This document shows positions 1 through 64,000 of a stretch of DNA of 64,000 nucleotides, piece by piece. The translations under genes were made by a program, and so were the position numbers. Below the pieces are notes generated by a model that did no database searches, was not told where the DNA came from, and saw only the letters and a program-made list of their open reading frames with translations. The stretch spans positions 1 to 64,000 of IMG/VR virus record IMGVR_UViG_3300032030_000033. One strand, given 5' to 3'. Numbering within the stretch: the first letter of the stretch is position 1; each line of letters begins with the position of its first letter. Source of the DNA: a virus (taxonomy: Duplodnaviria > Caudoviricetes).

Positions 1-412
1 ATTGTCCATTTATATTAGTAGCATAGGGACGATTAAAAGGCATAGCCATTACGATTTGAGATTGTATTAAATCAGCTTGGCTTTCTTTTATAGCGTTTAT
101 AGTCACTTTATAACTAAGCTTTGCAACTACTGGTGGCTTGTAATGATATTTTTTTTCAAGCAATATACTTGCAAAGCCACCCAGCTGCTCCTCTGGGGCT
201 ATTTCTATATCACTCAAATAATAACTAATAAGAGGTCCTGGTTTTTGTCCGTTTACTGTTTCTTGTGTATATTTAGCAAAAGCAACTGGTGGTGTAGCAT
301 AAATGACTGAAATTTTATCTTCTTCTGTCATATTATAATCATGCGTTACACTTTCAAGAGCATTTTTTACAATTTTTGCGTATTCTTCAAACACAACAAA
401 TTCATCTTTCAT
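1..412 (-). CDS. T4 gp15-like tail terminator / sheath stabiliser (3'-truncated by window edge; not in ORF track)
   Basis: Manual translation from ATG at 412 (TAATG overlap with the previous stop): MKDEFVVFEEYAK...IYATPPVAFAKY...GPLISYYLSDI...YKPPVVAKLSYKVTINA...QSQIVMAMPF, open to the edge; follows gp13/gp14-like genes. Confidence 0.55.
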   Translation of the reverse strand, partial: MKDEFVVFEEYAKIVKNALESVTHDYNMTEEDKISVIYATPPVAFAKYTQETVNGQKPGPLISYYLSDIEIAPEEQLGGFASILLEKKYHYKPPVVAKLSYKVTINAIKESQADLIQSQIVMAMPFNRPYATNINGQ

Positions 413-972
413 TATCTAACCCCTTGCTCCTGAATGGCTTTTGTTGCCTGTTCCAAAACAGCTTTAGATAAAGATTTTGCAACTGCTAACCCAACTATCT
501 TTTTTATAGCCCTATAACATTCATTACCTGGTGTTGGTTCAGAAATTGGCAACTGGTTTGTAACTTTTATTATTTCAGCTACTATAATTCTTTTTATTTC
601 TGTTGAATTTTTTTTGTCTATTGGTAAACTCAGAAATTCTCCAGAGGCAACATCCCACTTTTTCTCGTTAATAGCTTTTATAATTTCGCTAATTTCTTCT
701 TTGTGTTTGTTTTTTTCTTCCTCCATCTTGTTAAGCTGCATTTTAACAGCATCTGAGTTTTTATTCTCTTTAACAAAATTTTTAAACTCAATACCTTTTT
801 TCCCAAAAGAACCTGCTATTGAATTAACTGCCCCTATTCCACCTTTAATTAAAAGAGCTGTTAGCCAAGCAGTAGCAACACTAAAAGTTCCTAGCCCGAG
901 CACCTTTCCTATGACAGCTGCAAAGCCTTCATTTATAGTTTCTTCTTCATAAAATTCTTTAAAAGTTTTCAT
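412..972 (-). CDS. Putative internal head protein with T4 CTS-like N-terminus and Gly-rich hydrophobic segment
   Basis: Starts MKTFKEFYEEETINE-G (compare T4 capsid targeting sequence MKTYQEFIAE); AAGTTAA motif 4 nt upstream. Confidence 0.5.
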   Translation of the reverse strand: MKTFKEFYEEETINEGFAAVIGKVLGLGTFSVATAWLTALLIKGGIGAVNSIAGSFGKKGIEFKNFVKENKNSDAVKMQLNKMEEEKNKHKEEISEIIKAINEKKWDVASGEFLSLPIDKKNSTEIKRIIVAEIIKVTNQLPISEPTPGNECYRAIKKIVGLAVAKSLSKAVLEQATKAIQEQGVR

Positions 973-976
973 ATTA

Positions 977-983
977 TTAACTT
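977..983 (-). promoter_or_regulatory. Putative late promoter AAGTTAA (leaderless class)
   Basis: AAGTTAA-TAAT-ATG; one of 25 copies listed in findings. Confidence 0.7.
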
Positions 984-1818
984 ACCCTTTAAGATTTGTT
1001 TTTGGAAGTCCGTAAGAATTTCTTGCGATTATTTTTCTATAATCATCTGGGAGATTAGCTATGGCTATATCTGTAACATTACAGTGACATGTCCAAGAAG
1101 TATATTCATTAACCATTGCTCCAGTTGGGTAAGCATTATTTACTTGGTATAGTTTATACTTATCAGTTAAAATAATGTCTCCGTTATCAATAACATCTCC
1201 GCAATTTTCATAAAGCCTGTCATTAACCCATATTTCTTCTTTTCTGTTTGGAGCCAGACGCATACTTACAGAGTTTATGTTTTTTGCTTCTTCCATATCT
1301 CCTTCATATGATAATTCAATAACAGAGCAATGTTTTTTTGCTGCATTAATAAAAGCCGCTACTGATTTATATTTGGTTAAATCTTCTTCTAGTAAAATTA
1401 CCTGATTTTTAGACCTTACAATAAATTTATTATTTTCTGTTGATAAAAAAAATACTTCTTCGGATATATTTTTTACTATTAATTTTCCAGCTTTTTTATC
1501 CTTTAAATTTCTAATACTGCAAACCATTCTTGCAAAATTAAATTCAAAATTTAAAGTATCTTCTTTTTCTACATAGTTATTTAAGCCAATTAAACCCTGA
1601 AACTCATTAAGAGTATATAAAGCTCTTTGCTCAAAGTGTGGTAAATAAATTCTTCCATTTTTTGCTTCATTGTATACTTCCGACACTTCTGTTTTTTTTC
1701 TATCTAGTAAGAAAATATAACATCTTCTACCCTGAATTTCTACACTAGCATCGTGTTGCTTCGATTCATATTCTAATTGACTTGAGCTATTAAAAGCGTC
1801 TATATAATTAAAACTCAT
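982..1818 (-). CDS. T4 gp14-like neck (head closure) protein
   Basis: Start moved to MSFNY (1818). GRRCYIFL...EVYNEA, GDIILTDKYKLYQV...WTCHC pattern; synteny gp13-gp14-gp15. Confidence 0.55.
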   Translation of the reverse strand: MSFNYIDAFNSSSQLEYESKQHDASVEIQGRRCYIFLLDRKKTEVSEVYNEAKNGRIYLPHFEQRALYTLNEFQGLIGLNNYVEKEDTLNFEFNFARMVCSIRNLKDKKAGKLIVKNISEEVFFLSTENNKFIVRSKNQVILLEEDLTKYKSVAAFINAAKKHCSVIELSYEGDMEEAKNINSVSMRLAPNRKEEIWVNDRLYENCGDVIDNGDIILTDKYKLYQVNNAYPTGAMVNEYTSWTCHCNVTDIAIANLPDDYRKIIARNSYGLPKTNLKG

Positions 1819-2590
1819 TTTTAGCCTCCAAAAAAACAGCATTTGAGTTATATTCTTTTATTTGTTTAAATAATTCTTCTTTTGTTTCCCATACATCTGG
1901 GAACATTGGAATTGTATTCATAAAATCATATTTTTCTTCAATTTTTGGGTTTTTAATAATTTTAACAATTTCTTTTTCTGATGCATATTTTTGCAAAGTT
2001 TTTATCAACGAACTGCCTTTGTCTGAATATGCAAAAATGTTAGAATGTGTAAAAATATACCATCTTTCAAAGTGAAAAAAAATTATGTTTTCTATATACA
2101 AATCGGGAATATTAAACTTTTTAAAATAATAAGCATCTGTTTTTTCTATACTATCTCCATTTTCTATTATATCTTGTTTTATTTTTTGAGCTAATTTTAT
2201 GCAATAGTTTCTTCCTTCTTCTACTCCGCCATTGGTAAAATTATTTAAACCTCGGTAGTTTATACTGCCAATTTTATTTTTCAGTGCTTCTTCTAAATTA
2301 CAATTAATCTCTTGAATGTAATAACCTGAATCAATATACCAAGCAAATGGTAACTTCCATAAAATATACAATCTTATTAAATCTGTTTCATAAGCTGGAT
2401 TCACTTTCGCTCTTTTTTTTAGAAAATCTTTACCAAAAAACGCAATAGCCTCTTGGACAATTTCATCATTTTCTGTAAAAATTTTAAACTTATCCCCAAA
2501 CATTTGTTTTGTTCTTTTTATACAAGCTGAGTGAATTGGCTGTGTTTTAATATAATCACCGCAATCTATACTAAAAATTAACAATTCCAT
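1808..2590 (-). CDS. Glycosyltransferase, GT32/Gly_transf_sug-like
   Basis: AYETDLIRLYILWK..AWYIDSG resembles the family D-x-x-R-(L/Y)..L...G-x-Y-x-D-x-D motif, with a degenerate DxD. Confidence 0.6.
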   Translation of the reverse strand: MELLIFSIDCGDYIKTQPIHSACIKRTKQMFGDKFKIFTENDEIVQEAIAFFGKDFLKKRAKVNPAYETDLIRLYILWKLPFAWYIDSGYYIQEINCNLEEALKNKIGSINYRGLNNFTNGGVEEGRNYCIKLAQKIKQDIIENGDSIEKTDAYYFKKFNIPDLYIENIIFFHFERWYIFTHSNIFAYSDKGSSLIKTLQKYASEKEIVKIIKNPKIEEKYDFMNTIPMFPDVWETKEELFKQIKEYNSNAVFLEAKNEF

Positions 2591-2592
2591 CT

Positions 2593-5070
2593 TTACCCCA
2601 TAAAGAAACCTAATGGTTCTTGATTTTTCATCATATCTTCTATAGCCTCTTTCACAGCTTGTTCACCACGCTGATACATAGTATCACCATTTAGCTGCAT
2701 TGCTATGCCAGTTCCTCCACCTGCAGACAAGCTGCTTCCATATTGTCCTCTGATTTCACCTTGAGCCATACGAATTTTTCCATAAACATATTTGATAACA
2801 TATGGGTCTCTCATTGCTTTTATTGGATCTATTGGGGCCTTATAAAGAATTGTTACTGATAAGTATTTTGTAATACTATTTGGGAAAATAAAGAGTCTGT
2901 TATTATAAACTTTCCAAGTTGGTTCAATTCCCAAAGATTGTTCCATGTTTTTTATATTCATTAAACTAATATAATAATCAGTTACAAAACCTTTTCCATA
3001 AAAAGCGCCATAGTTTACTCCACCTTGGCCGCACATTGCGTTAACAAGCGTTAAAGCTATTATGTCTTCTGTAGAATTATCAAAAGCACCAGCGTAAAAA
3101 CCTATTGGGAATAACGGTTTAAATAAGATGTCTGTTATATCATGCTGGTCTTCTATAATTGGTGGAATTTCATAACCATCTGTTGGGTTTCCTTGAAGCT
3201 GAATAGAGTAAGTATTTACTTCATCACTTCTGTATTTTTTATAAATACTTAAGGCCTCTTTTAAATACTTTTTTATTTGTTCATCTTTGATTTCAATAGG
3301 AATCAAATCACCAGAAGAGTATTCTTTTACATCTTCTATAAATTTATTATAATTATCTTCAATTGTTTCTTTTGTTTGATCTCTTCCTTGCGCTGTTTTT
3401 TCTTTGCCAAATAATAGCTCAGCTAGTTCGCCTTTTACGATAATATAAGCACCATTACCTTGTGTTTCAGAAACGAGAACTATTCTTCCAGCGTTATCTT
3501 TATAAACTTTAATGATTCCCTCTGGATACATATTTCTTATGTGGTCTATGATTTCATCAATTGTCATATTTTCTGGGAATGTAATTTCTGTGGTTCCCTG
3601 GTCTGTCTCTATAACAAGAGTTTTATCTTTTACTTCTTGTTTTTCGTCGTCGTCGAATTCTTTTTCGCCAACTAAAATCGCTGGAGTTACATTTCCATCT
3701 CCATATATGCTATCTTCATCAAGAGTAAAATACAAATCTTCTATCCAAGCTTCTGTATCACCGTCGCTTTCAAAATAAGCCCTTATAAATAAGTCATCTT
3801 TTCCAGTAAAAGTAAACTTATCTATATAATCTGAAAAAGTATAACTATCATTTGATTTTGTATATGTTCCATCAGAACTTCTCCAAGCTCCAGAGCTATA
3901 ATAGTAAAATACACCATCATAATTTAGCACCAGACTAATGTTATCAGAGCAATTTGCTACTAACTTTGTTAAAGAACCTTTAAAAATTTTATTTCCAGAA
4001 TAGTGAAAATCAATATATGGTCTTTCTGTGCTGTATTTTGTTAATTGAGAAGCTGGTGGTGTAAATGTTTCTTTGTGCTGAAGTTTTGATTTAATGATTA
4101 ATTCTTCGATAGAATATATATCTTTATCTGTTCCGTTAATTTTTAAAACAGTTTCTTCTGGCATTCTTTTAATTGGAGATATCAAAACAGCTTTTAGTAG
4201 TTCTCCATTTAAAAATACATACATTACAGAACTATCTATATCTACTTCTACATGGTCTAAATTAATCCCGTCGTTATTCCAAGGAATACTTGTTATTTTA
4301 ACAGTTTCCCCTTGCTGATATGTAAATTTTAGCTTTGATAAACTTCTGCCATCTTCTACGGAAGAAATATGTGAAATTTTTAAACTTGAATTTTCTGAGC
4401 TTAGCTCAATTATATTAGTGTTTTCATATGGCAATAAGCCAAAAAATCTATCCTCTATTTCTAAAAATGATAACAAATCATTTCCGTCAAAACCTGAACT
4501 TATTGTTAAAGTTTTTTCAGTTCCTAATGTGCTTATAGCAATAATTTTATCAGTTGTTTCGTCAAGATTTAATTCAAATGTATATTTTGAAGGATCCAGC
4601 TCAAAAGATAATTTATTTTTTATTGTTGCAAAAGTTGAACCTTCTTTTAGTTTTAAAACTATAGTTCTTGAAATCTCACCATCTACCTGAACTGTAAAAG
4701 AATAATCGCCAGCAGGGAGGCTTTCCCAATCACCTTTCTTTTTCAAATAAACAGTTGGATAACCGTTTATTTGATTTGCGCCTAGCAAAAAACTTATATG
4801 TATATTATCAGATAAACTTTCTAAATTTTTTCCGTTAAAAATTAAAGGTGAGCTAATTTTTGAGTAAGAGCCAAACTTACCACCAGAACAAATACTTGGT
4901 GCTACTTCAAAATCTGGTGATTTGTCATATAAAGCATACTCAGCTTTATCCTCTTCGCCAGACCAATAAAACAGTAAATCCTTTTGATATTTTCTTAGTT
5001 GTATTTTTTTATCTTCATACCAAAAACAATCTATATTACTTTCTTTTTTATAAATGTAATTTTCAATCAT
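2593..5070 (-). CDS. T4 gp13-like neck protein with large N-terminal beta-rich (LamG-like) extension
   Basis: C-terminal ~250 aa: IPIEIKDEQI..YLKEAL, KYVYGKIRMAQGEIRGQY..LSAGGG..LNGDTMY..PLGFFMG as in gp13 homologues; N-terminal HVEVDIDSSVMYVFLNG..IEELII is LamG-like. Confidence 0.7.
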   Translation of the reverse strand: MIENYIYKKESNIDCFWYEDKKIQLRKYQKDLLFYWSGEEDKAEYALYDKSPDFEVAPSICSGGKFGSYSKISSPLIFNGKNLESLSDNIHISFLLGANQINGYPTVYLKKKGDWESLPAGDYSFTVQVDGEISRTIVLKLKEGSTFATIKNKLSFELDPSKYTFELNLDETTDKIIAISTLGTEKTLTISSGFDGNDLLSFLEIEDRFFGLLPYENTNIIELSSENSSLKISHISSVEDGRSLSKLKFTYQQGETVKITSIPWNNDGINLDHVEVDIDSSVMYVFLNGELLKAVLISPIKRMPEETVLKINGTDKDIYSIEELIIKSKLQHKETFTPPASQLTKYSTERPYIDFHYSGNKIFKGSLTKLVANCSDNISLVLNYDGVFYYYSSGAWRSSDGTYTKSNDSYTFSDYIDKFTFTGKDDLFIRAYFESDGDTEAWIEDLYFTLDEDSIYGDGNVTPAILVGEKEFDDDEKQEVKDKTLVIETDQGTTEITFPENMTIDEIIDHIRNMYPEGIIKVYKDNAGRIVLVSETQGNGAYIIVKGELAELLFGKEKTAQGRDQTKETIEDNYNKFIEDVKEYSSGDLIPIEIKDEQIKKYLKEALSIYKKYRSDEVNTYSIQLQGNPTDGYEIPPIIEDQHDITDILFKPLFPIGFYAGAFDNSTEDIIALTLVNAMCGQGGVNYGAFYGKGFVTDYYISLMNIKNMEQSLGIEPTWKVYNNRLFIFPNSITKYLSVTILYKAPIDPIKAMRDPYVIKYVYGKIRMAQGEIRGQYGSSLSAGGGTGIAMQLNGDTMYQRGEQAVKEAIEDMMKNQEPLGFFMG

Positions 5071-5074
5071 AAAA

Positions 5075-5081
5075 TTAACTT
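5075..5081 (-). promoter_or_regulatory. Putative late promoter AAGTTAA for gp13-like gene (leaderless)
   Basis: AAGTTAA-TTTT-ATG. Confidence 0.7.
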
Positions 5082-5408
5082 TTATATTATGATTTTTACA
5101 ATTCCATTAAACTCTTGGTTTTCGTATTTAGGGTCTACTATTTTTCCGAAAACTATTTTTTTTATAAGACAGCCTTTTTCGGATAAATTTGGATCTATTT
5201 CATCATCTAATTCAAAATCTATGCCGCCCCAACCAGGAATAATCGTTTCTGGGTTTTTAATTTTCCCCTCTAACCTTTCGGTTTTAGAAGACCAAACCTC
5301 TATTTCGCCATATGTTTTTATAGTTAGTTTGGCGGCCTCGGCAATAAGTTTGTTTTTTCTTTTAGCATTTGTGTCGTTTGTCTTACTAGCATAAAAAATT
5401 CTTAACAT
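5082..5408 (-). CDS. Hypothetical protein
   Basis: 108-aa ORF with AAGGAG SD upstream. Confidence 0.6.
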   Translation of the reverse strand: MLRIFYASKTNDTNAKRKNKLIAEAAKLTIKTYGEIEVWSSKTERLEGKIKNPETIIPGWGGIDFELDDEIDPNLSEKGCLIKKIVFGKIVDPKYENQEFNGIVKIII

Positions 5409-5464
5409 CTCGTTTCTCCTTTAAAAAATTTAAAAAAAATAAAAAAAGCACCTTCTTCGATTTT

Positions 5465-6367
5465 TTAAAGCCCAATTTCTTTTTTTGTCAAGCGAAGATA
5501 ACTCATAATAGACTCTGCTATCTCTCTAATTTCTTTTTGAGCATGAGTATCTACTCTAAGATGTAAAAATTTTTTCCAGTCGTCAATTGTTCCAGTTACA
5601 ACTATTGTAGAAGCGGCGCAATTTGGGAGTATTTGCCTTGCATCTTCTGGTTTTGCACCGTTTTCAATCGCTTTAAAATAAGAATCTTCTACTATTTTTA
5701 ATACGCTTTCGTCTACACTTTCACTTCTTATAAACCTTATAGAGTGATTAAATTTATTACCGCTATAATTACAATAGCGTTGACTTTCCTGAGAAAAACT
5801 TAAACTTCTATGTCTTACAATCTGATGAGTAAAAGAACGACTTCCTACAATTTCAAAAGTGTAAGCCTTATGCATTGATAAATCGTCGCAAATTTTTTCC
5901 GCGTCTAAATCATAAAGAATGTTATCATCTCTAACATCTTCATTTTCATCAATCTCAAACAAATAAGGATAGTCTTTACGCAAGAAATTTTTTAAAACTT
6001 TTGTTTCTTCTTGATACATTATCGACTTTGCCCCATTTAGTAGTTCATACCAAGCTCTTATATCTCCAGAAACAAAAAAATGTGAAGGCATTCCATTTGT
6101 ATTTACACTTATATTAAAATAATGTTCAAACTCAAACATTTCTTCATAACAATTTTCGCAAAAAACATCTGCTGGGATTGCAAACATTTTTCTTTCATGC
6201 TCGAGAACACTCAAATGTCGAGAGTTCACTATATTTTTTATAAATCTTTCATAAGACCCATCCGAAATTTTATCTTGTGATTTATAACATACTCTGCCCG
6301 CATATTCGATTTTTCTTCCGGGTGATGCTAAGTCAATTAATTTTACATTATTTTTAACAAATTCCAT
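5465..6367 (-). CDS. thyX: FAD-dependent thymidylate synthase ThyX (partly duplicated Thy1 architecture)
   Basis: IEYAGRVCYKS, RHLSVLEH, HQIVRHRSLSFSQESQRY, EDARQILP, HAQKEIR motifs. Confidence 0.93.
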   Translation of the reverse strand: MEFVKNNVKLIDLASPGRKIEYAGRVCYKSQDKISDGSYERFIKNIVNSRHLSVLEHERKMFAIPADVFCENCYEEMFEFEHYFNISVNTNGMPSHFFVSGDIRAWYELLNGAKSIMYQEETKVLKNFLRKDYPYLFEIDENEDVRDDNILYDLDAEKICDDLSMHKAYTFEIVGSRSFTHQIVRHRSLSFSQESQRYCNYSGNKFNHSIRFIRSESVDESVLKIVEDSYFKAIENGAKPEDARQILPNCAASTIVVTGTIDDWKKFLHLRVDTHAQKEIREIAESIMSYLRLTKKEIGL

Positions 6368-6376
6368 ATTTACTCC

Positions 6377-6628
6377 TTAAATTTCTTCATATTTTTTTTG
6401 AAAATCGTCGGCGTCCATTACTTCGTAATCTTCATCGTTTTTTACAATGAAACACCCGATTTCTATTTTTTTGTTTGGTATTTTTATTATATCTGGTATT
6501 GGTGGTTTTACTGTAGATAAAGTCCATTCTAGATTTTCTTTGCCAACAAAATCTTCAAGCTCTTCTTTATTTTTTCCAGACCAAAGAAGGGCTTGAATTG
6601 TTTCTTTACTTCTATAAGTTTTTATCAT
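6377..6628 (-). CDS. Small conserved phage protein
   Basis: YRSK..IQALLWSGKN...GCFIVK..DDFQKKYE pattern common in phage small proteins; consensus sigma70 promoter directly upstream. Confidence 0.6.
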   Translation of the reverse strand: MIKTYRSKETIQALLWSGKNKEELEDFVGKENLEWTLSTVKPPIPDIIKIPNKKIEIGCFIVKNDEDYEVMDADDFQKKYEEI

Positions 6629-6634
6629 AATTAA

Positions 6635-6663
6635 ATTATATATTATGGACTAATTTTTGTCAA
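6635..6663 (-). promoter_or_regulatory. Sigma70-type promoter TTGACA-17-TATAAT, 6 nt before ATG (leaderless), driving the 6628/thyX unit
   Basis: Minus strand TTGACA aaaattagtccataata TATAAT ttaatt ATG. Confidence 0.85.
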
Positions 6664-8028
6664 GTTAGCGTCTAGCAAAGTTATATCATTATAACCTTCT
6701 TTTTTATAAAGTGTTAATCTTTGTTTTGAGTGTTTATATAAGTATTTATTATTCATATCTACAAAATCATAAAAAACTCCTTGTTTTTTTTCTTTTGTGA
6801 TTCTTAAAACTCTACCAATACGCTGAATTGTAGCGGTTACTGCTTTACCGCCACTTGCCATTATTAAAGTTTTCATATTCGAAATAGAAATACCTTCTTG
6901 TAAAATGTTTGTTCCTATCAATACTGGAATTTCTCCATTATTAAATTTATTAATAACTTCCATTCTTTTATTTAAAGGGTCTTCTCCTTTTAAATAAACC
7001 GAGCCAGGAATTACTTCATTTAATTCCTTTCCATGCTCTAAAATACTTACAAGAATACAAATATATCCTTCTTCTCTATGTTTTTCAACTATATTTTTTA
7101 TAACTTCGTTTCTTACTTTATTATGAACAATCCCCAAATCATTAGCTGAAGGATAATCAAATGTTTCTGGACAATCAACCTTTACTAAGTTTATTTTTGC
7201 TTTTGCCATTACCCCATTATCCATTAATTCGTTTGATTTTATTTGAATTATTATAGGACCAAATTGCTGTCTTATTTTTGCAAAATCTAATAAATTACCG
7301 TTCGAAGGAGAAGCAGAAAAACCATATTTTAACGGACACCCGAATGAAGCATAAAAATCCTGAAATGTTTTTGAAGAATGTCTATGAACTTCATCTGCTA
7401 ACACCATTTGAAACCTTGAAACATCTAATTTTTTAACAGACTGAATTGTAGACACCATACAATAACCCTGCCTTACACCATTACCAGAACAAAATCCGCA
7501 ATCGATTCCTTTGTCTCTAAAATCTTGAGCAAGTTGAGCTCCCAATGTTGCTCTATCTGTTAAAATTAATGTTGGTAAATTTGTAAGTTTTAACCATGCA
7601 GCCATAATAGAGGATTTACCTGCAGAAGTCGGAGCCATTACAATCCCTTTGTTTGTTTTAAGTAACGCTTTTAATGCCCTTGTTTGATGTTCTACATAGT
7701 CAAAATTTGGCAAAAAAGATTTTAATTCATCATCAGTCCATTCTTTCGTTTGGAAATCAAAGTGTGTTCTTTTATCTTCAAAGTTTTCTATTTTTATATT
7801 ATTATTTTGACAAAATAAAATTATTTCTTTTGTCAAACCAGCAAAACCAACCAATCTTCCTTTTATATTTTTCATAAGTGGAACATGTTTTAATTTTGTT
7901 ATGTCATAACCACCTTTTGAAAAGCATAAAGAGTTATCATCATATGTTTGAAATTTGTTTATTTTTTTTAAATCGTGCTCGTCGCCACTTATTTGAATTG
8001 TAGCATCAGTTAAAACTATATCTATCAT
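6643..8028 (-). CDS. uvsW: UvsW-like SF2 DNA helicase
   Basis: APTSAGKS (Walker A), DEVH, GFSAS, EGISI, QRIGRVLR, YDFVD..HSKQRLTLYKKE. Confidence 0.88.
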   Translation of the reverse strand: MIDIVLTDATIQISGDEHDLKKINKFQTYDDNSLCFSKGGYDITKLKHVPLMKNIKGRLVGFAGLTKEIILFCQNNNIKIENFEDKRTHFDFQTKEWTDDELKSFLPNFDYVEHQTRALKALLKTNKGIVMAPTSAGKSSIMAAWLKLTNLPTLILTDRATLGAQLAQDFRDKGIDCGFCSGNGVRQGYCMVSTIQSVKKLDVSRFQMVLADEVHRHSSKTFQDFYASFGCPLKYGFSASPSNGNLLDFAKIRQQFGPIIIQIKSNELMDNGVMAKAKINLVKVDCPETFDYPSANDLGIVHNKVRNEVIKNIVEKHREEGYICILVSILEHGKELNEVIPGSVYLKGEDPLNKRMEVINKFNNGEIPVLIGTNILQEGISISNMKTLIMASGGKAVTATIQRIGRVLRITKEKKQGVFYDFVDMNNKYLYKHSKQRLTLYKKEGYNDITLLDANLTKISP

Positions 8029-8037
8029 AACTAAATT

Positions 8038-8066
8038 ATTTTAGAATCTTTTTGCTATTTTGTCAA
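8038..8066 (-). promoter_or_regulatory. Sigma70-type promoter for uvsW
   Basis: TTGACA-17-TAAAAT, 9 nt before ATG. Confidence 0.75.
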
Positions 8067-8067
8067 T

Positions 8068-8093
8068 AAAAAAGACTGGCTAAGCCAGTCTTT
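8068..8093 (-). terminator. Rho-independent terminator
   Basis: AAAGACTGGC-TAA-GCCAGTCTTT hairpin with T tract on the minus strand. Confidence 0.8.
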
Positions 8094-8096
8094 AAG

Positions 8097-8516
8097 TTAT
8101 AATACATTACTTATTGCTCTTGCATTTCCTTTTGACTTTGACACAGCTCTAGATGCCGCAGTCGCAAGTCCTCCATATACATACGCTTTCCACTTTGCAT
8201 TATTTTCATCTTCTCCAAATTTTGAATTAGCTATTGAAGATAGTTTATCAAAGCATTTTTGCGCTCCCTCTGTTTTTAAAAAAGATTTTATTTTTTCTCT
8301 CGATACGTGAGTATCAAATTTTACAAGACATTTGTTTTGTATTTGTGTAACTAGGCGTTCATTTCCAGGCGTAGCTCCTCCTGAATAATCCCAGTATGTT
8401 TTTCCTTTATTTATATAAGAACCTTTCTCGTTTCCTTTATATCCTTGACGATGTTTATAAGATCTTTTTTCGAGGATTATACTTTCTGTTATCTCTACAA
8501 CTTTTTCAAAATTCAT
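8097..8516 (-). CDS. Basic putative internal head protein
   Basis: Start moved to MNFEKVVEITESIILE (8516), immediately after the upstream stop; CTS-like propeptide then basic domain. Confidence 0.55.
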   Translation of the reverse strand: MNFEKVVEITESIILEKRSYKHRQGYKGNEKGSYINKGKTYWDYSGGATPGNERLVTQIQNKCLVKFDTHVSREKIKSFLKTEGAQKCFDKLSSIANSKFGEDENNAKWKAYVYGGLATAASRAVSKSKGNARAISNVL

Positions 8517-8517
8517 T

Positions 8518-8955
8518 TTAATACCCAAAATAATTGTTTGTTTGAACACTTGCTTCTTTTTCTTGAACTGGAGTTGAAGTAACTTCAATTTCAACTTTTG
8601 GTTGTTCTACTTTTTCTGTTTTATCGCCAAATGTATAATCTATTGTTTTTTTATATAATTCCAAAGCGTTTTCTGCTGCCACTTTTAAAGCCTTAAAAAG
8701 TTCTACTTTTTCTTCTTCTGAAAATTGTATTTTTTCAGAGTTTTCTTCAGAGTCGCACTTACAACAACATGTCATTCCATCTGTTGCTAGTGAACTATCT
8801 GCTATTCCCATTGCAATTCTTTGAACATCTTCCATAAATCTCATAGACATTGCATTAAAAACATTTGACGCTCTTGATTTTACACTTTTTATTAAAAACC
8901 TATTTTTTAATTCTTCAGCAGAATTTGTGCTTCCTAAAATTTGTTCAATTGTCAT
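8518..8955 (-). CDS. Putative prohead core protein, paralogue A; C-terminal YFGY tag
   Basis: Helical; EEKVELFKALK..TIDYTFGD aligns with EDKADLLANLK..DINSLFGE of neighbour; AAGGAG SD. Confidence 0.5.
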   Translation of the reverse strand: MTIEQILGSTNSAEELKNRFLIKSVKSRASNVFNAMSMRFMEDVQRIAMGIADSSLATDGMTCCCKCDSEENSEKIQFSEEEKVELFKALKVAAENALELYKKTIDYTFGDKTEKVEQPKVEIEVTSTPVQEKEASVQTNNYFGY

Positions 8956-8964
8956 AATTACTCC

Positions 8965-9405
8965 TTAATAATTAAAAATTGATTGACCAGGCTTTTGTTC
9001 AATTACATGTTCTGCTGGTGTCTTTTTTTCATCTTTTGGATCATCCTGGGCTTCTTCTTCCGAAGCACCTTCTGGAGCTTTTGCTATTTCTTCTTTTTCA
9101 CCAGATTGTTTATCTACCTCAACAGAAGCTTGTTTTTCTTCACCAAATAAACTATTTATATCCGATTTCATTTTGTTATATGTTTCATAAGCCAAAGACT
9201 TAAGATTTGCTAACAAATCTGCTTTATCTTCATCTGGTAATTTTGAACTTAATATATTACTAAACTCATCCCTTAATTGCCAATCACAGTTAACACTTAA
9301 AGTATTAATTTTTGACATTGCTAGTTTTTTTATAATATTTGAGCTAATTGATGGTTTCTGAGTATTACCTTCAATTGCTTGTTTAATTATATCTAATGCT
9401 ATCAT
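8965..9405 (-). CDS. Putative prohead core protein, paralogue B; C-terminal IFNY tag
   Basis: Paralogue of 8518..8955; late motif at 9422-9428. Confidence 0.5.
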   Translation of the reverse strand: MIALDIIKQAIEGNTQKPSISSNIIKKLAMSKINTLSVNCDWQLRDEFSNILSSKLPDEDKADLLANLKSLAYETYNKMKSDINSLFGEEKQASVEVDKQSGEKEEIAKAPEGASEEEAQDDPKDEKKTPAEHVIEQKPGQSIFNY

Positions 9406-9437
9406 TTTAAACTTCCTAAAATTAACTTGAAACTTTA

Positions 9438-9508
9438 TAACTAACTAATAGTATTATGTAGAGCGGACATTTTTGTCGTGACTTACGACAATTTTGTCTG
9501 GACGGTGC
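9438..9508. repeat. 71-bp dispersed palindromic element, copy A
   Basis: TAACTAACTAATAGTATTATGTAGAGCGGACATTTTTGTCG-TGACTTA-CGACAATTTTGTCTGGACGGTGC; second copy at 41333-41403. Confidence 0.9.
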
Positions 9509-9514
9509 AACAAT

Positions 9515-9542
9515 AAAAAAGGCTGGGTATTTAACCCAGCCT
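9515..9542 (-). terminator. Rho-independent terminator
   Basis: AGGCTGGGT-ATTTA-ACCCAGCCT stem with T tract on the minus strand. Confidence 0.8.
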
Positions 9543-9562
9543 GTAATAAACCATTTAATAAA

Positions 9563-10648
9563 TTAGAAACTTAAGAGTTCTACACACTCTTTAACTGTTC
9601 CTACGTCTGTCGTTCCAGAATCTTTAGAAGTATCCAAAGCGTCTTTCAAAGCATTAATTTTTGCTACTAATTTTTCATCAGTAATTTTTTCAAGTGCTTT
9701 ATCAAGTGCTGATTTTAAAGCGTCTATGTCTTTATCCGAAGTTTCAAGAGAAGCGTCTGAATCTCCAGCACCTTCTTCTTCTCCCTCTTCTTCATACAAA
9801 GTTTTCATATCTGATAGATACTCATCTTCTGAAACAATGTCTTTAATGCTTTCAAGAATTGTTGCTTTGTTTTCATAAAGTTCTTTATCGCTAACCAATG
9901 TTAAACCAACAAATTCTTTAAATTCTACACCCTCTAATGCAAGAATTGATGAATTATTTGAAAGAAGTTCTGTCATAGAATAATCATCGCCTTCCATAAG
10001 ATCTCTTGCTGCACTAATGAAGTTTTCTTTAAATTCTTTATTTTTTGAAAGCATTGCAGCTTTTGATTTAGCATTAGAAACAATTGTTCTATCTGCATCT
10101 TCGTCAATAAGTGAAACTCTTATAGGGTTTTCCCAGTCAAAAAACTTAATAGAATTAGTAGGTGATTCCATAAGGTATTCTTTATATCTATTAAAGAAAG
10201 GCTTTTCTGTGATTTCTTCTAGCTCTTCATTAATTCCATAAAGCTCTGTATAATCTATAACATCATTTCTTTTTGATGCTAGAGCTTCTACGATACTATC
10301 GTTTAGTTCTGTGTTCATTGCTTCTGAATCATTTTCATAAGCTTCTGCAATTAAAGCAACGTCATAATTATCATCTTTAAAATAATTATTAATTGCTTCG
10401 TTAAGCTGTGAATTGTCGTTAACAATATCAACATTTTCATAGTTTTCGATTGTAAGAACTTTACCATCAAAGTTATAATCTGCTAAGTAAATAGCACCAC
10501 TATTATGGTCTGCTAAAAGAAGTTTATCGTTATAACTTTCAAGAAGAACCGCATTAGCAGATTCGTTAATCAAAGAGCGGCAAAGTTTTTCCAGATTTTT
10601 GTTACTGTATAGAATATAATTTGACAACTTACTGTTTGTAATCTCCAT
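9563..10648 (-). CDS. Acidic putative prohead scaffold/core protein
   Basis: Very acidic and helical, several (L/I)-x-E sites (LINES, LLES, INEE, LMES); downstream of portal; late motif plus SD. Confidence 0.4.
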   Translation of the reverse strand: MEITNSKLSNYILYSNKNLEKLCRSLINESANAVLLESYNDKLLLADHNSGAIYLADYNFDGKVLTIENYENVDIVNDNSQLNEAINNYFKDDNYDVALIAEAYENDSEAMNTELNDSIVEALASKRNDVIDYTELYGINEELEEITEKPFFNRYKEYLMESPTNSIKFFDWENPIRVSLIDEDADRTIVSNAKSKAAMLSKNKEFKENFISAARDLMEGDDYSMTELLSNNSSILALEGVEFKEFVGLTLVSDKELYENKATILESIKDIVSEDEYLSDMKTLYEEEGEEEGAGDSDASLETSDKDIDALKSALDKALEKITDEKLVAKINALKDALDTSKDSGTTDVGTVKECVELLSF

Positions 10649-10687
10649 TGTATAATCTCCTAAATTACTATAAAATTAACTTATATC

Positions 10688-10715
10688 TTGACAAAAAAGA
10701 ATCGCGAAATATAAT
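10688..10715 (+). promoter_or_regulatory. Sigma70-type promoter, leaderless
   Basis: TTGACA-16-TATAAT then 6 nt to ATG at 10722. Confidence 0.7.
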
Positions 10716-10721
10716 TTATTT

Positions 10722-10955
10722 ATGACTCGTGAAATAACATTAGAAGAAATACCAGAAATACATAGAAACACCCTAGCAGCTGCCGCTGCTCAAATAATAA
10801 AAAAACGCGGAACTTCTGCTTATGTTTCCGTACCCTCTGAAAGGCAAAACTTTTATTACATTCTTTGGGCTGGGCTAAATGCAGACCAGCAACTAGAAGA
10901 ATGTTATTTTTTATCAAATGATTTTGTTAGTCGAAATGTTTTAATTAACCGTTAA
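10722..10955 (+). CDS. Hypothetical early protein, opposite to the late strand
   Basis: Fills the gap between minus-strand genes and has its own consensus promoter. Confidence 0.65.
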   Translation: MTREITLEEIPEIHRNTLAAAAAQIIKKRGTSAYVSVPSERQNFYYILWAGLNADQQLEECYFLSNDFVSRNVLINR

Positions 10956-11375
10956 TTTTTCTAATGTTTTGATTAAATCAATAGATTTTCGTTTTACAAC
11001 ATTAAATCTTCCCTTGATAACATCAAGTTTTTCAATTTCAAAATCTTTTCTAAACTCTTCTTTTATTGATAAATTTTCAACAACAATTTTATTGTCATTA
11101 ACTGCTTTTACTGATAAAATGTCACCCCTTTCCAAATCCTTATAAATTTGAACAAGTTTTGACTTATCTTTTTTTAGCATCTCCTTGCTTTCTCTTGAAG
11201 TTGCAAACGGTGCCGTCATTTCAACACCTTCCAAAATAATGTTTTTTATTTCTCTCTTTTCGCTGGATTTTGGGTATTCCGTCCTTAAAGTTTCAATAAT
11301 GTCTCCTTCTTCTATGATTGGCAATTGCTTTTCGAGACGGTTTAAAATTTCGCAAATTGTATTTTTACTTTTCAT
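10941..11375 (-). CDS. Hypothetical protein, coupled to portal
   Basis: Starts 1 nt after the portal stop; 144 aa. Confidence 0.65.
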   Translation of the reverse strand: MKSKNTICEILNRLEKQLPIIEEGDIIETLRTEYPKSSEKREIKNIILEGVEMTAPFATSRESKEMLKKDKSKLVQIYKDLERGDILSVKAVNDNKIVVENLSIKEEFRKDFEIEKLDVIKGRFNVVKRKSIDLIKTLEKLTVN

Positions 11376-11376
11376 A

Positions 11377-13365
11377 TTATTTTAATTTCTTTGTTATTTC
11401 CTCTGTTATTAATCTTGATGACTTCTTAGAAGATGGACCAGTTCTTTTCTTTGGTTTACCATAAACTGAAAACTCTTTGTCAGTAAAGTTTAAACCTCCA
11501 AGCTCATTTTCATAATAGATAGAAGAAGCAACAGTATTAGTAGTTTCAGTAGAATCTTCAATTAATAAATCCTTTACTTTATTTAGGAATTCATTATTTG
11601 ACAAACTTTCTTCTACCAGCTGCTTTTCTTTCTGCTCTGCTACGCTTTTTTTATATTCTTCCAAAGCTGTCATTAATTTAGAATAATCTTCTTTATGCTC
11701 AATCAAGACATCTTTTCCAAATACTTTTACCATTTTTTCTGGTGTAAGTTCTTCAGTAACAACAGACATTGCTGGCATTGGAGCGGCTGGCATTCCACCC
11801 ATACCTATATCTCCACCCATTGGGGCTACTGGCATTCCACTCATATCTCCACCCATACCATTTTGCATAGCTGCTAACGAAGAGGCTTCTATATCTCTTT
11901 GAAGGTTTATATCTGCAATTTCCTTCTTTGACATTTTCATTACATATTTTAGAATAAAATCTTTTGGGAATAATTGTGTTCCAAGCATTGCAGAAATAAG
12001 GGTGATTTTTTGATTAAGGTATTCTATATCCATAATCTCTTTAACGTTTGAAGGAGGTGTTAATTCAAGTCTAAAATTTTTTAAATCCGCTTTTCTTTTT
12101 TTCTTGAAGAAAAGTTCAATAGCTGCAATTTTTGTAAGACCTTCTTCTATATAATACTGAATACGCTCAACAAATCTCGCAAATTTAACATCCTGCATAG
12201 CAAGAGAACCCTTTCCTGCCATAGAACCACCCTGGTCTGACGTAAAGCCTAAATACTCTGGTGGAATGTTGAGTGTCCATAAAAGCTCATCTCTAAAATG
12301 TCTAATGTCATCAATGTTATTTAAAGCAGTTCCTGGAGCAAGTGTTGTGATTTCTGTTCCCGCCTGTCCCTCTCTTGACATAACGAAATAATCTTGTGTC
12401 AAAGACAAAGCAGCTGCTTGCTTATTAATTCTTCCTTTATCATCCATTATTTGTGTAGAACGATAACTATCTCTAATTTTTGCAACTGCCCTATTTGCTT
12501 CACTTGTAGAAAGGTTTCCAACATCAATTTTAAAAACGTGTCTTTCTGGAACACGAGCAATACGATAAATCATCATGGCGTCTTCAAGCATTGTATATCT
12601 TCTATATGTTTGAATACCTGGATCTAGTAAAGAGCCGCCATATGGGGCAAATTTTTTATTTGCTATTTTAAAATGAATTATTTGCCAAGGTTGTAGCTTG
12701 TAAATTACTTCTTCTTGTTGCTTTTTATTATCTACACCTGTAGCATAATCATTATTAGAATCCAATGTTGTTTTATATGTATAGAAAGCAAGCTTTCCAT
12801 TTTTTTCAATTCTGTTTACTTTATGTGGTTCAAGATACCTAATTCTTGCAACCATTGTTGGGTGCTCATAATCATCTGGAATTACCTCATAAAAGTTATC
12901 ACCTTTTTTTGCAGTTTCAAAAATAATAGACCAAAGCTCTTTATTGAGATTTAATCTTTCGTGGAATAACTCTTCAAGAATGTCCTTTATATCTTCATCA
13001 TCTGAGTATACTTTTACAGTATCTCCATCTGTGTTTTTTTGACATGCATCGTCTGCTATTACTTGCAACCCTCTATGAAGAAAAGGACAAGAGTCCATTT
13101 CTTCAAAAGTTTCATAGTAATTATATCTATTTTCCTGAACGCCTTCGCCAGTTGTTAAAACATTATTTTGCTGACCGTAAGCATCTCCAAAATATTGATT
13201 TTCATAACCACTATAAGAATTAAGTGTTTGATTTAGTTCTTTTAAATCTTTTGGGGAAACCTCTATTTTTGCTGTTTCTGGAACCTCTTGCTGTAAATCT
13301 ATCTTCTTTTGAATTACTTGCGCAGCTCTATAATTTATGTTAACCTCTTTGCCATCTATAATCAT
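11377..13365 (-). CDS. gp20: Portal vertex protein (T4 gp20-like)
   Basis: MLEDAMMIYRIARVPERHVFKIDVGNL, QDYF..REG..GTEITTL.PG, IDDIRHFRDEL..LNIP, QDVKFARFVERIQ. Confidence 0.95.
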   Translation of the reverse strand: MIIDGKEVNINYRAAQVIQKKIDLQQEVPETAKIEVSPKDLKELNQTLNSYSGYENQYFGDAYGQQNNVLTTGEGVQENRYNYYETFEEMDSCPFLHRGLQVIADDACQKNTDGDTVKVYSDDEDIKDILEELFHERLNLNKELWSIIFETAKKGDNFYEVIPDDYEHPTMVARIRYLEPHKVNRIEKNGKLAFYTYKTTLDSNNDYATGVDNKKQQEEVIYKLQPWQIIHFKIANKKFAPYGGSLLDPGIQTYRRYTMLEDAMMIYRIARVPERHVFKIDVGNLSTSEANRAVAKIRDSYRSTQIMDDKGRINKQAAALSLTQDYFVMSREGQAGTEITTLAPGTALNNIDDIRHFRDELLWTLNIPPEYLGFTSDQGGSMAGKGSLAMQDVKFARFVERIQYYIEEGLTKIAAIELFFKKKRKADLKNFRLELTPPSNVKEIMDIEYLNQKITLISAMLGTQLFPKDFILKYVMKMSKKEIADINLQRDIEASSLAAMQNGMGGDMSGMPVAPMGGDIGMGGMPAAPMPAMSVVTEELTPEKMVKVFGKDVLIEHKEDYSKLMTALEEYKKSVAEQKEKQLVEESLSNNEFLNKVKDLLIEDSTETTNTVASSIYYENELGGLNFTDKEFSVYGKPKKRTGPSSKKSSRLITEEITKKLK

Positions 13366-13384
13366 TGATTTCTTCCTTGTAAAA

Positions 13385-13391
13385 TTAACTT
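13385..13391 (-). promoter_or_regulatory. Putative late promoter AAGTTAA for portal (SD-led class)
   Basis: Motif, then AAGGAAG, ATG 19 nt downstream. Confidence 0.7.
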
Positions 13392-13395
13392 AGTT

Positions 13396-13953
13396 TCAGT
13401 CATCGGTTCCTTCTATAATTTCTCCGTTATTTGTGGCGCTTTCATCAATTTCTTGTTTAATTTCTACAGGTTTTATATTGTTTTCGTCATTTTCTAAATC
13501 ATTTACATTATTATTTTCAATTTTTGTTAAATCTAGGGGAGTTTCTTCAACAGGTTTGTTTTTTTCAGCCATAGTTCTTGTTGTGAATGTAATATAATCT
13601 GGATTATGTTCCTTTTGATAATAATGGTCATCAGCTGATAAAAGACGTTCAACCCATAATTCTTTATTAAAGTTAAACTCTTCATTGTTAGATTGCAAGC
13701 TGTCTAAGTATTCTGCAGCTTGTTTAAACAATCCGAAATCTACTAATACCCCAACAGTTGCAAAAGGCATAACTAACTGATAATCATATTCAAATGTTCC
13801 TATTGCATCACCCATACAATCTTTAAAATAATTTTTTATATAATTATTCCAACTTAAACCAATTAGTTGATTTGCATAATAAGCATTCTTTCTTTCTGTG
13901 GAAGATTTTGTGTCAAAATTTCCTTTTAGATATTCTTCTCTATTAAATTGCAT
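13396..13953 (-). CDS. Hypothetical protein (possible fibre assembly chaperone)
   Basis: Last gene of the 16449-13396 late operon of beta-rich proteins. Confidence 0.5.
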   Translation of the reverse strand: MQFNREEYLKGNFDTKSSTERKNAYYANQLIGLSWNNYIKNYFKDCMGDAIGTFEYDYQLVMPFATVGVLVDFGLFKQAAEYLDSLQSNNEEFNFNKELWVERLLSADDHYYQKEHNPDYITFTTRTMAEKNKPVEETPLDLTKIENNNVNDLENDENNIKPVEIKQEIDESATNNGEIIEGTDD

Positions 13954-14997
13954 TTATTCCTCCTCAATTGTTTGAACCTTTATAGAAAAAGTTTGATAAC
14001 TACTTTGTATATCTTGTGTTGAAAAGTATTCCCCAGGCTCCCCAACGGTTCTAAAACTTATTGGTGGTGAGATTTTTTCAGCAACATCTTCATTATTAAA
14101 ACCCATTAGGTTTATAGTTGAATTATTTGAAAAAACACCAATATAGTATTCGTATTCCCCAGTTAGCTCATCTTCGTTTACAAAAGTAATTGCTTTTTTT
14201 TGCGAATTGCTTGTATCAGTTTGAGCCACCAATCTAAAAGCGTTTGTTCCTTGAATTCTTCTATAAATTTTTACCTTACAATTTACATTATTTTCATTAA
14301 TTATGCCTAAAACAACTTGGGTGTTTAGAGTCATTTTAAACTTTCCATAAAAATTTAACCTTGTAAAATATGTATAGCCACTTACACCTGAAAAATAAGA
14401 ATTATCTCTGGCCGCAGTTGCCTGAGAAAATGTTTCAACTTCTGATAAGAATGTTTCAGAATGGTTTATTTTTAAAATTAATTTTTTTATAGTTTTTGGC
14501 TCCAATGTTTCTATTAATAAACTATAAATTCTAATTGCACCGCCTTTTGAAGCAATTATAAAATCTTTATCGCCAGAAGTGGTGAAAACTGCAATTTTTG
14601 CGCCACCACCTGGACTAATTGTTACTGTGCTTAACTCTTTGTTATCTACAGTTTTTAAAATCAAGTCTCTACTATTTTCATTAGAAGTAGAACTAGCATA
14701 AATTGTTATTTTTAGTGTTCCAGTATTTTTTATTCTAAATATATCATTAGAGTTTTGAACTTGCAAAAACCTACCAGTAGCAACATAAGAATTTGCAGTT
14801 GCTACAAAAACAACCCCAGCACTTAAATACTTTCCATAATTATTATCCAAAGAAGTAGAAAAACCATAGTTTACATTTGCAAAATCATAACTTTCATTTT
14901 GCTCGACTGGAACATCCATTACTTCTTTTGTAAGGTTTTTTACATTTATTGCGTCATATAAATAATTAAATCTACCAGAATCTTCATCAGTTTTCAT
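13954..14997 (-). CDS. Beta-rich virion surface / carbohydrate-binding-like protein
   Basis: GTLKITIYASS..GGAIRIYSL jelly-roll-like segment; C-terminal domain (YYIGV..LMGF) resembles that of 15009..16226 (YYIGI..MMGY). Confidence 0.45.
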   Translation of the reverse strand: MKTDEDSGRFNYLYDAINVKNLTKEVMDVPVEQNESYDFANVNYGFSTSLDNNYGKYLSAGVVFVATANSYVATGRFLQVQNSNDIFRIKNTGTLKITIYASSTSNENSRDLILKTVDNKELSTVTISPGGGAKIAVFTTSGDKDFIIASKGGAIRIYSLLIETLEPKTIKKLILKINHSETFLSEVETFSQATAARDNSYFSGVSGYTYFTRLNFYGKFKMTLNTQVVLGIINENNVNCKVKIYRRIQGTNAFRLVAQTDTSNSQKKAITFVNEDELTGEYEYYIGVFSNNSTINLMGFNNEDVAEKISPPISFRTVGEPGEYFSTQDIQSSYQTFSIKVQTIEEE

Positions 14998-15008
14998 TTT
15001 TTACCTAC

Positions 15009-16226
15009 TTATTTTGTTATAGAATAATAAACATAAAAAGCTCCGTTGTTTATCAAATCGCTTGCATTTAATGTAATCAGAGGGTCGTTCATATCAATAT
15101 GTCTAGTAGAATAAACATTAAACGGTGGAGTTATCTCAATGTCCTGAGCTGCCCAGGCTCTATAGCCCATCATTTTGGCCCAGTCTGTTGTTACTGCCGT
15201 TCCAGCAATTCCAATATAATACCTTTCACCAGCTTTTATTTTCTCAACCGCATGCTCGCAAAGTGCTTGAATTTTGTTATTATTTCTTACGGCATTCATA
15301 TTAAATAATTCTGAGTAAGCAATAACAGTTGCAGAATTATCTGGATTAATTTTAAAAATTAAAAACCTGCAATTTGTCATATTGCCCTCTGAAGAATAAG
15401 CAGTAAAAATAGAGTGGCCTTCGGCAAATGAAAATCCGTTAGAAGGGATAAAAGAACTACCTATAAGTGTAATAGAACCAGATTGGTAAGTTGGAACATC
15501 TTCACCTTGTATACTTGCTAATGGCAAAGTTTCCAAGTAATCAGTTTCGAAATCTGCAGGAGAATATGAAATTAGTATTTGCTTTTCTTCACTTTCTGGG
15601 TCAAAAGCGATTTTAATACCAGAACCTTCTGTTGTAGCTATTTTATTAATTAAATAATCTGGTTCTTCATCTGTAAAGTCTACTGCTACTTTATCGCCGT
15701 TTCCGTTTGCTGTTACGTGTAGTGTTACTTTGCTTAAACCATCATAGTTTTCTGGATCAAAAGTATATTCATAATCTCCACCTTCTTCTATATCTTCTTC
15801 TATTTCTTGAAGTGTTGGTTCTACATGAAGTGTTATATCATCAAACCCATCATAATCTACTCTGTCGTAATTAAAGGTATAGTCTCCGCTTCTTGTAATT
15901 GTTTCTTCAAACTCTTGAAGTGTTGGGATAAATTCAACTTCTATCTCTTGTATGCCATCATGAGCTGTTGGGTCGAATGTCCAAGTATATACACCTTTTC
16001 TTGTAATTGTATCTTGCAAAGAGTTGTTAAATACTGGTATTGCTTCACGCCATTCTTTTTGCGAACTCATTATATAAAATTTACCATTTGAGATAGAAAA
16101 AGCGCGGCAACCAATTATTTCATCTTCTTTTGCTGATAAAGCTTCTAAATCATCCAAGTTGTCAATAACATAACAATTTAGTTTACCATGAAATGTTTTT
16201 ACCTGTTTTAATAAATTATATGCCAT
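15009..16226 (-). CDS. Virion surface fibre/decoration protein with three ~37-aa internal repeats
   Basis: Repeats of LQ....I...G.Y....D....DG...I/V...V; N-terminal domain shared with 16228..16449. Confidence 0.5.
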   Translation of the reverse strand: MAYNLLKQVKTFHGKLNCYVIDNLDDLEALSAKEDEIIGCRAFSISNGKFYIMSSQKEWREAIPVFNNSLQDTITRKGVYTWTFDPTAHDGIQEIEVEFIPTLQEFEETITRSGDYTFNYDRVDYDGFDDITLHVEPTLQEIEEDIEEGGDYEYTFDPENYDGLSKVTLHVTANGNGDKVAVDFTDEEPDYLINKIATTEGSGIKIAFDPESEEKQILISYSPADFETDYLETLPLASIQGEDVPTYQSGSITLIGSSFIPSNGFSFAEGHSIFTAYSSEGNMTNCRFLIFKINPDNSATVIAYSELFNMNAVRNNNKIQALCEHAVEKIKAGERYYIGIAGTAVTTDWAKMMGYRAWAAQDIEITPPFNVYSTRHIDMNDPLITLNASDLINNGAFYVYYSITK

Positions 16227-16227
16227 A

Positions 16228-16449
16228 TTACATCTCCCAATAGTCTATAAATCTATTTACAGGTGTCCAATTATCCTTTGAATCTAAAACGTAAGATTTT
16301 CCTTCTTCTATACAATTTGCAATACTACCCTGAACGCAAGAAGGATCAGTTGTTGAGTTTGGTAAATCAGCTATATCGTCTTTTGTATCTATGTCAAAAA
16401 TAAGAACTGGTCCTTTAAACGTTTGTATTTTTTTTATTAAGTTTCTCAT
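16228..16449 (-). CDS. Small virion-associated protein, standalone copy of the N-terminal domain of 15009..16226
   Basis: NLIKKIQTFKG...DTKDDIADL...GSIANCIEEGKSYVLDSKDNW vs NLLKQVKTFHG...DNLDDLEAL...GCRAFSISNGKFYIMSSQKEW. Confidence 0.6.
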   Translation of the reverse strand: MRNLIKKIQTFKGPVLIFDIDTKDDIADLPNSTTDPSCVQGSIANCIEEGKSYVLDSKDNWTPVNRFIDYWEM

Positions 16450-16463
16450 AGAGTTAACTTAAC

Positions 16464-17330
16464 TTACTCTATTTCTCTACCGTGTTCTTTGAAAAAATCT
16501 TTTAAAATTTTTTCGTCTTTTATATCTTTATTAAATTGAACAATTTCTTCAGAAATACCCCTCACAAGAATAAAATGAACTTTTATTCCATACTTTTTCC
16601 AATAATCTTCCATTAGAGGAACTTCTTCAGCGTTTGAAGGTTGTATGACAACATTAATATTTTCAAGTATGCCATATTTTTTTAACAATATAGTGTTATT
16701 AACAACTTTATCAAAATCTCCACCAATTCTTATTTTGTCATAAGTTTCTTTTGTTATCGCATCGTTAGAAACTATGACACAAATTTTTATTTCTAGGCTG
16801 CTAAGAAACTTAATATCCTCTTCATTAATTAACATTCCATTTGTTATTATAAGCACTGATTCGAAGTCATCTTTTGTTAATGATTTTAAATAATTAAAAG
16901 TTTCTTCTTTTTTTAAAAAGGGCTCACCATGTGAGTTAAGTATTAATCTTTTCAATTTATTTCCCTTTACTTTTTCCAGCAACTTAAAATACAAAGAAAA
17001 ATTTCCAGGCGCAGCTGTTCTAAAGGCACCACACATTTTACAATTAAGATTGCATCCATAAACATTTATTTTTATAGTATCTAAATTAAAATCTTCAAAT
17101 ATACACTCTGTTTTACCATTGCAAGCTGTTTTATCAGTAGTATCAAAGTTTATTGTTTTTTTGTAACACATCAGCTTATTTATTGTTCCTACAATATTTT
17201 CAGATTCCAGTAATAAATTTGCTGGAATTTTTAAAAGGTTTTCGCATAAGCAACACTTACCTAATGATATTTTGTTGTCAGCAGTTATTGATAAAAAAGC
17301 AGTTCTTTCCTCTTCGCATTCTTTCTTCAT
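16464..17330 (-). CDS. Radical SAM enzyme
   Basis: CNLNCKMC, GEPF, ITNG, SNDA..ETYDKIRIGGDFDKV; extra N-terminal Cys residues (CCLC). Confidence 0.9.
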   Translation of the reverse strand: MKKECEEERTAFLSITADNKISLGKCCLCENLLKIPANLLLESENIVGTINKLMCYKKTINFDTTDKTACNGKTECIFEDFNLDTIKINVYGCNLNCKMCGAFRTAAPGNFSLYFKLLEKVKGNKLKRLILNSHGEPFLKKEETFNYLKSLTKDDFESVLIITNGMLINEEDIKFLSSLEIKICVIVSNDAITKETYDKIRIGGDFDKVVNNTILLKKYGILENINVVIQPSNAEEVPLMEDYWKKYGIKVHFILVRGISEEIVQFNKDIKDEKILKDFFKEHGREIE

Positions 17331-17339
17331 AAGTTTAAC

Positions 17340-17368
17340 TTGACAAAAAAATGTATATTATTTATAAT
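17340..17368 (+). promoter_or_regulatory. Consensus sigma70 promoter, overlapping a divergent late motif
   Basis: TTGACA-17-TATAAT followed by AAGGAG SD. Confidence 0.85.
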
Positions 17369-17386
17369 TTTTAAAAGGAGATAGCA

Positions 17387-17569
17387 ATGGAAGAAAACGA
17401 ATATGTATTTAAGTTGTCAGTTAACGAGGTTAATAGATTAATAAACGCATTAAATGATCAAACAAACAGAGTTGTTTCAAAACTGCAAACTCAATTCGCA
17501 GAGCAACAGCCAAGGAAGATAGAAGATGAGAATGAGCTTCTAATGGAGGATAACAATGGCAACGCTTAA
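17387..17569 (+). CDS. Small coiled-coil hypothetical protein
   Basis: Strong SD, promoter, overlap with next gene. Confidence 0.7.
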   Translation: MEENEYVFKLSVNEVNRLINALNDQTNRVVSKLQTQFAEQQPRKIEDENELLMEDNNGNA

Positions 17570-18284
17570 TGAAATAAACATTAGCAAAAATTTTGAAAAT
17601 TACTCTCAAAGAAATAATGAGCTATTGTCACATGTTAGCTGCGGACCAACTAACATGATACAAGCTCTTGAATATGCAGGGTGGGAGTGGAACAACAAGC
17701 AATTTCCAGAATTAAAACAACCAGAAGACAAACTTTTAAAATTTACCAGAACCAATGAAAATGTTTTAAAATACTACGAAAAAAAATATAAAAATATGTA
17801 TAGAAACTGGGTTGAAGAAGCAAAATCTTTGCAAAAAGAAGGTCAAGAATTGTGGGAAGTAGATTGTAAAAAATCATATCCACCAAACGAAATTCATGAT
17901 GTCATGAATTTCGCAACAAACGCTTTTCTTGGTTATACAGAAGAAAATATAAATAATAAACATTATGCTACATATTTATCAAACACTTTTCACATAGCTA
18001 CTGTTCTCATGCAGCTTGAAATTGGACTACCTGTTGTAACTTCTGTAAGGTTCGGCGGTTTTGGGCATTATATTACTATTGTTGGTTGTCAATGGAAAGG
18101 TAAGTATTTAACACCAGACACCGTTGTAAATTTTATTATTGATAACACATATGGAAGATTTAATTTTAAAACGGAACAATATGAAAATGTAAGCGGAAAC
18201 GATAATTTAATTTCAAAAGAAGAATTGCTGTCAAGAGCAAGACCAGTAATGCATTTATTTAGATCAGGGGCTTTAACTATGTAA
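17556..18284 (+). CDS. Peptidase C39-like cysteine peptidase
   Basis: YSQR...SCGPT (Cys), GHYITIVG (His), IIDNTYG; GGAGG SD. Confidence 0.8.
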   Translation: MATLNEINISKNFENYSQRNNELLSHVSCGPTNMIQALEYAGWEWNNKQFPELKQPEDKLLKFTRTNENVLKYYEKKYKNMYRNWVEEAKSLQKEGQELWEVDCKKSYPPNEIHDVMNFATNAFLGYTEENINNKHYATYLSNTFHIATVLMQLEIGLPVVTSVRFGGFGHYITIVGCQWKGKYLTPDTVVNFIIDNTYGRFNFKTEQYENVSGNDNLISKEELLSRARPVMHLFRSGALTM

Positions 18285-18288
18285 TAAT

Positions 18289-18312
18289 AAAGCCCCGAAA
18301 TTCGGGGCTTTT
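18289..18312. terminator. Bidirectional terminator between convergent genes
   Basis: AAAGCCCCGAA-A-TTCGGGGCTTTT. Confidence 0.85.
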
Positions 18313-18317
18313 GTTTA

Positions 18318-19616
18318 TTAATAATCAAAAAAATTAGTTTCTTCTGTTACAACAGAAGCGTGAACTTTTAATTTGTTTACTATATCTGCATGCTTTTTAT
18401 CTTTGTAAGCTTTCTTTGTGTAGCCAACATATGGAGAATTAGGAAGTGCTATACCACCTTTCGCTGTTGTAAATAAATCATTTTGTGGAACTTGGTAATA
18501 GTTTCCACCAATATAAACAACTGGTTTTGTAGCTGCATTATTGCTGTTATGTGCACCAACACCATTTCCTTGTGAGTTTCCTCTTGAACCACGGAATACA
18601 ATTTCAATTTGACCTGCTTGTGGTTTTTTCTCAGTTGTCCATTTCTTTACCAATTCTTTAACATTTTTACAACCTTCTACTGGGCGTTCTGTCATTGTTG
18701 GAATATTTACTGCTTCGAGTTTTGCTTTTGAAGCCATATCCTGGAAAGTATTTGTATATCTACTTGAAACAGTTTCTCCCTTTGCTTTTCTTTCGGCATT
18801 TTCTTTATCTATCAACTGTTTAATAGAAGTTCCTTCTGGCTCTTCTCCTTTTCTTATTTTATCTCTAAGTCTTTCAGAAGCAGATGCAATTTCTTTCATT
18901 TTTGCATATGAAGCATCTTCTACTTCTTTATCTGCTTTTTTAAGTTTTGGGTCTCTTTTATCTTCACCATTTTCACCATGAACATTTGCCAACCAAGCGG
19001 CTTTATCTGTTCCATGTGGTGTGTTAAGTGGAACTGGGCTATCTGAGTCTTTGATATATTTGTCAAGCCCAAATCTCTTAGTGTTAAGAACAACATCTCT
19101 AACTGTGCTATTTCTTTCTACTTCATCTTCAAGGTCAATGTTCTGCTTACAATCTTTTACAAACTCTCTATAATAGTTAAGAGCACCAGAATTAACAGCT
19201 TTTGCTGCTGCAACTTCCTTAATTTTATTTGAAAGTTCGCTTGCGGCTTTATTAACTGCTGCTGGAACATTCTTTTCATTCATATCATGTCCATCTTCTG
19301 TTTGACAAGAGAGTGCTCTTTCTACTTTAAGAACTGCCAGTGCAAGCTCTCTTCTAAGTGTTTTTACTTTATCATATCTTGCAGCAATATCGCCAATAGT
19401 TGTGACTCCGCCTACTTTATCATAATCACTAACACGCTTAATATCTCTTGAATCAGCTGCCGCTCCTTTGTGTGCATCTTTTCTCGCCTGCTCTGCAGCA
19501 AATCTTGCAGCGACTGGGTTTGCCTTTGGTCTTGGATTTTCTCTTGCAAATTTTGCCAAGTCTCTATATGTTTGTGGGTCTTCTTTAACCGCTTCAAAAA
19601 TTAAGTCAATATTCAT
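18318..19616 (-). CDS. Basic, Ala/Lys-rich putative internal head protein; C-terminal FFDY tag
   Basis: Ends SVVTEETNFFDY; late motif at 19641-19647 plus AGGAG SD. Confidence 0.55.
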   Translation of the reverse strand: MNIDLIFEAVKEDPQTYRDLAKFARENPRPKANPVAARFAAEQARKDAHKGAAADSRDIKRVSDYDKVGGVTTIGDIAARYDKVKTLRRELALAVLKVERALSCQTEDGHDMNEKNVPAAVNKAASELSNKIKEVAAAKAVNSGALNYYREFVKDCKQNIDLEDEVERNSTVRDVVLNTKRFGLDKYIKDSDSPVPLNTPHGTDKAAWLANVHGENGEDKRDPKLKKADKEVEDASYAKMKEIASASERLRDKIRKGEEPEGTSIKQLIDKENAERKAKGETVSSRYTNTFQDMASKAKLEAVNIPTMTERPVEGCKNVKELVKKWTTEKKPQAGQIEIVFRGSRGNSQGNGVGAHNSNNAATKPVVYIGGNYYQVPQNDLFTTAKGGIALPNSPYVGYTKKAYKDKKHADIVNKLKVHASVVTEETNFFDY

Positions 19617-19640
19617 TATTAATTCTCCTACTTATACAAT

Positions 19641-21569
19641 TTAACTTATGAGCCAAGAGTAAATACTTAAGGCGTCGTCCTCGAATGGTGTATTTATCAA
19701 ACCAAGATTTTCTTTAATTTTATCCATGGCCATTTCTTTCTTGTCCTCATAGGCACTGTCATATTCTTCATTATATCCACCAATAGAAATTTCTTTACCT
19801 TTATCATCTATAAAAGCAACTTTTTTATTATTTCCGTCTTTTGGTATAATTTGCCTAATTTTTGGTATATTATAAAGCAAAATAGCCATAGCCATTATAT
19901 CATCGTCATGCGAACCTTCCGTATGGTCTGGTCTTCCACCAGCCCAAACCCAAGTTTTCATTTGGTCAACAAGACGTTGAGAATGTGGATGGAATAGTGG
20001 CCAATAATCATCATCAGACATATAATCAATAAAGCAATCAGTAATCATTTCACGAGATTTTACTGTTGTCATCCAGCCAGTCCAAACCATAGTTTTATCG
20101 TGCTTATTGATTTTTTTCATTTTATACATATTTTCATAATTATAGCTGTAATATAATTCATTAAATACAGCTTCTCCAATGGAGTTGCATTCTACATAAA
20201 CATATGCATGATTATAAAATTTTGCAAGGTCGTGCACTAATCTCGAAGCCTCTTTTGTAGAAATTCTACCAAGGTATTCTGCAACCTGTTCGCCGCTATC
20301 TATATCAATTACTTGTATAGAAGTAGAGTCATCTGCTGTTCCTTTTGCAACGTCCATACCAACCCCATATCTGTGTCCCTTTTCTGGCAACAACCAATAC
20401 CATAACCCCTTCCAGTTTCTTGTTCCGAGATCTCCTTCTTTTACAGGGTTTAAAACTTTTTCTTGAACCTTTTCCAAAACTGTTTTTGAGAATACGGAGT
20501 TTCCCATTACAACGAAGTCTTGAAGGATTTCCTGACGGTATTTTACTTCACCAGAAGTTTTAAACTGATAAGCAAGCCAAGGGTTTTCTTTTGGTTTTTC
20601 TGCAATTGGTTTAAAGAATTCTTCTGCTTCTTTTTTTACAGCAGGATTATTCCAATAATCTCTATCTTCAAAATACTTTAATTTATCATTATAGCCTTTA
20701 TGTGGTGTAATTGTAGGGTAATCTGGACACATCCACCACTGAACATCATAAAGAACTGCCTCTGTCATTGGGTCATACCCACCGCAATTCTTTAATTCTT
20801 GAACCTGTTCGTAATAAAGTTGTCCTTCGCCAGTTGTTCCATTTGGTGTAGAAACTATAAATATAGGAGCACCCGTTTTAGCTGCAGATGGTACAACTGA
20901 AGAAACAATACCTTCGGCAATACCTTTTGTCTGATAGAAAGCAAACTCATCAAGTAAAAGTATAGTAGGTGAAGTACCACGACCAGCAGACTTAGATCTT
21001 GCAAATGTATCTATTTTTGATTTATTATTAAACTTACATCCTTTTTGATTATTTATAACATCTTTTACCCCAAGCCAAAAAGGGATGTTTTTAAAGTTGT
21101 CTTTAATTTTTTCATAAACATCTGTAGAAGATTTACCGTCTTTAGATATTACAACTCCCCATTGAGAATCAAAGAAAACAATTCTCCAAAAGAAAATCAA
21201 AGCCATAAGTGTAGATAAACCAGTCTGTCTTGATTTTGTTAAAACTACTTTTTTATGAAAAATAAAATCTTTTAAAATTTCTTTTTGATAATAGTATAGA
21301 TTACTTCCAGGAAGCTCACCAACGCCTGGGAGTGTAAATGAACAATACTTTGAAATAAAATAATATGGCGATTTTTTACATAAATATGTTTCTATACCAA
21401 CATCTATTAATTCTGAGGTTTTATCATAATAAACAGTTTCTACAAATTGATTTTTTGCATGCTTTAAACAATCATTAAAAGTAACATAAGTATTTTTGTC
21501 TTTCTTTATTTCGTAGTCTTTTATTTTTTTTAAAATAGACTCTTTAAATTTCCTTTCTTTTTCTGTCAT
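19641..21569 (-). CDS. terL: Large terminase subunit (T4 gp17-like)
   Basis: KSRQTGLST Walker A, LLLDEFAF Walker B, STPNG, GMDVAKG..DDS, VECNSIG, HDDDIMA nuclease motifs. Confidence 0.95.
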   Translation of the reverse strand: MTEKERKFKESILKKIKDYEIKKDKNTYVTFNDCLKHAKNQFVETVYYDKTSELIDVGIETYLCKKSPYYFISKYCSFTLPGVGELPGSNLYYYQKEILKDFIFHKKVVLTKSRQTGLSTLMALIFFWRIVFFDSQWGVVISKDGKSSTDVYEKIKDNFKNIPFWLGVKDVINNQKGCKFNNKSKIDTFARSKSAGRGTSPTILLLDEFAFYQTKGIAEGIVSSVVPSAAKTGAPIFIVSTPNGTTGEGQLYYEQVQELKNCGGYDPMTEAVLYDVQWWMCPDYPTITPHKGYNDKLKYFEDRDYWNNPAVKKEAEEFFKPIAEKPKENPWLAYQFKTSGEVKYRQEILQDFVVMGNSVFSKTVLEKVQEKVLNPVKEGDLGTRNWKGLWYWLLPEKGHRYGVGMDVAKGTADDSTSIQVIDIDSGEQVAEYLGRISTKEASRLVHDLAKFYNHAYVYVECNSIGEAVFNELYYSYNYENMYKMKKINKHDKTMVWTGWMTTVKSREMITDCFIDYMSDDDYWPLFHPHSQRLVDQMKTWVWAGGRPDHTEGSHDDDIMAMAILLYNIPKIRQIIPKDGNNKKVAFIDDKGKEISIGGYNEEYDSAYEDKKEMAMDKIKENLGLINTPFEDDALSIYSWLIS

Positions 21570-21573
21570 ATAA

Positions 21574-21580
21574 TTAACTT
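21574..21580 (-). promoter_or_regulatory. Putative late promoter AAGTTAA for large terminase (leaderless)
   Basis: AAGTTAA-TTAT-ATG right after a terminator. Confidence 0.7.
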
Positions 21581-21585
21581 AAAAC

Positions 21586-21610
21586 AAAAAGCCCGTCTAT
21601 TAGACGGGCT
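21586..21610 (-). terminator. Rho-independent terminator
   Basis: AGCCCGTCTA-T-TAGACGGGCT with T tract on the minus strand. Confidence 0.8.
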
Positions 21611-21630
21611 GTAATTAGCAATTTTAATTA

Positions 21631-22716
21631 TTAATAGTTGAAGTAATTTACTTCTTCATTAACTGTTTCATTAGTTGCTTCTTTAGCGGCTTTTTTAGCT
21701 GCTCTGTATTCCTCTAAAGAAATCTTTCCTTTTTCGTAAAGTTCTTTAAGCTCTTCTTTAGATTTATTGGCAAATTTTTTAACAGCAGGCACTGCCTTTT
21801 TATAACCAGACTGTGCAGCGTTTCCAACTGCTTTGCCAGCTTCTTTTGTAGCATTTCCAACTGCTTTGCCAGCTTCTTTTGTAGCATTTCCAAAACTAAT
21901 GCCAGTTTCTCTTGTTTTTCTAGCTATTTCATTCTGTTTAGCATTAATTTCATCCTTTTTCATCTGATATTCTTGTGCTGCCTGTTTTCTAGCATCACTT
22001 TGTGCTTTAGCGTTTCTTACACCACCAACAACACCAGGAGCAGCCGCTAAAATTCCACCAGCAGCAACTCCAAGTGCTGCTTTTTTTAAACCATTAACGA
22101 ATTTTTTAGGGCCACCATTTTCCAATAAATATTGTGCTGTATCTTCTAACAAACATTTAAGTTCTTCGTTATCCATGCTTATACTCTCCATTATATAATT
22201 AACTTCTTCTTCGCTAAAATTTTCATCCAGATATGCTTTGATATGTTTAGTAGCAGGATGGTTATTCCAAGCTTTTACAAAACTTGTAGAAAGGTTTCCT
22301 TTACTGGCTCTTTCTTTTTCTTTTTTTGCTCTATATTCATTCGCTGCTTTTAGCCAAGCTTCCATATTTTCTTGACTGTTATAATCTGCAGCTGCCGAAC
22401 CTCTTGTTTGATGTTTAGCAGCCTGTGCTGCAATTGCTTTTTCTTTTGCTTTCTTTTCTTCTTCATCTTTTATTTTTTGAAATACTACTTCTCTTTTTTG
22501 TAAATTGCTTGGGTCATTTGCAATTTTATAAGCTGCATTTTTTGATAGACTTCCCATGCCAGCTCTAGCTAATCTTGTAGAAATCTGTCTTTCTGTAATT
22601 TTACCAGCAACATATAAATCAGTAAGCTCTTTTTTTAAATCTTCCCAATCCTCTTCTATAAGTTGATCATGCTTAAACCCTTCAGATAAAAGCTGGCATT
22701 TCATAAAATAGTTCAT
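21631..22716 (-). CDS. Putative internal head protein with Gly/Ala hydrophobic segment; C-terminal YFNY tag
   Basis: LLSE, LIEE, LLED, LLEN sites; ALGVAAGGILAAAPGVVGGV; ends VNEEVNYFNY. Confidence 0.55.
   Translation of the reverse strand: MNYFMKCQLLSEGFKHDQLIEEDWEDLKKELTDLYVAGKITERQISTRLARAGMGSLSKNAAYKIANDPSNLQKREVVFQKIKDEEEKKAKEKAIAAQAAKHQTRGSAAADYNSQENMEAWLKAANEYRAKKEKERASKGNLSTSFVKAWNNHPATKHIKAYLDENFSEEEVNYIMESISMDNEELKCLLEDTAQYLLENGGPKKFVNGLKKAALGVAAGGILAAAPGVVGGVRNAKAQSDARKQAAQEYQMKKDEINAKQNEIARKTRETGISFGNATKEAGKAVGNATKEAGKAVGNAAQSGYKKAVPAVKKFANKSKEELKELYEKGKISLEEYRAAKKAAKEATNETVNEEVNYFNY
21821..21893. repeat. Perfect 33-bp in-frame tandem repeat (GNATKEAGKAV x2)
   Basis: tttccaactgctttgccagcttcttttgtagca twice plus partial. 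Confidence 0.85.
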
Positions 22717-23372
22717 TAGTTGTTCTCCTTATTTGCTTTTTTTGCTGCTAAAATAGCGCTATGTATATTGCTAAGCTGCTTGTGAAAAATGTTATAAGCG
22801 TTTTTATCAGCAGCAACTCCTGGCCCTTGCATTTCATCTTCATGCATTGTTATATTAGCTTCCCAAGCCCACTTTTCAGCTTCTTTTATGTTTCCTTCTT
22901 TAAGTGCTTTTCTCGCCTTAATCAAATAATTATTAACACATTTATAATTAATTGCTGGTGGATATTTTGCGTGATGAGAACCCTCTACAATAGTTTCCTC
23001 TGATACAACTTTCTTATAAAGATTATTGCTATATCCTTTATTTGGTTTTGATCTAGCCAAATAAGTTTGAATCCCCCAAGTATTTCTGTATTCTTTTTCT
23101 GCTTCTTTTATATCAAGAGCATATGCTAACAATTCTCTTATGTCAGCAAAACCTTTGCCAGCATATTTTGGCTCATTTGTTCTGAAATCTCTTTCTTCAT
23201 CGTCAAACCAAAATTTGTATCCGCCAGCTCTTAAATAGCCATCATTCTGATAATTACTTAAATCAAAATCAATTCCATATTTTTTTAAAAATGGTTTTGC
23301 TTTAAGCATTATATCTCTTTGTAAAGCTGGTTTTCCTTCTAATAATATCCTTAAAAATTTTTCTGTAATCAT
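22716..23372 (-). CDS. Putative internal head protein
   Basis: MITEKFLRILLE-G propeptide-like start; internal VVSEETIVE-G; late motif 23392-23398. Confidence 0.5.
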   Translation of the reverse strand: MITEKFLRILLEGKPALQRDIMLKAKPFLKKYGIDFDLSNYQNDGYLRAGGYKFWFDDEERDFRTNEPKYAGKGFADIRELLAYALDIKEAEKEYRNTWGIQTYLARSKPNKGYSNNLYKKVVSEETIVEGSHHAKYPPAINYKCVNNYLIKARKALKEGNIKEAEKWAWEANITMHEDEMQGPGVAADKNAYNIFHKQLSNIHSAILAAKKANKENN

Positions 23373-23397
23373 ATTTTATTTGTCCTCTTTGTTAACT

Positions 23398-23862
23398 TTA
23401 ATAATTGAAGTAATTTACTTTTTTATTTTCAGTTAATTCCTCTAATACATCCTCGGTAATTGTAGAAGCTTGAATTTTTTCTCTAAATTTCTGAACAAAT
23501 GTTTTTTGTGCTGTTGGCGTTGCGGCATTTACAATTTCTTTTGGTATTACAAATCCACCACCATCATCATAATTAATCTGACAAGAGCCATCAGCTTTAA
23601 ATACTAAATCTGTAGTTCTAAAACTCTGTTTAGTTGCAACCTTGTCCCAAACACCTTTCTTTTTAAGATAGTTTACAACATTTGCAACACTACCTTTTGT
23701 ATTTTCTCTACGGGTTGCCAAATCTGCCGTCTTTGTATAAAGTTCATCTTTGGCTCCAGTTTTATCATAAGTAGTTCTCTGTTTGAGAGCATCAGTAACG
23801 GCCAAAGATTGTCCGTTTCCAAATTCTACATTTACTTCATTTAATATATCGTTAACTGTCAT
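23398..23862 (-). CDS. Putative internal head protein; C-terminal YFNY tag
   Basis: MTVNDILNE start; ends ITEDVLEELTENKKVNYFNY; leaderless late motif. Confidence 0.55.
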   Translation of the reverse strand: MTVNDILNEVNVEFGNGQSLAVTDALKQRTTYDKTGAKDELYTKTADLATRRENTKGSVANVVNYLKKKGVWDKVATKQSFRTTDLVFKADGSCQINYDDGGGFVIPKEIVNAATPTAQKTFVQKFREKIQASTITEDVLEELTENKKVNYFNY

Positions 23863-23880
23863 ACAATTAACTTAAACAAT

Positions 23881-23901
23881 AAAACCCGCTAATTAGCGGG
23901 T
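23881..23901 (-). terminator. Rho-independent terminator
   Basis: ACCCGCTAATTAGCGGGT palindrome with T tract on the minus strand. Confidence 0.75.
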
Positions 23902-23911
23902 AAGTAGTGTT

Positions 23912-24556
23912 TTATTTATTAGCAACAATTACTTGTAAATTAGGAATTTTTAAACTTTTAACAAAATTACAATTTTTAAGATCGTCGTCCAAAAATTTTG
24001 CTTTTGTATATTGCTTACATATATTTTTAATTACGTTTGCTTTCTTTTCTGGATCTGTAGCTCCAGGGTATGCTTTAATTTCATCATTTACCGCAGCGGA
24101 AATTTCTGATTTTAGTCTATCACCAATTGATTGAAGATTGCCATCTTTATCTCTATATTTTAAAAATACTTTTAATGCTTTATCTACAACATCTTGTAAA
24201 CCTCTAGCAGTACAAAAACAAATGTCCCAATTTGCACGAACGTGTGCATCTAATAATTTTAAATTTTTAAGCATTGGTGAAGCATTTACTATTGAATTAT
24301 AAACTTTTTCAGGGTCTCTAAATTCTTTATAATTAAACCATTCTTTATGAGTAGCAGCATCTGGATCTTTAGCAAATTGATCAGTTGTTAATCTAATTGG
24401 TTTTTCGCCTGGCTTTTCTTTCCATATACCAATCAAAGAACCATCAGCTTTTAACAAACAATCATCTAGATCGCAGATTAATACACCTTTGCCATTCTTT
24501 ACTTCATGCACGCTTTCTATTATATTTACCACTTCTTCAAATTTCATATAACTCAT
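23912..24556 (-). CDS. HAD-superfamily phosphatase-like protein with CTS-like N-terminus
   Basis: LICDLDDCL (motif I), FCTARG (II), KK (III), FLDDD..N (IV); MKFEEVVNIIES leader. Confidence 0.75.
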   Translation of the reverse strand: MSYMKFEEVVNIIESVHEVKNGKGVLICDLDDCLLKADGSLIGIWKEKPGEKPIRLTTDQFAKDPDAATHKEWFNYKEFRDPEKVYNSIVNASPMLKNLKLLDAHVRANWDICFCTARGLQDVVDKALKVFLKYRDKDGNLQSIGDRLKSEISAAVNDEIKAYPGATDPEKKANVIKNICKQYTKAKFLDDDLKNCNFVKSLKIPNLQVIVANK

Positions 24557-24581
24557 TCCTTGTTATGTAATTAACTTAATC

Positions 24582-24962
24582 TTAATAAGGGAAATAATCC
24601 TCTTTGATTAAATCATTGTTGTTCACGACAACTGTATCTGCCGTAAAATAATCAGCCATTTTTGAATCTTTTGCTGGTGTAAAATGATTAAAAACTTTTG
24701 CATTTGGACCCATATCTACAACATTTTTAAAAACAATAACATCAAAATCTTTATATTTTCTTGCAAGTTCATCAGTATTAATTTTCCTCCAAGATAACCC
24801 CTTGCAATTAATTATTTTAACATTATCTGTTTCTATTTCTTTTTTTATTACATTATCGGAATAACTTAAAGCAACCAGTTTAGAAGTTGAAAACCACAAA
24901 CCAGTTCCGTAAGTTTTAGTTTGATGATAGTTTCTAATTCCTCTATATAAAGTTAGTTTCAT
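24582..24962 (-). CDS. ADP-ribosyltransferase-fold protein; C-terminal YFPY tag
   Basis: TLYRG...GLWFSTSKLVALSY...DVIVFKNVVD..VVV pattern of phage polyvalent-type ART domains. Confidence 0.6.
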   Translation of the reverse strand: MKLTLYRGIRNYHQTKTYGTGLWFSTSKLVALSYSDNVIKKEIETDNVKIINCKGLSWRKINTDELARKYKDFDVIVFKNVVDMGPNAKVFNHFTPAKDSKMADYFTADTVVVNNNDLIKEDYFPY

Positions 24963-25768
24963 TATTTACTCCCAAACTTTAAATTATAATTTCTAATTAT
25001 TTCTGATTGTGAAATTGAATCAGAACCAAGAGCCATTCCAGCTTCTGGATAATTAACTGTCATTAATCTTTTCCAGAGTTCTCTCTTTCCTATATTTGAT
25101 TTGATATAATACTTACTTGCTTCTGAAAAATGAGTATCGTCTTTTGGAATTAATCTTCCTACCTTATAACCTTTTCTAAGAATAGCAAAATCTGCAGCTT
25201 CTCTATCTCTTGTAAAATTAAAATCGTTTGTAATTGGTTTTTCTGCTCTAACTCTTTCTTTATTCTTAACGTCAAAAATGAAGAAATTACAACTTATATC
25301 TACTGGTGTAACTCCTTTAATAAGGAAAGAGTTTTTTGGTAATTCCACAACTCTTCTAAGATGAACGTTTTTATCAAGTCTGTTTATAAATGTTTCTTTC
25401 TGGCAAGATTTAGGAAGAATAAAGGCAATAGTTCTTGCAAACTTTGCGGCGTTATTAATAAACTTTAAACTTAAATCATTTGCGTGTCCAAATGGCGGAT
25501 TACCAATAACGAGTATATTTCCTTTATCTGTGCTGAATTTTAAAAAATCTTGTTTTTTAATAGACTTATCTTCTGGCATTAAATCATAAGCTTCGCAATT
25601 TGGTATTTGAGAAGAAAAAGCGCCAGAGCCAGCAGATGGCTCAATAATTCTATCATAAGATTTTATATTGCATTTAGAAATGCACATCTTTGCTACTTCT
25701 GGTTTTGTATATATTTTGTCAAAATCTATATTTTTTTGTTCGTTTAAAAGTAAATCCTCAAAGTTCAT
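24962..25768 (-). CDS. Amino (N6-A/N4-C) DNA methyltransferase, gamma-type motif order
   Basis: IYTKPEV, IIEPSAGSGAF (motif I), VIGNPPFG (motif IV), AFILP. Confidence 0.85.
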   Translation of the reverse strand: MNFEDLLLNEQKNIDFDKIYTKPEVAKMCISKCNIKSYDRIIEPSAGSGAFSSQIPNCEAYDLMPEDKSIKKQDFLKFSTDKGNILVIGNPPFGHANDLSLKFINNAAKFARTIAFILPKSCQKETFINRLDKNVHLRRVVELPKNSFLIKGVTPVDISCNFFIFDVKNKERVRAEKPITNDFNFTRDREAADFAILRKGYKVGRLIPKDDTHFSEASKYYIKSNIGKRELWKRLMTVNYPEAGMALGSDSISQSEIIRNYNLKFGSK

Positions 25769-25804
25769 ATAATTAACTTTTTAGATTAATCTGGTAATAA
25801 TATA

Positions 25805-26359
25805 CTATTTTACTTCTTGAATTCTTTCTTTTATTTTTTGTTTAATTTCTCTTGAACCAAATTTATAAGAATTAGTGTCGCTATAGCTTTTCTTTTTTAA
25901 AACCATACTTTCATCATGAAAACTTATAATACTAAACTGCTTTGTTTTTACATCATCTTTTATTTTTATATATGGTTTTCCTTCAAAGCTTCTATATTCA
26001 ATAATGTAATTTCCTGTTTGTGGTTCTTGAGATATTTTTGGTTTTTCTCTGTTTGAACAAATTTCATACAAGTTTTCTTTTAACCATTTTCTACATGGTG
26101 CTAATTTTACATTAAGTTCTTTTTGTGCTTTATTTCTTTCGGAAAAATCTTTTGACATTGTAGCAGTTTCAATAAGTGGTAGTAATTCTTCATGACCGCT
26201 AACTTTTGCTAAATAAGAAACACTATCTTTTTTTGTAAGTGGTAAATCAACAAAAAAGTCTCCATTGTGTAGGTAACCCATCATCGTTCTTGTTAAAAAT
26301 GTATATTGTTTTCCACCAACATATTCTGCATTTGTTTTTACTACTGCTTCAAATAACAT
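25805..26359 (-). CDS. Hypothetical protein (possible toxin-like nuclease fold)
   Basis: GGAGGAG SD; PYIKIK...IISFH C-terminal pattern loosely like RelE/MqsR-fold proteins. Confidence 0.5.
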   Translation of the reverse strand: MLFEAVVKTNAEYVGGKQYTFLTRTMMGYLHNGDFFVDLPLTKKDSVSYLAKVSGHEELLPLIETATMSKDFSERNKAQKELNVKLAPCRKWLKENLYEICSNREKPKISQEPQTGNYIIEYRSFEGKPYIKIKDDVKTKQFSIISFHDESMVLKKKSYSDTNSYKFGSREIKQKIKERIQEVK

Positions 26360-26375
26360 AGCTCCTCCAAGGTTT

Positions 26376-28418
26376 TTAATAATTAAAGTATTTTACTTCC
26401 TCATACAAATCTGGTCTGTGAGTTGCTTGATTAATTGATTTCATGACATGAACTGGGAATCTTGTTCCAGGTTTTTCATTATCAAGATGTGTTAATCTAT
26501 GCGCCATATCTTTTCCGACTGTGTTTTCGAGCTGCTGTTTTGTTAATGTTTTGCCTCTGTTTTCTTTTTGGCTTTGGGCTTCTTGCTCAATTTTTCTTTG
26601 CATGTTTAATTTTCTATAATCTGGGTCTTTAATAAATTCTTTTTGAATTTCGATAGCAATTTTTTTACAAAACTCAAACTCTTCTTTTGAAAGTTTTAAA
26701 CAACCATAATTACCATAGCCAGTTATCAAAATAGCAGCATTCGCTTTATTCCAAGTAACTGTATCAGTAGCTTTAAGATTAGTTTCACCATCCAAGTGTT
26801 TAAAAATTACCGTAACACTTGAATTTCTCATATTAGGTGATAGTTCTTTTTCTAGCTCTCTTGTTGGGATAAGACTCAAATCTTTTACTAAGGTTTTACC
26901 ATACAATGCCTTAGTTCCCCACTCTCCAGTTCTTCCAAAATATGGAATATGAACGGCATTTAATCCTTTAAACAATTTAGATTTTCCAAAGTCTAATCTA
27001 GAGTTTATATTATCAACAAGTTTATCATGGTCTTCTTGTGATATATTTTCTGATTTAGTATTATATCTCTTCATCAAGCCATTTTTTCTATCTATGGCCA
27101 TTTCAGCTCTTTCTCTGCTTTTTGTTACACCGAAATCTTTTTGAGCAACTCTATATACATCATATTTTTCATCAGGAGTTAAGTCTTGAAATTTTTTAGT
27201 TTCCAAGATAGTTCCATCTACAAATGATTTTCCTTCTTTACCTAAAGTCTGTAAAACCATTAAGGCATCTTCTTTACCTTTTATAAAGTAAGCTGTTGCT
27301 TTATGTCTTTTAACATATTTTGTAGATACTTCTATTGGTTTTTTGCTTGTAAAATAATCAGAGAAAGAATCTCTAAAACTATCATAAGAAAAATTCAAAA
27401 TATCTTTTTTACAAATATTGTTATCTAGTTGTACTGTTGGGCCATATTTAAAATCACCTGGGCCAATTCCAACGTTATCTGTTTTTAAATAACCTTTCTT
27501 TTCTGGCGCACTAAGTGCTTTATTTCTTGATGTTTTATAATCTAACAGTGTTCTGCCATTTTTTGGATGTTTGATTAATTTTAAAAGATTGTCTGGGATT
27601 GGGTTTAAATCTCCAGTTGTAATTTTATCTCCCTTTTCATCATTTTGATCAAGGAATTCTACGCTATATTCTGTAAATGCAAGCTGATAAGATTTTCCAC
27701 TTTTCATATTTCTAATAATATAAAGTGGTCCAAATTGTGTATAATGATTATAATAATAATTATCGCATCTTGTACACCATTCGGTTGGTGTTTCTTTACC
27801 ATTTTTGATGTAAAAGGCTGCAGCCTTTTCTCCTTGAAATGAAGTTGGCTGTAAGAGTCTCCAAGTGCCGTCATTATAGAGGACTTTTACGTCTTGCATT
27901 TCTCCGCTTCCTTTTGATTTCTTTCCGTGATTTTCCTGTTCTCTTTGAATGTCTTTCTCTAATTCGTGTAATGTATCAATGCTTGCGGAGTCCCAGCTTC
28001 TTCTTTCCATTAAAGATTGGAAAGCTGGCATTTCTTTTACCCAAGGTTTTTTATAAGATTTAAGAATTTCATAAAAACCATCTGACTTTATAACATCAGA
28101 AAATAAACTATCTTCTGGATAATAATCTTCATAATCATCGTCATCATCGTCATCATCATTATTTAAGCAGTCTGTTTTTGATAATAACAATTGAACCCCA
28201 TAAGTTGTTTCTTTAACACCTAATTGTTCACATTTTTCAAAAAAGTGTTTTAATGTCTTCTTTAAAGAATTAGGATTTTTTTCTATTGCGGCTTTAAATG
28301 AGTTATTTACTTTTACACCAACTTGATTTGCTTTGATTGCTGACATTACTTCGTCAGCATTTGAAAAATTATATCCTTCTGTAAGTAATCTTCTATGTTT
28401 ATAAAGTATGCTGTCCAT
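26376..28418 (-). CDS. Large putative injected head protein; C-terminal YFNY tag
   Basis: LLTE-G propeptide; poly-Asp run; TEWCTR..YYNHY..GPLYII domain of a type common in large phages; ends LYEEVKYFNY. Confidence 0.55.
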   Translation of the reverse strand: MDSILYKHRRLLTEGYNFSNADEVMSAIKANQVGVKVNNSFKAAIEKNPNSLKKTLKHFFEKCEQLGVKETTYGVQLLLSKTDCLNNDDDDDDDDYEDYYPEDSLFSDVIKSDGFYEILKSYKKPWVKEMPAFQSLMERRSWDSASIDTLHELEKDIQREQENHGKKSKGSGEMQDVKVLYNDGTWRLLQPTSFQGEKAAAFYIKNGKETPTEWCTRCDNYYYNHYTQFGPLYIIRNMKSGKSYQLAFTEYSVEFLDQNDEKGDKITTGDLNPIPDNLLKLIKHPKNGRTLLDYKTSRNKALSAPEKKGYLKTDNVGIGPGDFKYGPTVQLDNNICKKDILNFSYDSFRDSFSDYFTSKKPIEVSTKYVKRHKATAYFIKGKEDALMVLQTLGKEGKSFVDGTILETKKFQDLTPDEKYDVYRVAQKDFGVTKSRERAEMAIDRKNGLMKRYNTKSENISQEDHDKLVDNINSRLDFGKSKLFKGLNAVHIPYFGRTGEWGTKALYGKTLVKDLSLIPTRELEKELSPNMRNSSVTVIFKHLDGETNLKATDTVTWNKANAAILITGYGNYGCLKLSKEEFEFCKKIAIEIQKEFIKDPDYRKLNMQRKIEQEAQSQKENRGKTLTKQQLENTVGKDMAHRLTHLDNEKPGTRFPVHVMKSINQATHRPDLYEEVKYFNY

Positions 28419-28422
28419 AGAA

Positions 28423-29526
28423 TTAACTTAAATACTTGTCCTTATCTGGATCCTTTGGATATTTACAGTTGTAAAAAACAATATTATTAAAGCCTTTGCC
28501 TCTTAATTTTATAATATCTGCATTTATTTCTTTGTTGCCTTTAAGATATGATGGTAGATAAATTTTATTAATTAAATCAAGAGTTATAAATTTTCCTTCT
28601 GGAACTCTGTGTCTAACTTCCATATGTTCATTCGAGGTGTCATTTTTTAAAAGTTTAAAGTCATGTATTAAATCTTTAATTTTTCTTTTGTCTGGACACC
28701 ATTTTCCCAAAAAATTTGCAATTTCTTCAAACTCTTGTATAGACATTTTTCTTAAATTCTTTTTTATATATTCACACTTTTTTTTGAAAACTGGCGGCAT
28801 TCCCAATTTACCATTTTCGACCGTTTCTTTGTAAACATTATCCAGAGATTTTAAAACGAATAATCTATACTGTATTGGGTATTCTTGTATAGGTCTCGCT
28901 TTTCCAAATTTATTTTTAAGTCTATCTTCTTTAAATGAAAATTTTATATCTCCAGCTTCCGGGGATAATTTAAGTGTTGGATGGTTATCTGGAGTTCTAT
29001 CTGAACGAACAAAACAAAACTCGTTTGTTACCTTTCCGCCGTAAGTTTTTGAAAGGTTGGCGTGAAAAAAACTTCCACTTAGCCCTTTACCATTTACTAA
29101 ACTATTTACAATTCCATGAAAATTTTCAACATTTGTATAATGATAAAAGCTAGATTCATCTTTCTCATACTTGCCATCTATACTGTGATATAATTCGTTA
29201 ATTACTTCTTCGCTTAAAGTTTTATTTTTATTAATCATTTCATTAAATTTTTTAAACTCTGGAGATTTATAAAAAAAATCAAAAAAAGACATTTTATTTT
29301 TTTTAAAAAAAGAAATAACTTTTTTTTCAAGTCCTGGATGTGCCATTAAAAAATCACACTGTTCGTCGGTAATTCCTCCAGACTCTACAAATTCTTCATA
29401 TTCTGAGTCACCATTATATTCTTTTAATGTTTTTTTCTTTCTAAAACTTTCCCTGTCTTTTAAAAATTCTTCTCTTTCTTGAAAAAATTTTCGTTTTTCT
29501 TCTTCTAAATTTTGCTTTTTTTTCAT
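28423..29526 (-). CDS. Putative ADP-ribosyltransferase-fold protein with long acidic propeptide
   Basis: FYHYTN...I...GL...FCFVRS...EHMEVR pattern (H-Y-T / CF / E-x-x-E-x-R); N-terminal LEEE, LKE, LSEE, INE sites; start set to ATG at 29526. Confidence 0.5.
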   Translation of the reverse strand: MKKKQNLEEEKRKFFQEREEFLKDRESFRKKKTLKEYNGDSEYEEFVESGGITDEQCDFLMAHPGLEKKVISFFKKNKMSFFDFFYKSPEFKKFNEMINKNKTLSEEVINELYHSIDGKYEKDESSFYHYTNVENFHGIVNSLVNGKGLSGSFFHANLSKTYGGKVTNEFCFVRSDRTPDNHPTLKLSPEAGDIKFSFKEDRLKNKFGKARPIQEYPIQYRLFVLKSLDNVYKETVENGKLGMPPVFKKKCEYIKKNLRKMSIQEFEEIANFLGKWCPDKRKIKDLIHDFKLLKNDTSNEHMEVRHRVPEGKFITLDLINKIYLPSYLKGNKEINADIIKLRGKGFNNIVFYNCKYPKDPDKDKYLS

Positions 29527-29528
29527 AA

Positions 29529-30185
29529 TCACTCCCAATCGTCACTTGGTGCTAAATCTGCAACACTACATTGTTTATAAAACCAGCCTTCTTTCTTTTT
29601 AAGTTTAGTCATTTGCTGTGGTTTATAACATCTTATATTATTTTTTACTATCTCTGGATAAAATTTTTTTATTCTTTGATAAATGTCTTTTTTGTCTTTT
29701 TTTAGCAATTGTGCAAATGAAACGATTTCGTCTACTGCTTTCTTATCTACTTTTTTATCCTTAGAATAGTTTAAATTAAAAGCCAATATATCATGACGCC
29801 CAGGCTTTACGTTTCCTTTACCATCATAAATATAATCATTATCAAGAACTATTACTTTTGGATGTTTGTCGTGAATTTGATAACCTTTATTTGGGTATTT
29901 AGAACGATATTTAAATTTTGCATAAGCAAGTCCTTCTTCGAGTGGTAAATCTACCATATCGTCATACTGCTCGTTTATGTATTCAACCATTTGTTCAAGT
30001 GAAGAAAATGATTTATCTTCCCCTAATAAGAAATAGTCGCCCTGATTATAAATATAATTATAGGCGACATTTCCGTAGAGAGTCTTTATCTCTCTATCTT
30101 CTGAGAAAAAATCATGAATGTTTTCTTCGTTTAAGGAAAGGATTTCTTCCCTTAAATCTTTTTCTTTCAAATCGTTAAAATTCAT
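29529..30185 (-). CDS. gp2-like DNA end protector paralogue with N-terminal propeptide
   Basis: DKHPKVIVL...LAFNLNY...IRCYK parallels the gp2 D..P / NLHY / R.Y motifs; MNFNDLKE..LNEE..LEEG leader. Confidence 0.45.
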   Translation of the reverse strand: MNFNDLKEKDLREEILSLNEENIHDFFSEDREIKTLYGNVAYNYIYNQGDYFLLGEDKSFSSLEQMVEYINEQYDDMVDLPLEEGLAYAKFKYRSKYPNKGYQIHDKHPKVIVLDNDYIYDGKGNVKPGRHDILAFNLNYSKDKKVDKKAVDEIVSFAQLLKKDKKDIYQRIKKFYPEIVKNNIRCYKPQQMTKLKKKEGWFYKQCSVADLAPSDDWE

Positions 30186-30187
30186 AA

Positions 30188-30667
30188 TTAATAAGGAAAG
30201 TAATTAGCCTCTTCTTTTAAATGCTTATTTGCGTATTGTGCTACAGACTCTATATCTTTTCCAGTTCTGTTTGGTTCTACGTTTGCATTTTTCTTTTGCA
30301 AAACAGCAATTTCAGCAATCCTTTTAAACAATGGGTCATCTTCTACATCTATAACAACTGGGTCATACCATTTTGTTTCCCAGCCGATACTATTAAGTAA
30401 TCTAACTATTTCAAATTTTTTAGTTCTTAAATTATATTCCAAAAAGTATTCATTACCTTTCCAGTCTGGCATCGTAAACTTTCCTTTGCTTTTAAGATAA
30501 TCAATAATTTTTTGGTTCATTCTCCAAGAAACCATAGTGGTTTTATTTTTAGAATAAATAGTGTCTCCACCATTATAGTCAAGACCATATTTTCTTAACT
30601 CTTTATCTAAGCCGATGTTTGATTTATATGTTTTTGCTTTTGTTTCAAATTGTCCTTCGTTAATCAT
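30188..30667 (-). CDS. Putative internal head protein; C-terminal YFPY tag
   Basis: MINE-G start, ends LKEEANYFPY; leaderless late motif. Confidence 0.55.
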   Translation of the reverse strand: MINEGQFETKAKTYKSNIGLDKELRKYGLDYNGGDTIYSKNKTTMVSWRMNQKIIDYLKSKGKFTMPDWKGNEYFLEYNLRTKKFEIVRLLNSIGWETKWYDPVVIDVEDDPLFKRIAEIAVLQKKNANVEPNRTGKDIESVAQYANKHLKEEANYFPY

Positions 30668-30671
30668 ACAA

Positions 30672-31415
30672 TTAACTTAGTTTTGATAATTTGTATCTAC
30701 AATGCTTATTCCATTCTTTTGTTTTTGATAATTCTATTTTATAAAATTTTGTGTCTGGCAAGAAAGAATATAAATAATCTAAATTTTCTTCACCAACTAA
30801 TCCTCTTTCTAGACTTTCTTTTGTGCCAACATAAAAAGCACTTACGTCACAATTATAAAAATAAACACTTCTATTATCGAAGATATAAAAACTTTTTTCA
30901 TCTAGGCTTCTTACAGCGTTTAGTATAAATCTATCTTCTCCATTTACTAAATCTATGTCTCTTTTAATTGGCTTAAAGAAACTCTTCAAGGCTTCTGTTT
31001 TGTAAAACCTACACCAAACCCCAGTTCCATAACATGACAAATTGTTTATATTAATACTTGATTTAAACTCAGAGTCGGGTCTTTTAAAGCCAAACTGTAA
31101 AATGTTTTCAGTTCTTCCTGTAAAATCTTCTTCTCTTACAAAATCTATTATATCATCGTCTGCATCAACAAACCAAACATAATCGCCCTCTGCTACATCT
31201 AATCCTAACCTTCTTCCTTCTAGGATATAACAATTTTTGCCCTTTGAAACATATTTATATTTTGTTTCAAAGGGCTTTTGGTTATCTCTATTATCAACAA
31301 GAATTATTTCATGATTTGCTAGAACATATTTTTCCACAGAAGAAATAATATGCTCTAGTTTATCATAGTCTTTATCGCAAAAGACTATGATAACAGACAA
31401 ATTAGTCTTCTTCAT
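30672..31415 (-). CDS. Family 2 glycosyltransferase
   Basis: Start set at MKKTNLSVII; EIILVDN, GRRLGL..AEGDYVWFVDADD, VW.RFYK, GED. Confidence 0.85.
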   Translation of the reverse strand: MKKTNLSVIIVFCDKDYDKLEHIISSVEKYVLANHEIILVDNRDNQKPFETKYKYVSKGKNCYILEGRRLGLDVAEGDYVWFVDADDDIIDFVREEDFTGRTENILQFGFKRPDSEFKSSININNLSCYGTGVWCRFYKTEALKSFFKPIKRDIDLVNGEDRFILNAVRSLDEKSFYIFDNRSVYFYNCDVSAFYVGTKESLERGLVGEENLDYLYSFLPDTKFYKIELSKTKEWNKHCRYKLSKLS

Positions 31416-31935
31416 AAGTAACGTTAAGTGTGTAGTCCTCGTAGTAAGAAGGTCTAGAAACAACATTAGAGCTTATAATGTTTGGAGTTTCTTCTCCTTC
31501 GTCTGGAGTAAGAGCTGGGTAAGTTTCTGAATCACCAGAGAACTGTTGGAATGTAGCTCCTCCTCCAAAGCTACCAGTTTCTCCATTATGCTCGTAGTTA
31601 AGATGTAATGAATAAACATTATGCTCGTTTATATCACCAGTATATGTTAATTCTACTACAAAAATGTCTCCAGAACCTAGATCAAAATAAACAGTTTTTG
31701 TTTTAGTTGCTACTGGTGTTGGCTCATCTTCTTCTACTGGTTCTTCATCCTCGGCCACTGCTTTTAATTTATTTGCTGGGATGCCTACAATTTCTGTTGG
31801 TGCTTTTGAGTTAGCGTCATATACTAATTCACCCTCTACTGCTTTTGCAATTGCAATTTTTGCTAAAGGGTTTCTTGCTTCTGTATCATAAGAATATGAT
31901 ACGCCATCTACTTCAAAACTTGATATGTTTGCCAT
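31402..31935 (-). CDS. Putative virion decoration protein (N-terminal domain shared with 35157..35393)
   Basis: MANISSFEVDGVSYSYDTEARNPLAK..GELVY, acidic/Pro linker, beta-rich C-terminal domain. Confidence 0.55.
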   Translation of the reverse strand: MANISSFEVDGVSYSYDTEARNPLAKIAIAKAVEGELVYDANSKAPTEIVGIPANKLKAVAEDEEPVEEDEPTPVATKTKTVYFDLGSGDIFVVELTYTGDINEHNVYSLHLNYEHNGETGSFGGGATFQQFSGDSETYPALTPDEGEETPNIISSNVVSRPSYYEDYTLNVTYEED

Positions 31936-31961
31936 ATTTATTCTCCTTTATTTAATTAACT

Positions 31962-32762
31962 TTACCATATATGAAAAATGAAGCGACCGCCGTTCCAAAT
32001 AATCTCACACCCGCCAAACAAGGCTAATCCAGTATATAAAACCATATCGCCATAATCATTATTTGTAGCCATAAGAATGGCTCCAGACACTATCATTGGA
32101 ACAGTTGTTGCTGGTATTATTATATTTACAGCAGCATTTGCTCTTTTTTGCTTCTGTTCGTAATCTAATACAACTTCTTTAAATTCTTCATTTAGTTTTT
32201 TCAAATTATCATTTTCTGATTTAATCTTATTGTTTTCTTCTGTTATATCACCAATGATTTCAATTGCTAGCGCGGTATCTTCTTTATTGCTTATCAGTGC
32301 TTTCGTTGCTAAGTCCAAGCAATTCTGTAAGTCTTGCGATAGTTTGTTCATCTTGTTCAGCTTTGATTCCAGCAAGCTGTAAGATGTAGTCTGTTGTTCC
32401 CGCAACTGCTTCGATTCCTCTCGTACGACTTTCAAGCTCTCTCTGGCTAGACTTAATAACTGACTTACACTCATCGACAAGAGATTGGAGTTCTCTATTT
32501 TTGAGAGTAGCATCTTCGATTTGCTCGACTGCGACATTGTCCCCGTCTCCGATAGAATTGAGTATGCCTCCAAGATTGTTTGCGTCATTTGAGATTTTAT
32601 CTGTTGAGGTGTCAATGTTGTTGATTGACTGTTCAACTCTGTTGCTATCAAGTTCAAGTCCTCTAACTCTGGTGTATCTTCCTGCGAAAAAACAGGAAAC
32701 ACAAAGAATGATAACAATACCGATACTAATAAAAAATTTCTTATCAATTTTGATTTCCACAT
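31962..32762 (-). CDS. Spanin-like envelope protein 1 (signal peptide, coiled coil, two C-terminal hydrophobic segments)
   Basis: MWKSKLIRNFLLVSVLLSFFVFPVFS|QE signal; heptad-rich middle; hydrophobic C-terminus ending FIFHIW. Confidence 0.55.
   Translation of the reverse strand: MWKSKLIRNFLLVSVLLSFFVFPVFSQEDTPELEDLNLIATELNSQSTTLTPQQIKSQMTQTILEAYSILSETGTMSQSSKSKMLLSKIENSNLLSMSVSQLLSLARESLKVVREESKQLREQQTTSYSLLESKLNKMNKLSQDLQNCLDLATKALISNKEDTALAIEIIGDITEENNKIKSENDNLKKLNEEFKEVVLDYEQKQKRANAAVNIIIPATTVPMIVSGAILMATNNDYGDMVLYTGLALFGGCEIIWNGGRFIFHIW
32284..32760 (-). CDS. Spanin-like envelope protein 2, fully nested out of frame (TM or lipoprotein signal plus coiled coil)
   Basis: GTG start 2 nt after the ATG of the host gene; KKFFISIGIVIILCVSC then coiled coil. 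Confidence 0.55.
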   Translation of the reverse strand: MEIKIDKKFFISIGIVIILCVSCFFAGRYTRVRGLELDSNRVEQSINNIDTSTDKISNDANNLGGILNSIGDGDNVAVEQIEDATLKNRELQSLVDECKSVIKSSQRELESRTRGIEAVAGTTDYILQLAGIKAEQDEQTIARLTELLGLSNESTDKQ

Positions 32763-32906
32763 TTATTCTCCTTTAAAATTTCTTCAACCTTATCTTTTAT
32801 GTTTTCATTATATAAAATTCTTTGTAATTTTATATTATGCTTTTTTGCGTATTTTCTTTTCATCCAGTCGTGATGTTTTTGAACTAAAAAATCGTGACTA
32901 CCATAC
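32744..32906 (-). pseudogene. C-terminal remnant of a PD-(D/E)xK homing endonuclease
   Basis: YGSHDFLVQKHHDWMKRKYAKKHNIKLQRILYNE matches the C-terminus of 37108..38010 (FGGLESFKKQRENDCKKKNYAKKNKIMLLEVPYWE); no plausible start. Confidence 0.6.
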
Positions 32907-33488
32907 ACGGACTGTATTAAGAACCATCTGTATATGCTCCTGAAGTTCTGTTTGGTTATAAGCAACTTTTGAGGGGTTTGTATAATTATTTCCATTTGGG
33001 TTATAAGCGTTATCTATCATTTGGTTTAGCTGTTTAATTAAATTATCTCTGCCGTCTTTAACCGAATAACATTGTTTAACACTTATATTTGAAAATCCAG
33101 GACAAATTGTATAATAATTACAAAGCCCTAAATGATAAATTCTATAACATTTTTTTGGTATGTTTGGACGATTCATTTTTATATAATAATAAAATTGTCT
33201 CGGATTTACAATTTGTCCACCGCGTTTCATCATATAGATTAACCTTAATAGCCACTGCAAATCGTTTAAATCCATATAATGAAGATTAAAGCCGTGAGCA
33301 TATTGTTTTCCATTTTTTGCTGTATAGGTTCCCATATAAAGAATAGTAGGGGTTCTGTCGTGCCTGAAGTTTTGATAATTTCCTGAAATGATTGCACCAA
33401 TAGGCCAATTACGAGTTTTTATAAAACCTGTAACAACTGATGATTTTATATTTCTTAACCAGTCAATTATACTTTTAAAGAAAGACAT
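32898..33488 (-). CDS. T4 gp2-like DNA end protector protein
   Basis: DRTPTILY...GFNLHYM...KKCYRIYH; GAGG SD. Confidence 0.65.
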   Translation of the reverse strand: MSFFKSIIDWLRNIKSSVVTGFIKTRNWPIGAIISGNYQNFRHDRTPTILYMGTYTAKNGKQYAHGFNLHYMDLNDLQWLLRLIYMMKRGGQIVNPRQFYYYIKMNRPNIPKKCYRIYHLGLCNYYTICPGFSNISVKQCYSVKDGRDNLIKQLNQMIDNAYNPNGNNYTNPSKVAYNQTELQEHIQMVLNTVRVW

Positions 33489-33496
33489 ATTTCCTC

Positions 33497-34768
33497 CTAA
33501 AATTTATAAACTTCTTTTTTTAACCCTTGTAGTTTTCCAAAATCTCCACAAAATAAACATTTAAGTTTTCCAAGTTCGTTGCTATCTATGTATTTATCGT
33601 CACCATATTCTATTTCTAGCTTTTTACTATTAAGAATATAAGCAATAGTTTTTAAGACAAACTCTGCCTCTAACTTTTGAAGTTCACAAAACATTTTTTT
33701 ATTTACATATCTACAGAAGGTCGCTGAACCACCACATAACTTTAAAAACTTACACTCAGGGCAATTTTCATCCATTGCCTCTTGGTATTTTTTTAAACCG
33801 CTTTCGAATTGATTGTCGACATATGCTTTCAAATCAAATCCATTTCTTAAATTTCCTATTGGTGGCTTATGCCCTATCGAATAATTACAATCGTAAATTT
33901 CTCCATCTTTATAAAAGCAAAGTGTTGAAAAGTCAATTGCACAGTAGGCAAACTTATCATTATTTAACAATTTCCAGCAAATATCGTTAGTTTTTATAAA
34001 GTTTAACCAAGCCCATTTTCCCTCTATAACTTTTTGATAAAACTTATCATAAAATTTTTTAAAATTACTTATTATTTTTTCAATGTTTACTGGCCTGTCT
34101 CTTAGTATATTAAATCTCACAAAACAAGCCCCTAGGCTTTTACACTCTTCTACAACTTCCCATATGTCTGTTTCTTCTGTTACCGTAATTTCAAGTTCTA
34201 CTTTAAAATTATTTTCTACTAATTTTTTTATATTATTTTTTACAACTTCTTGTTTATCTCTGTTAATTTTTTGATATTTTTCTCCATCATAACTAACCTT
34301 AAAAAAACTATTCATTTTTTTATAAGAAACAAGAAATTTTTCTAGTTGTAAATTATAGCCGTTTGTAATAAAAAGAACTTTAGAATTTGGAAATTCTTTT
34401 TTTATATAAAAAACAGTTCTTAAAAACTGTTCTGGGTTAATTATTGGTTCTCCAGTAAAACTAATTTGAAAACTTATTGGTTTATCAATATTAGATTTTT
34501 TTATGTAATCTACAATTTCTTTATAATCTTCAAAAATAAAATCTCTTGTTTTTTCTTTTACATAGCAATAAGAACATCTAAAATTGCAAGATGAATTTGG
34601 AGTAATTGTAAATACCACTCCGTCTTCTCTTCTTCTTTTTTCGTCTAACAACTTAAAATCCTCTTCTGGATTTATAATTGAATTTCCATTTTCCAAAATT
34701 AGCGAATTGTTTTTACTATAATAGACAGCTTTAAGTTCTGGTATTTCAAACTTTTCATCTATATTCAT
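33497..34768 (-). CDS. Radical SAM / SPASM-domain maturase-like enzyme
   Basis: CNFRCSYC, TGEP, TNG, SYDG; SPASM C...GEIYDC...IGNL...CPECKFLKLCGG..C..C. Confidence 0.9.
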   Translation of the reverse strand: MNIDEKFEIPELKAVYYSKNNSLILENGNSIINPEEDFKLLDEKRRREDGVVFTITPNSSCNFRCSYCYVKEKTRDFIFEDYKEIVDYIKKSNIDKPISFQISFTGEPIINPEQFLRTVFYIKKEFPNSKVLFITNGYNLQLEKFLVSYKKMNSFFKVSYDGEKYQKINRDKQEVVKNNIKKLVENNFKVELEITVTEETDIWEVVEECKSLGACFVRFNILRDRPVNIEKIISNFKKFYDKFYQKVIEGKWAWLNFIKTNDICWKLLNNDKFAYCAIDFSTLCFYKDGEIYDCNYSIGHKPPIGNLRNGFDLKAYVDNQFESGLKKYQEAMDENCPECKFLKLCGGSATFCRYVNKKMFCELQKLEAEFVLKTIAYILNSKKLEIEYGDDKYIDSNELGKLKCLFCGDFGKLQGLKKEVYKF

Positions 34769-34770
34769 AT

Positions 34771-35067
34771 TTATTTTTTCTCTTCTTTCTTAGTTGTTTT
34801 CTTGACTGTTTTTTTAGTTGCTTTCTTCTTTGTTGGTTCTATCTTCCCTTCTTCTTTTTGTTGCTGAACTGTTTTAAGTAATGCAGCAGTTCCTTGATTT
34901 TTTGCACTTGCTAAAGACTGCATATCTTTAAGAGTATCTTTCTTTGGTTTCTTTTGATTTTCCTCTTTTTCAATTGCTCTTTTTGCTAATTTATCAGCCT
35001 CTTTTTCTATGTCTTTTGGCTCACACATTCTATTATCTACAATTGCTTTTACATTATTAAAATCCAT
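34771..35067 (-). CDS. Lys-rich basic protein (possible DNA-condensing head protein)
   Basis: Start set to MDFNNVK (AAGGA SD, late motif 35085-35091); KKKATKKTVKKTTKK tail. Confidence 0.6.
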   Translation of the reverse strand: MDFNNVKAIVDNRMCEPKDIEKEADKLAKRAIEKEENQKKPKKDTLKDMQSLASAKNQGTAALLKTVQQQKEEGKIEPTKKKATKKTVKKTTKKEEKK

Positions 35068-35092
35068 TTTATTTTCCTTTTTAATTAACTTT

Positions 35093-35143
35093 CGGTAACG
35101 AATTAGAGCCTTCTTTCGAAGGCTCATTTCATCTCGTCGCGGC
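35093..35143 (-). other. GC-rich intergenic stem-loop (GAAA tetraloop) without U tract
   Basis: Minus strand GACGAG-ATGAAAT-GAGCCTTC-GAAA-GAAGGCTC-TAA-TTCGTT. Confidence 0.55.
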
Positions 35144-35156
35144 AAGAATTCTATAA

Positions 35157-35393
35157 TTAAAGAACTTCTGTTGGTGAAACGTGTGATTTAATTGTGAATG
35201 TTTTTTCTGCTGTAGAAACTTCTGTTCCATTGATTACTGGAACTTTTTTTGTTTCTGTTACTGCTTCGTCAATCTTATAAACCAACTCACCATCAAGAGC
35301 TTTCTTAATATTCTTCTTTGCCAAAGGACTTCTTGATTCTGTGTCGTAAGCGTATGAAACACCGTTTACTTCAAAATTCTGAATATTTGCCAT
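35157..35393 (-). CDS. Small putative virion protein, paralogue of the 31402..31935 N-domain
   Basis: Start set to MANIQNFEVNGVSYAYDTESRSPLAK..GELVY (AAGGAG SD, late motif). Confidence 0.65.
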   Translation of the reverse strand: MANIQNFEVNGVSYAYDTESRSPLAKKNIKKALDGELVYKIDEAVTETKKVPVINGTEVSTAEKTFTIKSHVSPTEVL

Positions 35394-35422
35394 GTTATTC
35401 TCCTTTATATTTAACTTAGTAT

Positions 35423-36220
35423 TTAGCAAGCAATAAAAGATAAACCAGATTGTTTGCCGTTCTTTTTACCATAGACTTCGTAGCCTATTCCAGGTTTAAA
35501 TGTAGTAACTGTTTCGTCGAAATCATCTACGTTAACAACTACTAAATTTCCATTTTCTATTTTTAATTTTGGATTTGGAATAAATCCATTATCACTCTTC
35601 TTATATTTATCAAAGTCCAAACCGCGCATTTTTCTTTCTTTTCTATCTTTGCTTTCTTGGAATCCCATAAAGTTATCAGACTCTTTTGATAATTGATACC
35701 CAGATTCTCTTCCGTATGGAAATGTAACCCAGTCTTCTTTTATAGTAATAGAAACAACTTCTTTATTCGCAACCTTCTTTTTCGAAAAAGAAGGAACGCC
35801 ATTTACAGTTGAAGTTGAAGCTCTAACAAGCTCAAAAACATCTCCATGATTTTCATCTGCCTCTGGAAATCTTAACAAATCATTACCAACAACACCGAGT
35901 TGTTCTGTAAGATAATCAAAATCGCCCTTTATTTTTCCTAAACCAGTTTGGTTTTCGTATTTATCATTACCAGCACCAGTATAATAATAATTATACTCTG
36001 GATACCCTTCAAACAAAGGAGTAGAAACGTCTCTTACAACTTCGTTTCCTTCTTCATCCAAAACTGGGTTTCCATTAACATCTAAAACCACTTTTGTCCC
36101 AGCATTATCTGTTAGTGGTTTTCCTTCTCCATCTACGCCAGATTTTTTTGTTAAAAATTTATTAGCATAACAAATAACCTGTCCGTCTGATAATGTTATA
36201 AGTATCTGTCCTCTAATCAT
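35423..36220 (-). CDS. Hypothetical virion protein
   Basis: GAGG SD; 265 aa within a late operon. Confidence 0.6.
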   Translation of the reverse strand: MIRGQILITLSDGQVICYANKFLTKKSGVDGEGKPLTDNAGTKVVLDVNGNPVLDEEGNEVVRDVSTPLFEGYPEYNYYYTGAGNDKYENQTGLGKIKGDFDYLTEQLGVVGNDLLRFPEADENHGDVFELVRASTSTVNGVPSFSKKKVANKEVVSITIKEDWVTFPYGRESGYQLSKESDNFMGFQESKDRKERKMRGLDFDKYKKSDNGFIPNPKLKIENGNLVVVNVDDFDETVTTFKPGIGYEVYGKKNGKQSGLSFIAC

Positions 36221-36230
36221 TTATTACCTC

Positions 36231-37094
36231 TTAGTATCCAAAATAACTTTTTTTGTCTTCAATCTTTTCTTCGCCAAAAATAAGCTTATTAAGAGCTTTA
36301 TTTGTTTTACATTCTTCTATAATTTTATTCATTGCTATTCCCTCTTGGGTATATTTATCTATATCTTCCCTAAGAGATTGACCTCTATCATAAATTGCTT
36401 GCAATTGTTTATATTTATTAAGCTCTCCACGTTTTTTAAGAGCTCTGATAAGTAAAGCAACAAGAGCAATACCACCAGTTGTTTTGAGAGCGAGCATTGG
36501 GTTAGCAGAAAGCCAAGCCATACCCTGTTTCATTATTTCGCTAAATGATTTTCCTTTAAGCCCACCGAAGAATGATTTTACCTTAAGAGGTAATGCTTTT
36601 AAGAAACCTGAAACTTTTGCCAACAAACCAGCACCAACTGGCACAGCAGCAGTTTGGGCACTTGCTAATTGAGCGGAAACATCTCCAACAGTTTTTGCAG
36701 CTTCTGCTTTTGAGCCTTGAATAATTGTATTCATTGTTCCCAATGCCTTTTGGCTTGCTAAAGCAGCTTCGTAAGTGTTAGCTCCTTTTGTTGCATTTAA
36801 TGTTTCAGCAGCCTGTTTTATTAAATCTGTATTTTTTGCCAAACTGTGTGATTTTGCAGCTTGCGCAGCATAATCTAAAATATATCTGTCATCTGCTGGC
36901 GTTTCCTCAATTGTTTGAACTTCTTCTTTAAAGTCCTCAAGTAAATCTGTGAAATGATCTAGTTTTACCTTTTTACCACATATTGTTGAAAATATTTCTT
37001 CGTAAATAGCTTTAGTTGTCTCTTCTCCAAACACCTCGCTATCATTTATGAAATTTTCCAAAAATATCTCTGGTGTATATCCTTCTAATTTCAT
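36231..37094 (-). CDS. Putative internal head protein with amphipathic/TM segments; C-terminal YFGY tag
   Basis: Acidic N-terminus with FLEN/LLED sites, Ala-rich helix, GGIALVALLI; ends IEDKKSYFGY. Confidence 0.55.
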   Translation of the reverse strand: MKLEGYTPEIFLENFINDSEVFGEETTKAIYEEIFSTICGKKVKLDHFTDLLEDFKEEVQTIEETPADDRYILDYAAQAAKSHSLAKNTDLIKQAAETLNATKGANTYEAALASQKALGTMNTIIQGSKAEAAKTVGDVSAQLASAQTAAVPVGAGLLAKVSGFLKALPLKVKSFFGGLKGKSFSEIMKQGMAWLSANPMLALKTTGGIALVALLIRALKKRGELNKYKQLQAIYDRGQSLREDIDKYTQEGIAMNKIIEECKTNKALNKLIFGEEKIEDKKSYFGY

Positions 37095-37107
37095 ATCAAT
37101 ATTCCTT

Positions 37108-38010
37108 TTATATTAACTTATTTTCCAATAATGATTCTAAATTTGTCTCCCAGTAAGGAACTTCTAATAGCATAATTTTATTCTTTTTTGCATAATTCTT
37201 TTTTTTACAGTCATTTTCTCTCTGTTTTTTAAAACTTTCTAAACCACCAAAAGATTCTACTGGCTTATAATGTTGTTCCCCTTGAAACTCAATTAATAAA
37301 TTTTTAGAAGGAATGTAAAAATCATAAGATAACTTACCTAAATCTTTAAATTTTTTTTGATATATATATTCTATATTTTTTTCTTCTAACCATTTTCTTA
37401 TTTTTTTCTCACCATGACTTTCTTTACATTTTGGACACCCGCTGCCATTTAAATGGCTATGAATTTGCTGAAAAAAAGAGCCATGAATTGGGCAAATGAT
37501 TTCTATTTTATCCTCCACTGATTTTACATTATCAAAATTTGATTTCGCATAACTATATTTGTCTCCTTGGACTTCTTTTATTTTTTGCAAAATTTCCAAT
37601 TTTGTTAATCTTAAAGCTGATCTTTCTTCGCCACATTTTGGGCACCCGCCACCTTGTAAATGGCTATCTGGTGTTTGCCAAAAAGATCCATGAATTGGAC
37701 AAATAATTTCTACTTTTGTTTTTGCATTTATATAATTTACTTTTGAATAATCATATTTATTGCCTTGTTTTAGTTTTGCCTTTTGAAAGAAATCTTTTTT
37801 ATTTTTTTGAAATCTCTCTTCTTCGGCACAGCTCGGACAGCCATATTTTAAGTGATTATCTAATCTTTGACTTTGTTCTCCATGCTCTGGGCAAAAGTAT
37901 TTTATAACTTGATTAGCACTGCTTGTAAATAATGTTTTTGAATAATCATAGTTTTTAAAAACTTCTAAACATCTTTGTTTAAACTCTTCTGGTAACACTC
38001 TTTTAGGCAT
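37108..38010 (-). mobile_element. Free-standing homing endonuclease-like gene (repeated CPxHG...CPxC Zn-ribbons plus PD-(D/E)xK nuclease)
   Basis: Three Y.YSK...CPxHG...HL..GCPxC repeats; SHGEKKI..YDFYI...LIEFQGEQHY. Confidence 0.8.
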
Positions 38011-38439
38011 TTAATCTCCCAAATTCGCAAGGTTTATGCCTACATCTTCCCCTTTTTGAGAGTTAATAAATACTCCTACATTTCCTTGACTTGATCTGTT
38101 TTGGGCTGAAACTAATCTCGCTTTCGCATTAGCCAAGTTTGCAAGAGCGTTAATAGATTCTATCTTTAACCTTTGCGAATCTGTTAACATTAACTTGCTT
38201 GTGTCATCTCTCCTCCTGCCAGTTACTACATCTCCATAGAAAGCGTCATAAATCTCATCTGAGTGTTTTTGTATATCTTTATAAGATTCAAGAGCAACTT
38301 TTGTTATATCATCTATTGTAATTTCTTTTGTCGCTTCTTGTTCAACAATTTCTGCTTTTTCTTTAACTACAATTTCGTCTTGCTCTATCAAATCAAGAGC
38401 ATTTTTTATTTCATCTTCATCCATTTCTACTTCTGTCAT
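38011..38439 (-). CDS. Hypothetical helical protein, possible small terminase subunit
   Basis: Acidic N-terminus, central helices, short C-terminal beta strand (NVGVFIN); late operon; weak resemblance only. Confidence 0.35.
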   Translation of the reverse strand: MTEVEMDEDEIKNALDLIEQDEIVVKEKAEIVEQEATKEITIDDITKVALESYKDIQKHSDEIYDAFYGDVVTGRRRDDTSKLMLTDSQRLKIESINALANLANAKARLVSAQNRSSQGNVGVFINSQKGEDVGINLANLGD

Positions 38440-38630
38440 TTGTTTTCTCCCCTGATTATTTTATTTGTTGAGGTTATTATTTTTTTAAAAATTTCATCTT
38501 GTTTTTGCGTATAAGCTTGCTTGTTTACTATTTTACCAACATTTTGCCAAAAGCTTCTTTCTTTTTCTCCGCCTAAGGAAAGAATGTTGTTATATCTTTT
38601 TTCAACAGCACTTATAAAATCATATTCCAT
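38436..38630 (-). CDS. Small hypothetical late protein
   Basis: Late motif 4 nt before ATG; ATGA overlap with next gene. Confidence 0.65.
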   Translation of the reverse strand: MEYDFISAVEKRYNNILSLGGEKERSFWQNVGKIVNKQAYTQKQDEIFKKIITSTNKIIRGENK

Positions 38631-38641
38631 ATATTTAACTT

Positions 38642-38665
38642 AAAAAAGCCACCCGACTGGGTGGC
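38642..38665 (-). terminator. Rho-independent terminator after the sigma factor gene
   Basis: GCCACCC-GACT-GGGTGGC with T6 on the minus strand. Confidence 0.8.
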
Positions 38666-38687
38666 CTTGAAAGAGGGAGATGTTTTT

Positions 38688-39425
38688 TTATATTAAACTA
38701 TATAACCTTTCTTTAAATGGTTCTAAGTCTAATAAAAACTTTTTATAATCACTTGTTTTATAACCATATTCTCTAAAAGCAGAGAATAAGTCATTTTTTC
38801 CAACAATCATTTTGTTTTCCTTTATATATTCCATAAGTATAGAAGCAAGGTTTATATATTTATCGTGTTTTTCCTCGTTGTCTGAAAAATTCTCATCAAT
38901 AATCCTAAACAATTCGTTCTCTAAGTCTTCAAAGAAGAAATTGTTTTCTACATAATCTTTACTCTCTAAATCTGGCTGAATTGAAACATCCGCCATTTCT
39001 CTTGATTCTTTATCTTTTTTTGTAAAATTTATTAAATGATATTTTGCTACTAAGCTTAAAAAATGAAAGAACTTCTTTTTTCTAGAAGGGTCAAATGTTG
39101 GTAAGCTTCTCCAACATTCGGCTAATCCTTCACTTCTAAGAACTTCTCTACTTTCAAACCTCCAAATACCATATTTGTTAATAACGGCTTCTACTATTTT
39201 TAACATATTTGCCAAAATTTCTCTTTCAGCTTTTTTATCAAAAGAAATAATTTTTCCCTCTTCGTCTTTAACTATTGAAGGCATATATTTATTCAAAACT
39301 AAATCGGCAAAATACTCTTCATCGAAATAGTTACTCCCAGTCGTTTTATGCTCTGTTTTAAGTTCAGAGAGTAAATCTTCGGTTTTTATTTTATTATTAA
39401 AATAATTCTCTTCTAAATCTTCCAT
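38688..39425 (-). CDS. Phage late sigma factor (T4 gp55-like)
   Basis: NYFDEE...MLKIVEAVINKY...EVLRSEGLAECWRSLPTFDPSR..KFFHFLSLVAKYHL, a sigma region 2 of gp55 type. Confidence 0.75.
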   Translation of the reverse strand: MEDLEENYFNNKIKTEDLLSELKTEHKTTGSNYFDEEYFADLVLNKYMPSIVKDEEGKIISFDKKAEREILANMLKIVEAVINKYGIWRFESREVLRSEGLAECWRSLPTFDPSRKKKFFHFLSLVAKYHLINFTKKDKESREMADVSIQPDLESKDYVENNFFFEDLENELFRIIDENFSDNEEKHDKYINLASILMEYIKENKMIVGKNDLFSAFREYGYKTSDYKKFLLDLEPFKERLYSLI

Positions 39426-39429
39426 AAGT

Positions 39430-39459
39430 ATTTTATACTATATTATTTTTTTTTGTCAA
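39430..39459 (-). promoter_or_regulatory. Sigma70-type promoter for the late sigma gene (near-leaderless)
   Basis: TTGACA then TATAAAAT (TATAAA at 16 nt or TAAAAT at 18 nt), 4 nt before ATG. Confidence 0.6.
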
Positions 39460-39742
39460 GTGTTTTCTTAAACTCCATAAGTTGATAATCATCTTCTTCT
39501 AAATAACCGTAGTGCCAAAGGCATTGTAGCCATAATTTAAACTCTGCATTTACCAGCCTATCTACCTTTCTTTTGCTACTATTAGTTTCATTTCTTGGAT
39601 AACAAAAAATTTTTGCTTTTTTTATTCTTTTATCTTCATCATAATAAACAAGATAGTAACATCCAAGACTTGTATCTAAAATGGCAATTTCCTTGTCTTT
39701 TGATTTTTTACTTTTTATTTTTTTAAAGTTGTCACTTATCAA
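39443..39742 (-). CDS. Hypothetical protein
   Basis: 99-aa ORF with TTG start filling the gap; start uncertain. Confidence 0.45.
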   Translation of the reverse strand: MISDNFKKIKSKKSKDKEIAILDTSLGCYYLVYYDEDKRIKKAKIFCYPRNETNSSKRKVDRLVNAEFKLWLQCLWHYGYLEEDDYQLMEFKKTLDKKK

Positions 39743-39747
39743 ATTTA

Positions 39748-40512
39748 TTATTTCTCTTCAAATTCGTCGTTTCTATAGTCTGTTATTCTTTTATCTAATG
39801 TCTCTTTTTTATATTGTGCGTTTACAATTTTATTATCTATCATCATGGAAGTTGTAATCATTTCAGAGCCTTTTCTTTTTACAAATCTAACACCTACAGA
39901 ATCTTCTGGCTTTTTACCGTAAAGTATCTCTGCAAAAATTTTACTTTCTACATCTATTTTTTCTTTTAGCTGCATTTGTGTTGCAGGATTTGCCATTACC
40001 TGTAGTATGTCTGAAGTAAACTCATCCAACACATTTACCCCATCTACTTTGTTTTCAGCAAGCTTGTTTATTATATCTTCTATAGTCTGGATATTATCAA
40101 TTTCTTCTTTCTCTAGCAGCATTTCGCCTTTAAATTTTCTAACTATATTGTTATCATCATTAACGCTTACGTTTCCGTCATTATCTCCATGATCGTCGTC
40201 ATCTTCTGTAACAACAGACGCAAGTGGTAGATTAGATAAATCTGGCACACCAGTATTCATTTCTGGCGCCATTGGTGTTCCTGCATTCATTTCTGGCGCT
40301 GGAACTGGCTGAGCACTCATATCTGGTGCTACTGGAGCTGGCTGAGCACTTACCTCTGGAGTTGGTTCAGTCTGTGGTATTTCTGAGGTAGACTGTTCCT
40401 CTTCTTTCTTTTTTATATTTATATCAAAATTATAAAAAATTTTAGTTGCTTTTTTATCTTCCTTTTTACTTTCATAAAGAAATTCTTTATCAAATAACTC
40501 TTTGAATTTCAT
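39748..40512 (-). CDS. Putative head protein with CTS-like N-terminus and Pro/Met linker
   Basis: MKFKELFDKEFLYES; PEMN/SAQP repeats; SVVTED; late motif plus AAGGAG. Confidence 0.55.
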   Translation of the reverse strand: MKFKELFDKEFLYESKKEDKKATKIFYNFDINIKKKEEEQSTSEIPQTEPTPEVSAQPAPVAPDMSAQPVPAPEMNAGTPMAPEMNTGVPDLSNLPLASVVTEDDDDHGDNDGNVSVNDDNNIVRKFKGEMLLEKEEIDNIQTIEDIINKLAENKVDGVNVLDEFTSDILQVMANPATQMQLKEKIDVESKIFAEILYGKKPEDSVGVRFVKRKGSEMITTSMMIDNKIVNAQYKKETLDKRITDYRNDEFEEK

Positions 40513-40523
40513 TAATTTCTCCT

Positions 40524-41267
40524 TTATTTTAACTTTTGATTATTTCTTTCGATTCTTTCAAGAACTGATAATTCTTCGTAGTCTTCATCAATAACTGAGA
40601 AAATTCTTTCTTCGGAAGCACTTATCTCATCGCAGTAATCCTTTAATTGTGTCCATCTTATATTGTTTTTCATAAACAATGCCAATCTTGGCGTTATAGA
40701 CCCAAACAGTTTGTTCTCTCCGCAATAATCAAAAATTCTTCCTATATATTGTTGATTTTCACCCAAACCATTATACCAATCTTTTTCCGCCGCACTCATT
40801 TTATAAACATCACCATAGTGATTTTTCCAATCTTCGGCAAATTTAGCAATTGGCGAATCATCTTCATATTCGATAATATAATTTTTTGCTTCTTCTTTGA
40901 TTTTTTCTTCTTTCTCTTGTGCTATTTTGTTAGAAAGCTCTTGCAATTTTTCTTCCAGAGGTGTAAAATCATATGTAATACCCTCTGTCATAAATTGTCC
41001 TTGTTCATTTGAGCTTCTCCAAATTGAGAAATTAAGAAGCCCTTTTTCTTTTAATGATTTTCTTCTTCTTTGAAGAGTTCTTGAAGAAACTGTTGGATCA
41101 AGTTCTTCATCATGTAGCTTATAATTTTCTTTGTGTCTCATTACAGAAATTATAAACATTACTTCTTTATTTGTAAGACCTAATTCTTCTTTGTAAGAAA
41201 TTAAAAGATTAGAAATCATTACAAATCCATCTCTTTGTAAATAGTTTGATACTGCACAACTTTTCAT
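40524..41267 (-). CDS. DnaD-N-like winged-helix replication initiator / helicase loader
   Basis: GFVMISNLLISYKEELGLTNKEVMFI...SSRTLQRRRKSLKEKGLL...YDFTPLEEKL matches the DnaD N-terminal pattern. Confidence 0.7.
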   Translation of the reverse strand: MKSCAVSNYLQRDGFVMISNLLISYKEELGLTNKEVMFIISVMRHKENYKLHDEELDPTVSSRTLQRRRKSLKEKGLLNFSIWRSSNEQGQFMTEGITYDFTPLEEKLQELSNKIAQEKEEKIKEEAKNYIIEYEDDSPIAKFAEDWKNHYGDVYKMSAAEKDWYNGLGENQQYIGRIFDYCGENKLFGSITPRLALFMKNNIRWTQLKDYCDEISASEERIFSVIDEDYEELSVLERIERNNQKLK

Positions 41268-41288
41268 TATTTCCTCTTTCTTTATAGA

Positions 41289-41317
41289 AGTATAACTCCT
41301 ATCACTTAAGCAGTCAA
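41289..41317 (-). promoter_or_regulatory. Sigma70-type promoter for the DnaD-like gene
   Basis: TTGACT-17-TATACT, GAGGA SD downstream. Confidence 0.75.
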
Positions 41318-41332
41318 GTTACGTCACAACTG

Positions 41333-41403
41333 TAACTAACTAATAGTATTATGTAGAGCGGACAATTTTGTCGCAAGTCACGACAATTTTGTCCGCTCGG
41401 TGC
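41333..41403. repeat. 71-bp dispersed palindromic element, copy B (core inverted relative to copy A)
   Basis: TAACTAACTAATAGTATTATGTA-GAGCGGACAATTTTGTCG-CAAGTCA-CGACAATTTTGTCCGCTC-GGTGC. Confidence 0.9.
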
Positions 41404-42235
41404 GCTTACTTTTTCTTTCAAGAATGTTTGCCATTATTTTTTTTAGAAATTCTTTTTTTAATTCTGGATTTATTTCAAGCTTTGAAACAAAATTTAAATA
41501 CTCTTGTAAATCTTCGATTGACTTTACTTTCGATAAAAAAAATTTTGCTGATCGTAAAATAGTTTTAAATACTTCAAGACTATTTATTGATTTTAGTTCA
41601 TCTTCTATAATTTTTAAATTTAAAAAATTTTTTAAGTCATTTGCTGAATAAGTGTTTTCTTTGTTTTCGTATGTTGACCTGTCAACTCTATAAATATATA
41701 CATACTTATCAGATATAATTTTTTTTAAGTCTTTAAATTGATAAATAATAATATCATCATCAAAAAAAATAATTGGAGCTAAATTTAAATTTTTTAATTT
41801 TTCTTTTGCTAAATCAGTTCTTGTCCATCTTGACCAAATTGGAAAATAGGATTCAAGTGTGCGTTCTACTTGCTTTGGGTTTTCTTCATTTGATAAAATA
41901 TAACCAAAACATATTTCTTCTTCGTTTGATAAAATATATTCTTTAAAAGTTTCATCTATATTAAAAATTTCATCATCTACATCTATAAACCAAATATATT
42001 TACCAGAAGCATGTTTAACAAGTGTGTGTCTGCTATAATTATAGCAATTTTTTCCATATGAAAAAAGTTTAATATTTTCGTCTAGTTTTGGAATAGGTTC
42101 TTTATTTTTTTCTCTATTATCAAGTAATAAAACTTCATAAGATAAACTTATTTTTTGTTTAAGTTCTTTAAGTCTATCTTCTAGATAACAAAAATCTTTA
42201 TCGCAAAATAACATTATAATACTTAAATCTAACAT
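41378..42235 (-). CDS. Family 2 glycosyltransferase (paralogue of 30672..31415)
   Basis: LSIIMLFCDKD, EVLLLDNR, ASGKYIWFIDVDD, IWSRW. Confidence 0.85.
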   Translation of the reverse strand: MLDLSIIMLFCDKDFCYLEDRLKELKQKISLSYEVLLLDNREKNKEPIPKLDENIKLFSYGKNCYNYSRHTLVKHASGKYIWFIDVDDEIFNIDETFKEYILSNEEEICFGYILSNEENPKQVERTLESYFPIWSRWTRTDLAKEKLKNLNLAPIIFFDDDIIIYQFKDLKKIISDKYVYIYRVDRSTYENKENTYSANDLKNFLNLKIIEDELKSINSLEVFKTILRSAKFFLSKVKSIEDLQEYLNFVSKLEINPELKKEFLKKIMANILERKSKRTERTKLS

Positions 42236-42238
42236 AGT

Positions 42239-42931
42239 TTACCTACAAACTGGAAAATAACCAAGCGCATCAAAAATTTTGTAAGCGGCTTCTTTATTTA
42301 TAAATAAAAAAGCAATATATTCGGGCCTTTCTAGGCACTCTTTATCATAAATAAATTCGTATAGTTTATCAAAATCTACTTTTTCTTTTAGAAACGAAAC
42401 AAATTTTTCAAAGAAAATTTTTATTAATTCATTATTGTCAATAAAAACAATAGTGTTAAGAATTTGTTGATATCTATTTCCATTTAACATTTTAATTTCA
42501 TTATTGTAATAAAAATTATTTTCATTACAAAAAGTGTTTAGATAATAATCAAAACAATCATCTTTCAAAAAAGCAAGGTCGTTTTGGTAAGAAGCTAAAA
42601 CTTGTTCTTTTAAAATTCCTTGTTTTTTAACCTCTGTTTCTCTTAATACTTCAATTATTTCTTGTAAATTAAAACACTCTAATAAAGATTTAAAATCGCT
42701 AACATCAAGTCTATAAATTGGTAAAAATGTTAAATCATAAAAATAAAAATTAGCATTTGTTGGTAATTCTTTTTTTATAGTAATAAACTCAAAATCTAAA
42801 AAAATATATATACTTGATTTTGAGAACTCTTCAAGATTTAAAACATTAAAGTCTTCTTCTTGAATAATTTTATATTTCCCCGTATTATCTATAACTTTTG
42901 TCTTATCTGATACTAAAATTATATCCATCAT
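42239..42931 (-). CDS. Hypothetical protein in tail-fibre/glycosyltransferase operon
   Basis: Start set to ATG at 42931 after AAGGAAGAG. Confidence 0.6.
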   Translation of the reverse strand: MMDIILVSDKTKVIDNTGKYKIIQEEDFNVLNLEEFSKSSIYIFLDFEFITIKKELPTNANFYFYDLTFLPIYRLDVSDFKSLLECFNLQEIIEVLRETEVKKQGILKEQVLASYQNDLAFLKDDCFDYYLNTFCNENNFYYNNEIKMLNGNRYQQILNTIVFIDNNELIKIFFEKFVSFLKEKVDFDKLYEFIYDKECLERPEYIAFLFINKEAAYKIFDALGYFPVCR

Positions 42932-42938
42932 CTCTTCC

Positions 42939-44066
42939 TTAAATATAAGCAATTATATAATCAGTTGTTCTGGTTGGCTGGCTACTACCACTGACATAAT
43001 AAACAGTGCGGGTTTGCTGGTAGCCATCAGCATTTGTATATGTTTCAGTACGTGAATCTATATACTGTCTTGTACCACTACCCGTTAATGTTACTGAACC
43101 ACCTGCAACAATGTTAAACTCAACGTTGCTACTTATTGTATAATCTATAACACCATTCCAGCCCGCAAATTGTCCATCGCCTCCCCACCAGGTACCAGGC
43201 ATAAGCGAGCCATCTTCTAGATAAAACTTCGAATAACAATATCCAGATTCCCAGTAACCAAGTTGACCTTTTGTTTTTTCAATGTAACTTACCAATCCTC
43301 CACGAGGTGGTATTCCTCTTGTAGAACCCGATATATATTCATCTTGTTCTTCTATATTACCTCCAGCGTTTGGGTCAGGTGTTGACATACTCCAGCTTTG
43401 ATTTTTTGATGTAACATCGGTTACAAGTAACCAATGAATTGTAGCACTGCTTTCTCCCCAACTACCCGCTTCTTCATAATCAATCCATTGGTTTCCGTGT
43501 GTATTTCCAAGAATTGAATAAACCCTAGAATAATAACCAGAACCACCACCAACATTTTTAGCGGAAAGCGCTGTCATTGTAAGATGAAGACTTTCATCAT
43601 TAATAGTAAAACTGCTTTTTGTGGGTATGCTGCGACCAATTAATAATAAGTAATAATCTTCAGGATTTTGTAATGATGAACTTACATTGTATATATAAGC
43701 AAACGCTCCATAGTTATTCCAACAATCATATCCAGAGCTGCCACTTCCGCTAATGTTAGGACCTATGTTATATAATATATTAAATTTTACATATTGTTTA
43801 AGTTTTAATGGGTATTTGCCATCTATTGTAAGAATATGAGAGTTAAGAGTGCCGCTAGTTTGCTTTTCCCAATACTCATTTCCTTCACTTGCAAATGGAA
43901 CATATGTAACTTTACCATCTGGATGTGTTATTTCTAGTTTTTTTACACCAGATGGTAAATTACCCAAACTAGAGCTTGGGTATCCAAGCTCTATTGAAGA
44001 GGGCCAGGCATCATACCAGTTCCAGCCCCCCCAAATAGTTTTATCTCTCACTTGTAAAATAGCCAT
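42939..44066 (-). CDS. Gly/Ser/Trp/Tyr-rich putative receptor-binding/adhesin protein
   Basis: Aromatic, Gly-rich composition directly downstream of the long tail fibre (T-even gp38-like position). Confidence 0.45.
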   Translation of the reverse strand: MAILQVRDKTIWGGWNWYDAWPSSIELGYPSSSLGNLPSGVKKLEITHPDGKVTYVPFASEGNEYWEKQTSGTLNSHILTIDGKYPLKLKQYVKFNILYNIGPNISGSGSSGYDCWNNYGAFAYIYNVSSSLQNPEDYYLLLIGRSIPTKSSFTINDESLHLTMTALSAKNVGGGSGYYSRVYSILGNTHGNQWIDYEEAGSWGESSATIHWLLVTDVTSKNQSWSMSTPDPNAGGNIEEQDEYISGSTRGIPPRGGLVSYIEKTKGQLGYWESGYCYSKFYLEDGSLMPGTWWGGDGQFAGWNGVIDYTISSNVEFNIVAGGSVTLTGSGTRQYIDSRTETYTNADGYQQTRTVYYVSGSSQPTRTTDYIIAYI

Positions 44067-44089
44067 CTTTTCTCCAACAATTAACTTAA

Positions 44090-47000
44090 TTATACAATTC
44101 TTAAAATATAACCATTAAGAACTATATTTGTTCCACTAATGTTTCCACCACTTGTGCTATCAATAGTTATACTACCAGTAGTAGAAACAGAACCATTACT
44201 CATAGCTCCAACGGTTATATCACCAGAAGCAGTAATTTCAGAGTTTGAACCGCTTAAATTTGATATATCTACATTAGTTCCGCTAAAAGAACCACCAGTT
44301 GCGCTACTAACAGTTATGTCACCAGAAGCTTCAATTGTTCCACCGCTCATTCCATTAGTAATTTCAACATTTTCACCTTCTATTTTACCACTACCGCTTA
44401 AAGTATTAATAGTAACACCAGTTCCAGATACAGAACCGCCAGACATTGCACCAGTTATACTAATTGCTCCACTTCCACTTATAGTTCCGTCAGACATAGA
44501 ACCAATAGTAACACTAGTTCCAGATGCAGAACCACCAGACATTGCACCAGTTATACTAATTGCACCAGTTCCAGTTATAGTTCCGTCAGATACAGAGCCA
44601 ATAGTAACACTAGTTCCAGATGCAGAACCACCAGACATTGCACCAGTTATACTAATTGCTCCACTTCCACTTATAGTTCCGTCAGATACAGAACCAATAG
44701 TAATGTTTTTGCTTGTTCCAGTAGTTTTAATAGTTCCGCCAGATACTTCTCCGTTTATATTAATTTCACCAGTTCCAGTTATAGTTCCGTCAGATACAGA
44801 ACCAATAGAAATGTTTTTGTTTGTTCCAGAAGTTGTAACAGAACCACCAGATACCGCTCCGTTTATACTAATTGCGCCAGTTCCAGATACAGAACCACCA
44901 GATACAGAGCCGATAGAAATACCTTTATCAGTTCCAGTAGTTGTAGCAGAACCACTAGACATAGTAGTTATATCAATTGCACCAGTTCCAGATACAGAAC
45001 CAGTTCCAGACAAAGTAGCTATACTAATGTCTTTGTCATCTCCAGAAGTTGTAGCAGAACCACCAGACATAGTAGTTATACTAATTGCACCAGTTATTTC
45101 AACATTACCACCAGAAACGTTTTGAACTGTGGCACTTCCTGCTGTTATGTCGCCGTCTGATTTAAGAGTTCCTTTAACTTCTAAATTGTTTGTTACTTCA
45201 AGAGAACCTCCGCTAATTGTTTTATCGGCAGAAGTCATAGATACACTATTAGCCTTTATATTTCCTCCAATAGTGATAGCAGAAGCGTTAGTTATTGAAC
45301 CACTTACATCGAGAGTGTCACCAGATACATTACCACCAGATACACCTTTGGCTTTTATTTCGTTAGCAATAGTAGTAGTAGCGCTAGTTATTGAACCACT
45401 TACATCGAGTGTATCACCAGATACAGAACCACCAGATATACTTCCGCCTGTTATTCCGCCAGAAACGCTAATAGAAGCATTGCTAATTGTTCCACTATTT
45501 GTAATACTAGTTGCTCCTTCAATGGTTCCACCGTTGATTGTTCCACTATTTGTAATTGCTCCAGTAATAATAATATCTGTTGGGTTTTCACTTGTTCCAA
45601 TATAACCACTACTATTGTTTGTAATTGAGTTTGCAGAAACTTCTGCAGCTTCAATTGTTCCGCTGTTTGATAATGTTTTTGTTTCGATTACGCCTTCTAT
45701 CTCTTCTGTTCCAACTACATTAATTATTGCATTCTGGTTGTTTGTTAATGAGTTTGCTGAAACTGATTCGCTCTCGATTGTTCCGTTATTTGTAATAGCT
45801 CCAGTAACACTAGTATCTCCAGTGATTGAATTTTTGTTATCTAAGCTAGCACTACTAACTTTTCCACTAATTGTTCCGTTATTTGTAATAGCTCCAGTAA
45901 CACTAGTATCTCCAGTGATTGAATTTTTGTTATCTAAGCTAGCACTACTAACTTTTCCACTAATTGTTCCGTTATTTGTAATAGCTCCAGTAATAGTAGT
46001 AGCTCCAGTGATTGAGCTTTTGTTATCCAGGCTTGCACTACCAACAGAACCACTAATTGTTCCATTATTTGTGATAGTTCCAGTAATATCAACATTACTT
46101 GTTATTTTTGCAGTTCCGCTATTGCTCAAACTAGTACCACTAACTGTTCCGCCACTAATTGTTCCATTATTTGTAATGGCTCCAGAAACAGTAACGTCTG
46201 AGTTTTCTATTTTTGCTCCTGTTCCGCTACTTGTTAAAGTGCTACCGTAAATAGTAGAACCTTTAATAGCTCCAGAAGAAGTTATTTGACCAGCTCCAGT
46301 GGCATCATTTCTTAATCCCTGTGCGTTAGTTGTTAAGTTGATTACAGAGTTTTCTTGAATTGTACCAGTTTGGCTAAGAGTTGCTGTATCACCATAGAGA
46401 GTTGTGTTTTTAATTACTCCATCAAGTACAAGATCGTTAGCGTTTACTGTTCCACCATCTATATTTTTTGCAGTAAGAGAACCAGTAATGTTAATTGTAT
46501 TGGCTTCTATCTTACCAGAAATATCAGCGTCTACTGTGTTAACTGTGTCTGCCGAAGCATTATTTGCCAATGTATCTTGAACATCTAATTTTCTTGCAAT
46601 TATATCACCAGTTGAATTTATGTTTCCAACACTAAGAGAACTTAATGTTCCAACACCAGCATTACTAATTCCGTAATTTCCAATACTAAGAGAGCTTAAT
46701 GTTCCAACACCAGCATTACTAATTCCGTAATTTCCAATTTTTAAACTTACCGCACTAACATTTCCGTTTTTATCAACAGAAGCTTTATTGTTAAAATTAA
46801 CTGCAGTATTGTATGTTAAATTAATGTTTTTAGCGTTTTCTAATGTTATATCTGAAATAAGAGAATTGCTTGCAGAACCACCAATTTTTATAGAGCCATT
46901 TTGTAATGTTCTTAATTTGATTATGCTGCTATCAATTTCTAAATAAGAATCAGATGATCCAAGTTTAGATTTAGTATTTATTTGTAGTCCATTAGAACTA

Positions 47001-50000
47001 GTTCCTAAAGTTATACCATTGTTTGCAGATATATCTATTTTTTTCTCTGTTCCTAAAACATTAACAAATGTATTTTCACCAGATTTAATTTTAATTGAGC
47101 TTTTATCTTCGGCAGGGTCACCTTCTTTTGTAGAAGCTATAATTGTATTATCTCCGATAGTTGCAATTATAGCTTCATCTTTAAGCTCAATTTTTGAAGT
47201 ATCTGTATTAAAAATGTTAACGCCATGTGTTGTATTATCAGTATTTGTTTCGATGTCGATATAGCCATCTTTATTTGAAAGCTTTGCTAAGTTTTTATTA
47301 AGATTAATTTCTGATTTACTTCCACCTTCGTTTATACCAATTTTTCCAGTGGTATTTGTAAGTTCAATAGAACTAGCATTTGTAGCTCCACTGTCTTGTG
47401 ATTTTATTGTTATTTGGTTTCTTGATGTTAAACTAACAGTAGTTTTGCTTAAATCCAAAACATTGTTTGTAGCAGTTATTTTGAAACTATTTCCAGCAAT
47501 AGTAGAATCACCAGCTTTTGTTGCTTTTAGGGCTCCATTAAGGGTTAAGCTTTCAGTATTATCTGCACCATAAATTATTAATTTTGCTGTTCCGTTTCCA
47601 TTAGCGTTTCCGCTGTTATCTCCAATATAAACATTACCGTCTAACCAAGTTTTTCCGTGGAAATCAAAATCTGTATAAAGATTGCTACCACTTGCTGCTT
47701 TATTTTTTCCCCAGAATATAGCTTTTATTGGCAAATAATTAGCGTCAGAAGCAGTTGCTTTTGATTTTGCTAAAAGATAAGAGTTATCATTATTTGTAGC
47801 CAAATGACCAAATACAACATCACCAGAGAATTGCGAAGCTCCATTTATATAAAAACTTGGAGATTCGTTTTCGTTTTCAAGAAGGCTTCCAGTAGCCATA
47901 GAAGTATTAATTAAATTAACACTACCAATAGATAATCTTCTTTTAATCCATTGTGTTCCATAAAGCATTAAGTCAGAAGTATCTATATTAGCATTATCAG
48001 AATCCTTACCAAAAACCACCTTTCCAGATTCAACGCTTAACGCTGTGTTGTTTCTTGGTAATCTATTATCAGAAATAAAGTAATTATCTGTTATAATACT
48101 ATCTATATATTTATCGTTTGTAGGCAAACAAACAGTTTTATTTACAGAGTTATAATCAAAGTTATTATAATTTTTATTTTTAATAATTAATGCTTTGTTG
48201 AAAGTTGCGTTTTCTGTAAATTTAGAGTTTTCATCAAGTGTTATATCTCCAGAAAGATATGAACGTCCATTAACTCTAAACATATATAGAGAGTCGGCAG
48301 AGTTTACTTTGCTTCCATTTTCGATAGGGCTAAACTCTTCATTATATCTTTTATAGTCATCTGCTTTATTAGGTGTTGGAACGCCGCTTGAATTCTCAGC
48401 GTTTGAAATTGATGAGGCAGATTTATCAACTACAAGTTCTCCATTTAAAACAGATTGTCCTTTTACAACCAAAGCCGAATTATCTTCGGTTGAAGAATCA
48501 GAATGACAATTTATAAATGCCTGTCTTTTAACCCATAATTTCTTTCTAATTTCTGTTCCTTGTGGTTTCATATAAACCAAGGCACCGTTAGTATTGCTCT
48601 CTGTGTTGGTGTTAGTAGATGGAGCAGAATTTTCAGCCCTGCTTAATACAAAAGAGATACCACTAGTATTATTAGAAAAAATAGTGTTCATCTTATTTGC
48701 TGTTGAGTTTGCAAAGTTTATAGTAGAAAGATTTTTTCTAGTTGTAGTATCTCTATTAATATATATAGAAGAAACATTATATATATTAGAGTTTCCAAGA
48801 TTCAAAGCACCTTTTGTAAGACTATCATCATTAGAAACGTCTGTGCTTCTGTCTGCTAAATAAATACTTCCAAAGTATCCATTTTTGATAAATGAATTAA
48901 GCCATCTACCTTCTGAATCTATTGAATCATCTGTTGTGTTTGTATAGAATCTACTATTTTTACCAGAACCTAAATTATATATTTCATCATATGAAGGGTT
49001 CTGAGAGCCATATAACTTAAAGATTTTCTTAACATGGTTATTTCCATCAGAAGTTGTTCCGTTTCTAATAGTTAATGTTTCTAATGGAGTAGAACTATTT
49101 GATTCAGATAATCTAAGATGGAAAAATCTATTAGAACTATCACCATTAAAGGCAATATTACCAACATAAGTATCACCCTCTGCTGAACCAGTTAGTGCTT
49201 TGTTGCTTGCATTTGCTTTACTATTTCCAATGGTAAAAAGTATAGAACTTTCGCTGCTAGTATTTAAATCCCCAATTTTTCTTATAACTAACTGACCATT
49301 ATTCTTACTTCTGATTCTTGTTATTCCAAGAATGTCAACCATGTTTGTATCATAATCGTGAGTATTTCTTATGTTAATTCTGTTAGTTTTATAATCTAAA
49401 TTTTCAGTTCCATCATTATTGACATTAAAAGTATATATGTTAATATTACCCTTAGAAGCGGAAATATCTAATGGTTTATTAGGTGTGTTAGAAAATAATT
49501 TTACACCTTTATTTGTATCAATTATCAATCCTTGATTTGTAAAATCATTATGATAAGTGTAAGATATATTGCCAGTTTCTAGATTTTTTACAGGAGTAGA
49601 TTCCTCAAAAAAATCAGATGGTGTATCACCTTTTTTTGAATCGGACCAACTGTTTGTTTGTGGGTTAGTGTTACCAGTTTTGTCATTTTTAACGTCTGTG
49701 ATTCTTACAATTGGTGATGTAATTCTTGTTTGGTTATTAGAGCTTTCTTCATGGTCTTCGGTAATTTCAAAACTTCTCGAAGGATTGTTGATAGAGTCTC
49801 TAATGTTGATATAATTAATTAAATCAGTTCTTGTGTTTGACTCTAATGTATTTAATTCTGCTCTTTTGGTAGAAATTAATCTTCTATCCATTATATCATA
49901 TACAGGTAAAGAATCTAAAATTTCAATTCTGTTAGGAACTTTATTTTCTTTTTTAAATACATAAGCAATCAAAGGGAACATTGTTTCTCTGTTATACTCA

Positions 50001-51520
50001 GGTGAAGAATTTAAAATAGAATTTATGTCAAGTTCTGAAAGTTTTTTATTATTTATTTTATAGTCAGAAATTCTACCCTCTCCATCTAAAACATAAGAAA
50101 TGTCAAAAGGTGTAGTTACAAGTTTATATTTACCTGTTTTATCATAACTTTCTTTTAGTTTGTTGTTGCTATCTGCTTCTGTGTCATAAACCAAAACGTT
50201 TAATTTATCATCATTTAAAATAGCTACAGTTGGCTCAAGAGAAACGTAATTATTTAAAGTTTCTGTTTTTGTCAAGTAAGAATTAAAATAATTAACAAAG
50301 GCATTAGTTGTTTGAAATATGTTATCATAATAACGCTGTTCTGTTTTGCTAGTTGCTGGTATGCTCTCTATTCTTGCTCCATTATTGTTACCCATTAAAT
50401 CATAAGCAAAACCATCGTCTAATCTAATTGTGATTTTGTAATTATTTGTTTCTTTTGAGCTTGTAGATTTACAAATTAATTTAACACCACTTTTAATTTC
50501 TTCACCAATAGTTGTTGTAAACATTTCTGCTTGTAAAGTTTTACAGTTTGTGTTAACCTCTGTAAACAACAGCTGATTTATTGTCTCTGAAGAAGCATTA
50601 CCTTTTATAGAAAATTGAAAATTTTCTATTGTTTTATTGTTATCAAAAACAGTAATGTTATATGTATGATGCAAGTATTCTTGCCCCTCTACATTAGAAT
50701 TGATTTCTTCAAGAACAAATTTCCAAGAAGAGTTTTCTGATTTGTTAGGGAGCCAAGTTATTTCATCTTCACCAGAAGTAGATCTTACAACATTAATATA
50801 ATAACCAATACGATGTCTTATATTTCCGTTTTCATCTTTCTCATAAACAATGTTTCCTTCTTCATCTCTTTCGTATTTATATGTGACAGAGTCTTCTTCC
50901 ATTTCATACTCTGGGTTACCAAAAGAATCATATTTTTGAAAGCCAGTTTCTTCATCAAGAACTGGGATTCTTTTAGCTGCAGGAATCATATCATAATAAA
51001 CTTTGATGTCATTCGAAAGATCTGATAAGTCTAATTGTATAAGGTTAGCTAATTGTCTTTCATACAAGCCAATGTTAGGTTGATTATTTACAACATAACT
51101 GTGCCAATCGTCTTGTGTAAAATTAGATTTATTTAGTTTATCTTTGTAGTCAAACTCACCCTTTTTAGAAAAAGGATTGCCATTGTTAGAACCGTCTTCA
51201 CTGTCTTCTTTTATACGTCCGAATAAAAACCCCAAAGGAATTCTTAAGTAATAATTATTTATGTTGTTCTTATAAGAACCAACTGATGAAAATTTATCGT
51301 AAAATTCTTCCAAAACATCTGGGATAATTCCAGAATAGTTTCCATAAACTGTTTTTGAAAGTGTTTGAAGTAAGTTATATATTTCTTCTTGATTTTCGTA
51401 TAAATTATTTATAGGTCTATTAATTGTTCTGGCTGATATAGAATCATTAGATACAGTAAACTCAGTTCCTAAACCATCTTCATATTCGTCAACTGAATTG
51501 CCATAACTTTTGTATTTCAT
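44090..51520 (-). CDS. Long tail fibre / tail spike protein
   Basis: Start set to MKYKS (GAAGGAG SD); N-terminal INRPINNLYEN fibre-attachment-like motif; C-terminal ~900 aa of G/S/T/I beta-repeats. Confidence 0.75.
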   Translation of the reverse strand: MKYKSYGNSVDEYEDGLGTEFTVSNDSISARTINRPINNLYENQEEIYNLLQTLSKTVYGNYSGIIPDVLEEFYDKFSSVGSYKNNINNYYLRIPLGFLFGRIKEDSEDGSNNGNPFSKKGEFDYKDKLNKSNFTQDDWHSYVVNNQPNIGLYERQLANLIQLDLSDLSNDIKVYYDMIPAAKRIPVLDEETGFQKYDSFGNPEYEMEEDSVTYKYERDEEGNIVYEKDENGNIRHRIGYYINVVRSTSGEDEITWLPNKSENSSWKFVLEEINSNVEGQEYLHHTYNITVFDNNKTIENFQFSIKGNASSETINQLLFTEVNTNCKTLQAEMFTTTIGEEIKSGVKLICKSTSSKETNNYKITIRLDDGFAYDLMGNNNGARIESIPATSKTEQRYYDNIFQTTNAFVNYFNSYLTKTETLNNYVSLEPTVAILNDDKLNVLVYDTEADSNNKLKESYDKTGKYKLVTTPFDISYVLDGEGRISDYKINNKKLSELDINSILNSSPEYNRETMFPLIAYVFKKENKVPNRIEILDSLPVYDIMDRRLISTKRAELNTLESNTRTDLINYINIRDSINNPSRSFEITEDHEESSNNQTRITSPIVRITDVKNDKTGNTNPQTNSWSDSKKGDTPSDFFEESTPVKNLETGNISYTYHNDFTNQGLIIDTNKGVKLFSNTPNKPLDISASKGNINIYTFNVNNDGTENLDYKTNRINIRNTHDYDTNMVDILGITRIRSKNNGQLVIRKIGDLNTSSESSILFTIGNSKANASNKALTGSAEGDTYVGNIAFNGDSSNRFFHLRLSESNSSTPLETLTIRNGTTSDGNNHVKKIFKLYGSQNPSYDEIYNLGSGKNSRFYTNTTDDSIDSEGRWLNSFIKNGYFGSIYLADRSTDVSNDDSLTKGALNLGNSNIYNVSSIYINRDTTTRKNLSTINFANSTANKMNTIFSNNTSGISFVLSRAENSAPSTNTNTESNTNGALVYMKPQGTEIRKKLWVKRQAFINCHSDSSTEDNSALVVKGQSVLNGELVVDKSASSISNAENSSGVPTPNKADDYKRYNEEFSPIENGSKVNSADSLYMFRVNGRSYLSGDITLDENSKFTENATFNKALIIKNKNYNNFDYNSVNKTVCLPTNDKYIDSIITDNYFISDNRLPRNNTALSVESGKVVFGKDSDNANIDTSDLMLYGTQWIKRRLSIGSVNLINTSMATGSLLENENESPSFYINGASQFSGDVVFGHLATNNDNSYLLAKSKATASDANYLPIKAIFWGKNKAASGSNLYTDFDFHGKTWLDGNVYIGDNSGNANGNGTAKLIIYGADNTESLTLNGALKATKAGDSTIAGNSFKITATNNVLDLSKTTVSLTSRNQITIKSQDSGATNASSIELTNTTGKIGINEGGSKSEINLNKNLAKLSNKDGYIDIETNTDNTTHGVNIFNTDTSKIELKDEAIIATIGDNTIIASTKEGDPAEDKSSIKIKSGENTFVNVLGTEKKIDISANNGITLGTSSNGLQINTKSKLGSSDSYLEIDSSIIKLRTLQNGSIKIGGSASNSLISDITLENAKNINLTYNTAVNFNNKASVDKNGNVSAVSLKIGNYGISNAGVGTLSSLSIGNYGISNAGVGTLSSLSVGNINSTGDIIARKLDVQDTLANNASADTVNTVDADISGKIEANTINITGSLTAKNIDGGTVNANDLVLDGVIKNTTLYGDTATLSQTGTIQENSVINLTTNAQGLRNDATGAGQITSSGAIKGSTIYGSTLTSSGTGAKIENSDVTVSGAITNNGTISGGTVSGTSLSNSGTAKITSNVDITGTITNNGTISGSVGSASLDNKSSITGATTITGAITNNGTISGKVSSASLDNKNSITGDTSVTGAITNNGTISGKVSSASLDNKNSITGDTSVTGAITNNGTIESESVSANSLTNNQNAIINVVGTEEIEGVIETKTLSNSGTIEAAEVSANSITNNSSGYIGTSENPTDIIITGAITNSGTINGGTIEGATSITNSGTISNASISVSGGITGGSISGGSVSGDTLDVSGSITSATTTIANEIKAKGVSGGNVSGDTLDVSGSITNASAITIGGNIKANSVSMTSADKTISGGSLEVTNNLEVKGTLKSDGDITAGSATVQNVSGGNVEITGAISITTMSGGSATTSGDDKDISIATLSGTGSVSGTGAIDITTMSSGSATTTGTDKGISIGSVSGGSVSGTGAISINGAVSGGSVTTSGTNKNISIGSVSDGTITGTGEININGEVSGGTIKTTGTSKNITIGSVSDGTISGSGAISITGAMSGGSASGTSVTIGSVSDGTITGTGAISITGAMSGGSASGTSVTIGSMSDGTISGSGAISITGAMSGGSVSGTGVTINTLSGSGKIEGENVEITNGMSGGTIEASGDITVSSATGGSFSGTNVDISNLSGSNSEITASGDITVGAMSNGSVSTTGSITIDSTSGGNISGTNIVLNGYILRIV
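44441..44700. repeat. 96-bp (32-aa) tandem repeats in tail fibre
   Basis: agacattgcaccagttatactaattgc recurs at 44441, 44537, 44633. Confidence 0.85.
45779..46070. repeat. 93-bp (31-aa) tandem repeats in tail fibre
   Basis: ttccgttatttgtaatagctccagtaa at 45781, 45874, 45967; first two units identical. Confidence 0.85.
46630..46738. repeat. 54-bp (18-aa) tandem repeat IGNYGISNAGVGTLSSLS
   Basis: cttaatgttccaacaccagcattactaattccgtaatttccaat at 46641 and 46695. Confidence 0.85.
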
Positions 51521-51545
51521 TTTTACTCCTTCTCTAATATATAAA

Positions 51546-51552
51546 TTAACTT
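51546..51552 (-). promoter_or_regulatory. Putative late promoter AAGTTAA for tail fibre
   Basis: Between terminator and SD. Confidence 0.7.
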
Positions 51553-51564
51553 TTACAAACAAAT

Positions 51565-51592
51565 AAAGCCAGGGTGAAACGCCCTGGCTTTT
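51565..51592 (-). terminator. Rho-independent terminator (probably bidirectional)
   Basis: AAAGCCAGGGTG-AAA-CGCCCTGGCTTTT. Confidence 0.8.
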
Positions 51593-51617
51593 AAATATTT
51601 TTTTATTTTATTTTATT

Positions 51618-52889
51618 TTAAATTGTCAATGTCCAAGTAAGTTTTAATTCTACGTCGGCTGTTTTTTCAAAAGCCGTAATATTTTTTATTGCCAATAGCA
51701 TTCCACAAGGCATGTTTAAATAAGGGTAGCTATTTCCGTCGGCAGAACTAGTAACACCAGTTGTTAATCTTGCGTCATTAAACAAACCAATTTGCTTAAG
51801 TGTATAACCATTATACGGATAAAACTGTCCTATAGCACCATCTGCTGAGCTTTGAGAAGGAAGCGTAATACTAAAAGTAATCTTGTTTAAGTAAGAAGAA
51901 GAAGCATCTTTCGAAAGAGCTACTTCAGAACTTTGTGGATTATCCCAAGCTTCTTTTGGCTGTCCATTGTTTTGTGGTGTATTGAAATAAATAAAACAAG
52001 GTCTTCCAATACCTCTATTAACTGGCTTTAACAATCTACCACTATCACTAATTGTTGTATTTAACAAACTTGAATCGTTAACACCATCAAAGTAAGGAGT
52101 TTTAATTGCTCCAACAACACCATAGTTTTTATTCATTGTTGATGTTGTAGAGATAACGTTTGAAGAGTTGTCTGGATCATTAACTGTTCTTGATTTAACA
52201 ACCATACCATTACCAGTATATATATTTTTAGATATAGAACCAGAATAAGTATTACAACCTAAATCAATATTATCATTAAAAGCTGCAGATGCTGTTGCTA
52301 AGTCTCCACCGAAACTATTAAGCATTTCTGTATACCAAGTTGCATTTGCTGTTTCGTTTTCTGTTTGTAAAGTGTTCCAAGATGAGTATTCTTTACCAGT
52401 TCCAAAAAGAACTTTTGTTGGGAACAAAGCGTATTTGTTTATATCTCCAGGAATTGCAGATTCCGAATACTTTTTTGTTATTTTTGAACTGTCAAAAAAG
52501 TATTGTTGACCATTTAAAAGATAGCCGTCAAAATTTTTACCACCTTCACCTTCAACTCCGTTAGAGTTTATTGCTGCATGATATTCTTGTGTTTCGTTTA
52601 TTTTAGAAAATGATGTACTGTCATTTCTTGAAACAGAAGAAGAAATTGTTCCAGCAATAGAATCTTGTCCCTGACTTGAAAAAACAGACCCCGTTAGCAT
52701 AACCATCATAGCATGACGCATCCAGTCAGTAACAACATTGTCACCACAATCGTGATAAATAAGCTTTTTTTCACCATTTATGGTTTTATACCCCTTAACG
52801 TCTACAAATCCTTCCATTAAAAAATTTCTTATTGGGTCTTGATTTTTATTGTCGGTATTAAAAAATTTTTTAAACTTATCTTTTAACAT
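51618..52889 (-). CDS. Baseplate / tail-fibre attachment protein
   Basis: NVVTD...FGTG...ITFSITLP...LKQIGLF...LLAIK...FEKTADVELKLTWTLTI pattern of myovirus fibre-collar/baseplate proteins. Confidence 0.65.
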   Translation of the reverse strand: MLKDKFKKFFNTDNKNQDPIRNFLMEGFVDVKGYKTINGEKKLIYHDCGDNVVTDWMRHAMMVMLTGSVFSSQGQDSIAGTISSSVSRNDSTSFSKINETQEYHAAINSNGVEGEGGKNFDGYLLNGQQYFFDSSKITKKYSESAIPGDINKYALFPTKVLFGTGKEYSSWNTLQTENETANATWYTEMLNSFGGDLATASAAFNDNIDLGCNTYSGSISKNIYTGNGMVVKSRTVNDPDNSSNVISTTSTMNKNYGVVGAIKTPYFDGVNDSSLLNTTISDSGRLLKPVNRGIGRPCFIYFNTPQNNGQPKEAWDNPQSSEVALSKDASSSYLNKITFSITLPSQSSADGAIGQFYPYNGYTLKQIGLFNDARLTTGVTSSADGNSYPYLNMPCGMLLAIKNITAFEKTADVELKLTWTLTI

Positions 52890-53053
52890 TAGTTATTCCT
52901 TATATTTGTTGTATATTCTTGCAAAACAACATTTTGAGTGTTTGCCATATTTGGATCATTCGTATCCAAATATAGCAAAACATATTTTTCTTTATTTTCT
53001 TCGTCGAGAACTTTTTTAACTTCTTTAACCTTGAATGTTTTTAATAAATTCAT
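52889..53053 (-). CDS. Small hypothetical protein, 54 aa (below ORF-track cutoff)
   Basis: Manual translation MNLLKTFKVKEVKKVLDEENKEKYVLLYLDTNDPNMANTQNVVLQEYTTNIRNN*, TAATG-coupled to next gene. Confidence 0.6.
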   Translation of the reverse strand: MNLLKTFKVKEVKKVLDEENKEKYVLLYLDTNDPNMANTQNVVLQEYTTNIRNN

Positions 53054-53065
53054 ATTAAATTAAAA

Positions 53066-53635
53066 TTAGCTAGCAGAATCAGTTTCGCTAAATGAAATAG
53101 TAACAGCTCCAAACAAGAAGTTATTGTTTGCTTGAATTGTTACACCACTACCAGAGAGCTGCCCAGTAATTACTGGAGTTCCGCTTGCAATTTTAGTAAC
53201 TGTAGGAATCTTAATATTATCAGTCGCACCAGTAAATGGCGTAATTTCTACCTCATCAGCAGCCGCAACATTTCCAAGGTCAATAACTGCAAAGTATTGA
53301 GCAATCAGAGATGAATCGTTGTTATATTTCCCACCCTGTGAATCTCCTGCTCCATTGCTTAATACATCTTTTGTATAATTATAAGAAATACTATTAATTG
53401 TTAATGTTTTATTACTATACGCAAATACATTATTTAAGTGCCCGCTAGCAGCATCCAATGAAGGGCTACCGTTACCACCACCATTAATTATAGCACTAAC
53501 TGCAGCAATGTTACTAGCATCAACAGTATCTCCTCTAATATCACTAGTTGTTAAAGCAATAACATATTTTTTATTGCTGTCCAAAAGAGTATGATCAATT
53601 CCGTTTTGATATATATTACTATTTAAATAACCCAT
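53066..53635 (-). CDS. Putative baseplate/tail structural protein
   Basis: Beta-rich, AAGGAG SD, late motif. Confidence 0.55.
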   Translation of the reverse strand: MGYLNSNIYQNGIDHTLLDSNKKYVIALTTSDIRGDTVDASNIAAVSAIINGGGNGSPSLDAASGHLNNVFAYSNKTLTINSISYNYTKDVLSNGAGDSQGGKYNNDSSLIAQYFAVIDLGNVAAADEVEITPFTGATDNIKIPTVTKIASGTPVITGQLSGSGVTIQANNNFLFGAVTISFSETDSAS

Positions 53636-53684
53636 ATCTTCTCCTTTATTTTTAACTTGTTAAGGTAAAATACTAAACTTAAGC

Positions 53685-56600
53685 TTACATAATCTCTACA
53701 AGAGGTTTTCCAAAAGAAGTTTGAAGTCCCACAGTATTTTCTCCTAAGCTTCTTACAATACTTTCAAACCCGTTTTTAAAAGAGACTTGAAGATCCGTAA
53801 CAGCAGAAGAAGCTTGTTTTGCAATGCCTTCAATAAATCCATTTTCAAAAGAAGTTTGAAGAGCTACAACAGCGAAAGAAGCTTGTTTTGCAATGCCTTC
53901 AATAAATCCATTTTCAAAAGAAGCTTGAAAACCTCTAATATAAGGTATAACTTGATTTACAACACCTTCAACAAGTCCATCTTCAAATCTACTAAATAAA
54001 CTAAATCTATTAAACAAGACAGCCAAACAACTTTTCTCAACCCTTGTTTCCTTTTTAACACTAACGCCACCAAAAGAAATTTTAAATGTTTTAAAAACTT
54101 TTAAGTAATTAGAGAAAACTTCTTCAAAGAGTATATTGCCTTCTTTTGCAAAAACGGCGCTAATTTTATTAAAAATTACTTTAGCTTTACTAATACTATT
54201 TTCTATAGTAAAGTCTTTTAAAGACAGAGATTTTATTATAGTTATAAAATTATTAGAAATTAGCCCTACAAGTCTAAAATGTTTAAAAGAAATAGAATTG
54301 GTAGTTATTGCAATAACAGGTTTTACACATGTGGAAATTAACCTCCAACTTTCAAAAGGAGTCTGAATAGAAACAGTAACATCGCTGTATCCAAAGCTTA
54401 AAATTCTCTGAAAGAACGACTCAAATGCAATCATTGAAGCAATGCTTATTTTTGAAGCAAAAGAAGACACTAAGTTTTTTAAGTTTTTAGCATATGTGCC
54501 TTTTAAAGCAAAAAGGTCGTCAAAGCTAAAATCTATATTTTGCTTAAATAAAGCATTTTTTATATTTCGAACTAAGCTAACGGCTGGATTTACAAAACTA
54601 TATATTTTTTGTTTTATACCAAGTGGTTTAATAGTTTTAAGAACATATTTAAGCGATTTACTAACTTTTGCTGTAAACCTATAAGCTGCTCGTTTTATTT
54701 CCCTTCCAATGCTTATATTAGATTTTTTAATACGACTTCTAAGATTAAAATTAGTAATCTTAATACTCTTTGCTAATCTAACAAAACTATCGCGTATTGT
54801 TGGTATTATTATAACAGCTTTACCCTTAATGCTTCTATTAATGTTTAATATTGCTTTATTAACAACATTTTTAAAAGTATTATTGCTAAGTTTAATAGTT
54901 CTTGCAATGCGATTAAAAGCTCTATCAAGATCAAAGTTTATGTTTATATGTTTTTCAAAAGTATTTAAACCCTTAAATACTTTTGAAGTTTTAAATTTAC
55001 TAATAAATCTAAAGCTTTGTCTTGCTACAAAGCGTAGTTTTTTAACAAGCATTTTTGTCACTTTGTTAATTTTCGTATTGCTTCCAGAATTTATAAGTTT
55101 TGAAACAAATACAGTCGAACGATTAAACAATGATGTTGCCAGTAGGCTTAAGAGTTTTACTTTACGATAAATAATTGTATATAAAAGAGTTACTGATTTA
55201 ACGTTGGCTGCATGAATATTTTTACATTTTAATACAACATTGCCATCTTTATCAGTGTAGATTTCACATCCGTAATCTTTTAGTATTATATTATCGTTAA
55301 AATCGACTGGATTATTAGAGCTATCTAATTCTGTTGCTGGGTGAACGTTGATAATATTTTCATCAATGTTTTTTATTTTTTCTACATTGTCTAATTTAAA
55401 TTCTGCTCCAACTACACCCTCATCAATTAGCAGCATACCTTTTTGGTGCTCAGAAAACTCAACTTCTTTACCGTTCTTTATTATTATTGGGAGTTTGTTT
55501 TTTGAAAATTTTTGTAAATCATCTGTATAAACAGCTTTTTCTTTTTTTCCAGAAACATATTTATTATATTTTTCTTCGTCAATTATTTCTATCTTTTCAT
55601 AGAAGTTGTTTTTACTAGGGTCTATACCTTTATCCAACTCTTTTGTATTAACTAATTGAGTACATTCCTCATCATAATAATACTTCTTTAAAAGGTCTAA
55701 GTGAGTATCTTCTGTTGCAATAACCTCAGTTTTTAAGAAATAAGAGTTTGTTACATTAGAGTTAATTAATCTATCATCTCCAAAAGATATATATTCAGTT
55801 GCATTGTTATATTCATCTTTTTCAATCCAATCTAATGATTTTGGAACAGAGATGTAGTTATCTATAAACTCTTCTCTAAGAGATTTAATGTTTAAATAGC
55901 CATAAACATTTTCGATTTCGCCAGGCATATTAAACTCTTCAAGTTCTTCTTGTGGTATATTTTTGAAGTTTGTATTATCAACAACTGTAAGCCTTATAAG
56001 AGCACCATCTTTAAGTCTGTTGATGTATTCATCACCACTTAGCAAATCAATTTTGTTGCCATTTTTGTCAATTGGATTACCATATTCATCTGTAATAGGC
56101 TTTTTGTTTATGTCTAAAACTTCTATATCTATTTTTTCGAAATCCTTTAAAAGAAAATGGCTATATTTTTGCCAAGAAGTTAATTCGTTTTTCCTTGTAT
56201 AATCAAAAGCGGTAAAGAAAACTGGCCTAATACAAGTAAAGATTTTTTTGTATTCTTGTTCTATTGTTTTTTTAAGTTCCTCTCTCGCAGCTTGACTATT
56301 TAATTTATCAAGTGTTTCTTTTTTAAAGTATCTATTAAAATCAAAGCCAATACTTCTAATGAGCAAAACTCTATCTATAAAGAACGAAACTGAAACATTC
56401 TTCTCTTCATCGTAGTTTACATTTATTTTTTCAAATTTCAACTTTAAAGAGCTTATAGAACTACCATTATTTTCATAAGAGCTTAACAGTGTTGATGGGA
56501 ACTTTAATGTTCCAGCACGTCCATCAAGTGTATCAGTTAGTTTTGGATATAAGAAGCTTGGACGCTTTCCAACAGTTTCCATTTGAAGTGGTAAAACGTC

Positions 56601-59600
56601 TTTTATTTCTGATTCTCTATATAATTTAACAAGCTTGTTATAATAGTATTGTTTTAAATAATCTTCTAGATCTTTTTTGTTAATTACGCCATTTACATAA
56701 TTAGTAGCATAATTTTTCAAATAATCATAAAGATTAGAAAACTCAGAATAAATATCAGCATGCTTATCGTAATAATCTTTTGAATAATTATTTAAACCAT
56801 AATTTAGTCTATAAGCGATAAAGTAATTATATTTACTATCTCTTGTTAAATAAAAATTTATATCTGGTGTTGAAATTTTTCCAGAGTTGTAAACTTCTGT
56901 TATTTTTTGGAAGTTTCCGTTTAAACTATAAGAGTCATCTCCTAAAAGTTCAGAGTCTAAGTCAAAAATTATGTTTTCTTTATGCTCTTCTTTTAGTTTT
57001 TTAACGGCTGTATTTATCAAACCGATAAATGTTGTTTTCTCTCTAAAACTTGTGTTGTTGTCAACAGAAGATGTTAGTGGATTTTTTAAGAAATCTTCAT
57101 TTAATCTTTCTTCGTGAGATTTATTAGCAGTTCTCCAGTTTTGTATAAAAGAGTAATAAATTCTGTTTTTAGAGATGTTATCAATTGTATCTTTAATTGA
57201 CAGCATTGCTAAATTATAATACTTCTTTATTTTTTCAGCTTCTTCGTTTGAAATTGTATCTTGTATGTTCGCATCCCTTACAAGTGTTTCTGGCAAGTTT
57301 TCTTTTCTTAAATCGCCTTGAACTATAATTTTGTAATAATCATTAAAGAATGTTTCAAATGAAGAATAGTAATCAAGAGATCTGTTTTTCTCATCTATGT
57401 CTGATGTAGTTTTTGTTCCGTGTGTAAACTCATCTGGGAATTGATAACCTTTTGTCGACAATACCAAATGCTCAAAACATTCTTCTATTGAAGATAAAAG
57501 ACCAGTACGGAAATTATTTTCTCCATATTTCCAATTTAATTTTTCAAAATAAGAGAAGTTATCAATTGTATTTTTTGCTATTTCTGCAATAATTTTACTT
57601 CCCAAACTACCGTTTTTATCAAAAGTCAAATCAGTAGAATATTTAATAGGTCTTGAGATTTTTGCATTTTTAAAGCCTAGTTCTTCCCAATCTATTATAT
57701 GTTCGCTGTTATATAATATAAAGTCTTCACTATCGGCTTCTTCATCATAGCCTTCCCAAGCTTTATCATAATCATATATTACTGCTGTTGGGTAAGCACT
57801 TCTGTTTTTATATTCAATTTTTAAATTTCCAAAGAAGTTATCATAAGGCTTTATACTATTAAGAGTAGCGCCAGTCATTATGTATAATTTTTCATCAGCA
57901 ATAGAATATATCAAACAGCCAGCTTTTCTTTTTGTGTAGTTCCAAACGTAAAGACCGTTTTCTCTTACATCACCATTTATAAAAAACTCAGCGTTTACAA
58001 ATTTTTCTTCTTGATGTTCATTGAAGTATTCAGTAGCTTCCCAAATTGAAGAGAATATGTGGTTTCGTGTTCCATAATTGTATCTAACAGCATTTGTTTC
58101 TGCAGCTACTTTAACAGGTGAATAGTATGAGTTTTCAGAAGAAACATAATAAAGAATTCTTTCTACATAATCAAGGTCGCCGTAGTCATTCTTCATTTTC
58201 TCAAATCTTTTATTCATATGTTCTTCTGCTTCTGCATATGAAGAGAATGTAGTATAATTACTATTTAATGAAACTATTTCTTGTCTTGAGCCATCATATA
58301 CTTTTTCAAGTTTGTAGTTAAAACTATTTACATATTCTTGATAAACTGTTTCATAATTACTTAATGATTTTACTGGATGTTTATAGCCACCAAATCTAAA
58401 TAAGTATAAAGTTCCATGTAGTTTGCTTCCGCTATAAGCAACATAGTATTTTCCATATTCAAGTGTTTCACTAATTTTTTTATTCTTGTAGTAAGAATAT
58501 ATTGTTTCATATTGTGGAACTTCGTTATATATATTGTTTATATTACTTATATTAGATATATCATAGCCATTAAACTCCTTAGAGGCTAAAACCAATGTAG
58601 GTATTTTTTCACTAGGTCCATAGTTTATGCTTTGAACAATGGTAAGTGTTCTTGGCATAACCTTTTCGTATTTTAATTCCGAGAAAGAAGGAGAGCTTTC
58701 TATAAAATCGTTTAGGCTTTCTTCTGTAACAAAATCAACCTCTTTATAAAAGCCAGCCATTTTTATTTGGTTTTTAACGCAATCTTCTCCGCCATTACCA
58801 TCTCCACCTGTGAGATTTACTATTGGAGTGTTTTTATACCATTTATTTGTTAACTCTAAAAAGTGTTCTGTTCCAACGTGTGGCGGAACTGTAAAATAAG
58901 GAGTTATTAATACTCCTGGGCTATTATAAGAAAAAACACTAAGATAGCTATGTTCATAAACTATATAGTATTTTAATCTCTTTGAGTTTAAATAGTTTGT
59001 TCCAGTTCCCCCAGTTAGGTATTTATTCAAAGAGGCGTTTACAATTTTTGAATCTAGTGGTAATCTAAAATCATTACCGCCAATAGAGTTTTTGAAAACC
59101 TCCGTTTCGCCATTGTCATGAATTTTTATTTTGTTTCCATCTGAGTCGTAAGCAACAAAATCATTTTCAAAAGCTTTATCCCAGTCTTCACCATCAAGCA
59201 TTTCGAAACCATTATAGTTTCCATAAACGTCTGGCTTTTTGCTACCATCACCATCAAAGCCAATACCTTCAGATTCTTTTGTTTCGTAAAGGTTAACCTT
59301 TATATCCTTCATTACAAAAGAAGGAGTAAGCAAACTTAGGTATTTTGTTATTGCTGCTAGTTGCTCTTCTGATGGGTTTTGGTTATCCATAGAAAGATGA
59401 TAATATATAAGATTTGTTTTAAAGTATTTATAAACTTTGTTTTTATATTCTTCTCCGTTTTTATCAAGCACCGAGTATCCAAGAACAGCCTCGATACCAT
59501 ATTTTTTTACAAGCTCTTCAAATTCTAAAAGCGAATATTGAGAAGTTATATCTGATGGCTTTACGATTTCATTAATACCAATATCTTTAAGAGTATTATT

Positions 59601-60431
59601 AACTGGATTTTGGGTTGTTAGATAGTATTCATATTCTTCATTGTTACTGTTTTGTGTTTCTACGTTTCCATTTTTTGTATTATAGTAGAATCTTCTGTCA
59701 AAATAGTATTCATTAATACTTATATTAAAGCCCATAAAATTAAAGAACAACTCAAAAGAATAATTAGTTCCTTTAATTCTATAAATGTCTATAATGTTTT
59801 TTACAAGCTCTCTATATTTTAATTCATCTTTATCACTTGCGTTTATAGTTGCTTTTTCAAAGCCAAGAAGCTGAGAAAGATAGTTTATTAACTGCCAAGG
59901 GATTTTGTCAAAATCCATATATTCACAGCATTTTCCGATTATGATATCTAATTTATCAAATTCTTTCATCATTGCATCATAAAATGCAGAACCAGCTGGG
60001 TCTTTGCTAAGCATAACAAAGTCGTTATCTGGCATGAACGTATTTTTATTATTTTGAAAAAAAGAAGATACATAACAATACTTATAAGTATACATCAGCT
60101 GCTTATAGGCATCAATTGAAAACTTTTCATATTCTTCCCCAAAGGCATCGGCCAATTCTTGAAAGGCAACCTTGTTAATAACAAGCAAAGAAATCTCGGT
60201 AGATTTGATAGTCTCTGAGTTTTCCAAAAGAATTTCCGATACTCTCAAAAGAACATCTGAGTTATGTAGCTGTATTTCCAAATTTATTTTTTCTACATAA
60301 GAAGGATCGTATTGTTCATAATAGCTTTCTTTTGTTTTTAAATAGCCATATTTTTTTAATTTGTTTATAAGATCATTATTGTTGCTAATTGTGTTATATA
60401 CTTCAACAACTTTTGGTTCTATAAAAATCAT
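53685..60431 (-). CDS. Very large baseplate wedge protein (P2 gpI / T4 gp7-like N-terminal domain)
   Basis: DFDKIPWQLINYLSQLLG...YRELVKNIIDIYRIKGT..FELFFNFMG..I.EY motif; follows the gpJ/gp6-like gene. Confidence 0.7.
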   Translation of the reverse strand: MIFIEPKVVEVYNTISNNNDLINKLKKYGYLKTKESYYEQYDPSYVEKINLEIQLHNSDVLLRVSEILLENSETIKSTEISLLVINKVAFQELADAFGEEYEKFSIDAYKQLMYTYKYCYVSSFFQNNKNTFMPDNDFVMLSKDPAGSAFYDAMMKEFDKLDIIIGKCCEYMDFDKIPWQLINYLSQLLGFEKATINASDKDELKYRELVKNIIDIYRIKGTNYSFELFFNFMGFNISINEYYFDRRFYYNTKNGNVETQNSNNEEYEYYLTTQNPVNNTLKDIGINEIVKPSDITSQYSLLEFEELVKKYGIEAVLGYSVLDKNGEEYKNKVYKYFKTNLIYYHLSMDNQNPSEEQLAAITKYLSLLTPSFVMKDIKVNLYETKESEGIGFDGDGSKKPDVYGNYNGFEMLDGEDWDKAFENDFVAYDSDGNKIKIHDNGETEVFKNSIGGNDFRLPLDSKIVNASLNKYLTGGTGTNYLNSKRLKYYIVYEHSYLSVFSYNSPGVLITPYFTVPPHVGTEHFLELTNKWYKNTPIVNLTGGDGNGGEDCVKNQIKMAGFYKEVDFVTEESLNDFIESSPSFSELKYEKVMPRTLTIVQSINYGPSEKIPTLVLASKEFNGYDISNISNINNIYNEVPQYETIYSYYKNKKISETLEYGKYYVAYSGSKLHGTLYLFRFGGYKHPVKSLSNYETVYQEYVNSFNYKLEKVYDGSRQEIVSLNSNYTTFSSYAEAEEHMNKRFEKMKNDYGDLDYVERILYYVSSENSYYSPVKVAAETNAVRYNYGTRNHIFSSIWEATEYFNEHQEEKFVNAEFFINGDVRENGLYVWNYTKRKAGCLIYSIADEKLYIMTGATLNSIKPYDNFFGNLKIEYKNRSAYPTAVIYDYDKAWEGYDEEADSEDFILYNSEHIIDWEELGFKNAKISRPIKYSTDLTFDKNGSLGSKIIAEIAKNTIDNFSYFEKLNWKYGENNFRTGLLSSIEECFEHLVLSTKGYQFPDEFTHGTKTTSDIDEKNRSLDYYSSFETFFNDYYKIIVQGDLRKENLPETLVRDANIQDTISNEEAEKIKKYYNLAMLSIKDTIDNISKNRIYYSFIQNWRTANKSHEERLNEDFLKNPLTSSVDNNTSFREKTTFIGLINTAVKKLKEEHKENIIFDLDSELLGDDSYSLNGNFQKITEVYNSGKISTPDINFYLTRDSKYNYFIAYRLNYGLNNYSKDYYDKHADIYSEFSNLYDYLKNYATNYVNGVINKKDLEDYLKQYYYNKLVKLYRESEIKDVLPLQMETVGKRPSFLYPKLTDTLDGRAGTLKFPSTLLSSYENNGSSISSLKLKFEKINVNYDEEKNVSVSFFIDRVLLIRSIGFDFNRYFKKETLDKLNSQAAREELKKTIEQEYKKIFTCIRPVFFTAFDYTRKNELTSWQKYSHFLLKDFEKIDIEVLDINKKPITDEYGNPIDKNGNKIDLLSGDEYINRLKDGALIRLTVVDNTNFKNIPQEELEEFNMPGEIENVYGYLNIKSLREEFIDNYISVPKSLDWIEKDEYNNATEYISFGDDRLINSNVTNSYFLKTEVIATEDTHLDLLKKYYYDEECTQLVNTKELDKGIDPSKNNFYEKIEIIDEEKYNKYVSGKKEKAVYTDDLQKFSKNKLPIIIKNGKEVEFSEHQKGMLLIDEGVVGAEFKLDNVEKIKNIDENIINVHPATELDSSNNPVDFNDNIILKDYGCEIYTDKDGNVVLKCKNIHAANVKSVTLLYTIIYRKVKLLSLLATSLFNRSTVFVSKLINSGSNTKINKVTKMLVKKLRFVARQSFRFISKFKTSKVFKGLNTFEKHININFDLDRAFNRIARTIKLSNNTFKNVVNKAILNINRSIKGKAVIIIPTIRDSFVRLAKSIKITNFNLRSRIKKSNISIGREIKRAAYRFTAKVSKSLKYVLKTIKPLGIKQKIYSFVNPAVSLVRNIKNALFKQNIDFSFDDLFALKGTYAKNLKNLVSSFASKISIASMIAFESFFQRILSFGYSDVTVSIQTPFESWRLISTCVKPVIAITTNSISFKHFRLVGLISNNFITIIKSLSLKDFTIENSISKAKVIFNKISAVFAKEGNILFEEVFSNYLKVFKTFKISFGGVSVKKETRVEKSCLAVLFNRFSLFSRFEDGLVEGVVNQVIPYIRGFQASFENGFIEGIAKQASFAVVALQTSFENGFIEGIAKQASSAVTDLQVSFKNGFESIVRSLGENTVGLQTSFGKPLVEIM
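53790..53990. repeat. 69-bp (23-aa) tandem repeats at the C-terminus of the baseplate protein
   Basis: gcttgttttgcaatgccttcaataaatccattttcaaaagaag at 53812 and 53881 (SFENGFIEGIAKQAS). Confidence 0.8.
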
Positions 60432-60454
60432 CTCTACTCCTGAAGAACTTATTA

Positions 60455-60461
60455 TTAACTT
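60455..60461 (-). promoter_or_regulatory. Putative late promoter AAGTTAA for large baseplate gene
   Basis: Intergenic, followed by AGGAG SD. Confidence 0.7.
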
Positions 60462-60477
60462 TCAAGAGTAGAAACTA

Positions 60478-63400
60478 TTATAAAATCTCAAACTTTAAAA
60501 TTTTCCCGTGCTGATCGCTTATATCTTCATGAAGACATAGAACTTCGTAAAAATCAGCCTGAATAGTATCAGTGTTTGCTCCTTTTAAAAAGTCATATCC
60601 AAAGTATGTAATTTTACAATCTTCAACACCATTACAATTCATTATCTCTTTTAAGATTTTTGCTCTTGACATACCACCAGCTATTTCTGCTTTTTCCAGA
60701 GAACAAATGTTATCTATAGCTTTTCTTACAGCGGTAGAAACTTCTGTTTCTGAGAAGTTGGCATTATAATAAATAGTTGCTGCTATATCGTAAGTTTTAA
60801 AATAAGGTTTTAAGAAAACTATATCCGTTCCAGAAATCTTATAGTTCTTCATATAGTTTTGAAGCATTTGTTCATCAGTTTCTTTTATTTTTCCTGTTGA
60901 ATCAAAATCATAAGTTTTGTCATTTATAAAATGAATATAAAACTCTTTATCTGGGAATAATGAGTTTGGAGTTTTATTTAAATAGAATGTGTAGTATGAT
61001 AAATTTCCTGCACTTCTTTTTGAAGTAGTGATATAATAATCTGGCTCTCTTGAAACATCATCGATAAGTTTTCTGTATCTTAAAACTATTGGCTTTTCTC
61101 TTTTTGGAGCATAATAGTATTCTGTTTCATCAATTTTAACAACTCTATCTTCGCCAACAAGGTCAACAGGATAAGTTTTATAAAACTCAGAATTTGTAAT
61201 GTTTGTTCCAAGCAATGCTTTATACATATCAAAAACTTCAACTTCACTAGTGTTTTCAGGGAAATAGAAAGTTATATTTCCATTTGTTGTTTTGTCTAAA
61301 TTTTGAAGTAAGAATTGATTAAGATGATAAGGGCTATCTCTCATAATAGTATCTGCGTTTTTAGTTAAGGCATCTACTAAATCGCTCCTATTTTTAATTG
61401 CAAATCTAATTTTTCTTGAAATCTCTTTACCGTTTTTACTTCCGTATAAATCAATCTTAAAGCTTTCAGCTTCTGTCATATCATCTATACTAAACTGGAA
61501 TAATGTATGAGAATTATTTAAAGGATAATTTGTTATATCATAAGAGCTTAATACTATCTCTTTACAAGGTATTATATCTATATCAGATTCAATCTTATAA
61601 ATAGAGTTTGTATTTTGCTGATTTAGTGTAAACTTTATATTTAAATCTGATTTGTATTCATCCAGATTATAAACTTTTGTTCCATCATCTAGAGTGCTAC
61701 AATTAATGTATTGTCCCTCTATACCAACAATATCTTCTTTTAGTTCTTCATCATCTCCATTATAATAAAAGTTTTCATATACAGAACCGAGTTTTAATAC
61801 ATCAGAAGATGCTAATTTAAACTGTCCAAATACATTTTGGAAGTCATAATTATTATAAATACAAGAGTTTTCAAATACTAAGCTACCACCAAACAAATCA
61901 CCAAGTGATGTTTCGTTTGAGTTGTCAACAACATAAGTTCTCAAAGCATTATTCTTTTGAAGCTTTATTTTCTTTACACCATAGGCTTTATATGAATACC
62001 CAGAGTTATTAAAATAAACTCCTAATATATTATTCATAAAGTCAGTTCCGTAGTCTTCTTTTTTAAAGAATATAGAAGAAGAGGAACCAGTAATTGGTGA
62101 TTTCAAACAGAAATAACCAATACCCTGAGAAGTATCTGTCATTAATATACTTGCCAAGTTTTCGTATTTTGCTGCCTGTAAAGGTTCTGGCAATAAGTTT
62201 TTAGTGTTTGTGTTATAATCGTAATCTCCAAGTATTGAATGTATAAAGCCTTTATATTCTGTATGTGTAGAGTTATCTTCAGTAATACCAATTGGATCCG
62301 AAATGTTAATTACATTTTTTAATTTGTGAGTAATGTTTAAATTATCTACATAACTATAATTTGTTAATTCTGAAGAGTCTGTTGTTTTTATAATTAAATC
62401 ATAAGAACTATAAACGCTTCTTCTGTTATCACTATTTTCAACATCAGTGTCGTGATGCAAAACTTCTACAATGTCTGCCTTGTAATTAGCTAATGGAGTT
62501 CCTTCTATTGGCTTGAATACGCCATTTTCTACAACTCTTAAATTACAACCATTGTGTGCAAATGTGTAATTTAGTAAATCTTTTACACCAAGTCCTGAAT
62601 TCCAAGCGTAGTTATCATTTACATAGCCATATAAAGCCGACTGAGCTTCACTAAGAGTTGTTCCACTTAACGTAAAAGCATAAGTTTTATCATTAACATT
62701 TAATATAACATTATGGTTTAATTGATTTAAACTAGTAATTATAGAATCGTTTGCAGATAAGTTTAAACCAAAATACTGGAAAGAACAGTGCTCGTTATAT
62801 AAATCATAATCAACTCCACCATCAACCATTAATGCAGCTATTTGCTTGTTTATTAATTCTACTATACCATTTCTAAGGTTAGCGGCTTCTCTTGTTGCAT
62901 TACTTCCATAGTTGGCTTTTGGATCTACAACTCCTTGATTTGTCCAAAGAACATAAAATGGACCTTCAAAATCCTCGTCTTTTTCAACCCACAAATCTAT
63001 CTCTAGTTTTGTTTTATTATCTAGATATACATTAATATATTGTCCAGAACTTATATCTATTGGAGTAGTTATATTAAAACTATTTTTTGAAATAAATCTT
63101 GCGTTATCATCACAAGCAAGGTAATAGTTATCCATAGATATATAAGCTTTCTTACCTTCTGCGGAGTCTTTTGGATAAATTAAATCAAATGAAACATTTG
63201 CAAAAAACTGTTCTTGAGTTTCGCTTGTTGTAAGTTTTAATTTTAAGTTTTTATTTTCCTCACCATCCGATGTAAACAAACTATTGTTAAATAAATCACT
63301 AAGTGTTATAACAGTTGCGTTTCTATAAACATCTGTATTTGCGTTTTTATTTACAACGTGGTAGTTATAATATGTTTCTCCAAGGCTTGCATTGTAGTTG

Positions 63401-64000
63401 TATGTTGCTGAGTCAAAAACATATTTCTCATTAATTCTTGGTTCTTTTATTAATGTCACCCAAGGGAAATAATTATATTTTGAAGTTGGAACATTCTTCC
63501 AGTTTTTGTTAAGCATAACAAAACTAAAACTTTCCTGTGGGTTAATCCATCTACCATAATAGTTTTTCCAGTTGTCTGGCTGGTTAGAAGAAGTATATGT
63601 TTTAGATTTAAAAATGTTAGGGTTTCTATTTAGAATAATGTTATAATCTTCTGGAGTTACAGCTCTTTCCATAGTTCTTATAGAAAGTGGACCATTCATA
63701 ACTGCTGAATCCAAACTTTCCGCAGCAGTTCCATCTGTTCCAAGATTATAGTTTCTTATTTTAACGCTATAATTATTTCCAGCCTTGTCTTTTAATGTAG
63801 CTTCAGCGTTTATAAAGTTTAAAGGAATGTTTCCAAGGTTTCCATTGGTTACTCTATAAAAAATACTTACAGTAGCACCAGCTGGCAAAAGTCTTGATTC
63901 TTTAATCATGTCTTTTTTTGGAAACCTAACATTATAGGTTTTATCTGTATTATATTCAATTATGTATGGAATACCATATTCTTCACTTAAAGCCTCTTTA
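60478..64000 (-). CDS. Baseplate wedge protein (T4 gp6 / gpJ-like), 5'-truncated by window edge
   Basis: YRVTNGNLGN, DGTAAESLDS...ERAVTPEDY, SRAKILKEIMNCNGV; frame stays open upstream of 63909 to the edge. Confidence 0.8.
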   Translation of the reverse strand, partial: KEALSEEYGIPYIIEYNTDKTYNVRFPKKDMIKESRLLPAGATVSIFYRVTNGNLGNIPLNFINAEATLKDKAGNNYSVKIRNYNLGTDGTAAESLDSAVMNGPLSIRTMERAVTPEDYNIILNRNPNIFKSKTYTSSNQPDNWKNYYGRWINPQESFSFVMLNKNWKNVPTSKYNYFPWVTLIKEPRINEKYVFDSATYNYNASLGETYYNYHVVNKNANTDVYRNATVITLSDLFNNSLFTSDGEENKNLKLKLTTSETQEQFFANVSFDLIYPKDSAEGKKAYISMDNYYLACDDNARFISKNSFNITTPIDISSGQYINVYLDNKTKLEIDLWVEKDEDFEGPFYVLWTNQGVVDPKANYGSNATREAANLRNGIVELINKQIAALMVDGGVDYDLYNEHCSFQYFGLNLSANDSIITSLNQLNHNVILNVNDKTYAFTLSGTTLSEAQSALYGYVNDNYAWNSGLGVKDLLNYTFAHNGCNLRVVENGVFKPIEGTPLANYKADIVEVLHHDTDVENSDNRRSVYSSYDLIIKTTDSSELTNYSYVDNLNITHKLKNVINISDPIGITEDNSTHTEYKGFIHSILGDYDYNTNTKNLLPEPLQAAKYENLASILMTDTSQGIGYFCLKSPITGSSSSIFFKKEDYGTDFMNNILGVYFNNSGYSYKAYGVKKIKLQKNNALRTYVVDNSNETSLGDLFGGSLVFENSCIYNNYDFQNVFGQFKLASSDVLKLGSVYENFYYNGDDEELKEDIVGIEGQYINCSTLDDGTKVYNLDEYKSDLNIKFTLNQQNTNSIYKIESDIDIIPCKEIVLSSYDITNYPLNNSHTLFQFSIDDMTEAESFKIDLYGSKNGKEISRKIRFAIKNRSDLVDALTKNADTIMRDSPYHLNQFLLQNLDKTTNGNITFYFPENTSEVEVFDMYKALLGTNITNSEFYKTYPVDLVGEDRVVKIDETEYYYAPKREKPIVLRYRKLIDDVSREPDYYITTSKRSAGNLSYYTFYLNKTPNSLFPDKEFYIHFINDKTYDFDSTGKIKETDEQMLQNYMKNYKISGTDIVFLKPYFKTYDIAATIYYNANFSETEVSTAVRKAIDNICSLEKAEIAGGMSRAKILKEIMNCNGVEDCKITYFGYDFLKGANTDTIQADFYEVLCLHEDISDQHGKILKFEIL

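Follow-up and report, generated by a model that had tools for sequence, protein, structure and literature searches.

Open reading frames with a common C-terminus

The analyzed window comprises the first 64 kb (64,000 nucleotides) of a 103,322-bp viral contig with an estimated completeness of 44%. It originates from the AT-rich genome (30% G+C) of an uncultured giant T4-like phage, for which no match was found in the phage collection. Nine open reading frames (ORFs) on the minus strand of the window, and a tenth elsewhere on the contig, encode proteins that terminate in [YFI]-F-x-Y. These four positions, as the last residues before the stop codon, define the tag.

8518..8955, minus strand: tagged ORF, 145 aa, acidic, long flexible tail, ends VQTNNYFGY
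8965..9405, minus strand: tagged ORF, 146 aa, acidic, ends HVIEQKPGQSIFNY (SIFNY)
18318..19616, minus strand: tagged ORF, 432 aa, Ala/Lys/Glu-rich, ends VVTEETNFFDY
21631..22716, minus strand: tagged ORF, 361 aa, ends VNEEVNYFNY
23398..23862, minus strand: tagged ORF, 154 aa, ends LTENKKVNYFNY (NYFNY)
24582..24962, minus strand: tagged ORF, 126 aa, predicted ART-PolyVal-type domain, ends DLIKEDYFPY
26376..28418, minus strand: tagged ORF, 680 aa, multi-domain, paralogous family, ends LYEEVKYFNY
30188..30667, minus strand: tagged ORF, 159 aa, ends HLKEEANYFPY
36231..37094, minus strand: tagged ORF, 287 aa, hydrophobic segment, ends KIEDKKSYFGY
88298-88624 of the contig, outside the window: tenth tagged ORF, ends ENYFPY

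All nine ORFs in the window end as the original prediction had quoted them, at the same coordinates and on proteins of 126–680 aa; across the contig the carriers measure 108–680 aa. Their lack of mutual similarity was confirmed by an all-against-all BLASTP comparison, which places the tagged proteins in separate clusters. This also applies to the pair 8518/8965, for which an exception had been made.

Where structural models cover the tag, it lies in a disordered tail. Residues 667–680 of the 680-aa protein have pLDDT values below 50, and residues 114–126 of the 126-aa protein form a coil beyond the modeled fold. Gly/Ala-rich hydrophobic segments are present in two tagged families besides the putative ADP-ribosyltransferase; the one in the product of ORF 21631..22716 is conserved. 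In structure comparison, the best viral matches of the 680-aa protein include a protein of jumbo phage PA5oct that is annotated as "Structural protein" (E 2.2e-4).

Occurrence and conservation of the tag

A simple longest-ORF gene call over the whole 103-kb contig yielded 92 ORFs, 10 of which end in the tag, while 0.03–0.04 would be expected by chance. Judged by how often the motif occurs inside proteins (10 occurrences in 33,539 residues), 0.027 tagged ORFs would be expected. When the 30 C-terminal residues of every protein were shuffled 2000 times, the mean was 0.042 tagged proteins and the maximum 2. The enrichment is real and far beyond chance. Of the 668 other stop-to-stop frames of at least 40 aa, only one ends in the motif.

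The codons of the tag vary synonymously, with Tyr encoded by TAT or TAC and Phe by TTT or TTC, and its third position is occupied by Asn, Pro, Gly or Asp. Moreover, the DNA 3' of the stop codons differs between the tagged ORFs (terminators, ribosome sites). The constraint consequently acts on the peptide and not on a DNA repeat, as had been claimed. A chance effect, or a translated DNA-level signal such as a promoter, terminator or repeat, is virtually excluded: AT-richness does favor Tyr, Phe and Asn codons, but the observed count, the varying codons, the single hit in other frames and the retention of the tag down to 30–40% identity refute it.

Tagged ORFs were also found in three related fragments, where they account for 6 of 94, 3 of 57 and 8 of 21 ORFs. 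Orthologues of tagged proteins share 27–67% identity, compared with 89% for terminase, and the tag is retained across families down to 30–40% identity. It is present in 55 of 66 homologues of the 680-aa protein (with a looser pattern), where it is the sole conserved stretch of the C-terminal half, and in 57 of 61 homologues of the 21631..22716 product, three more of which end in WFNY or CFNY. The orthologues of 23398..23862 are tagged in two relatives; those of 8518..8955 and 8965..9405 lack the tag in one relative. Overall, the tag is conserved in proteins that otherwise diverge rapidly.

A hydrophobic-x-Glu site and a prohead protease

Of 27 tagged proteins, 20 have a hydrophobic-x-Glu sequence 0–4 residues upstream of the tag. 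The background is 12.5–19%: such a site occurs at 12.5% of the positions inside proteins and at 48 of 258 C-termini that have no tag. Six of the nine proteins in the window had been credited with an (I/L/V)-x-E site; this is about right, as we counted seven within six residues of the tag when reading the tails by eye. Thus, the motif is longer than originally described and reads [LIVM]-x-E, 0–4 residues, [YF]-F-x-Y-COOH. The distance between Glu and tag is mostly 1 or 3 residues. In an extended strand, Glu would then always point to the same side, which also fits a single longer binding motif that is not cleaved. Glu673 in the L-Y-E of the 680-aa family is invariant in 44 aligned sequences and is kept even in four paralogues in which a different tail (RFRKLIxG) follows. 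Two observations count against a cleavable tag: 7 of the 27 tagged proteins have no hydrophobic-x-Glu nearby, and the residue after the tag-side Glu is often Glu or Asp. In three T4 internal proteins the first hydrophobic-x-Glu is followed by Ala.

The contig encodes a prohead protease of the T4 gp21 family (S77; PF03420, 58.2 bits versus a cut-off of 27; contig 74152-74796). Its catalytic His, Ser and Asp columns are kept relative to T4 gp21, and its own C-terminus carries no tag. The prohead proteases of T4, phiKZ and SPN3US are all described as cleaving after Glu (PMC5694885).

With a protease gene present and a site of gp21-type specificity directly before the tag, the tail could be a proteolysis signal, either an optimized substrate or exosite of the prohead protease, which would then be the receptor, or a C-terminal degron through which a host or phage protease shortens the lifetime of the tagged proteins. 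A conserved papain-like Peptidase_C39_2 candidate (23.9 bits, marginally below the 24-bit cut-off) also adjoins ORF 18318..19616 in three genomes. Trimming 5–8 C-terminal residues would, however, serve no evident purpose unless the tail had acted earlier. We know of no degrons of the form Y-F-x-Y, and a degron common to ten unrelated proteins would itself still need explaining. Hence, we consider a proteolysis signal improbable. If the protease is the receptor, this explanation merges with the prohead-loading label proposed below, because the T4 protease is described as part of the prohead core (PMC9958956).

A signal of the T4 type, which had escaped the original prediction, was also found, at the other end of an untagged protein.

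412..972, minus strand: ORF with T4-type N-terminal capsid targeting sequence, 186 aa, MKTFKEFYEE...INE

Its first seven residues are identical to those of T4 IPI, and I-N-E follows. The protein contains a hydrophobic segment and its C-terminus is untagged. From these sequences the C-terminal tag appears to add to the T4-type N-terminal device and not to replace it. A phage with such a device would not strictly need a second address, which counts against a loading function of the tag.

Putative cargo and genomic setting

The tagged ORF 24582..24962 alone has no Pfam match at E values up to 0.01. A profile of its family, on the other hand, retrieves proteins whose matched parts are ART-PolyVal domains, and hhalign aligned residues 14–87 to ART-PolyVal (PF18760) with 98.9% and an E value of 3.8e-17. 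The model (pLDDT 86.2) gave a weak best E value of 0.08 in Foldseek and a middling best Z score of 6.2 in VIA (rmsd 3.5, 100 aligned), where the highest-ranking hits are almost without exception ADP-ribosyltransferases or related toxins that use NAD. Across 26 sequences, Arg7 and the triplet Ser25-Thr26-Ser27 do not vary; no acidic residue could be assigned as the third catalytic position. The product is predicted to be a stand-alone ADP-ribosyltransferase domain of the ART-PolyVal type. According to PMC5512222, this family occurs in proteins whose injection together with phage DNA is predicted, and T4 packages the ADP-ribosyltransferase Alt.

The following untagged genes are relevant for the setting of the tagged ones.

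9563..10648, minus strand: scaffold/core candidate, 361 aa, 22% Asp+Glu
10941..11375, minus strand: core-protein candidate, 144 aa, directly after the portal gene
11377..13365, minus strand: portal protein (T4 gp20 family), Pfam Portal_T4, E 1e-73
19641..21569, minus strand: large terminase subunit
38688..39425, minus strand: gp55-like late sigma factor candidate, PHROG 234, E 4e-5

ORF 9563..10648 has no family match, an [LI]-x-E density among the highest of the contig, and a strong terminator after it; it is a candidate scaffold or core protein. The contig maximum of the [LI]-x-E density is reached by ORF 10941..11375. Tail tube and baseplate hub are encoded in addition to portal and terminase, whereas no major capsid protein was recognized in the fragment, which is 44% complete. 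In all relatives, the tagged genes are grouped near those for terminase, portal and the scaffold candidate, and ORF 18318..19616 directly follows the terminase gene. A promoter-like motif shared by the portal, terminase, sheath and protease genes precedes 6 of the 10 tagged genes (23 nt upstream of the start of ORF 8965..9405). It is also found before the nrdD, kinase and methyltransferase genes, and therefore co-expression does not discriminate. Untagged kinase, methyltransferase, glycosyltransferase and radical SAM genes are interspersed with the tagged ones, which counts against a prohead tag.

Two of these interspersed genes encode radical SAM proteins (16464-17330 and 33497-34768). The tail might be the substrate motif of a modifying enzyme, for example one of these two, that acts on the aromatic residues; other members of the radical SAM group are known to modify aromatic motifs at the C-terminus of peptides. 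Yet six genes are tagged in a relative without the 13.4-17.3-kb insertion, in which the first radical SAM gene lies. With 108–680 aa, the carriers are folded proteins and not peptide precursors, no partner with a recognition domain was seen, and proximity is the only link found. A modification signal is hence very improbable.

Among the recognizable proteins of the fragment, the tag is absent from the helicase, NrdD, Mre11/Rad50-like proteins, kinase, methyltransferase, sigma factor, radical SAM, portal, terminase, tube and baseplate proteins; no recognizable protein of replication, nucleotide metabolism, transcription, shell or tail carries it. Equal occurrence of the motif on early or replication proteins, which the original prediction had named as evidence against itself, was thus not found within the fragment.

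This distribution bears on a further explanation, according to which the tail is an uncleaved short linear motif for a hub outside the prohead. Candidates are the sliding clamp, the partner pocket of a single-strand-binding protein, RNA polymerase, a chaperone or a host target after injection. Hub-binding tails generally present acidic residues first, then aromatic ones and a free carboxylate, and the tag would match this appearance. The disorder of the tagged tails agrees with a hub motif, as do the Glu spacing of 1 or 3, which fits a single strand-like binding motif, and the absence of the tag from some orthologues, which is often seen with accessory interaction motifs. In addition, the 44% of the genome that is covered includes no clamp, clamp loader or DNA polymerase: PF09116 was not found in the contig, and DNA_pol_B was found in none of five fragments. 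Against a hub, all nameable replication, recombination, nucleotide-metabolism and transcription factors are untagged, including the gp55-like protein, which ends in KERLYSLI. Furthermore, the tagged set resembles internal or ejection proteins (ART domain, hydrophobic Gly/Ala segments, low complexity, fast evolution), its genes cluster with head genes, and the invariance of Glu in paralogues with another tail suits a cleavage site better. The clamp or hub alternative of the original prediction is therefore weakened. Since it was judged on a fragment without clamp and polymerase, we regard it as possible but rather unlikely.

A proposed C-terminal loading label and known systems

We propose that the tag is a cleavable C-terminal label for loading into the prohead. 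This is our favored explanation, to which we assign a chance slightly short of even. The two-part address label would consist of [LIVM]-x-E, 0–4 residues and [YF]-F-x-Y-COOH. Its aromatic end and free carboxylate may dock the carrier to a prohead component, i.e. the core, the scaffold or the inner face of the shell. Docking would enclose varied internal or ejection proteins, the putative ADP-ribosyltransferase among them. Subsequently, the gp21-type protease would cleave after Glu, free the cargo from the scaffold and release a peptide of 5–8 residues that is able to exit the head. The sequences and models show the motif with its enrichment, conservation, two-part form and position on disordered tails, as well as the protease gene and the probable nature of one carrier; docking to a receptor, cleavage and a location of the tagged proteins in the virion are inferred from them. 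The original prediction of a cleavable cargo tag is upheld in part, by the S77 protease, the Glu-site enrichment (20 of 27), the ART cargo and the lack of recognizable replication or transcription carriers.

We further suggest, with some reservation and as a somewhat doubtful extension, that two independent protease-released labels coexist in this clade, an ancient N-terminal one of the T4 type and a new C-terminal one of 5–8 residues, the latter for loading a large, fast-changing set of injected effectors. The C-terminally labeled effectors would include the ADP-ribosyltransferase, membrane-active proteins and the multi-paralogue family of 600–700 aa.

Only for very few phages (T4, P1) has the selection of proteins for the head been worked out in detail. 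Head-packaged proteins act first in the host and often counter its defenses. If the tag is a loading label, the injected protein set of an uncultured clade could be read from sequence, pointing out new effectors. It would also be the shortest portable capsid-loading signal known and a tiny handle for loading foreign proteins. If it binds another hub instead, the tag nevertheless marks an extensive network of interactions that had not been seen before in these phages.

No published description of such a C-terminal tag was found. Carried by about one in ten proteins of the phage and its relatives, it would be the mirror image of the T4 N-terminal label. Like the T4 capsid targeting sequence, as described in PMC7411985 and PMC9958956, it is a short terminal peptide common to unrelated proteins and adjoins a hydrophobic-x-Glu site. 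As in T4, a gp21-family protease is encoded and an ADP-ribosyltransferase presumably belongs to the cargo set, comparable to Alt. The T4 signal, however, is N-terminal and comprises about 10 residues, while the tag is C-terminal, extends 5–8 residues past Glu and would need a free end. The two signals do not resemble each other in sequence. Reporter fusions have shown the function of the T4 signal, whereas that of the tag is predicted here from sequence. It would represent a second, parallel label beside the T4-type one on 412..972.

A short N-terminal signal is reported to suffice for packaging DarB, a large anti-restriction effector, into the head of phage P1 (PMC9024508). Unlike the tag, the DarB signal is N-terminal, comprises 30 residues and belongs to one protein, with no motif common to the cargo.

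The C-terminal tails of T4 gp43, gp33 and gp55 bind the clamp, and PIP-box-like motifs are comparable. They resemble the tag as a short aromatic or hydrophobic extreme C-terminus on several unrelated proteins, which in their case meet at one hub. In contrast to the T4 clamp tails, the tag has no recognizable replication or transcription carriers and is preceded by a Glu site.

The HK97 prohead protease is targeted by its C-terminus, and the cargo-loading peptides of encapsulins are also C-terminal. For the SPN3US protease, a C-terminal propeptide is proposed to bring the protease into the shell (PMC7411985). As we propose for the tag, a C-terminal peptide brings a protein inside an HK97-fold shell in these systems. 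Each of them, however, uses its peptide for one protein or cargo class, and none has Y-F-x-Y or a Glu site. Encapsulin cargo-loading peptides are not cut off. Moreover, encapsulins are cellular HK97-fold compartments without portal, terminase and tail, whereas our contig encodes portal, terminase, tail tube and baseplate hub.

In herpesviruses, the tail of the scaffold and protease-scaffold proteins (last 25 residues) is described as binding the major capsid protein and being cut at the M site (PMC12474303). Similarly, the tag is a C-terminal tail on more than one protein with a site of the maturational-protease type just upstream, which is here read from sequence. The herpesvirus tail is longer, occurs only on two overlapping scaffold products and has a site that is not after Glu; the tag, by contrast, is found on at least ten unrelated carriers, and the scaffold candidate is untagged. 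T4 gp21 and the herpesvirus protease are reported to share structural elements and catalytic residues (PMC5694885), and the adjoining hydrophobic-x-Glu site may link the tag to this conserved chemistry of gp21/herpesvirus-type maturation proteases.

The contig and its gene content

The contig, of which the window forms the first 64 kb, is a linear viral sequence of 103,322 bp. It was judged 44% complete; therefore, the whole genome is probably ~230 kb long. G+C is ~30% and the minus strand holds nearly all genes. The following features were assigned:

6643-8028, helicase
11377-13365, minus strand, portal of the T4 gp20 type (Pfam, E 1e-73)
19641-21569, minus strand, large terminase
in the window, two radical SAM proteins
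in the window, a polynucleotide kinase-like protein, a DNA methyltransferase, an HNH endonuclease and a gp55-like late sigma candidate
in the window, a glycosyltransferase
44090-51562, 53685-60431 and 60478 to contig position 64710, minus strand, giant ORFs of 2490, 2248 and 1410 aa
contig 74152-74796, beyond the window, gp21-type S77 prohead protease
contig 89154-91688, minus strand, outside the window, NrdD (Pfam, E 6e-115)
contig, beyond the window, Hsp20 and Mre11/Rad50-like proteins
contig, beyond the window, baseplate hub and tail tube

The portal shares only ~30% identity with those of a Microcystis phage and a Flavobacterium phage, the closest of the named phages. In the phage record collection, no DNA match to the region and no protein match to the 680-aa protein (26376-28418) or the sigma-like protein (38688-39425) was found. 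A phmmer search with the T4 head proteins gp22, gp67, gp68 and gp23 detected no relative on the contig, the only matches to T4 head proteins being the portal and the protease. The phage is a deep, uncultured branch of the T4-like phages. Neither gp23 nor the gp45 clamp nor DNA_pol_B was detected by family searches of the fragments, which does not amount to absence, since these are fragments only. The presence of NrdD, an anaerobic ribonucleotide reductase, suggests an anaerobic host. None of the families tested matched the three giant ORFs, whose relatives in another fragment share partial stretches of 30-38% identity with them. Two ORFs (31402-31935 and 35157-35429, minus strand) flank the gene of a 423-aa radical SAM protein and share the start MANI(S/Q)(S/N)FEV(D/N)GV. 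The same short ORF is found in a relative, and these ORFs may encode peptide substrates of the radical SAM enzyme.

The C-terminal tag and its two parts

All nine minus-strand ORFs that the original prediction had singled out for a C-terminal [YFI]-F-x-Y before the stop codon are present and end as it quoted. A tenth, located between the nrdD unit and the tail tube gene, lies beyond the window (contig 88298-88624), so that 10 of the 92 contig ORFs of a simple gene call carry the tag. Inside the proteins, 10 copies of the motif are present among 33,539 residues, a frequency from which 0.027 C-terminal cases are expected. The comparison with shuffled C-termini proposed at that time agrees: shuffling the last 30 residues of every protein gave a mean of 0.042 and a maximum of 2 (2000 trials). 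Among other open frames, 1 of 668 ends in the motif. The claim of a constraint at the peptide level also holds. The Tyr and Phe codons vary synonymously, the third position is N, P, G or D, and the DNA following the stop codons is unrelated; consequently, the constraint acts on the peptide. Chance or a DNA signal is excluded by the codon and flank variation, the internal frequency and the shuffles.

Alignment of 27 tagged proteins from their C-termini shows Y in 24, F in all 27, P (14) or N (6) as the most frequent third residue, and Y in all 27. The four tag residues are preceded by N, S or D and, further upstream, by a hydrophobic-x-Glu sequence; in 20 of the 27 proteins, 0-4 residues separate its Glu from the tag. 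By the same criterion, a site is present at 12.5% of internal positions; among untagged C-termini, 48 of 258 have one. An alignment of 44 sequences of the 680-aa family shows hardly any conserved columns in the C-terminal half except for the tail, where Glu673 is invariant. This residue is kept even in paralogues that continue with a different peptide (...RFRKLIxG) and coexist with tagged paralogues in the same genomes. Such paralogues, with their M-Y-E site retained, are found in two fragments of relatives (59801-61744 in G001 and 11051-12988 in G003) and include the proteins P0033, P0034, P0037, P0047 and P0066. A tail that changes while its boundary Glu stays points to two modules, one being a site and the other an exchangeable end. 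The ...RFRKLIxG tail may be a second address or a version without addressing. A faint similarity to it (W-L-I/L-S/G) is seen at the C-termini of the terminases. In the structure models, both tails examined lie outside the folds: in the 680-aa protein, pLDDT falls below 50 at residues 667-680, and in the 126-aa protein (24582-24962) residues 114-126 form a coil.

We read this ending as a cleavable C-terminal label for prohead loading, a proposal to which we assign slightly less than an even chance. The spacing from Glu to tag, mostly 1 or 3 residues, would also suit one extended binding motif. The tail might then bind a hub, i.e. a clamp, another hub of the phage or a host target, and stay on the protein. 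Half of the genome lies outside the fragments, which leaves room for such a partner; still, we regard this explanation as rather unlikely.

Related to this is the question whether the tag occurs equally on replication proteins, which the original prediction had named as a counter-argument. The tag is absent from the helicase, NrdD and its neighbour, the Mre11/Rad50-like proteins, the kinase, the methyltransferase, the HNH endonuclease and the sigma-like factor. For these proteins the outcome agrees with the original prediction; the comparison is incomplete because the DNA polymerase and any clamp are located outside the fragments. Also untagged are the radical SAM proteins, glycosyltransferase, Hsp20, portal, terminase, protease, tail tube, baseplate hub and the giant proteins of 1143-2490 aa.

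Carriers of the tag, their genes and their relatives

Family searches yielded nothing above cut-off for the nine tagged proteins with PHROGs and Pfam, for two others and all of the nine but 24582-24962 with NCBIfam, or for 44 members of the 680-aa family and ten tagged proteins of relatives with Pfam. DUF3854, a candidate for the tagged 361-aa protein (21631-22716), was dropped, as it scored 21.4 bits against a cut-off of 23 in a low-complexity stretch.

One carrier could be identified. With a profile of the 24582-24962 family, the matched regions of the proteins found are ART-PolyVal domains, and direct comparison with these domains by hhalign gave 98.9% (E 3.8e-17). Structural alignment of its model (pLDDT 86) ranks ADP-ribosyltransferases and toxins related to them highest, the scores being middling (best Z 6.2). 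A phmmer search of the 126-aa protein against the PDB returned one chance-level row only. ART-PolyVal is described as a transferase of the "polyvalent" proteins, which are predicted to be injected with the phage DNA, and Alt of T4 as a packaged transferase (PMC5512222).

Gly/Ala-rich hydrophobic segments occur in the tagged 361-aa protein and in the 287-aa one (36231-37094). The proteins starting at 8518 and 8965 are small and acidic with long flexible tails, and lie just after the portal and an untagged 361-aa protein (9563-10648). The latter, our scaffold candidate, is 22% acidic and dense in [LI]-x-E like the T4 scaffold gp22. For the 680-aa protein a "PcfJ" lead was not confirmed by Pfam, and PcfJ-like rows in a viral fold search of its model reached E 2e-3 or weaker only. 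The family profile had no match in the PDB, and fold searches of the model against the PDB gave nothing clear (best Z 5.0). The viral fold search found uncharacterised myovirus proteins and a protein of the jumbo phage PA5oct annotated as "Structural protein" (E 2.2e-4); for PA5oct, 93 virion proteins are reported from mass spectrometry. When the C-terminal 40 residues of the 680-aa protein were co-folded with the protease, a 144-aa protein (10941-11375) and the scaffold candidate, the score was 0.00, which is uninformative in both directions.

In every relative the tagged genes cluster around the portal and upstream of the terminase. The contig carries 35 copies of a motif, TAAGTTAAT(T/A); 29 are on the minus strand, and 28 lie no more than 60 nt upstream of a start codon (e.g. 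at 13391, 21580, 23873, 28429 and 30678, minus strand). It precedes the portal, terminase, sheath candidate, protease and scaffold candidate genes and 6 of the 10 tagged genes, and also those of nrdD, the kinase and the methyltransferase. It looks like a phage-specific middle or late promoter; as such it would indicate co-expression with the head genes and discriminate no further. The motif often lies 11 nt before the ATG, a distance that leaves a ribosome site no space and points to leaderless transcripts. For the T4 late promoter TATAAATA, 21 occurrences against 14 +/- 3.7 expected give no enrichment, 21 being reached in 5 of 100 shuffles. Inside the head-gene block, the only plus-strand genes are driven by two perfect sigma-70 consensus promoters (TTGACA, 16-17 nt, TATAAT; 10688-10715 and 17340-17368, plus strand). 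One of these genes, 17556-18284, conserved in three genomes, gave a borderline match to Peptidase_C39_2.

Four related fragments were obtained in full; the scans covered IMG/VR, JGI metagenomes and GTDB genomes and gave pieces of 65 kb at most. The tag is present in 6 of 94, 3 of 57, 8 of 21 and 0 of 21 ORFs of the four; among the three of the second fragment, a homologue of the baseplate hub ends in FFRY, probably by chance. Additional tagged ORFs were found on further JGI fragments. Orthologues retain the tag at 27-67% identity (terminase 89%). Homologues from a wider protein collection mostly keep the tag: 55 of 66 for the 680-aa protein, by a slightly looser pattern, and 57 of 61 for the 361-aa protein, with 3 more ending WFNY or CFNY; some homologues of both proteins are listed on longer contigs of up to 232 kb. 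Exceptions are the untagged orthologues of 8518 and 8965 in one relative and an 18318 orthologue ending NFNY. A modification motif linked to the radical SAM genes is highly improbable, because one tagged relative lacks the insertion bearing one of these genes.

An IMG/VR scan for E-N-Y-F-P-Y-stop gave six contigs, two of them relatives; the other four hold two ORFs with exactly that tail (129 and 30 aa), two of the contigs having no ORF that ends in it. Therefore, the tag looks confined to the clade within IMG/VR.

Proposed prohead loading and known addressing systems

The internal proteins of T4 carry an N-terminal targeting sequence of ~10 residues that directs them to the prohead core and is removed by gp21 (as described in PMC7411985 and PMC9958956). 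The proteases of T4, phiKZ and SPN3US are all stated to cut after Glu (PMC5694885). In the T4 record, IPII and IPIII start with MKTYQEFIAE and IPI with MKTFKEF...ITE. A 186-aa protein of our phage (412-972, minus strand) starts with MKTFKEFYEEETINE; its first seven residues are those of T4 IPI, a hydrophobic segment follows, and the orthologue in a relative starts with MKTFKEYYEE. In this start we see a likely capsid targeting sequence of the N-terminal T4 type, in a phage very distant from T4. Given such starts, the T4 addressing logic is present in the clade, and the C-terminal tag is an addition to the T4-type N-terminal label, no replacement.

The M-K-T-F-K-E-F start was found on at least 120 IMG/VR viral contigs (listed in part as loci L057-L136), and 78 of the 83 matches listed are open frames of at least 50 aa. 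In most frames listed it is followed by hydrophobic-x-Glu and mostly then by Ala or Ser, in unrelated proteins. The T4 targeting sequence thus seems far more widespread than the T4 family. In the Flavobacterium phage vB_FspM_immuto_2-6A (L047, record of 100-150 kb), genes around the portal and upstream of the terminase have one of two other motifs in common at the N-terminus, MKKSQLRxIIKE in four or five genes and MENxFDLKKFLVENKLT in four. They look like lineage-specific targeting sequences with a hydrophobic-x-Glu site.

For the C-terminal label we propose that the aromatic end and its free carboxylate would dock onto a component of the prohead, the docked protein would be enclosed in the head, and the gp21-type protease would cleave after the Glu and free the cargo. 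A pure proteolysis signal is improbable as a separate explanation; if the protease itself is the receptor, it merges with the loading label.

Literature on C-terminal targeting, packaging signals and conserved phage C-terminal motifs revealed no such tag, most subscription journals lying outside the coverage. The proposed mechanism has its nearest parallels in the T4 targeting sequence and in the tail of the herpesvirus scaffold, of which the last 25 residues, according to PMC12474303, bind the capsid protein and are removed at the M site. Relative to T4 the C-terminal tag looks like a mirror image, here the site followed by the label, in T4 the label followed by the site. If loading is its function, it would be a terminal, protease-released capsid address placed at the opposite end of the protein, much shorter, and carried by a tenth of the proteome.

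Follow-up and report, generated by a model that had tools for sequence, protein, structure and literature searches.

On its minus strand, the 64,000-nucleotide stretch of phage DNA that we analysed (the window) contains two reading frames that open at one start site behind one Shine-Dalgarno (SD) sequence; this observation is confirmed here. Very probably the site belongs to a true dual-coding locus, in which one mRNA region with one SD carries two conserved genes for envelope proteins, called L and S, whose products likely form a two-subunit complex. Natural sites at which a single start serves two frames are rare; this locus is probably one of them, and no phage example was found in the literature searched. 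The phage is a large (jumbo-type) one from ruminant gut metagenomes.

Locus layout and shared start site

The features of the locus are listed in Table 1. The initial annotation described the arrangement AAGGAG-AATAA-ATGTGG, with a 266-aa frame opened by ATG and a 158-aa frame opened by GTG nested in it, and exactly this was found; the start region reads AAAGGAGA followed by 4 nt and ATGTG. When the SD is aligned to the 16S 3' end, DtoStart is 12 for the ATG and 14 for the GTG. The site thus has what a dual-frame start comprises: two canonical start codons 2-4 nt apart in different frames, both accessible, and one SD. As had also been proposed, the same nucleotides encode both N-termini, each basic and then hydrophobic: MWKSKLIRNFLLVSVLLSFFVFPVFS|QED in L and MEIKIDKKFFISIGIVIILCVSCFFAGRYTR in S. 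S occupies only the first 60% of L, and its stop sits where the best conserved block of L begins (K154, S158 and D162, invariant in 4/4).

Table 1. Features of the S/L locus in window coordinates
Feature	Position	Strand	Remarks
Shine-Dalgarno AAGGAG	32768..32773	-	common to both frames; spacer AATAA
ATGTG double start	32758..32762	-	ATG 32762-32760 opens L, GTG 32760-32758 opens S
Gene L, 266 aa	31962..32762	-	signal peptide, helical middle, C-terminal helical hairpin
Gene S, 158 aa	32284..32760	-	wholly inside L, +2 frame; N-terminal membrane anchor, helical rest
L residues 1-26, predicted signal peptide	32685..32762	-	VFS|QED, signal-peptidase-I-type site; -3/-1 heuristic
S residues 9-27, predicted transmembrane helix	32680..32736	-	hydropathy 2.65; bases shared with the signal peptide of L
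Stop of S (TAA 32286-32284)	32284..32288	-	straddles L codons N159-K160
L residues 214-266, two hydrophobic helices (214-230, 241-257)	31965..32123	-	hydropathy and model

The geometry of the start is conserved: the motif is ATGTG in 6/8 nested loci and ATGnATG in 2/8, namely ATGGATG in L004 and ATGAATG in L012. Five of the six ATGTG loci have an aligned spacing of 12/14, and the two ATGnATG loci one of 12/16; overall, the SD stands at equal aligned spacing in 7/8 nested loci, the exception being L003 (14/16). A promoter and terminator scan of 31300-33600 found no terminator and 12 promoter-like sites, where 9.8 are expected. Contigs from an RNA library that are identical to the window cover 32412-32717 patchily; such cover does not show transcription, and uncovered parts carry no information.

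Evidence for dual coding

Both frames are open in all eight nested loci (the window, L003, L004, L005, L009, L011, L012 and L015), in which identity to the window falls as low as 28-33% for S and 24-27% for L. Stops in one frame among homologues, which the initial annotation had named as counter-evidence, were looked for in these loci, and neither frame is interrupted in any of them.

To calculate how often a second frame stays open, one protein was kept and its synonymous codons were redrawn from the codon usage of this phage. The other frame then contains 12-16 stops on average and is open in 0/20,000 draws, in both directions; the procedure covered the window and three distant loci, with the same outcome in 4/4. 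When the codons are merely permuted within the gene, 0-5.3% of the draws are open. The open second frame therefore goes far beyond what chance would give. Past the stop of S, the S frame of the window holds 12 stops across the remaining 108 codons of L.

The pattern of substitution between the window and L011 points in the same direction. There are 40 changes at 473 overlap sites versus 62 at 319 L-only sites (p=1e-5). Sites that are synonymous only in S changed at 13/115 and sites synonymous only in L at 12/117, compared with 30/75 for ordinary synonymous sites (p=6e-6 and p=2e-6, respectively); in this one close pair, sites synonymous in one frame are thus about 4-fold slower than ordinary ones. 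A pair of loci in which the two genes lie in tandem (L013/L014, see below) was used as a control. Here the overlap-equivalent part of L is the faster half, with an amino acid identity of 61% vs 78% and a third-position change of 0.447 vs 0.462. In the nested pair the corresponding values for the shared part of L are 87% vs 78% and 0.089 vs 0.343. Since one family includes both nested and tandem forms, it offers a natural before-and-after comparison of the cost of dual coding: the part of L that S overlaps evolves as the slower half in the nested form and as the faster half in the tandem form.

When codon-usage log-odds are trained on 28 long genes of the window, the S frame is favoured, and the L frame scores below zero between about 32642 and 32342; judged by composition alone, the 5' part of L would not be taken for coding sequence. 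A word-index search with L retrieved no protein of 146-466 aa and the ESM Atlas recognises L poorly (score 1659), both of which count against two genes. Taken over the homologues, the sequences nevertheless indicate that both frames are conserved and under purifying selection, as same-strand dual coding requires, and we regard S and L as both real genes whose nested arrangement is conserved.

Nested and tandem relatives

In L010 and L014, S and L are separate tandem genes with S first, and the alternative frames carry 14-28 stops. The S gene of L010 starts with ATG (MEIKIDK) at the codon that is GTG in the window. In the tandem genes, six-frame translation into pieces of 30 aa or more showed no relic of the lost frame. 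Nested and tandem forms both occur on either side of a well-supported split in the family. An all-against-all comparison of neighbours found no flanking gene common to the loci beyond close relatives, the pair alone being conserved, and the pair is present in 5/5 related records searched with S or L. The pair travels as a unit, whether nested or tandem. Against the phage collection, blastn of 31000-34000 gave no match.

Public gene calls mostly consist of S and a truncated L, often a C-terminal piece of 100-130 aa. The locus therefore exposes a blind spot of gene calling, in that L is mostly shortened.

The two proteins

The prediction of signals and transmembrane segments that had been suggested for both frames gives a signal peptide in L (by heuristic) and an N-terminal transmembrane helix in S (by hydropathy). 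The cleavage site of L was called by our own -3/-1 heuristic rather than with SignalP, and it agrees with the VFS|QE site, similar to that of signal peptidase I, in the initial annotation. The two C-terminal hydrophobic segments reported there were also found, and they are modelled as a helical hairpin. The L model is all helical (pLDDT 78.6), and its block-mean pLDDT is 88-97 over residues 201-260, in the region of the hairpin. The hairpin helices are rich in Gly and are connected by a short acidic loop, and the protein ends in the aromatic C-terminus HIW.

The L family contains 73 cluster representatives at E<=1e-3 and 40 at E<=1e-10. The C-terminal residue is F or W in 27/32 L proteins, and Gln directly follows the predicted cleavage site in 25/37. 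The 12 residues preceding the hairpin carry a net charge of +3.4 and the loop -0.8 (27/32 sequences, one of which is mis-assigned); if the middle domain of L were periplasmic, these charges would run against the positive-inside rule. The ESM Atlas matches are unnamed viral clusters only, and Foldseek with the L model against BFVD and PDB found nothing at E<=0.001. A likeness of the model to tripartite alpha-pore-forming toxins, with rows at E 3.8-6.6 only, is not evidence. An outer-membrane beta signal was considered for the C-terminus because of its aromatic end and FTITF-like pattern, but was not adopted, as the region is confidently modelled as a helical hairpin.

S has 27 homologues of 139-167 aa. 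A conserved motif, G-R-Y-T-R, follows the helix, with G27 invariant and R28 and R31 nearly so. The S model consists of two long helices, broken at 70-73, and has a pLDDT of 47, which is too poor for a fold search. The flanking charge (K+R) is 3.4 before the helix versus 3.8 after it, so charge does not fix the orientation. For the segment containing ILCVS-C, the initial annotation had offered a possible lipobox or an uncleaved transmembrane segment. The latter is in line with the predicted membrane anchor of S; the former did not hold, as 0/21 S proteins match and the Cys positions are not conserved. A single-protein scan of viral contigs with S gave no match.

For both proteins, searches of Pfam, PHROGs, NCBIfam and PADLOC yielded no hit that passed the cut-off. 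Matches to Nsp1_C, ATP synthase b and ZorA were rejected as coiled-coil noise.

Phage, host and neighbourhood

The phage carries T4-type baseplate and prohead protease genes. In the window, the pair is surrounded by radical-SAM, glycosyltransferase and HNH genes, and at other loci by other genes. No holin or endolysin adjoining the pair was recognised in 10 loci. Among five related phage records, three of which are at least 94% complete, Phage_lysozyme, GH25, Amidase_3 and Rz (PF03245) were each found in 0/5. Amidase_2 was found in 1/5, about 300 kb from the pair in a sugar-metabolism cluster, which is not a lysis context.

The hints as to the host conflict, and the diderm host claimed in the initial annotation is not borne out. 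About half of the phage genes use SD sites, which is unusual for Bacteroidetes. The frequent Gln after the putative cleavage site of L fits a Bacteroidetes host by the Q-rule (PMC5837995). When the other signal-peptide proteins of a 103-kb record (90 ORFs) were sought for a test of this rule, L stood alone. Scans of genome contigs with two alignments found no relative, and therefore give no clue to the host.

Proposed mechanism and complex

We propose that the single SD spacing allows either start codon to reach the ribosomal P site, so that each initiation event would commit to one frame, and that the S:L ratio would be set by the start codons and the spacing at this one site. Translation of both frames from the site is what we infer from the evolutionary evidence; the E. 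coli spacing rule might fail in the host of this phage. L would be a long, helical protein that a cleavable Sec signal exports and the C-terminal hairpin anchors in the membrane; S would cross the membrane once and carry a hairpin-like helical domain. S and L most likely bind each other and act together as a two-subunit cell-envelope complex.

The prediction of the heterodimer, a check suggested in the initial annotation, was carried out with L(27-266) and S. It gave a score of 0.47 (runs 0.47, 0.53 and 0.25), which stands above the best control at 0.00. Agreement between the runs extends to 45% of contacts or more, and the partner pLDDT is 57 or higher. The mark used for this score is reached by 58/80 solved complexes and 2/110 mismatched pairs. 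However, the range at 0.60 or under, in which the present score falls, holds only 7/80 solved complexes together with both passing mismatches, so that the prediction weakly suggests binding of S to L.

As to what the complex does, envelope disruption at lysis, or its timing, is our best guess and a tentative one; we give roughly equal odds to superinfection exclusion or some other role at the membrane.

Alternative explanations

That the locus is a single gene whose frame changes by +1 near 32284-32320 (by programmed frameshifting, a sequencing indel or a pseudogene), the S frame being its N-terminal part and the L frame its C-terminal part, is highly improbable. The codon-usage scan suggested this idea, as the frame it favours changes at about 32340-32310, S before and L after, and the public calls with a short C-terminal piece of L would suit it. 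It was dropped because of the homologue loci, in which the ATG of L opens an uninterrupted frame whenever the genes are nested. In addition, the signal peptide of L and a DLEEF..LA..L motif are conserved, including in the stand-alone L genes of L010 and L014; the stop of S is kept in 21/21 aligned homologues, with the ATG of L directly after it in L010; and sites synonymous in S are constrained. A fused S-L product may exist besides the separate proteins. Among readings that accept two genes, the initial annotation favoured an atypical spanin pair. S would then be the inner-membrane i-spanin and L its partner, extending to or into the outer membrane, which the two would fuse or break in the lysis of a diderm host. 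As modelled, S has the size and build of an i-spanin, with an N-terminal helix and then the two long helices with their break, the genes are nested like lambda Rz/Rz1, and L is predicted to be exported and usually ends in F or W. The complex prediction and the Gln after the cleavage site of L, which would suit Bacteroidetes (PMC5837995), lean slightly the same way, and with PF03245 missing from the five related records, no other gene is seen to take the spanin role. However, an outer-membrane lipoprotein defines two-component and unimolecular spanins according to Kongari et al. (2018; PMC6139136), and the lipobox pattern given there, [LVI][ASTVI][GAS]C, occurs at the signal end in 0/32 L proteins and, as stated above, in none of the S proteins; there is one stray LISC, at residues 4-7 of P0059. 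With no lipoprotein signal, neither S nor L is an o-spanin or a u-spanin. L also differs from unimolecular spanins of the T1 gp11 type, since its signal has no Cys and its C-terminal membrane part is a two-helix hairpin, which by the model would suit the inner membrane. Moreover, the order of nesting is inverted relative to lambda: here it is the Rz-like gene that is embedded, and its start is at position 0, whereas in about 70% of cases an embedded o-spanin begins at 0.4-0.5 of the i-spanin (PMC6139136). With no match of S or L to Rz/Rz1 families in Pfam and PHROGs, no endolysin or holin recognised beside the pair and the sole endolysin-type domain far away, we consider a spanin system very unlikely and do not uphold that claim. 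S and L may still have a spanin-like role.

It is also unlikely that L is a holin-type protein that permeabilises the membrane through its glycine-rich hairpin, with S as a co-made regulator that times lysis. The logic would be comparable to that of lambda S105/S107 or T4 T/RI. The two Gly-rich helices with their short loop suit a holin, and so do the T4-type genes of the phage; the lysis genes of T4 are scattered, not clustered. A double start is also what fixes the holin:antiholin ratio in lambda (PMC9841429). Against this, holin families in PHROGs and Pfam match neither protein, L is far larger than usual holins and has a putatively cleavable signal, and no endolysin was found near the pair. 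A non-lytic membrane pair, serving in superinfection exclusion, in a block of DNA entry or in early envelope remodelling, is rather doubtful as well, although both proteins are predicted to be membrane-bound with extracytoplasmic helices and the pair forms a module of its own amid neighbours that vary. Such modules are typical of accessory genes. Known exclusion proteins in PHROGs and PADLOC show no similarity, and none of the related records examined lacks the pair, which fits a core function better than an accessory one. Finally, a fuller scenario, in which S was overprinted on L, the two are obligate fixed-ratio partners in a lipoprotein-free lysis device that bridges or disrupts the envelope, and un-nesting took place twice by duplication, seems to us unlikely when taken as a whole. 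The membrane helix of S would then be a +2-frame reading of the signal peptide of L.

Comparison with known systems

The locus can be compared with several known systems. One is Thermus rnpA-rpmH (AUGGAUG, one SD), which Kohl et al. (2022) name as the only earlier natural case (PMC9841429). In both systems, as the Thermus genes are described there, a short gene is nested out of frame and the two starts lie a few bases apart behind one SD; the Thermus form is exactly the ATGGATG of L004 and is near the ATGAATG of L012. In contrast to Thermus, the present locus is in a phage, the start is mostly ATGTG rather than two ATGs, the nested gene has 158 codons, the products, both of them membrane proteins, seem to work together, and the family has un-nested members too. 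L34 has about 50 codons.

In the same study, AUGUG reporters in E. coli yield both frames at DtoStart 12/14, the sole spacing at which AUGUG fed both frames in vitro and in vivo (PMC9841429). The present site resembles these reporters in having AUGUG behind a strong SD at an aligned spacing of 12/14. The natural alternative frames described there for E. coli (pqiA, tamA and narQ) have 10-15 codons, and their use is not known (PMC9841429); here, by contrast with the E. coli AUGUG sites, the second frame appears to encode a conserved 158-aa protein under purifying selection. The locus thus provides a natural, conserved AUGUG site (ATGnATG in relatives) with two full-length conserved proteins, so that the setting of a ratio by competition between start codons is directly testable on a real system.

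With lambda Rz/Rz1, the pair shares the out-of-frame nesting of phage genes for two envelope proteins, and S as modelled is like an i-spanin in length and build. It differs in having no lipoprotein partner and no recognised lysis cassette, in that the nested gene is co-started and not internal, and in that the Rz-like protein is the nested one. In the survey of Kongari et al. (2018), no spanin family has both embedded and separated members (PMC6139136), whereas the S/L family has both nested and separate ones.

In lambda S105/S107, starts a few bases apart likewise give two membrane proteins at a set ratio; these are in the same frame, with two SD motifs and near-identical proteins (PMC9841429). 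In the present locus the frames differ, and the products are unrelated in sequence.

Two overlapping genes conserved in related phages

The initial annotation had read two envelope proteins from the minus strand of the window, encoded in different frames and started from one Shine-Dalgarno (SD) sequence: L and, nested within it, S. The annotation was right in this, and homologous loci confirm genuine, conserved dual coding. A database search with S returned 27 homologues of 139-167 aa at E<=0.01 among 252 candidates. The alignment, which comprises 21 homologues and leaves out the near-identical protein P0001 and six partial-coverage matches, conserves the N-terminus (MEIKIDKKFF...G-R-x-x-R) and the protein end. 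A word-index search with L as query found nothing; a profile built from four L proteins, run against 1.84 billion cluster representatives, matched 73 at E<=1e-3, of which 40 were at <=1e-10 and 8 at <=1e-30. Some of the matches are full-length, at 215-286 aa; many others are C-terminal pieces of some 100-130 aa, the gene caller's remainder once S has been taken.

In the DNA of relatives, both frames are uninterrupted by stops and co-started in all eight nested loci (the window, L003, L004, L005, L009, L011, L012 and L015), with identity to the window as low as 28-33% for S and 24-27% for L. When synonymous codons were redrawn from the phage's own usage, 12-16 stops were predicted in the other frame and none of 20,000 draws left it open, in both directions and at all four loci tested; when codons were permuted only within the gene, 0-5.3% of draws were open. 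Elsewhere the two genes stand in tandem. In locus L010, S (148 aa) and L (249 aa) are separate genes, S beginning with ATG GAA ATA AAA (MEIK...) and its TAA directly abutting the ATG of L. Locus L014 has the same order, and the S profile matches its S piece with an E-value of 4e-7; the tandem locus L013 is truncated by the end of its contig. In the tandem genes of L010 and L014, alternative frames contain 14-28 stops.

A codon-usage log-odds scan, trained on 28 long window genes, favoured the S frame over about 32670-32340; support for the L frame began only at about 32312. This suggested a single gene with a +1 frame change, a reading that the homologues refute.

The S homologue P0005, on a 951-bp contig, was called with the N-terminus MWKLKRRIDVEIKIDKK, which places an L-like MWKLK start nine codons ahead of the usual V/M-EIKIDKK and in frame with S; this may be a small start-region duplication and a possible un-nesting intermediate. 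S weakly matches the central part of the L-family profile both in the window and in L010 (E about 5e-4 each), probably through coiled-coil composition, with distant kinship of S and L as a possible alternative.

Coordinates of the features (window positions unless a locus is named)
Feature	Position	Strand	Remarks
SD, AAGGAG	32773-32768	minus	then AATAA, then ATGTGG
L	31962..32762	minus	266 codons, start ATG at 32762
S	32284..32760	minus	158 codons, start GTG at 32760, wholly within L
Insertion/deletion pair	32701, 32709-32710		variant contigs
TAAGTTAATT, exact copies	10674-10683, 13383-13392, 21572-21581, 23865-23874	minus
TAAGTTAATT, exact copies	24569-24578, 28421-28430, 30670-30679, 44079-44088	minus
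177-aa protein	31402-31935	minus	just downstream of L
Second copy of its N-terminal part	about 35359-35417		small ORF, 81% DNA identity
439-aa protein of L012	L012 3677-4996		front matches N-terminal part of the 177-aa protein
Glycosyltransferase-2 ORF	30672-31466	minus	as listed
Giant ORFs	44090-51562, 53685-60431	minus	no PHROG match
Long plus-strand ORF	17556-18284	plus	242 aa
ORF upstream of the pair in L009	746-1522		258 aa

Shared start site

The start is ATGTG in six of the eight nested loci, ATG opening L and GTG opening S; in the other two it is ATGnATG, with the S start first and the L start 4 nt downstream. When the SD is aligned with the 3' end of the 16S rRNA, the spacing is 12/14 in five of the six ATGTG loci, 14/16 in L003 and 12/16 in both ATGnATG loci. 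In its geometry the start thereby matches a mechanism that has been shown experimentally; use of both codons is putative. In the E. coli AUGUG reporters as Kohl et al. describe them (PMC9841429), both frames were made at 12/14, AUG being ahead about 3.5-fold in vitro and 10-fold in vivo; shorter spacing gave the GUG frame only and longer spacing mostly the AUG frame. The same authors name as the only natural case before pqiA and tamA the Thermus rnpA-rpmH pair, in which rpmH is nested within rnpA and AUGGAUG follows a single SD. The second frames of pqiA and tamA have 15 and 10 codons (PMC9841429), whereas that of the present locus is conserved over 158. An SD precedes 26 of 50 window genes, against a background of 12.6%, so that SD-guided initiation is plausible in the host.

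Selection on the overlap

Changes were counted by site class between the window and L011, which are 87% identical and gap-free and form one close pair only; the tandem pair L013/L014 served as control for the S-shared part of L. In this single close nested pair the shared part is the slower-evolving part of L, whereas it is the faster half when free.

Substitution in nested and tandem pairs
Pair	Region or site class	Changes / sites	Comparison	aa identity	Third-position change
Window/L011	whole overlap	40 / 473	vs L-only part, p=1e-5
Window/L011	L-only part	62 / 319
Window/L011	synonymous in S only	13 / 115	vs ordinary synonymous, p=6e-6
Window/L011	synonymous in L only	12 / 117	vs ordinary synonymous, p=2e-6
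Window/L011	ordinary synonymous (L-only part)	30 / 75
Window/L011	shared L part			87%	0.089
Window/L011	rest of L			78%	0.343
L013/L014	homologue of shared L part			61%	0.447
L013/L014	rest of L			78%	0.462

In two DNA runs there are variant contigs in which a single inserted base and a single deleted base lie 8-9 bases from each other, within the bases for both the L signal peptide and the S membrane helix; three codons are shifted locally and both frames are restored.

The two proteins and their predicted complex

The N-terminus of L is a classic signal peptide, with a basic n-region, a core of 13-15 residues and small residues at -3/-1. By our own -3/-1 heuristic most L-family members have a cleavage site, and none of 32 L proteins has a lipobox at the end of the signal peptide. 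The L model is all helical (pLDDT 78.6), long helices at 99-158 and 160-232 leading into a C-terminal hairpin (block-mean pLDDT 88-97 for residues 201-260), and the last residue is F or W in 27 of 32 proteins. Averaged over 27 sequences (of the 32, five short ones were dropped; P0031 was mis-assigned), net charge is +3.4 in the 12 residues before the hairpin and -0.8 in its loop, a pattern opposite to the positive-inside rule should the middle domain be periplasmic.

S has a single helix at residues 9-27, flanked on both sides by K/R (3.4 vs 3.8) and encoded by the same bases as the L signal peptide; for the remainder, the low-confidence model (pLDDT 47) has two long helices. Its stop spans L codons 159-160, where the best conserved L block starts.

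Complex prediction for L(27-266) and S scored 0.47 (runs 0.47, 0.53 and 0.25), the best control scoring 0.00; at least 45% of contacts agree among runs, and the partner has a pLDDT of 57 or more. Among solved complexes 58 of 80 reach the mark, and among mismatched pairs 2 of 110 do, counts that hold only roughly because own alignments were used; those reaching it at 0.60 or under are only 7 of the 80 solved complexes and both passing mismatches. The prediction thus lends weak support to an S-L complex, and the two proteins probably form one in the envelope.

Function and host

The pair had been proposed as atypical spanins, a label that it does not earn. With spanin definitions as given by Kongari et al. 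(PMC6139136), the predicted build of S fits an i-spanin. However, the pair contains no lipoprotein, neither protein matches the Rz or Rz1 family, and no endolysin or holin was recognised beside it in 10 loci. No neighbours are conserved beyond close relatives, and a search for five endolysin/spanin families in five related records found only Amidase_2; its one occurrence, in a single record, is distant from the pair and amid sugar-metabolism genes. Spanin membership therefore fails. We regard a spanin-like or other lytic job as less likely than not, at about one chance in three.

On a diderm host, also proposed, the hints conflict. In its favour, the residue after the predicted cleavage site is Gln in 25 of 37 L proteins (24 of 36 with the identical P0081 and L015 counted once), a share near the Bacteroidetes mean of 71%, compared with mostly <20% in the related phyla examined in that source (PMC5837995). 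However, the L sequences are related to each other, and Gln is absent from both tandem L proteins. Frequent SD use argues against Bacteroidetes.

Nested and tandem arrangements

In an unrooted tree of 11 L proteins, two tandem lineages lie on opposite sides of a split with 100/99 support, each next to nested forms, and two arrangement changes are needed in 200 of 200 bootstrap trees. Since S and L are each homologous over their full length across both forms, a change from nested to tandem appears more likely than the reverse. It would proceed by duplication of the shared segment, after which one frame would decay in each copy; no relics of the lost frame were found in the tandem loci. For spanins, Kongari et al. 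argue the opposite direction (PMC6139136). S may have arisen by overprinting of L.

Phage background and other observations

The window has 30% G+C, carries nearly all genes on the minus strand and is part of a 103-kb virus record of 44% estimated completeness. This record encodes a portal, a large terminase, baseplate proteins and a prohead protease of T4 type, and anaerobic ribonucleotide reductase, as well as two ORFs of 2490 and 2248 aa without a match. Relatives of the locus sit on contigs of 90-386 kb, which makes the lineage jumbo-type. The stretch or near-copies of it are present in sheep and goat gut metagenome runs.

The element TAAGTTAATT has eight exact copies, each on the coding strand, at a gene junction and within a few bases 5' of a start codon that mostly has no SD; with one mismatch allowed there are 35 sites vs 32 expected, overall no commoner than chance. 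It could serve this phage as a junction, re-initiation or promoter element. The first 40-70 residues of the 177-aa protein recur in two other places, one being the front of a 439-aa protein whose domains are chitobiase-C, Fn3-associated and Ig, and appear to be an N-terminal module shared among variable C-termini. The glycosyltransferase-2 ORF and the gene upstream of it overlap by 65 bases. Given a Pfam match from residue 24 of this ORF and an internal MKK at 18-20, translation probably starts further inside. Two ORFs have weak, sub-threshold matches to Peptidase_C39_2 and may encode cell-wall hydrolases: the only long plus-strand ORF of the window (E 7e-5) and the L009 ORF (E 1e-3), which precedes the pair by about 1.5 kb.
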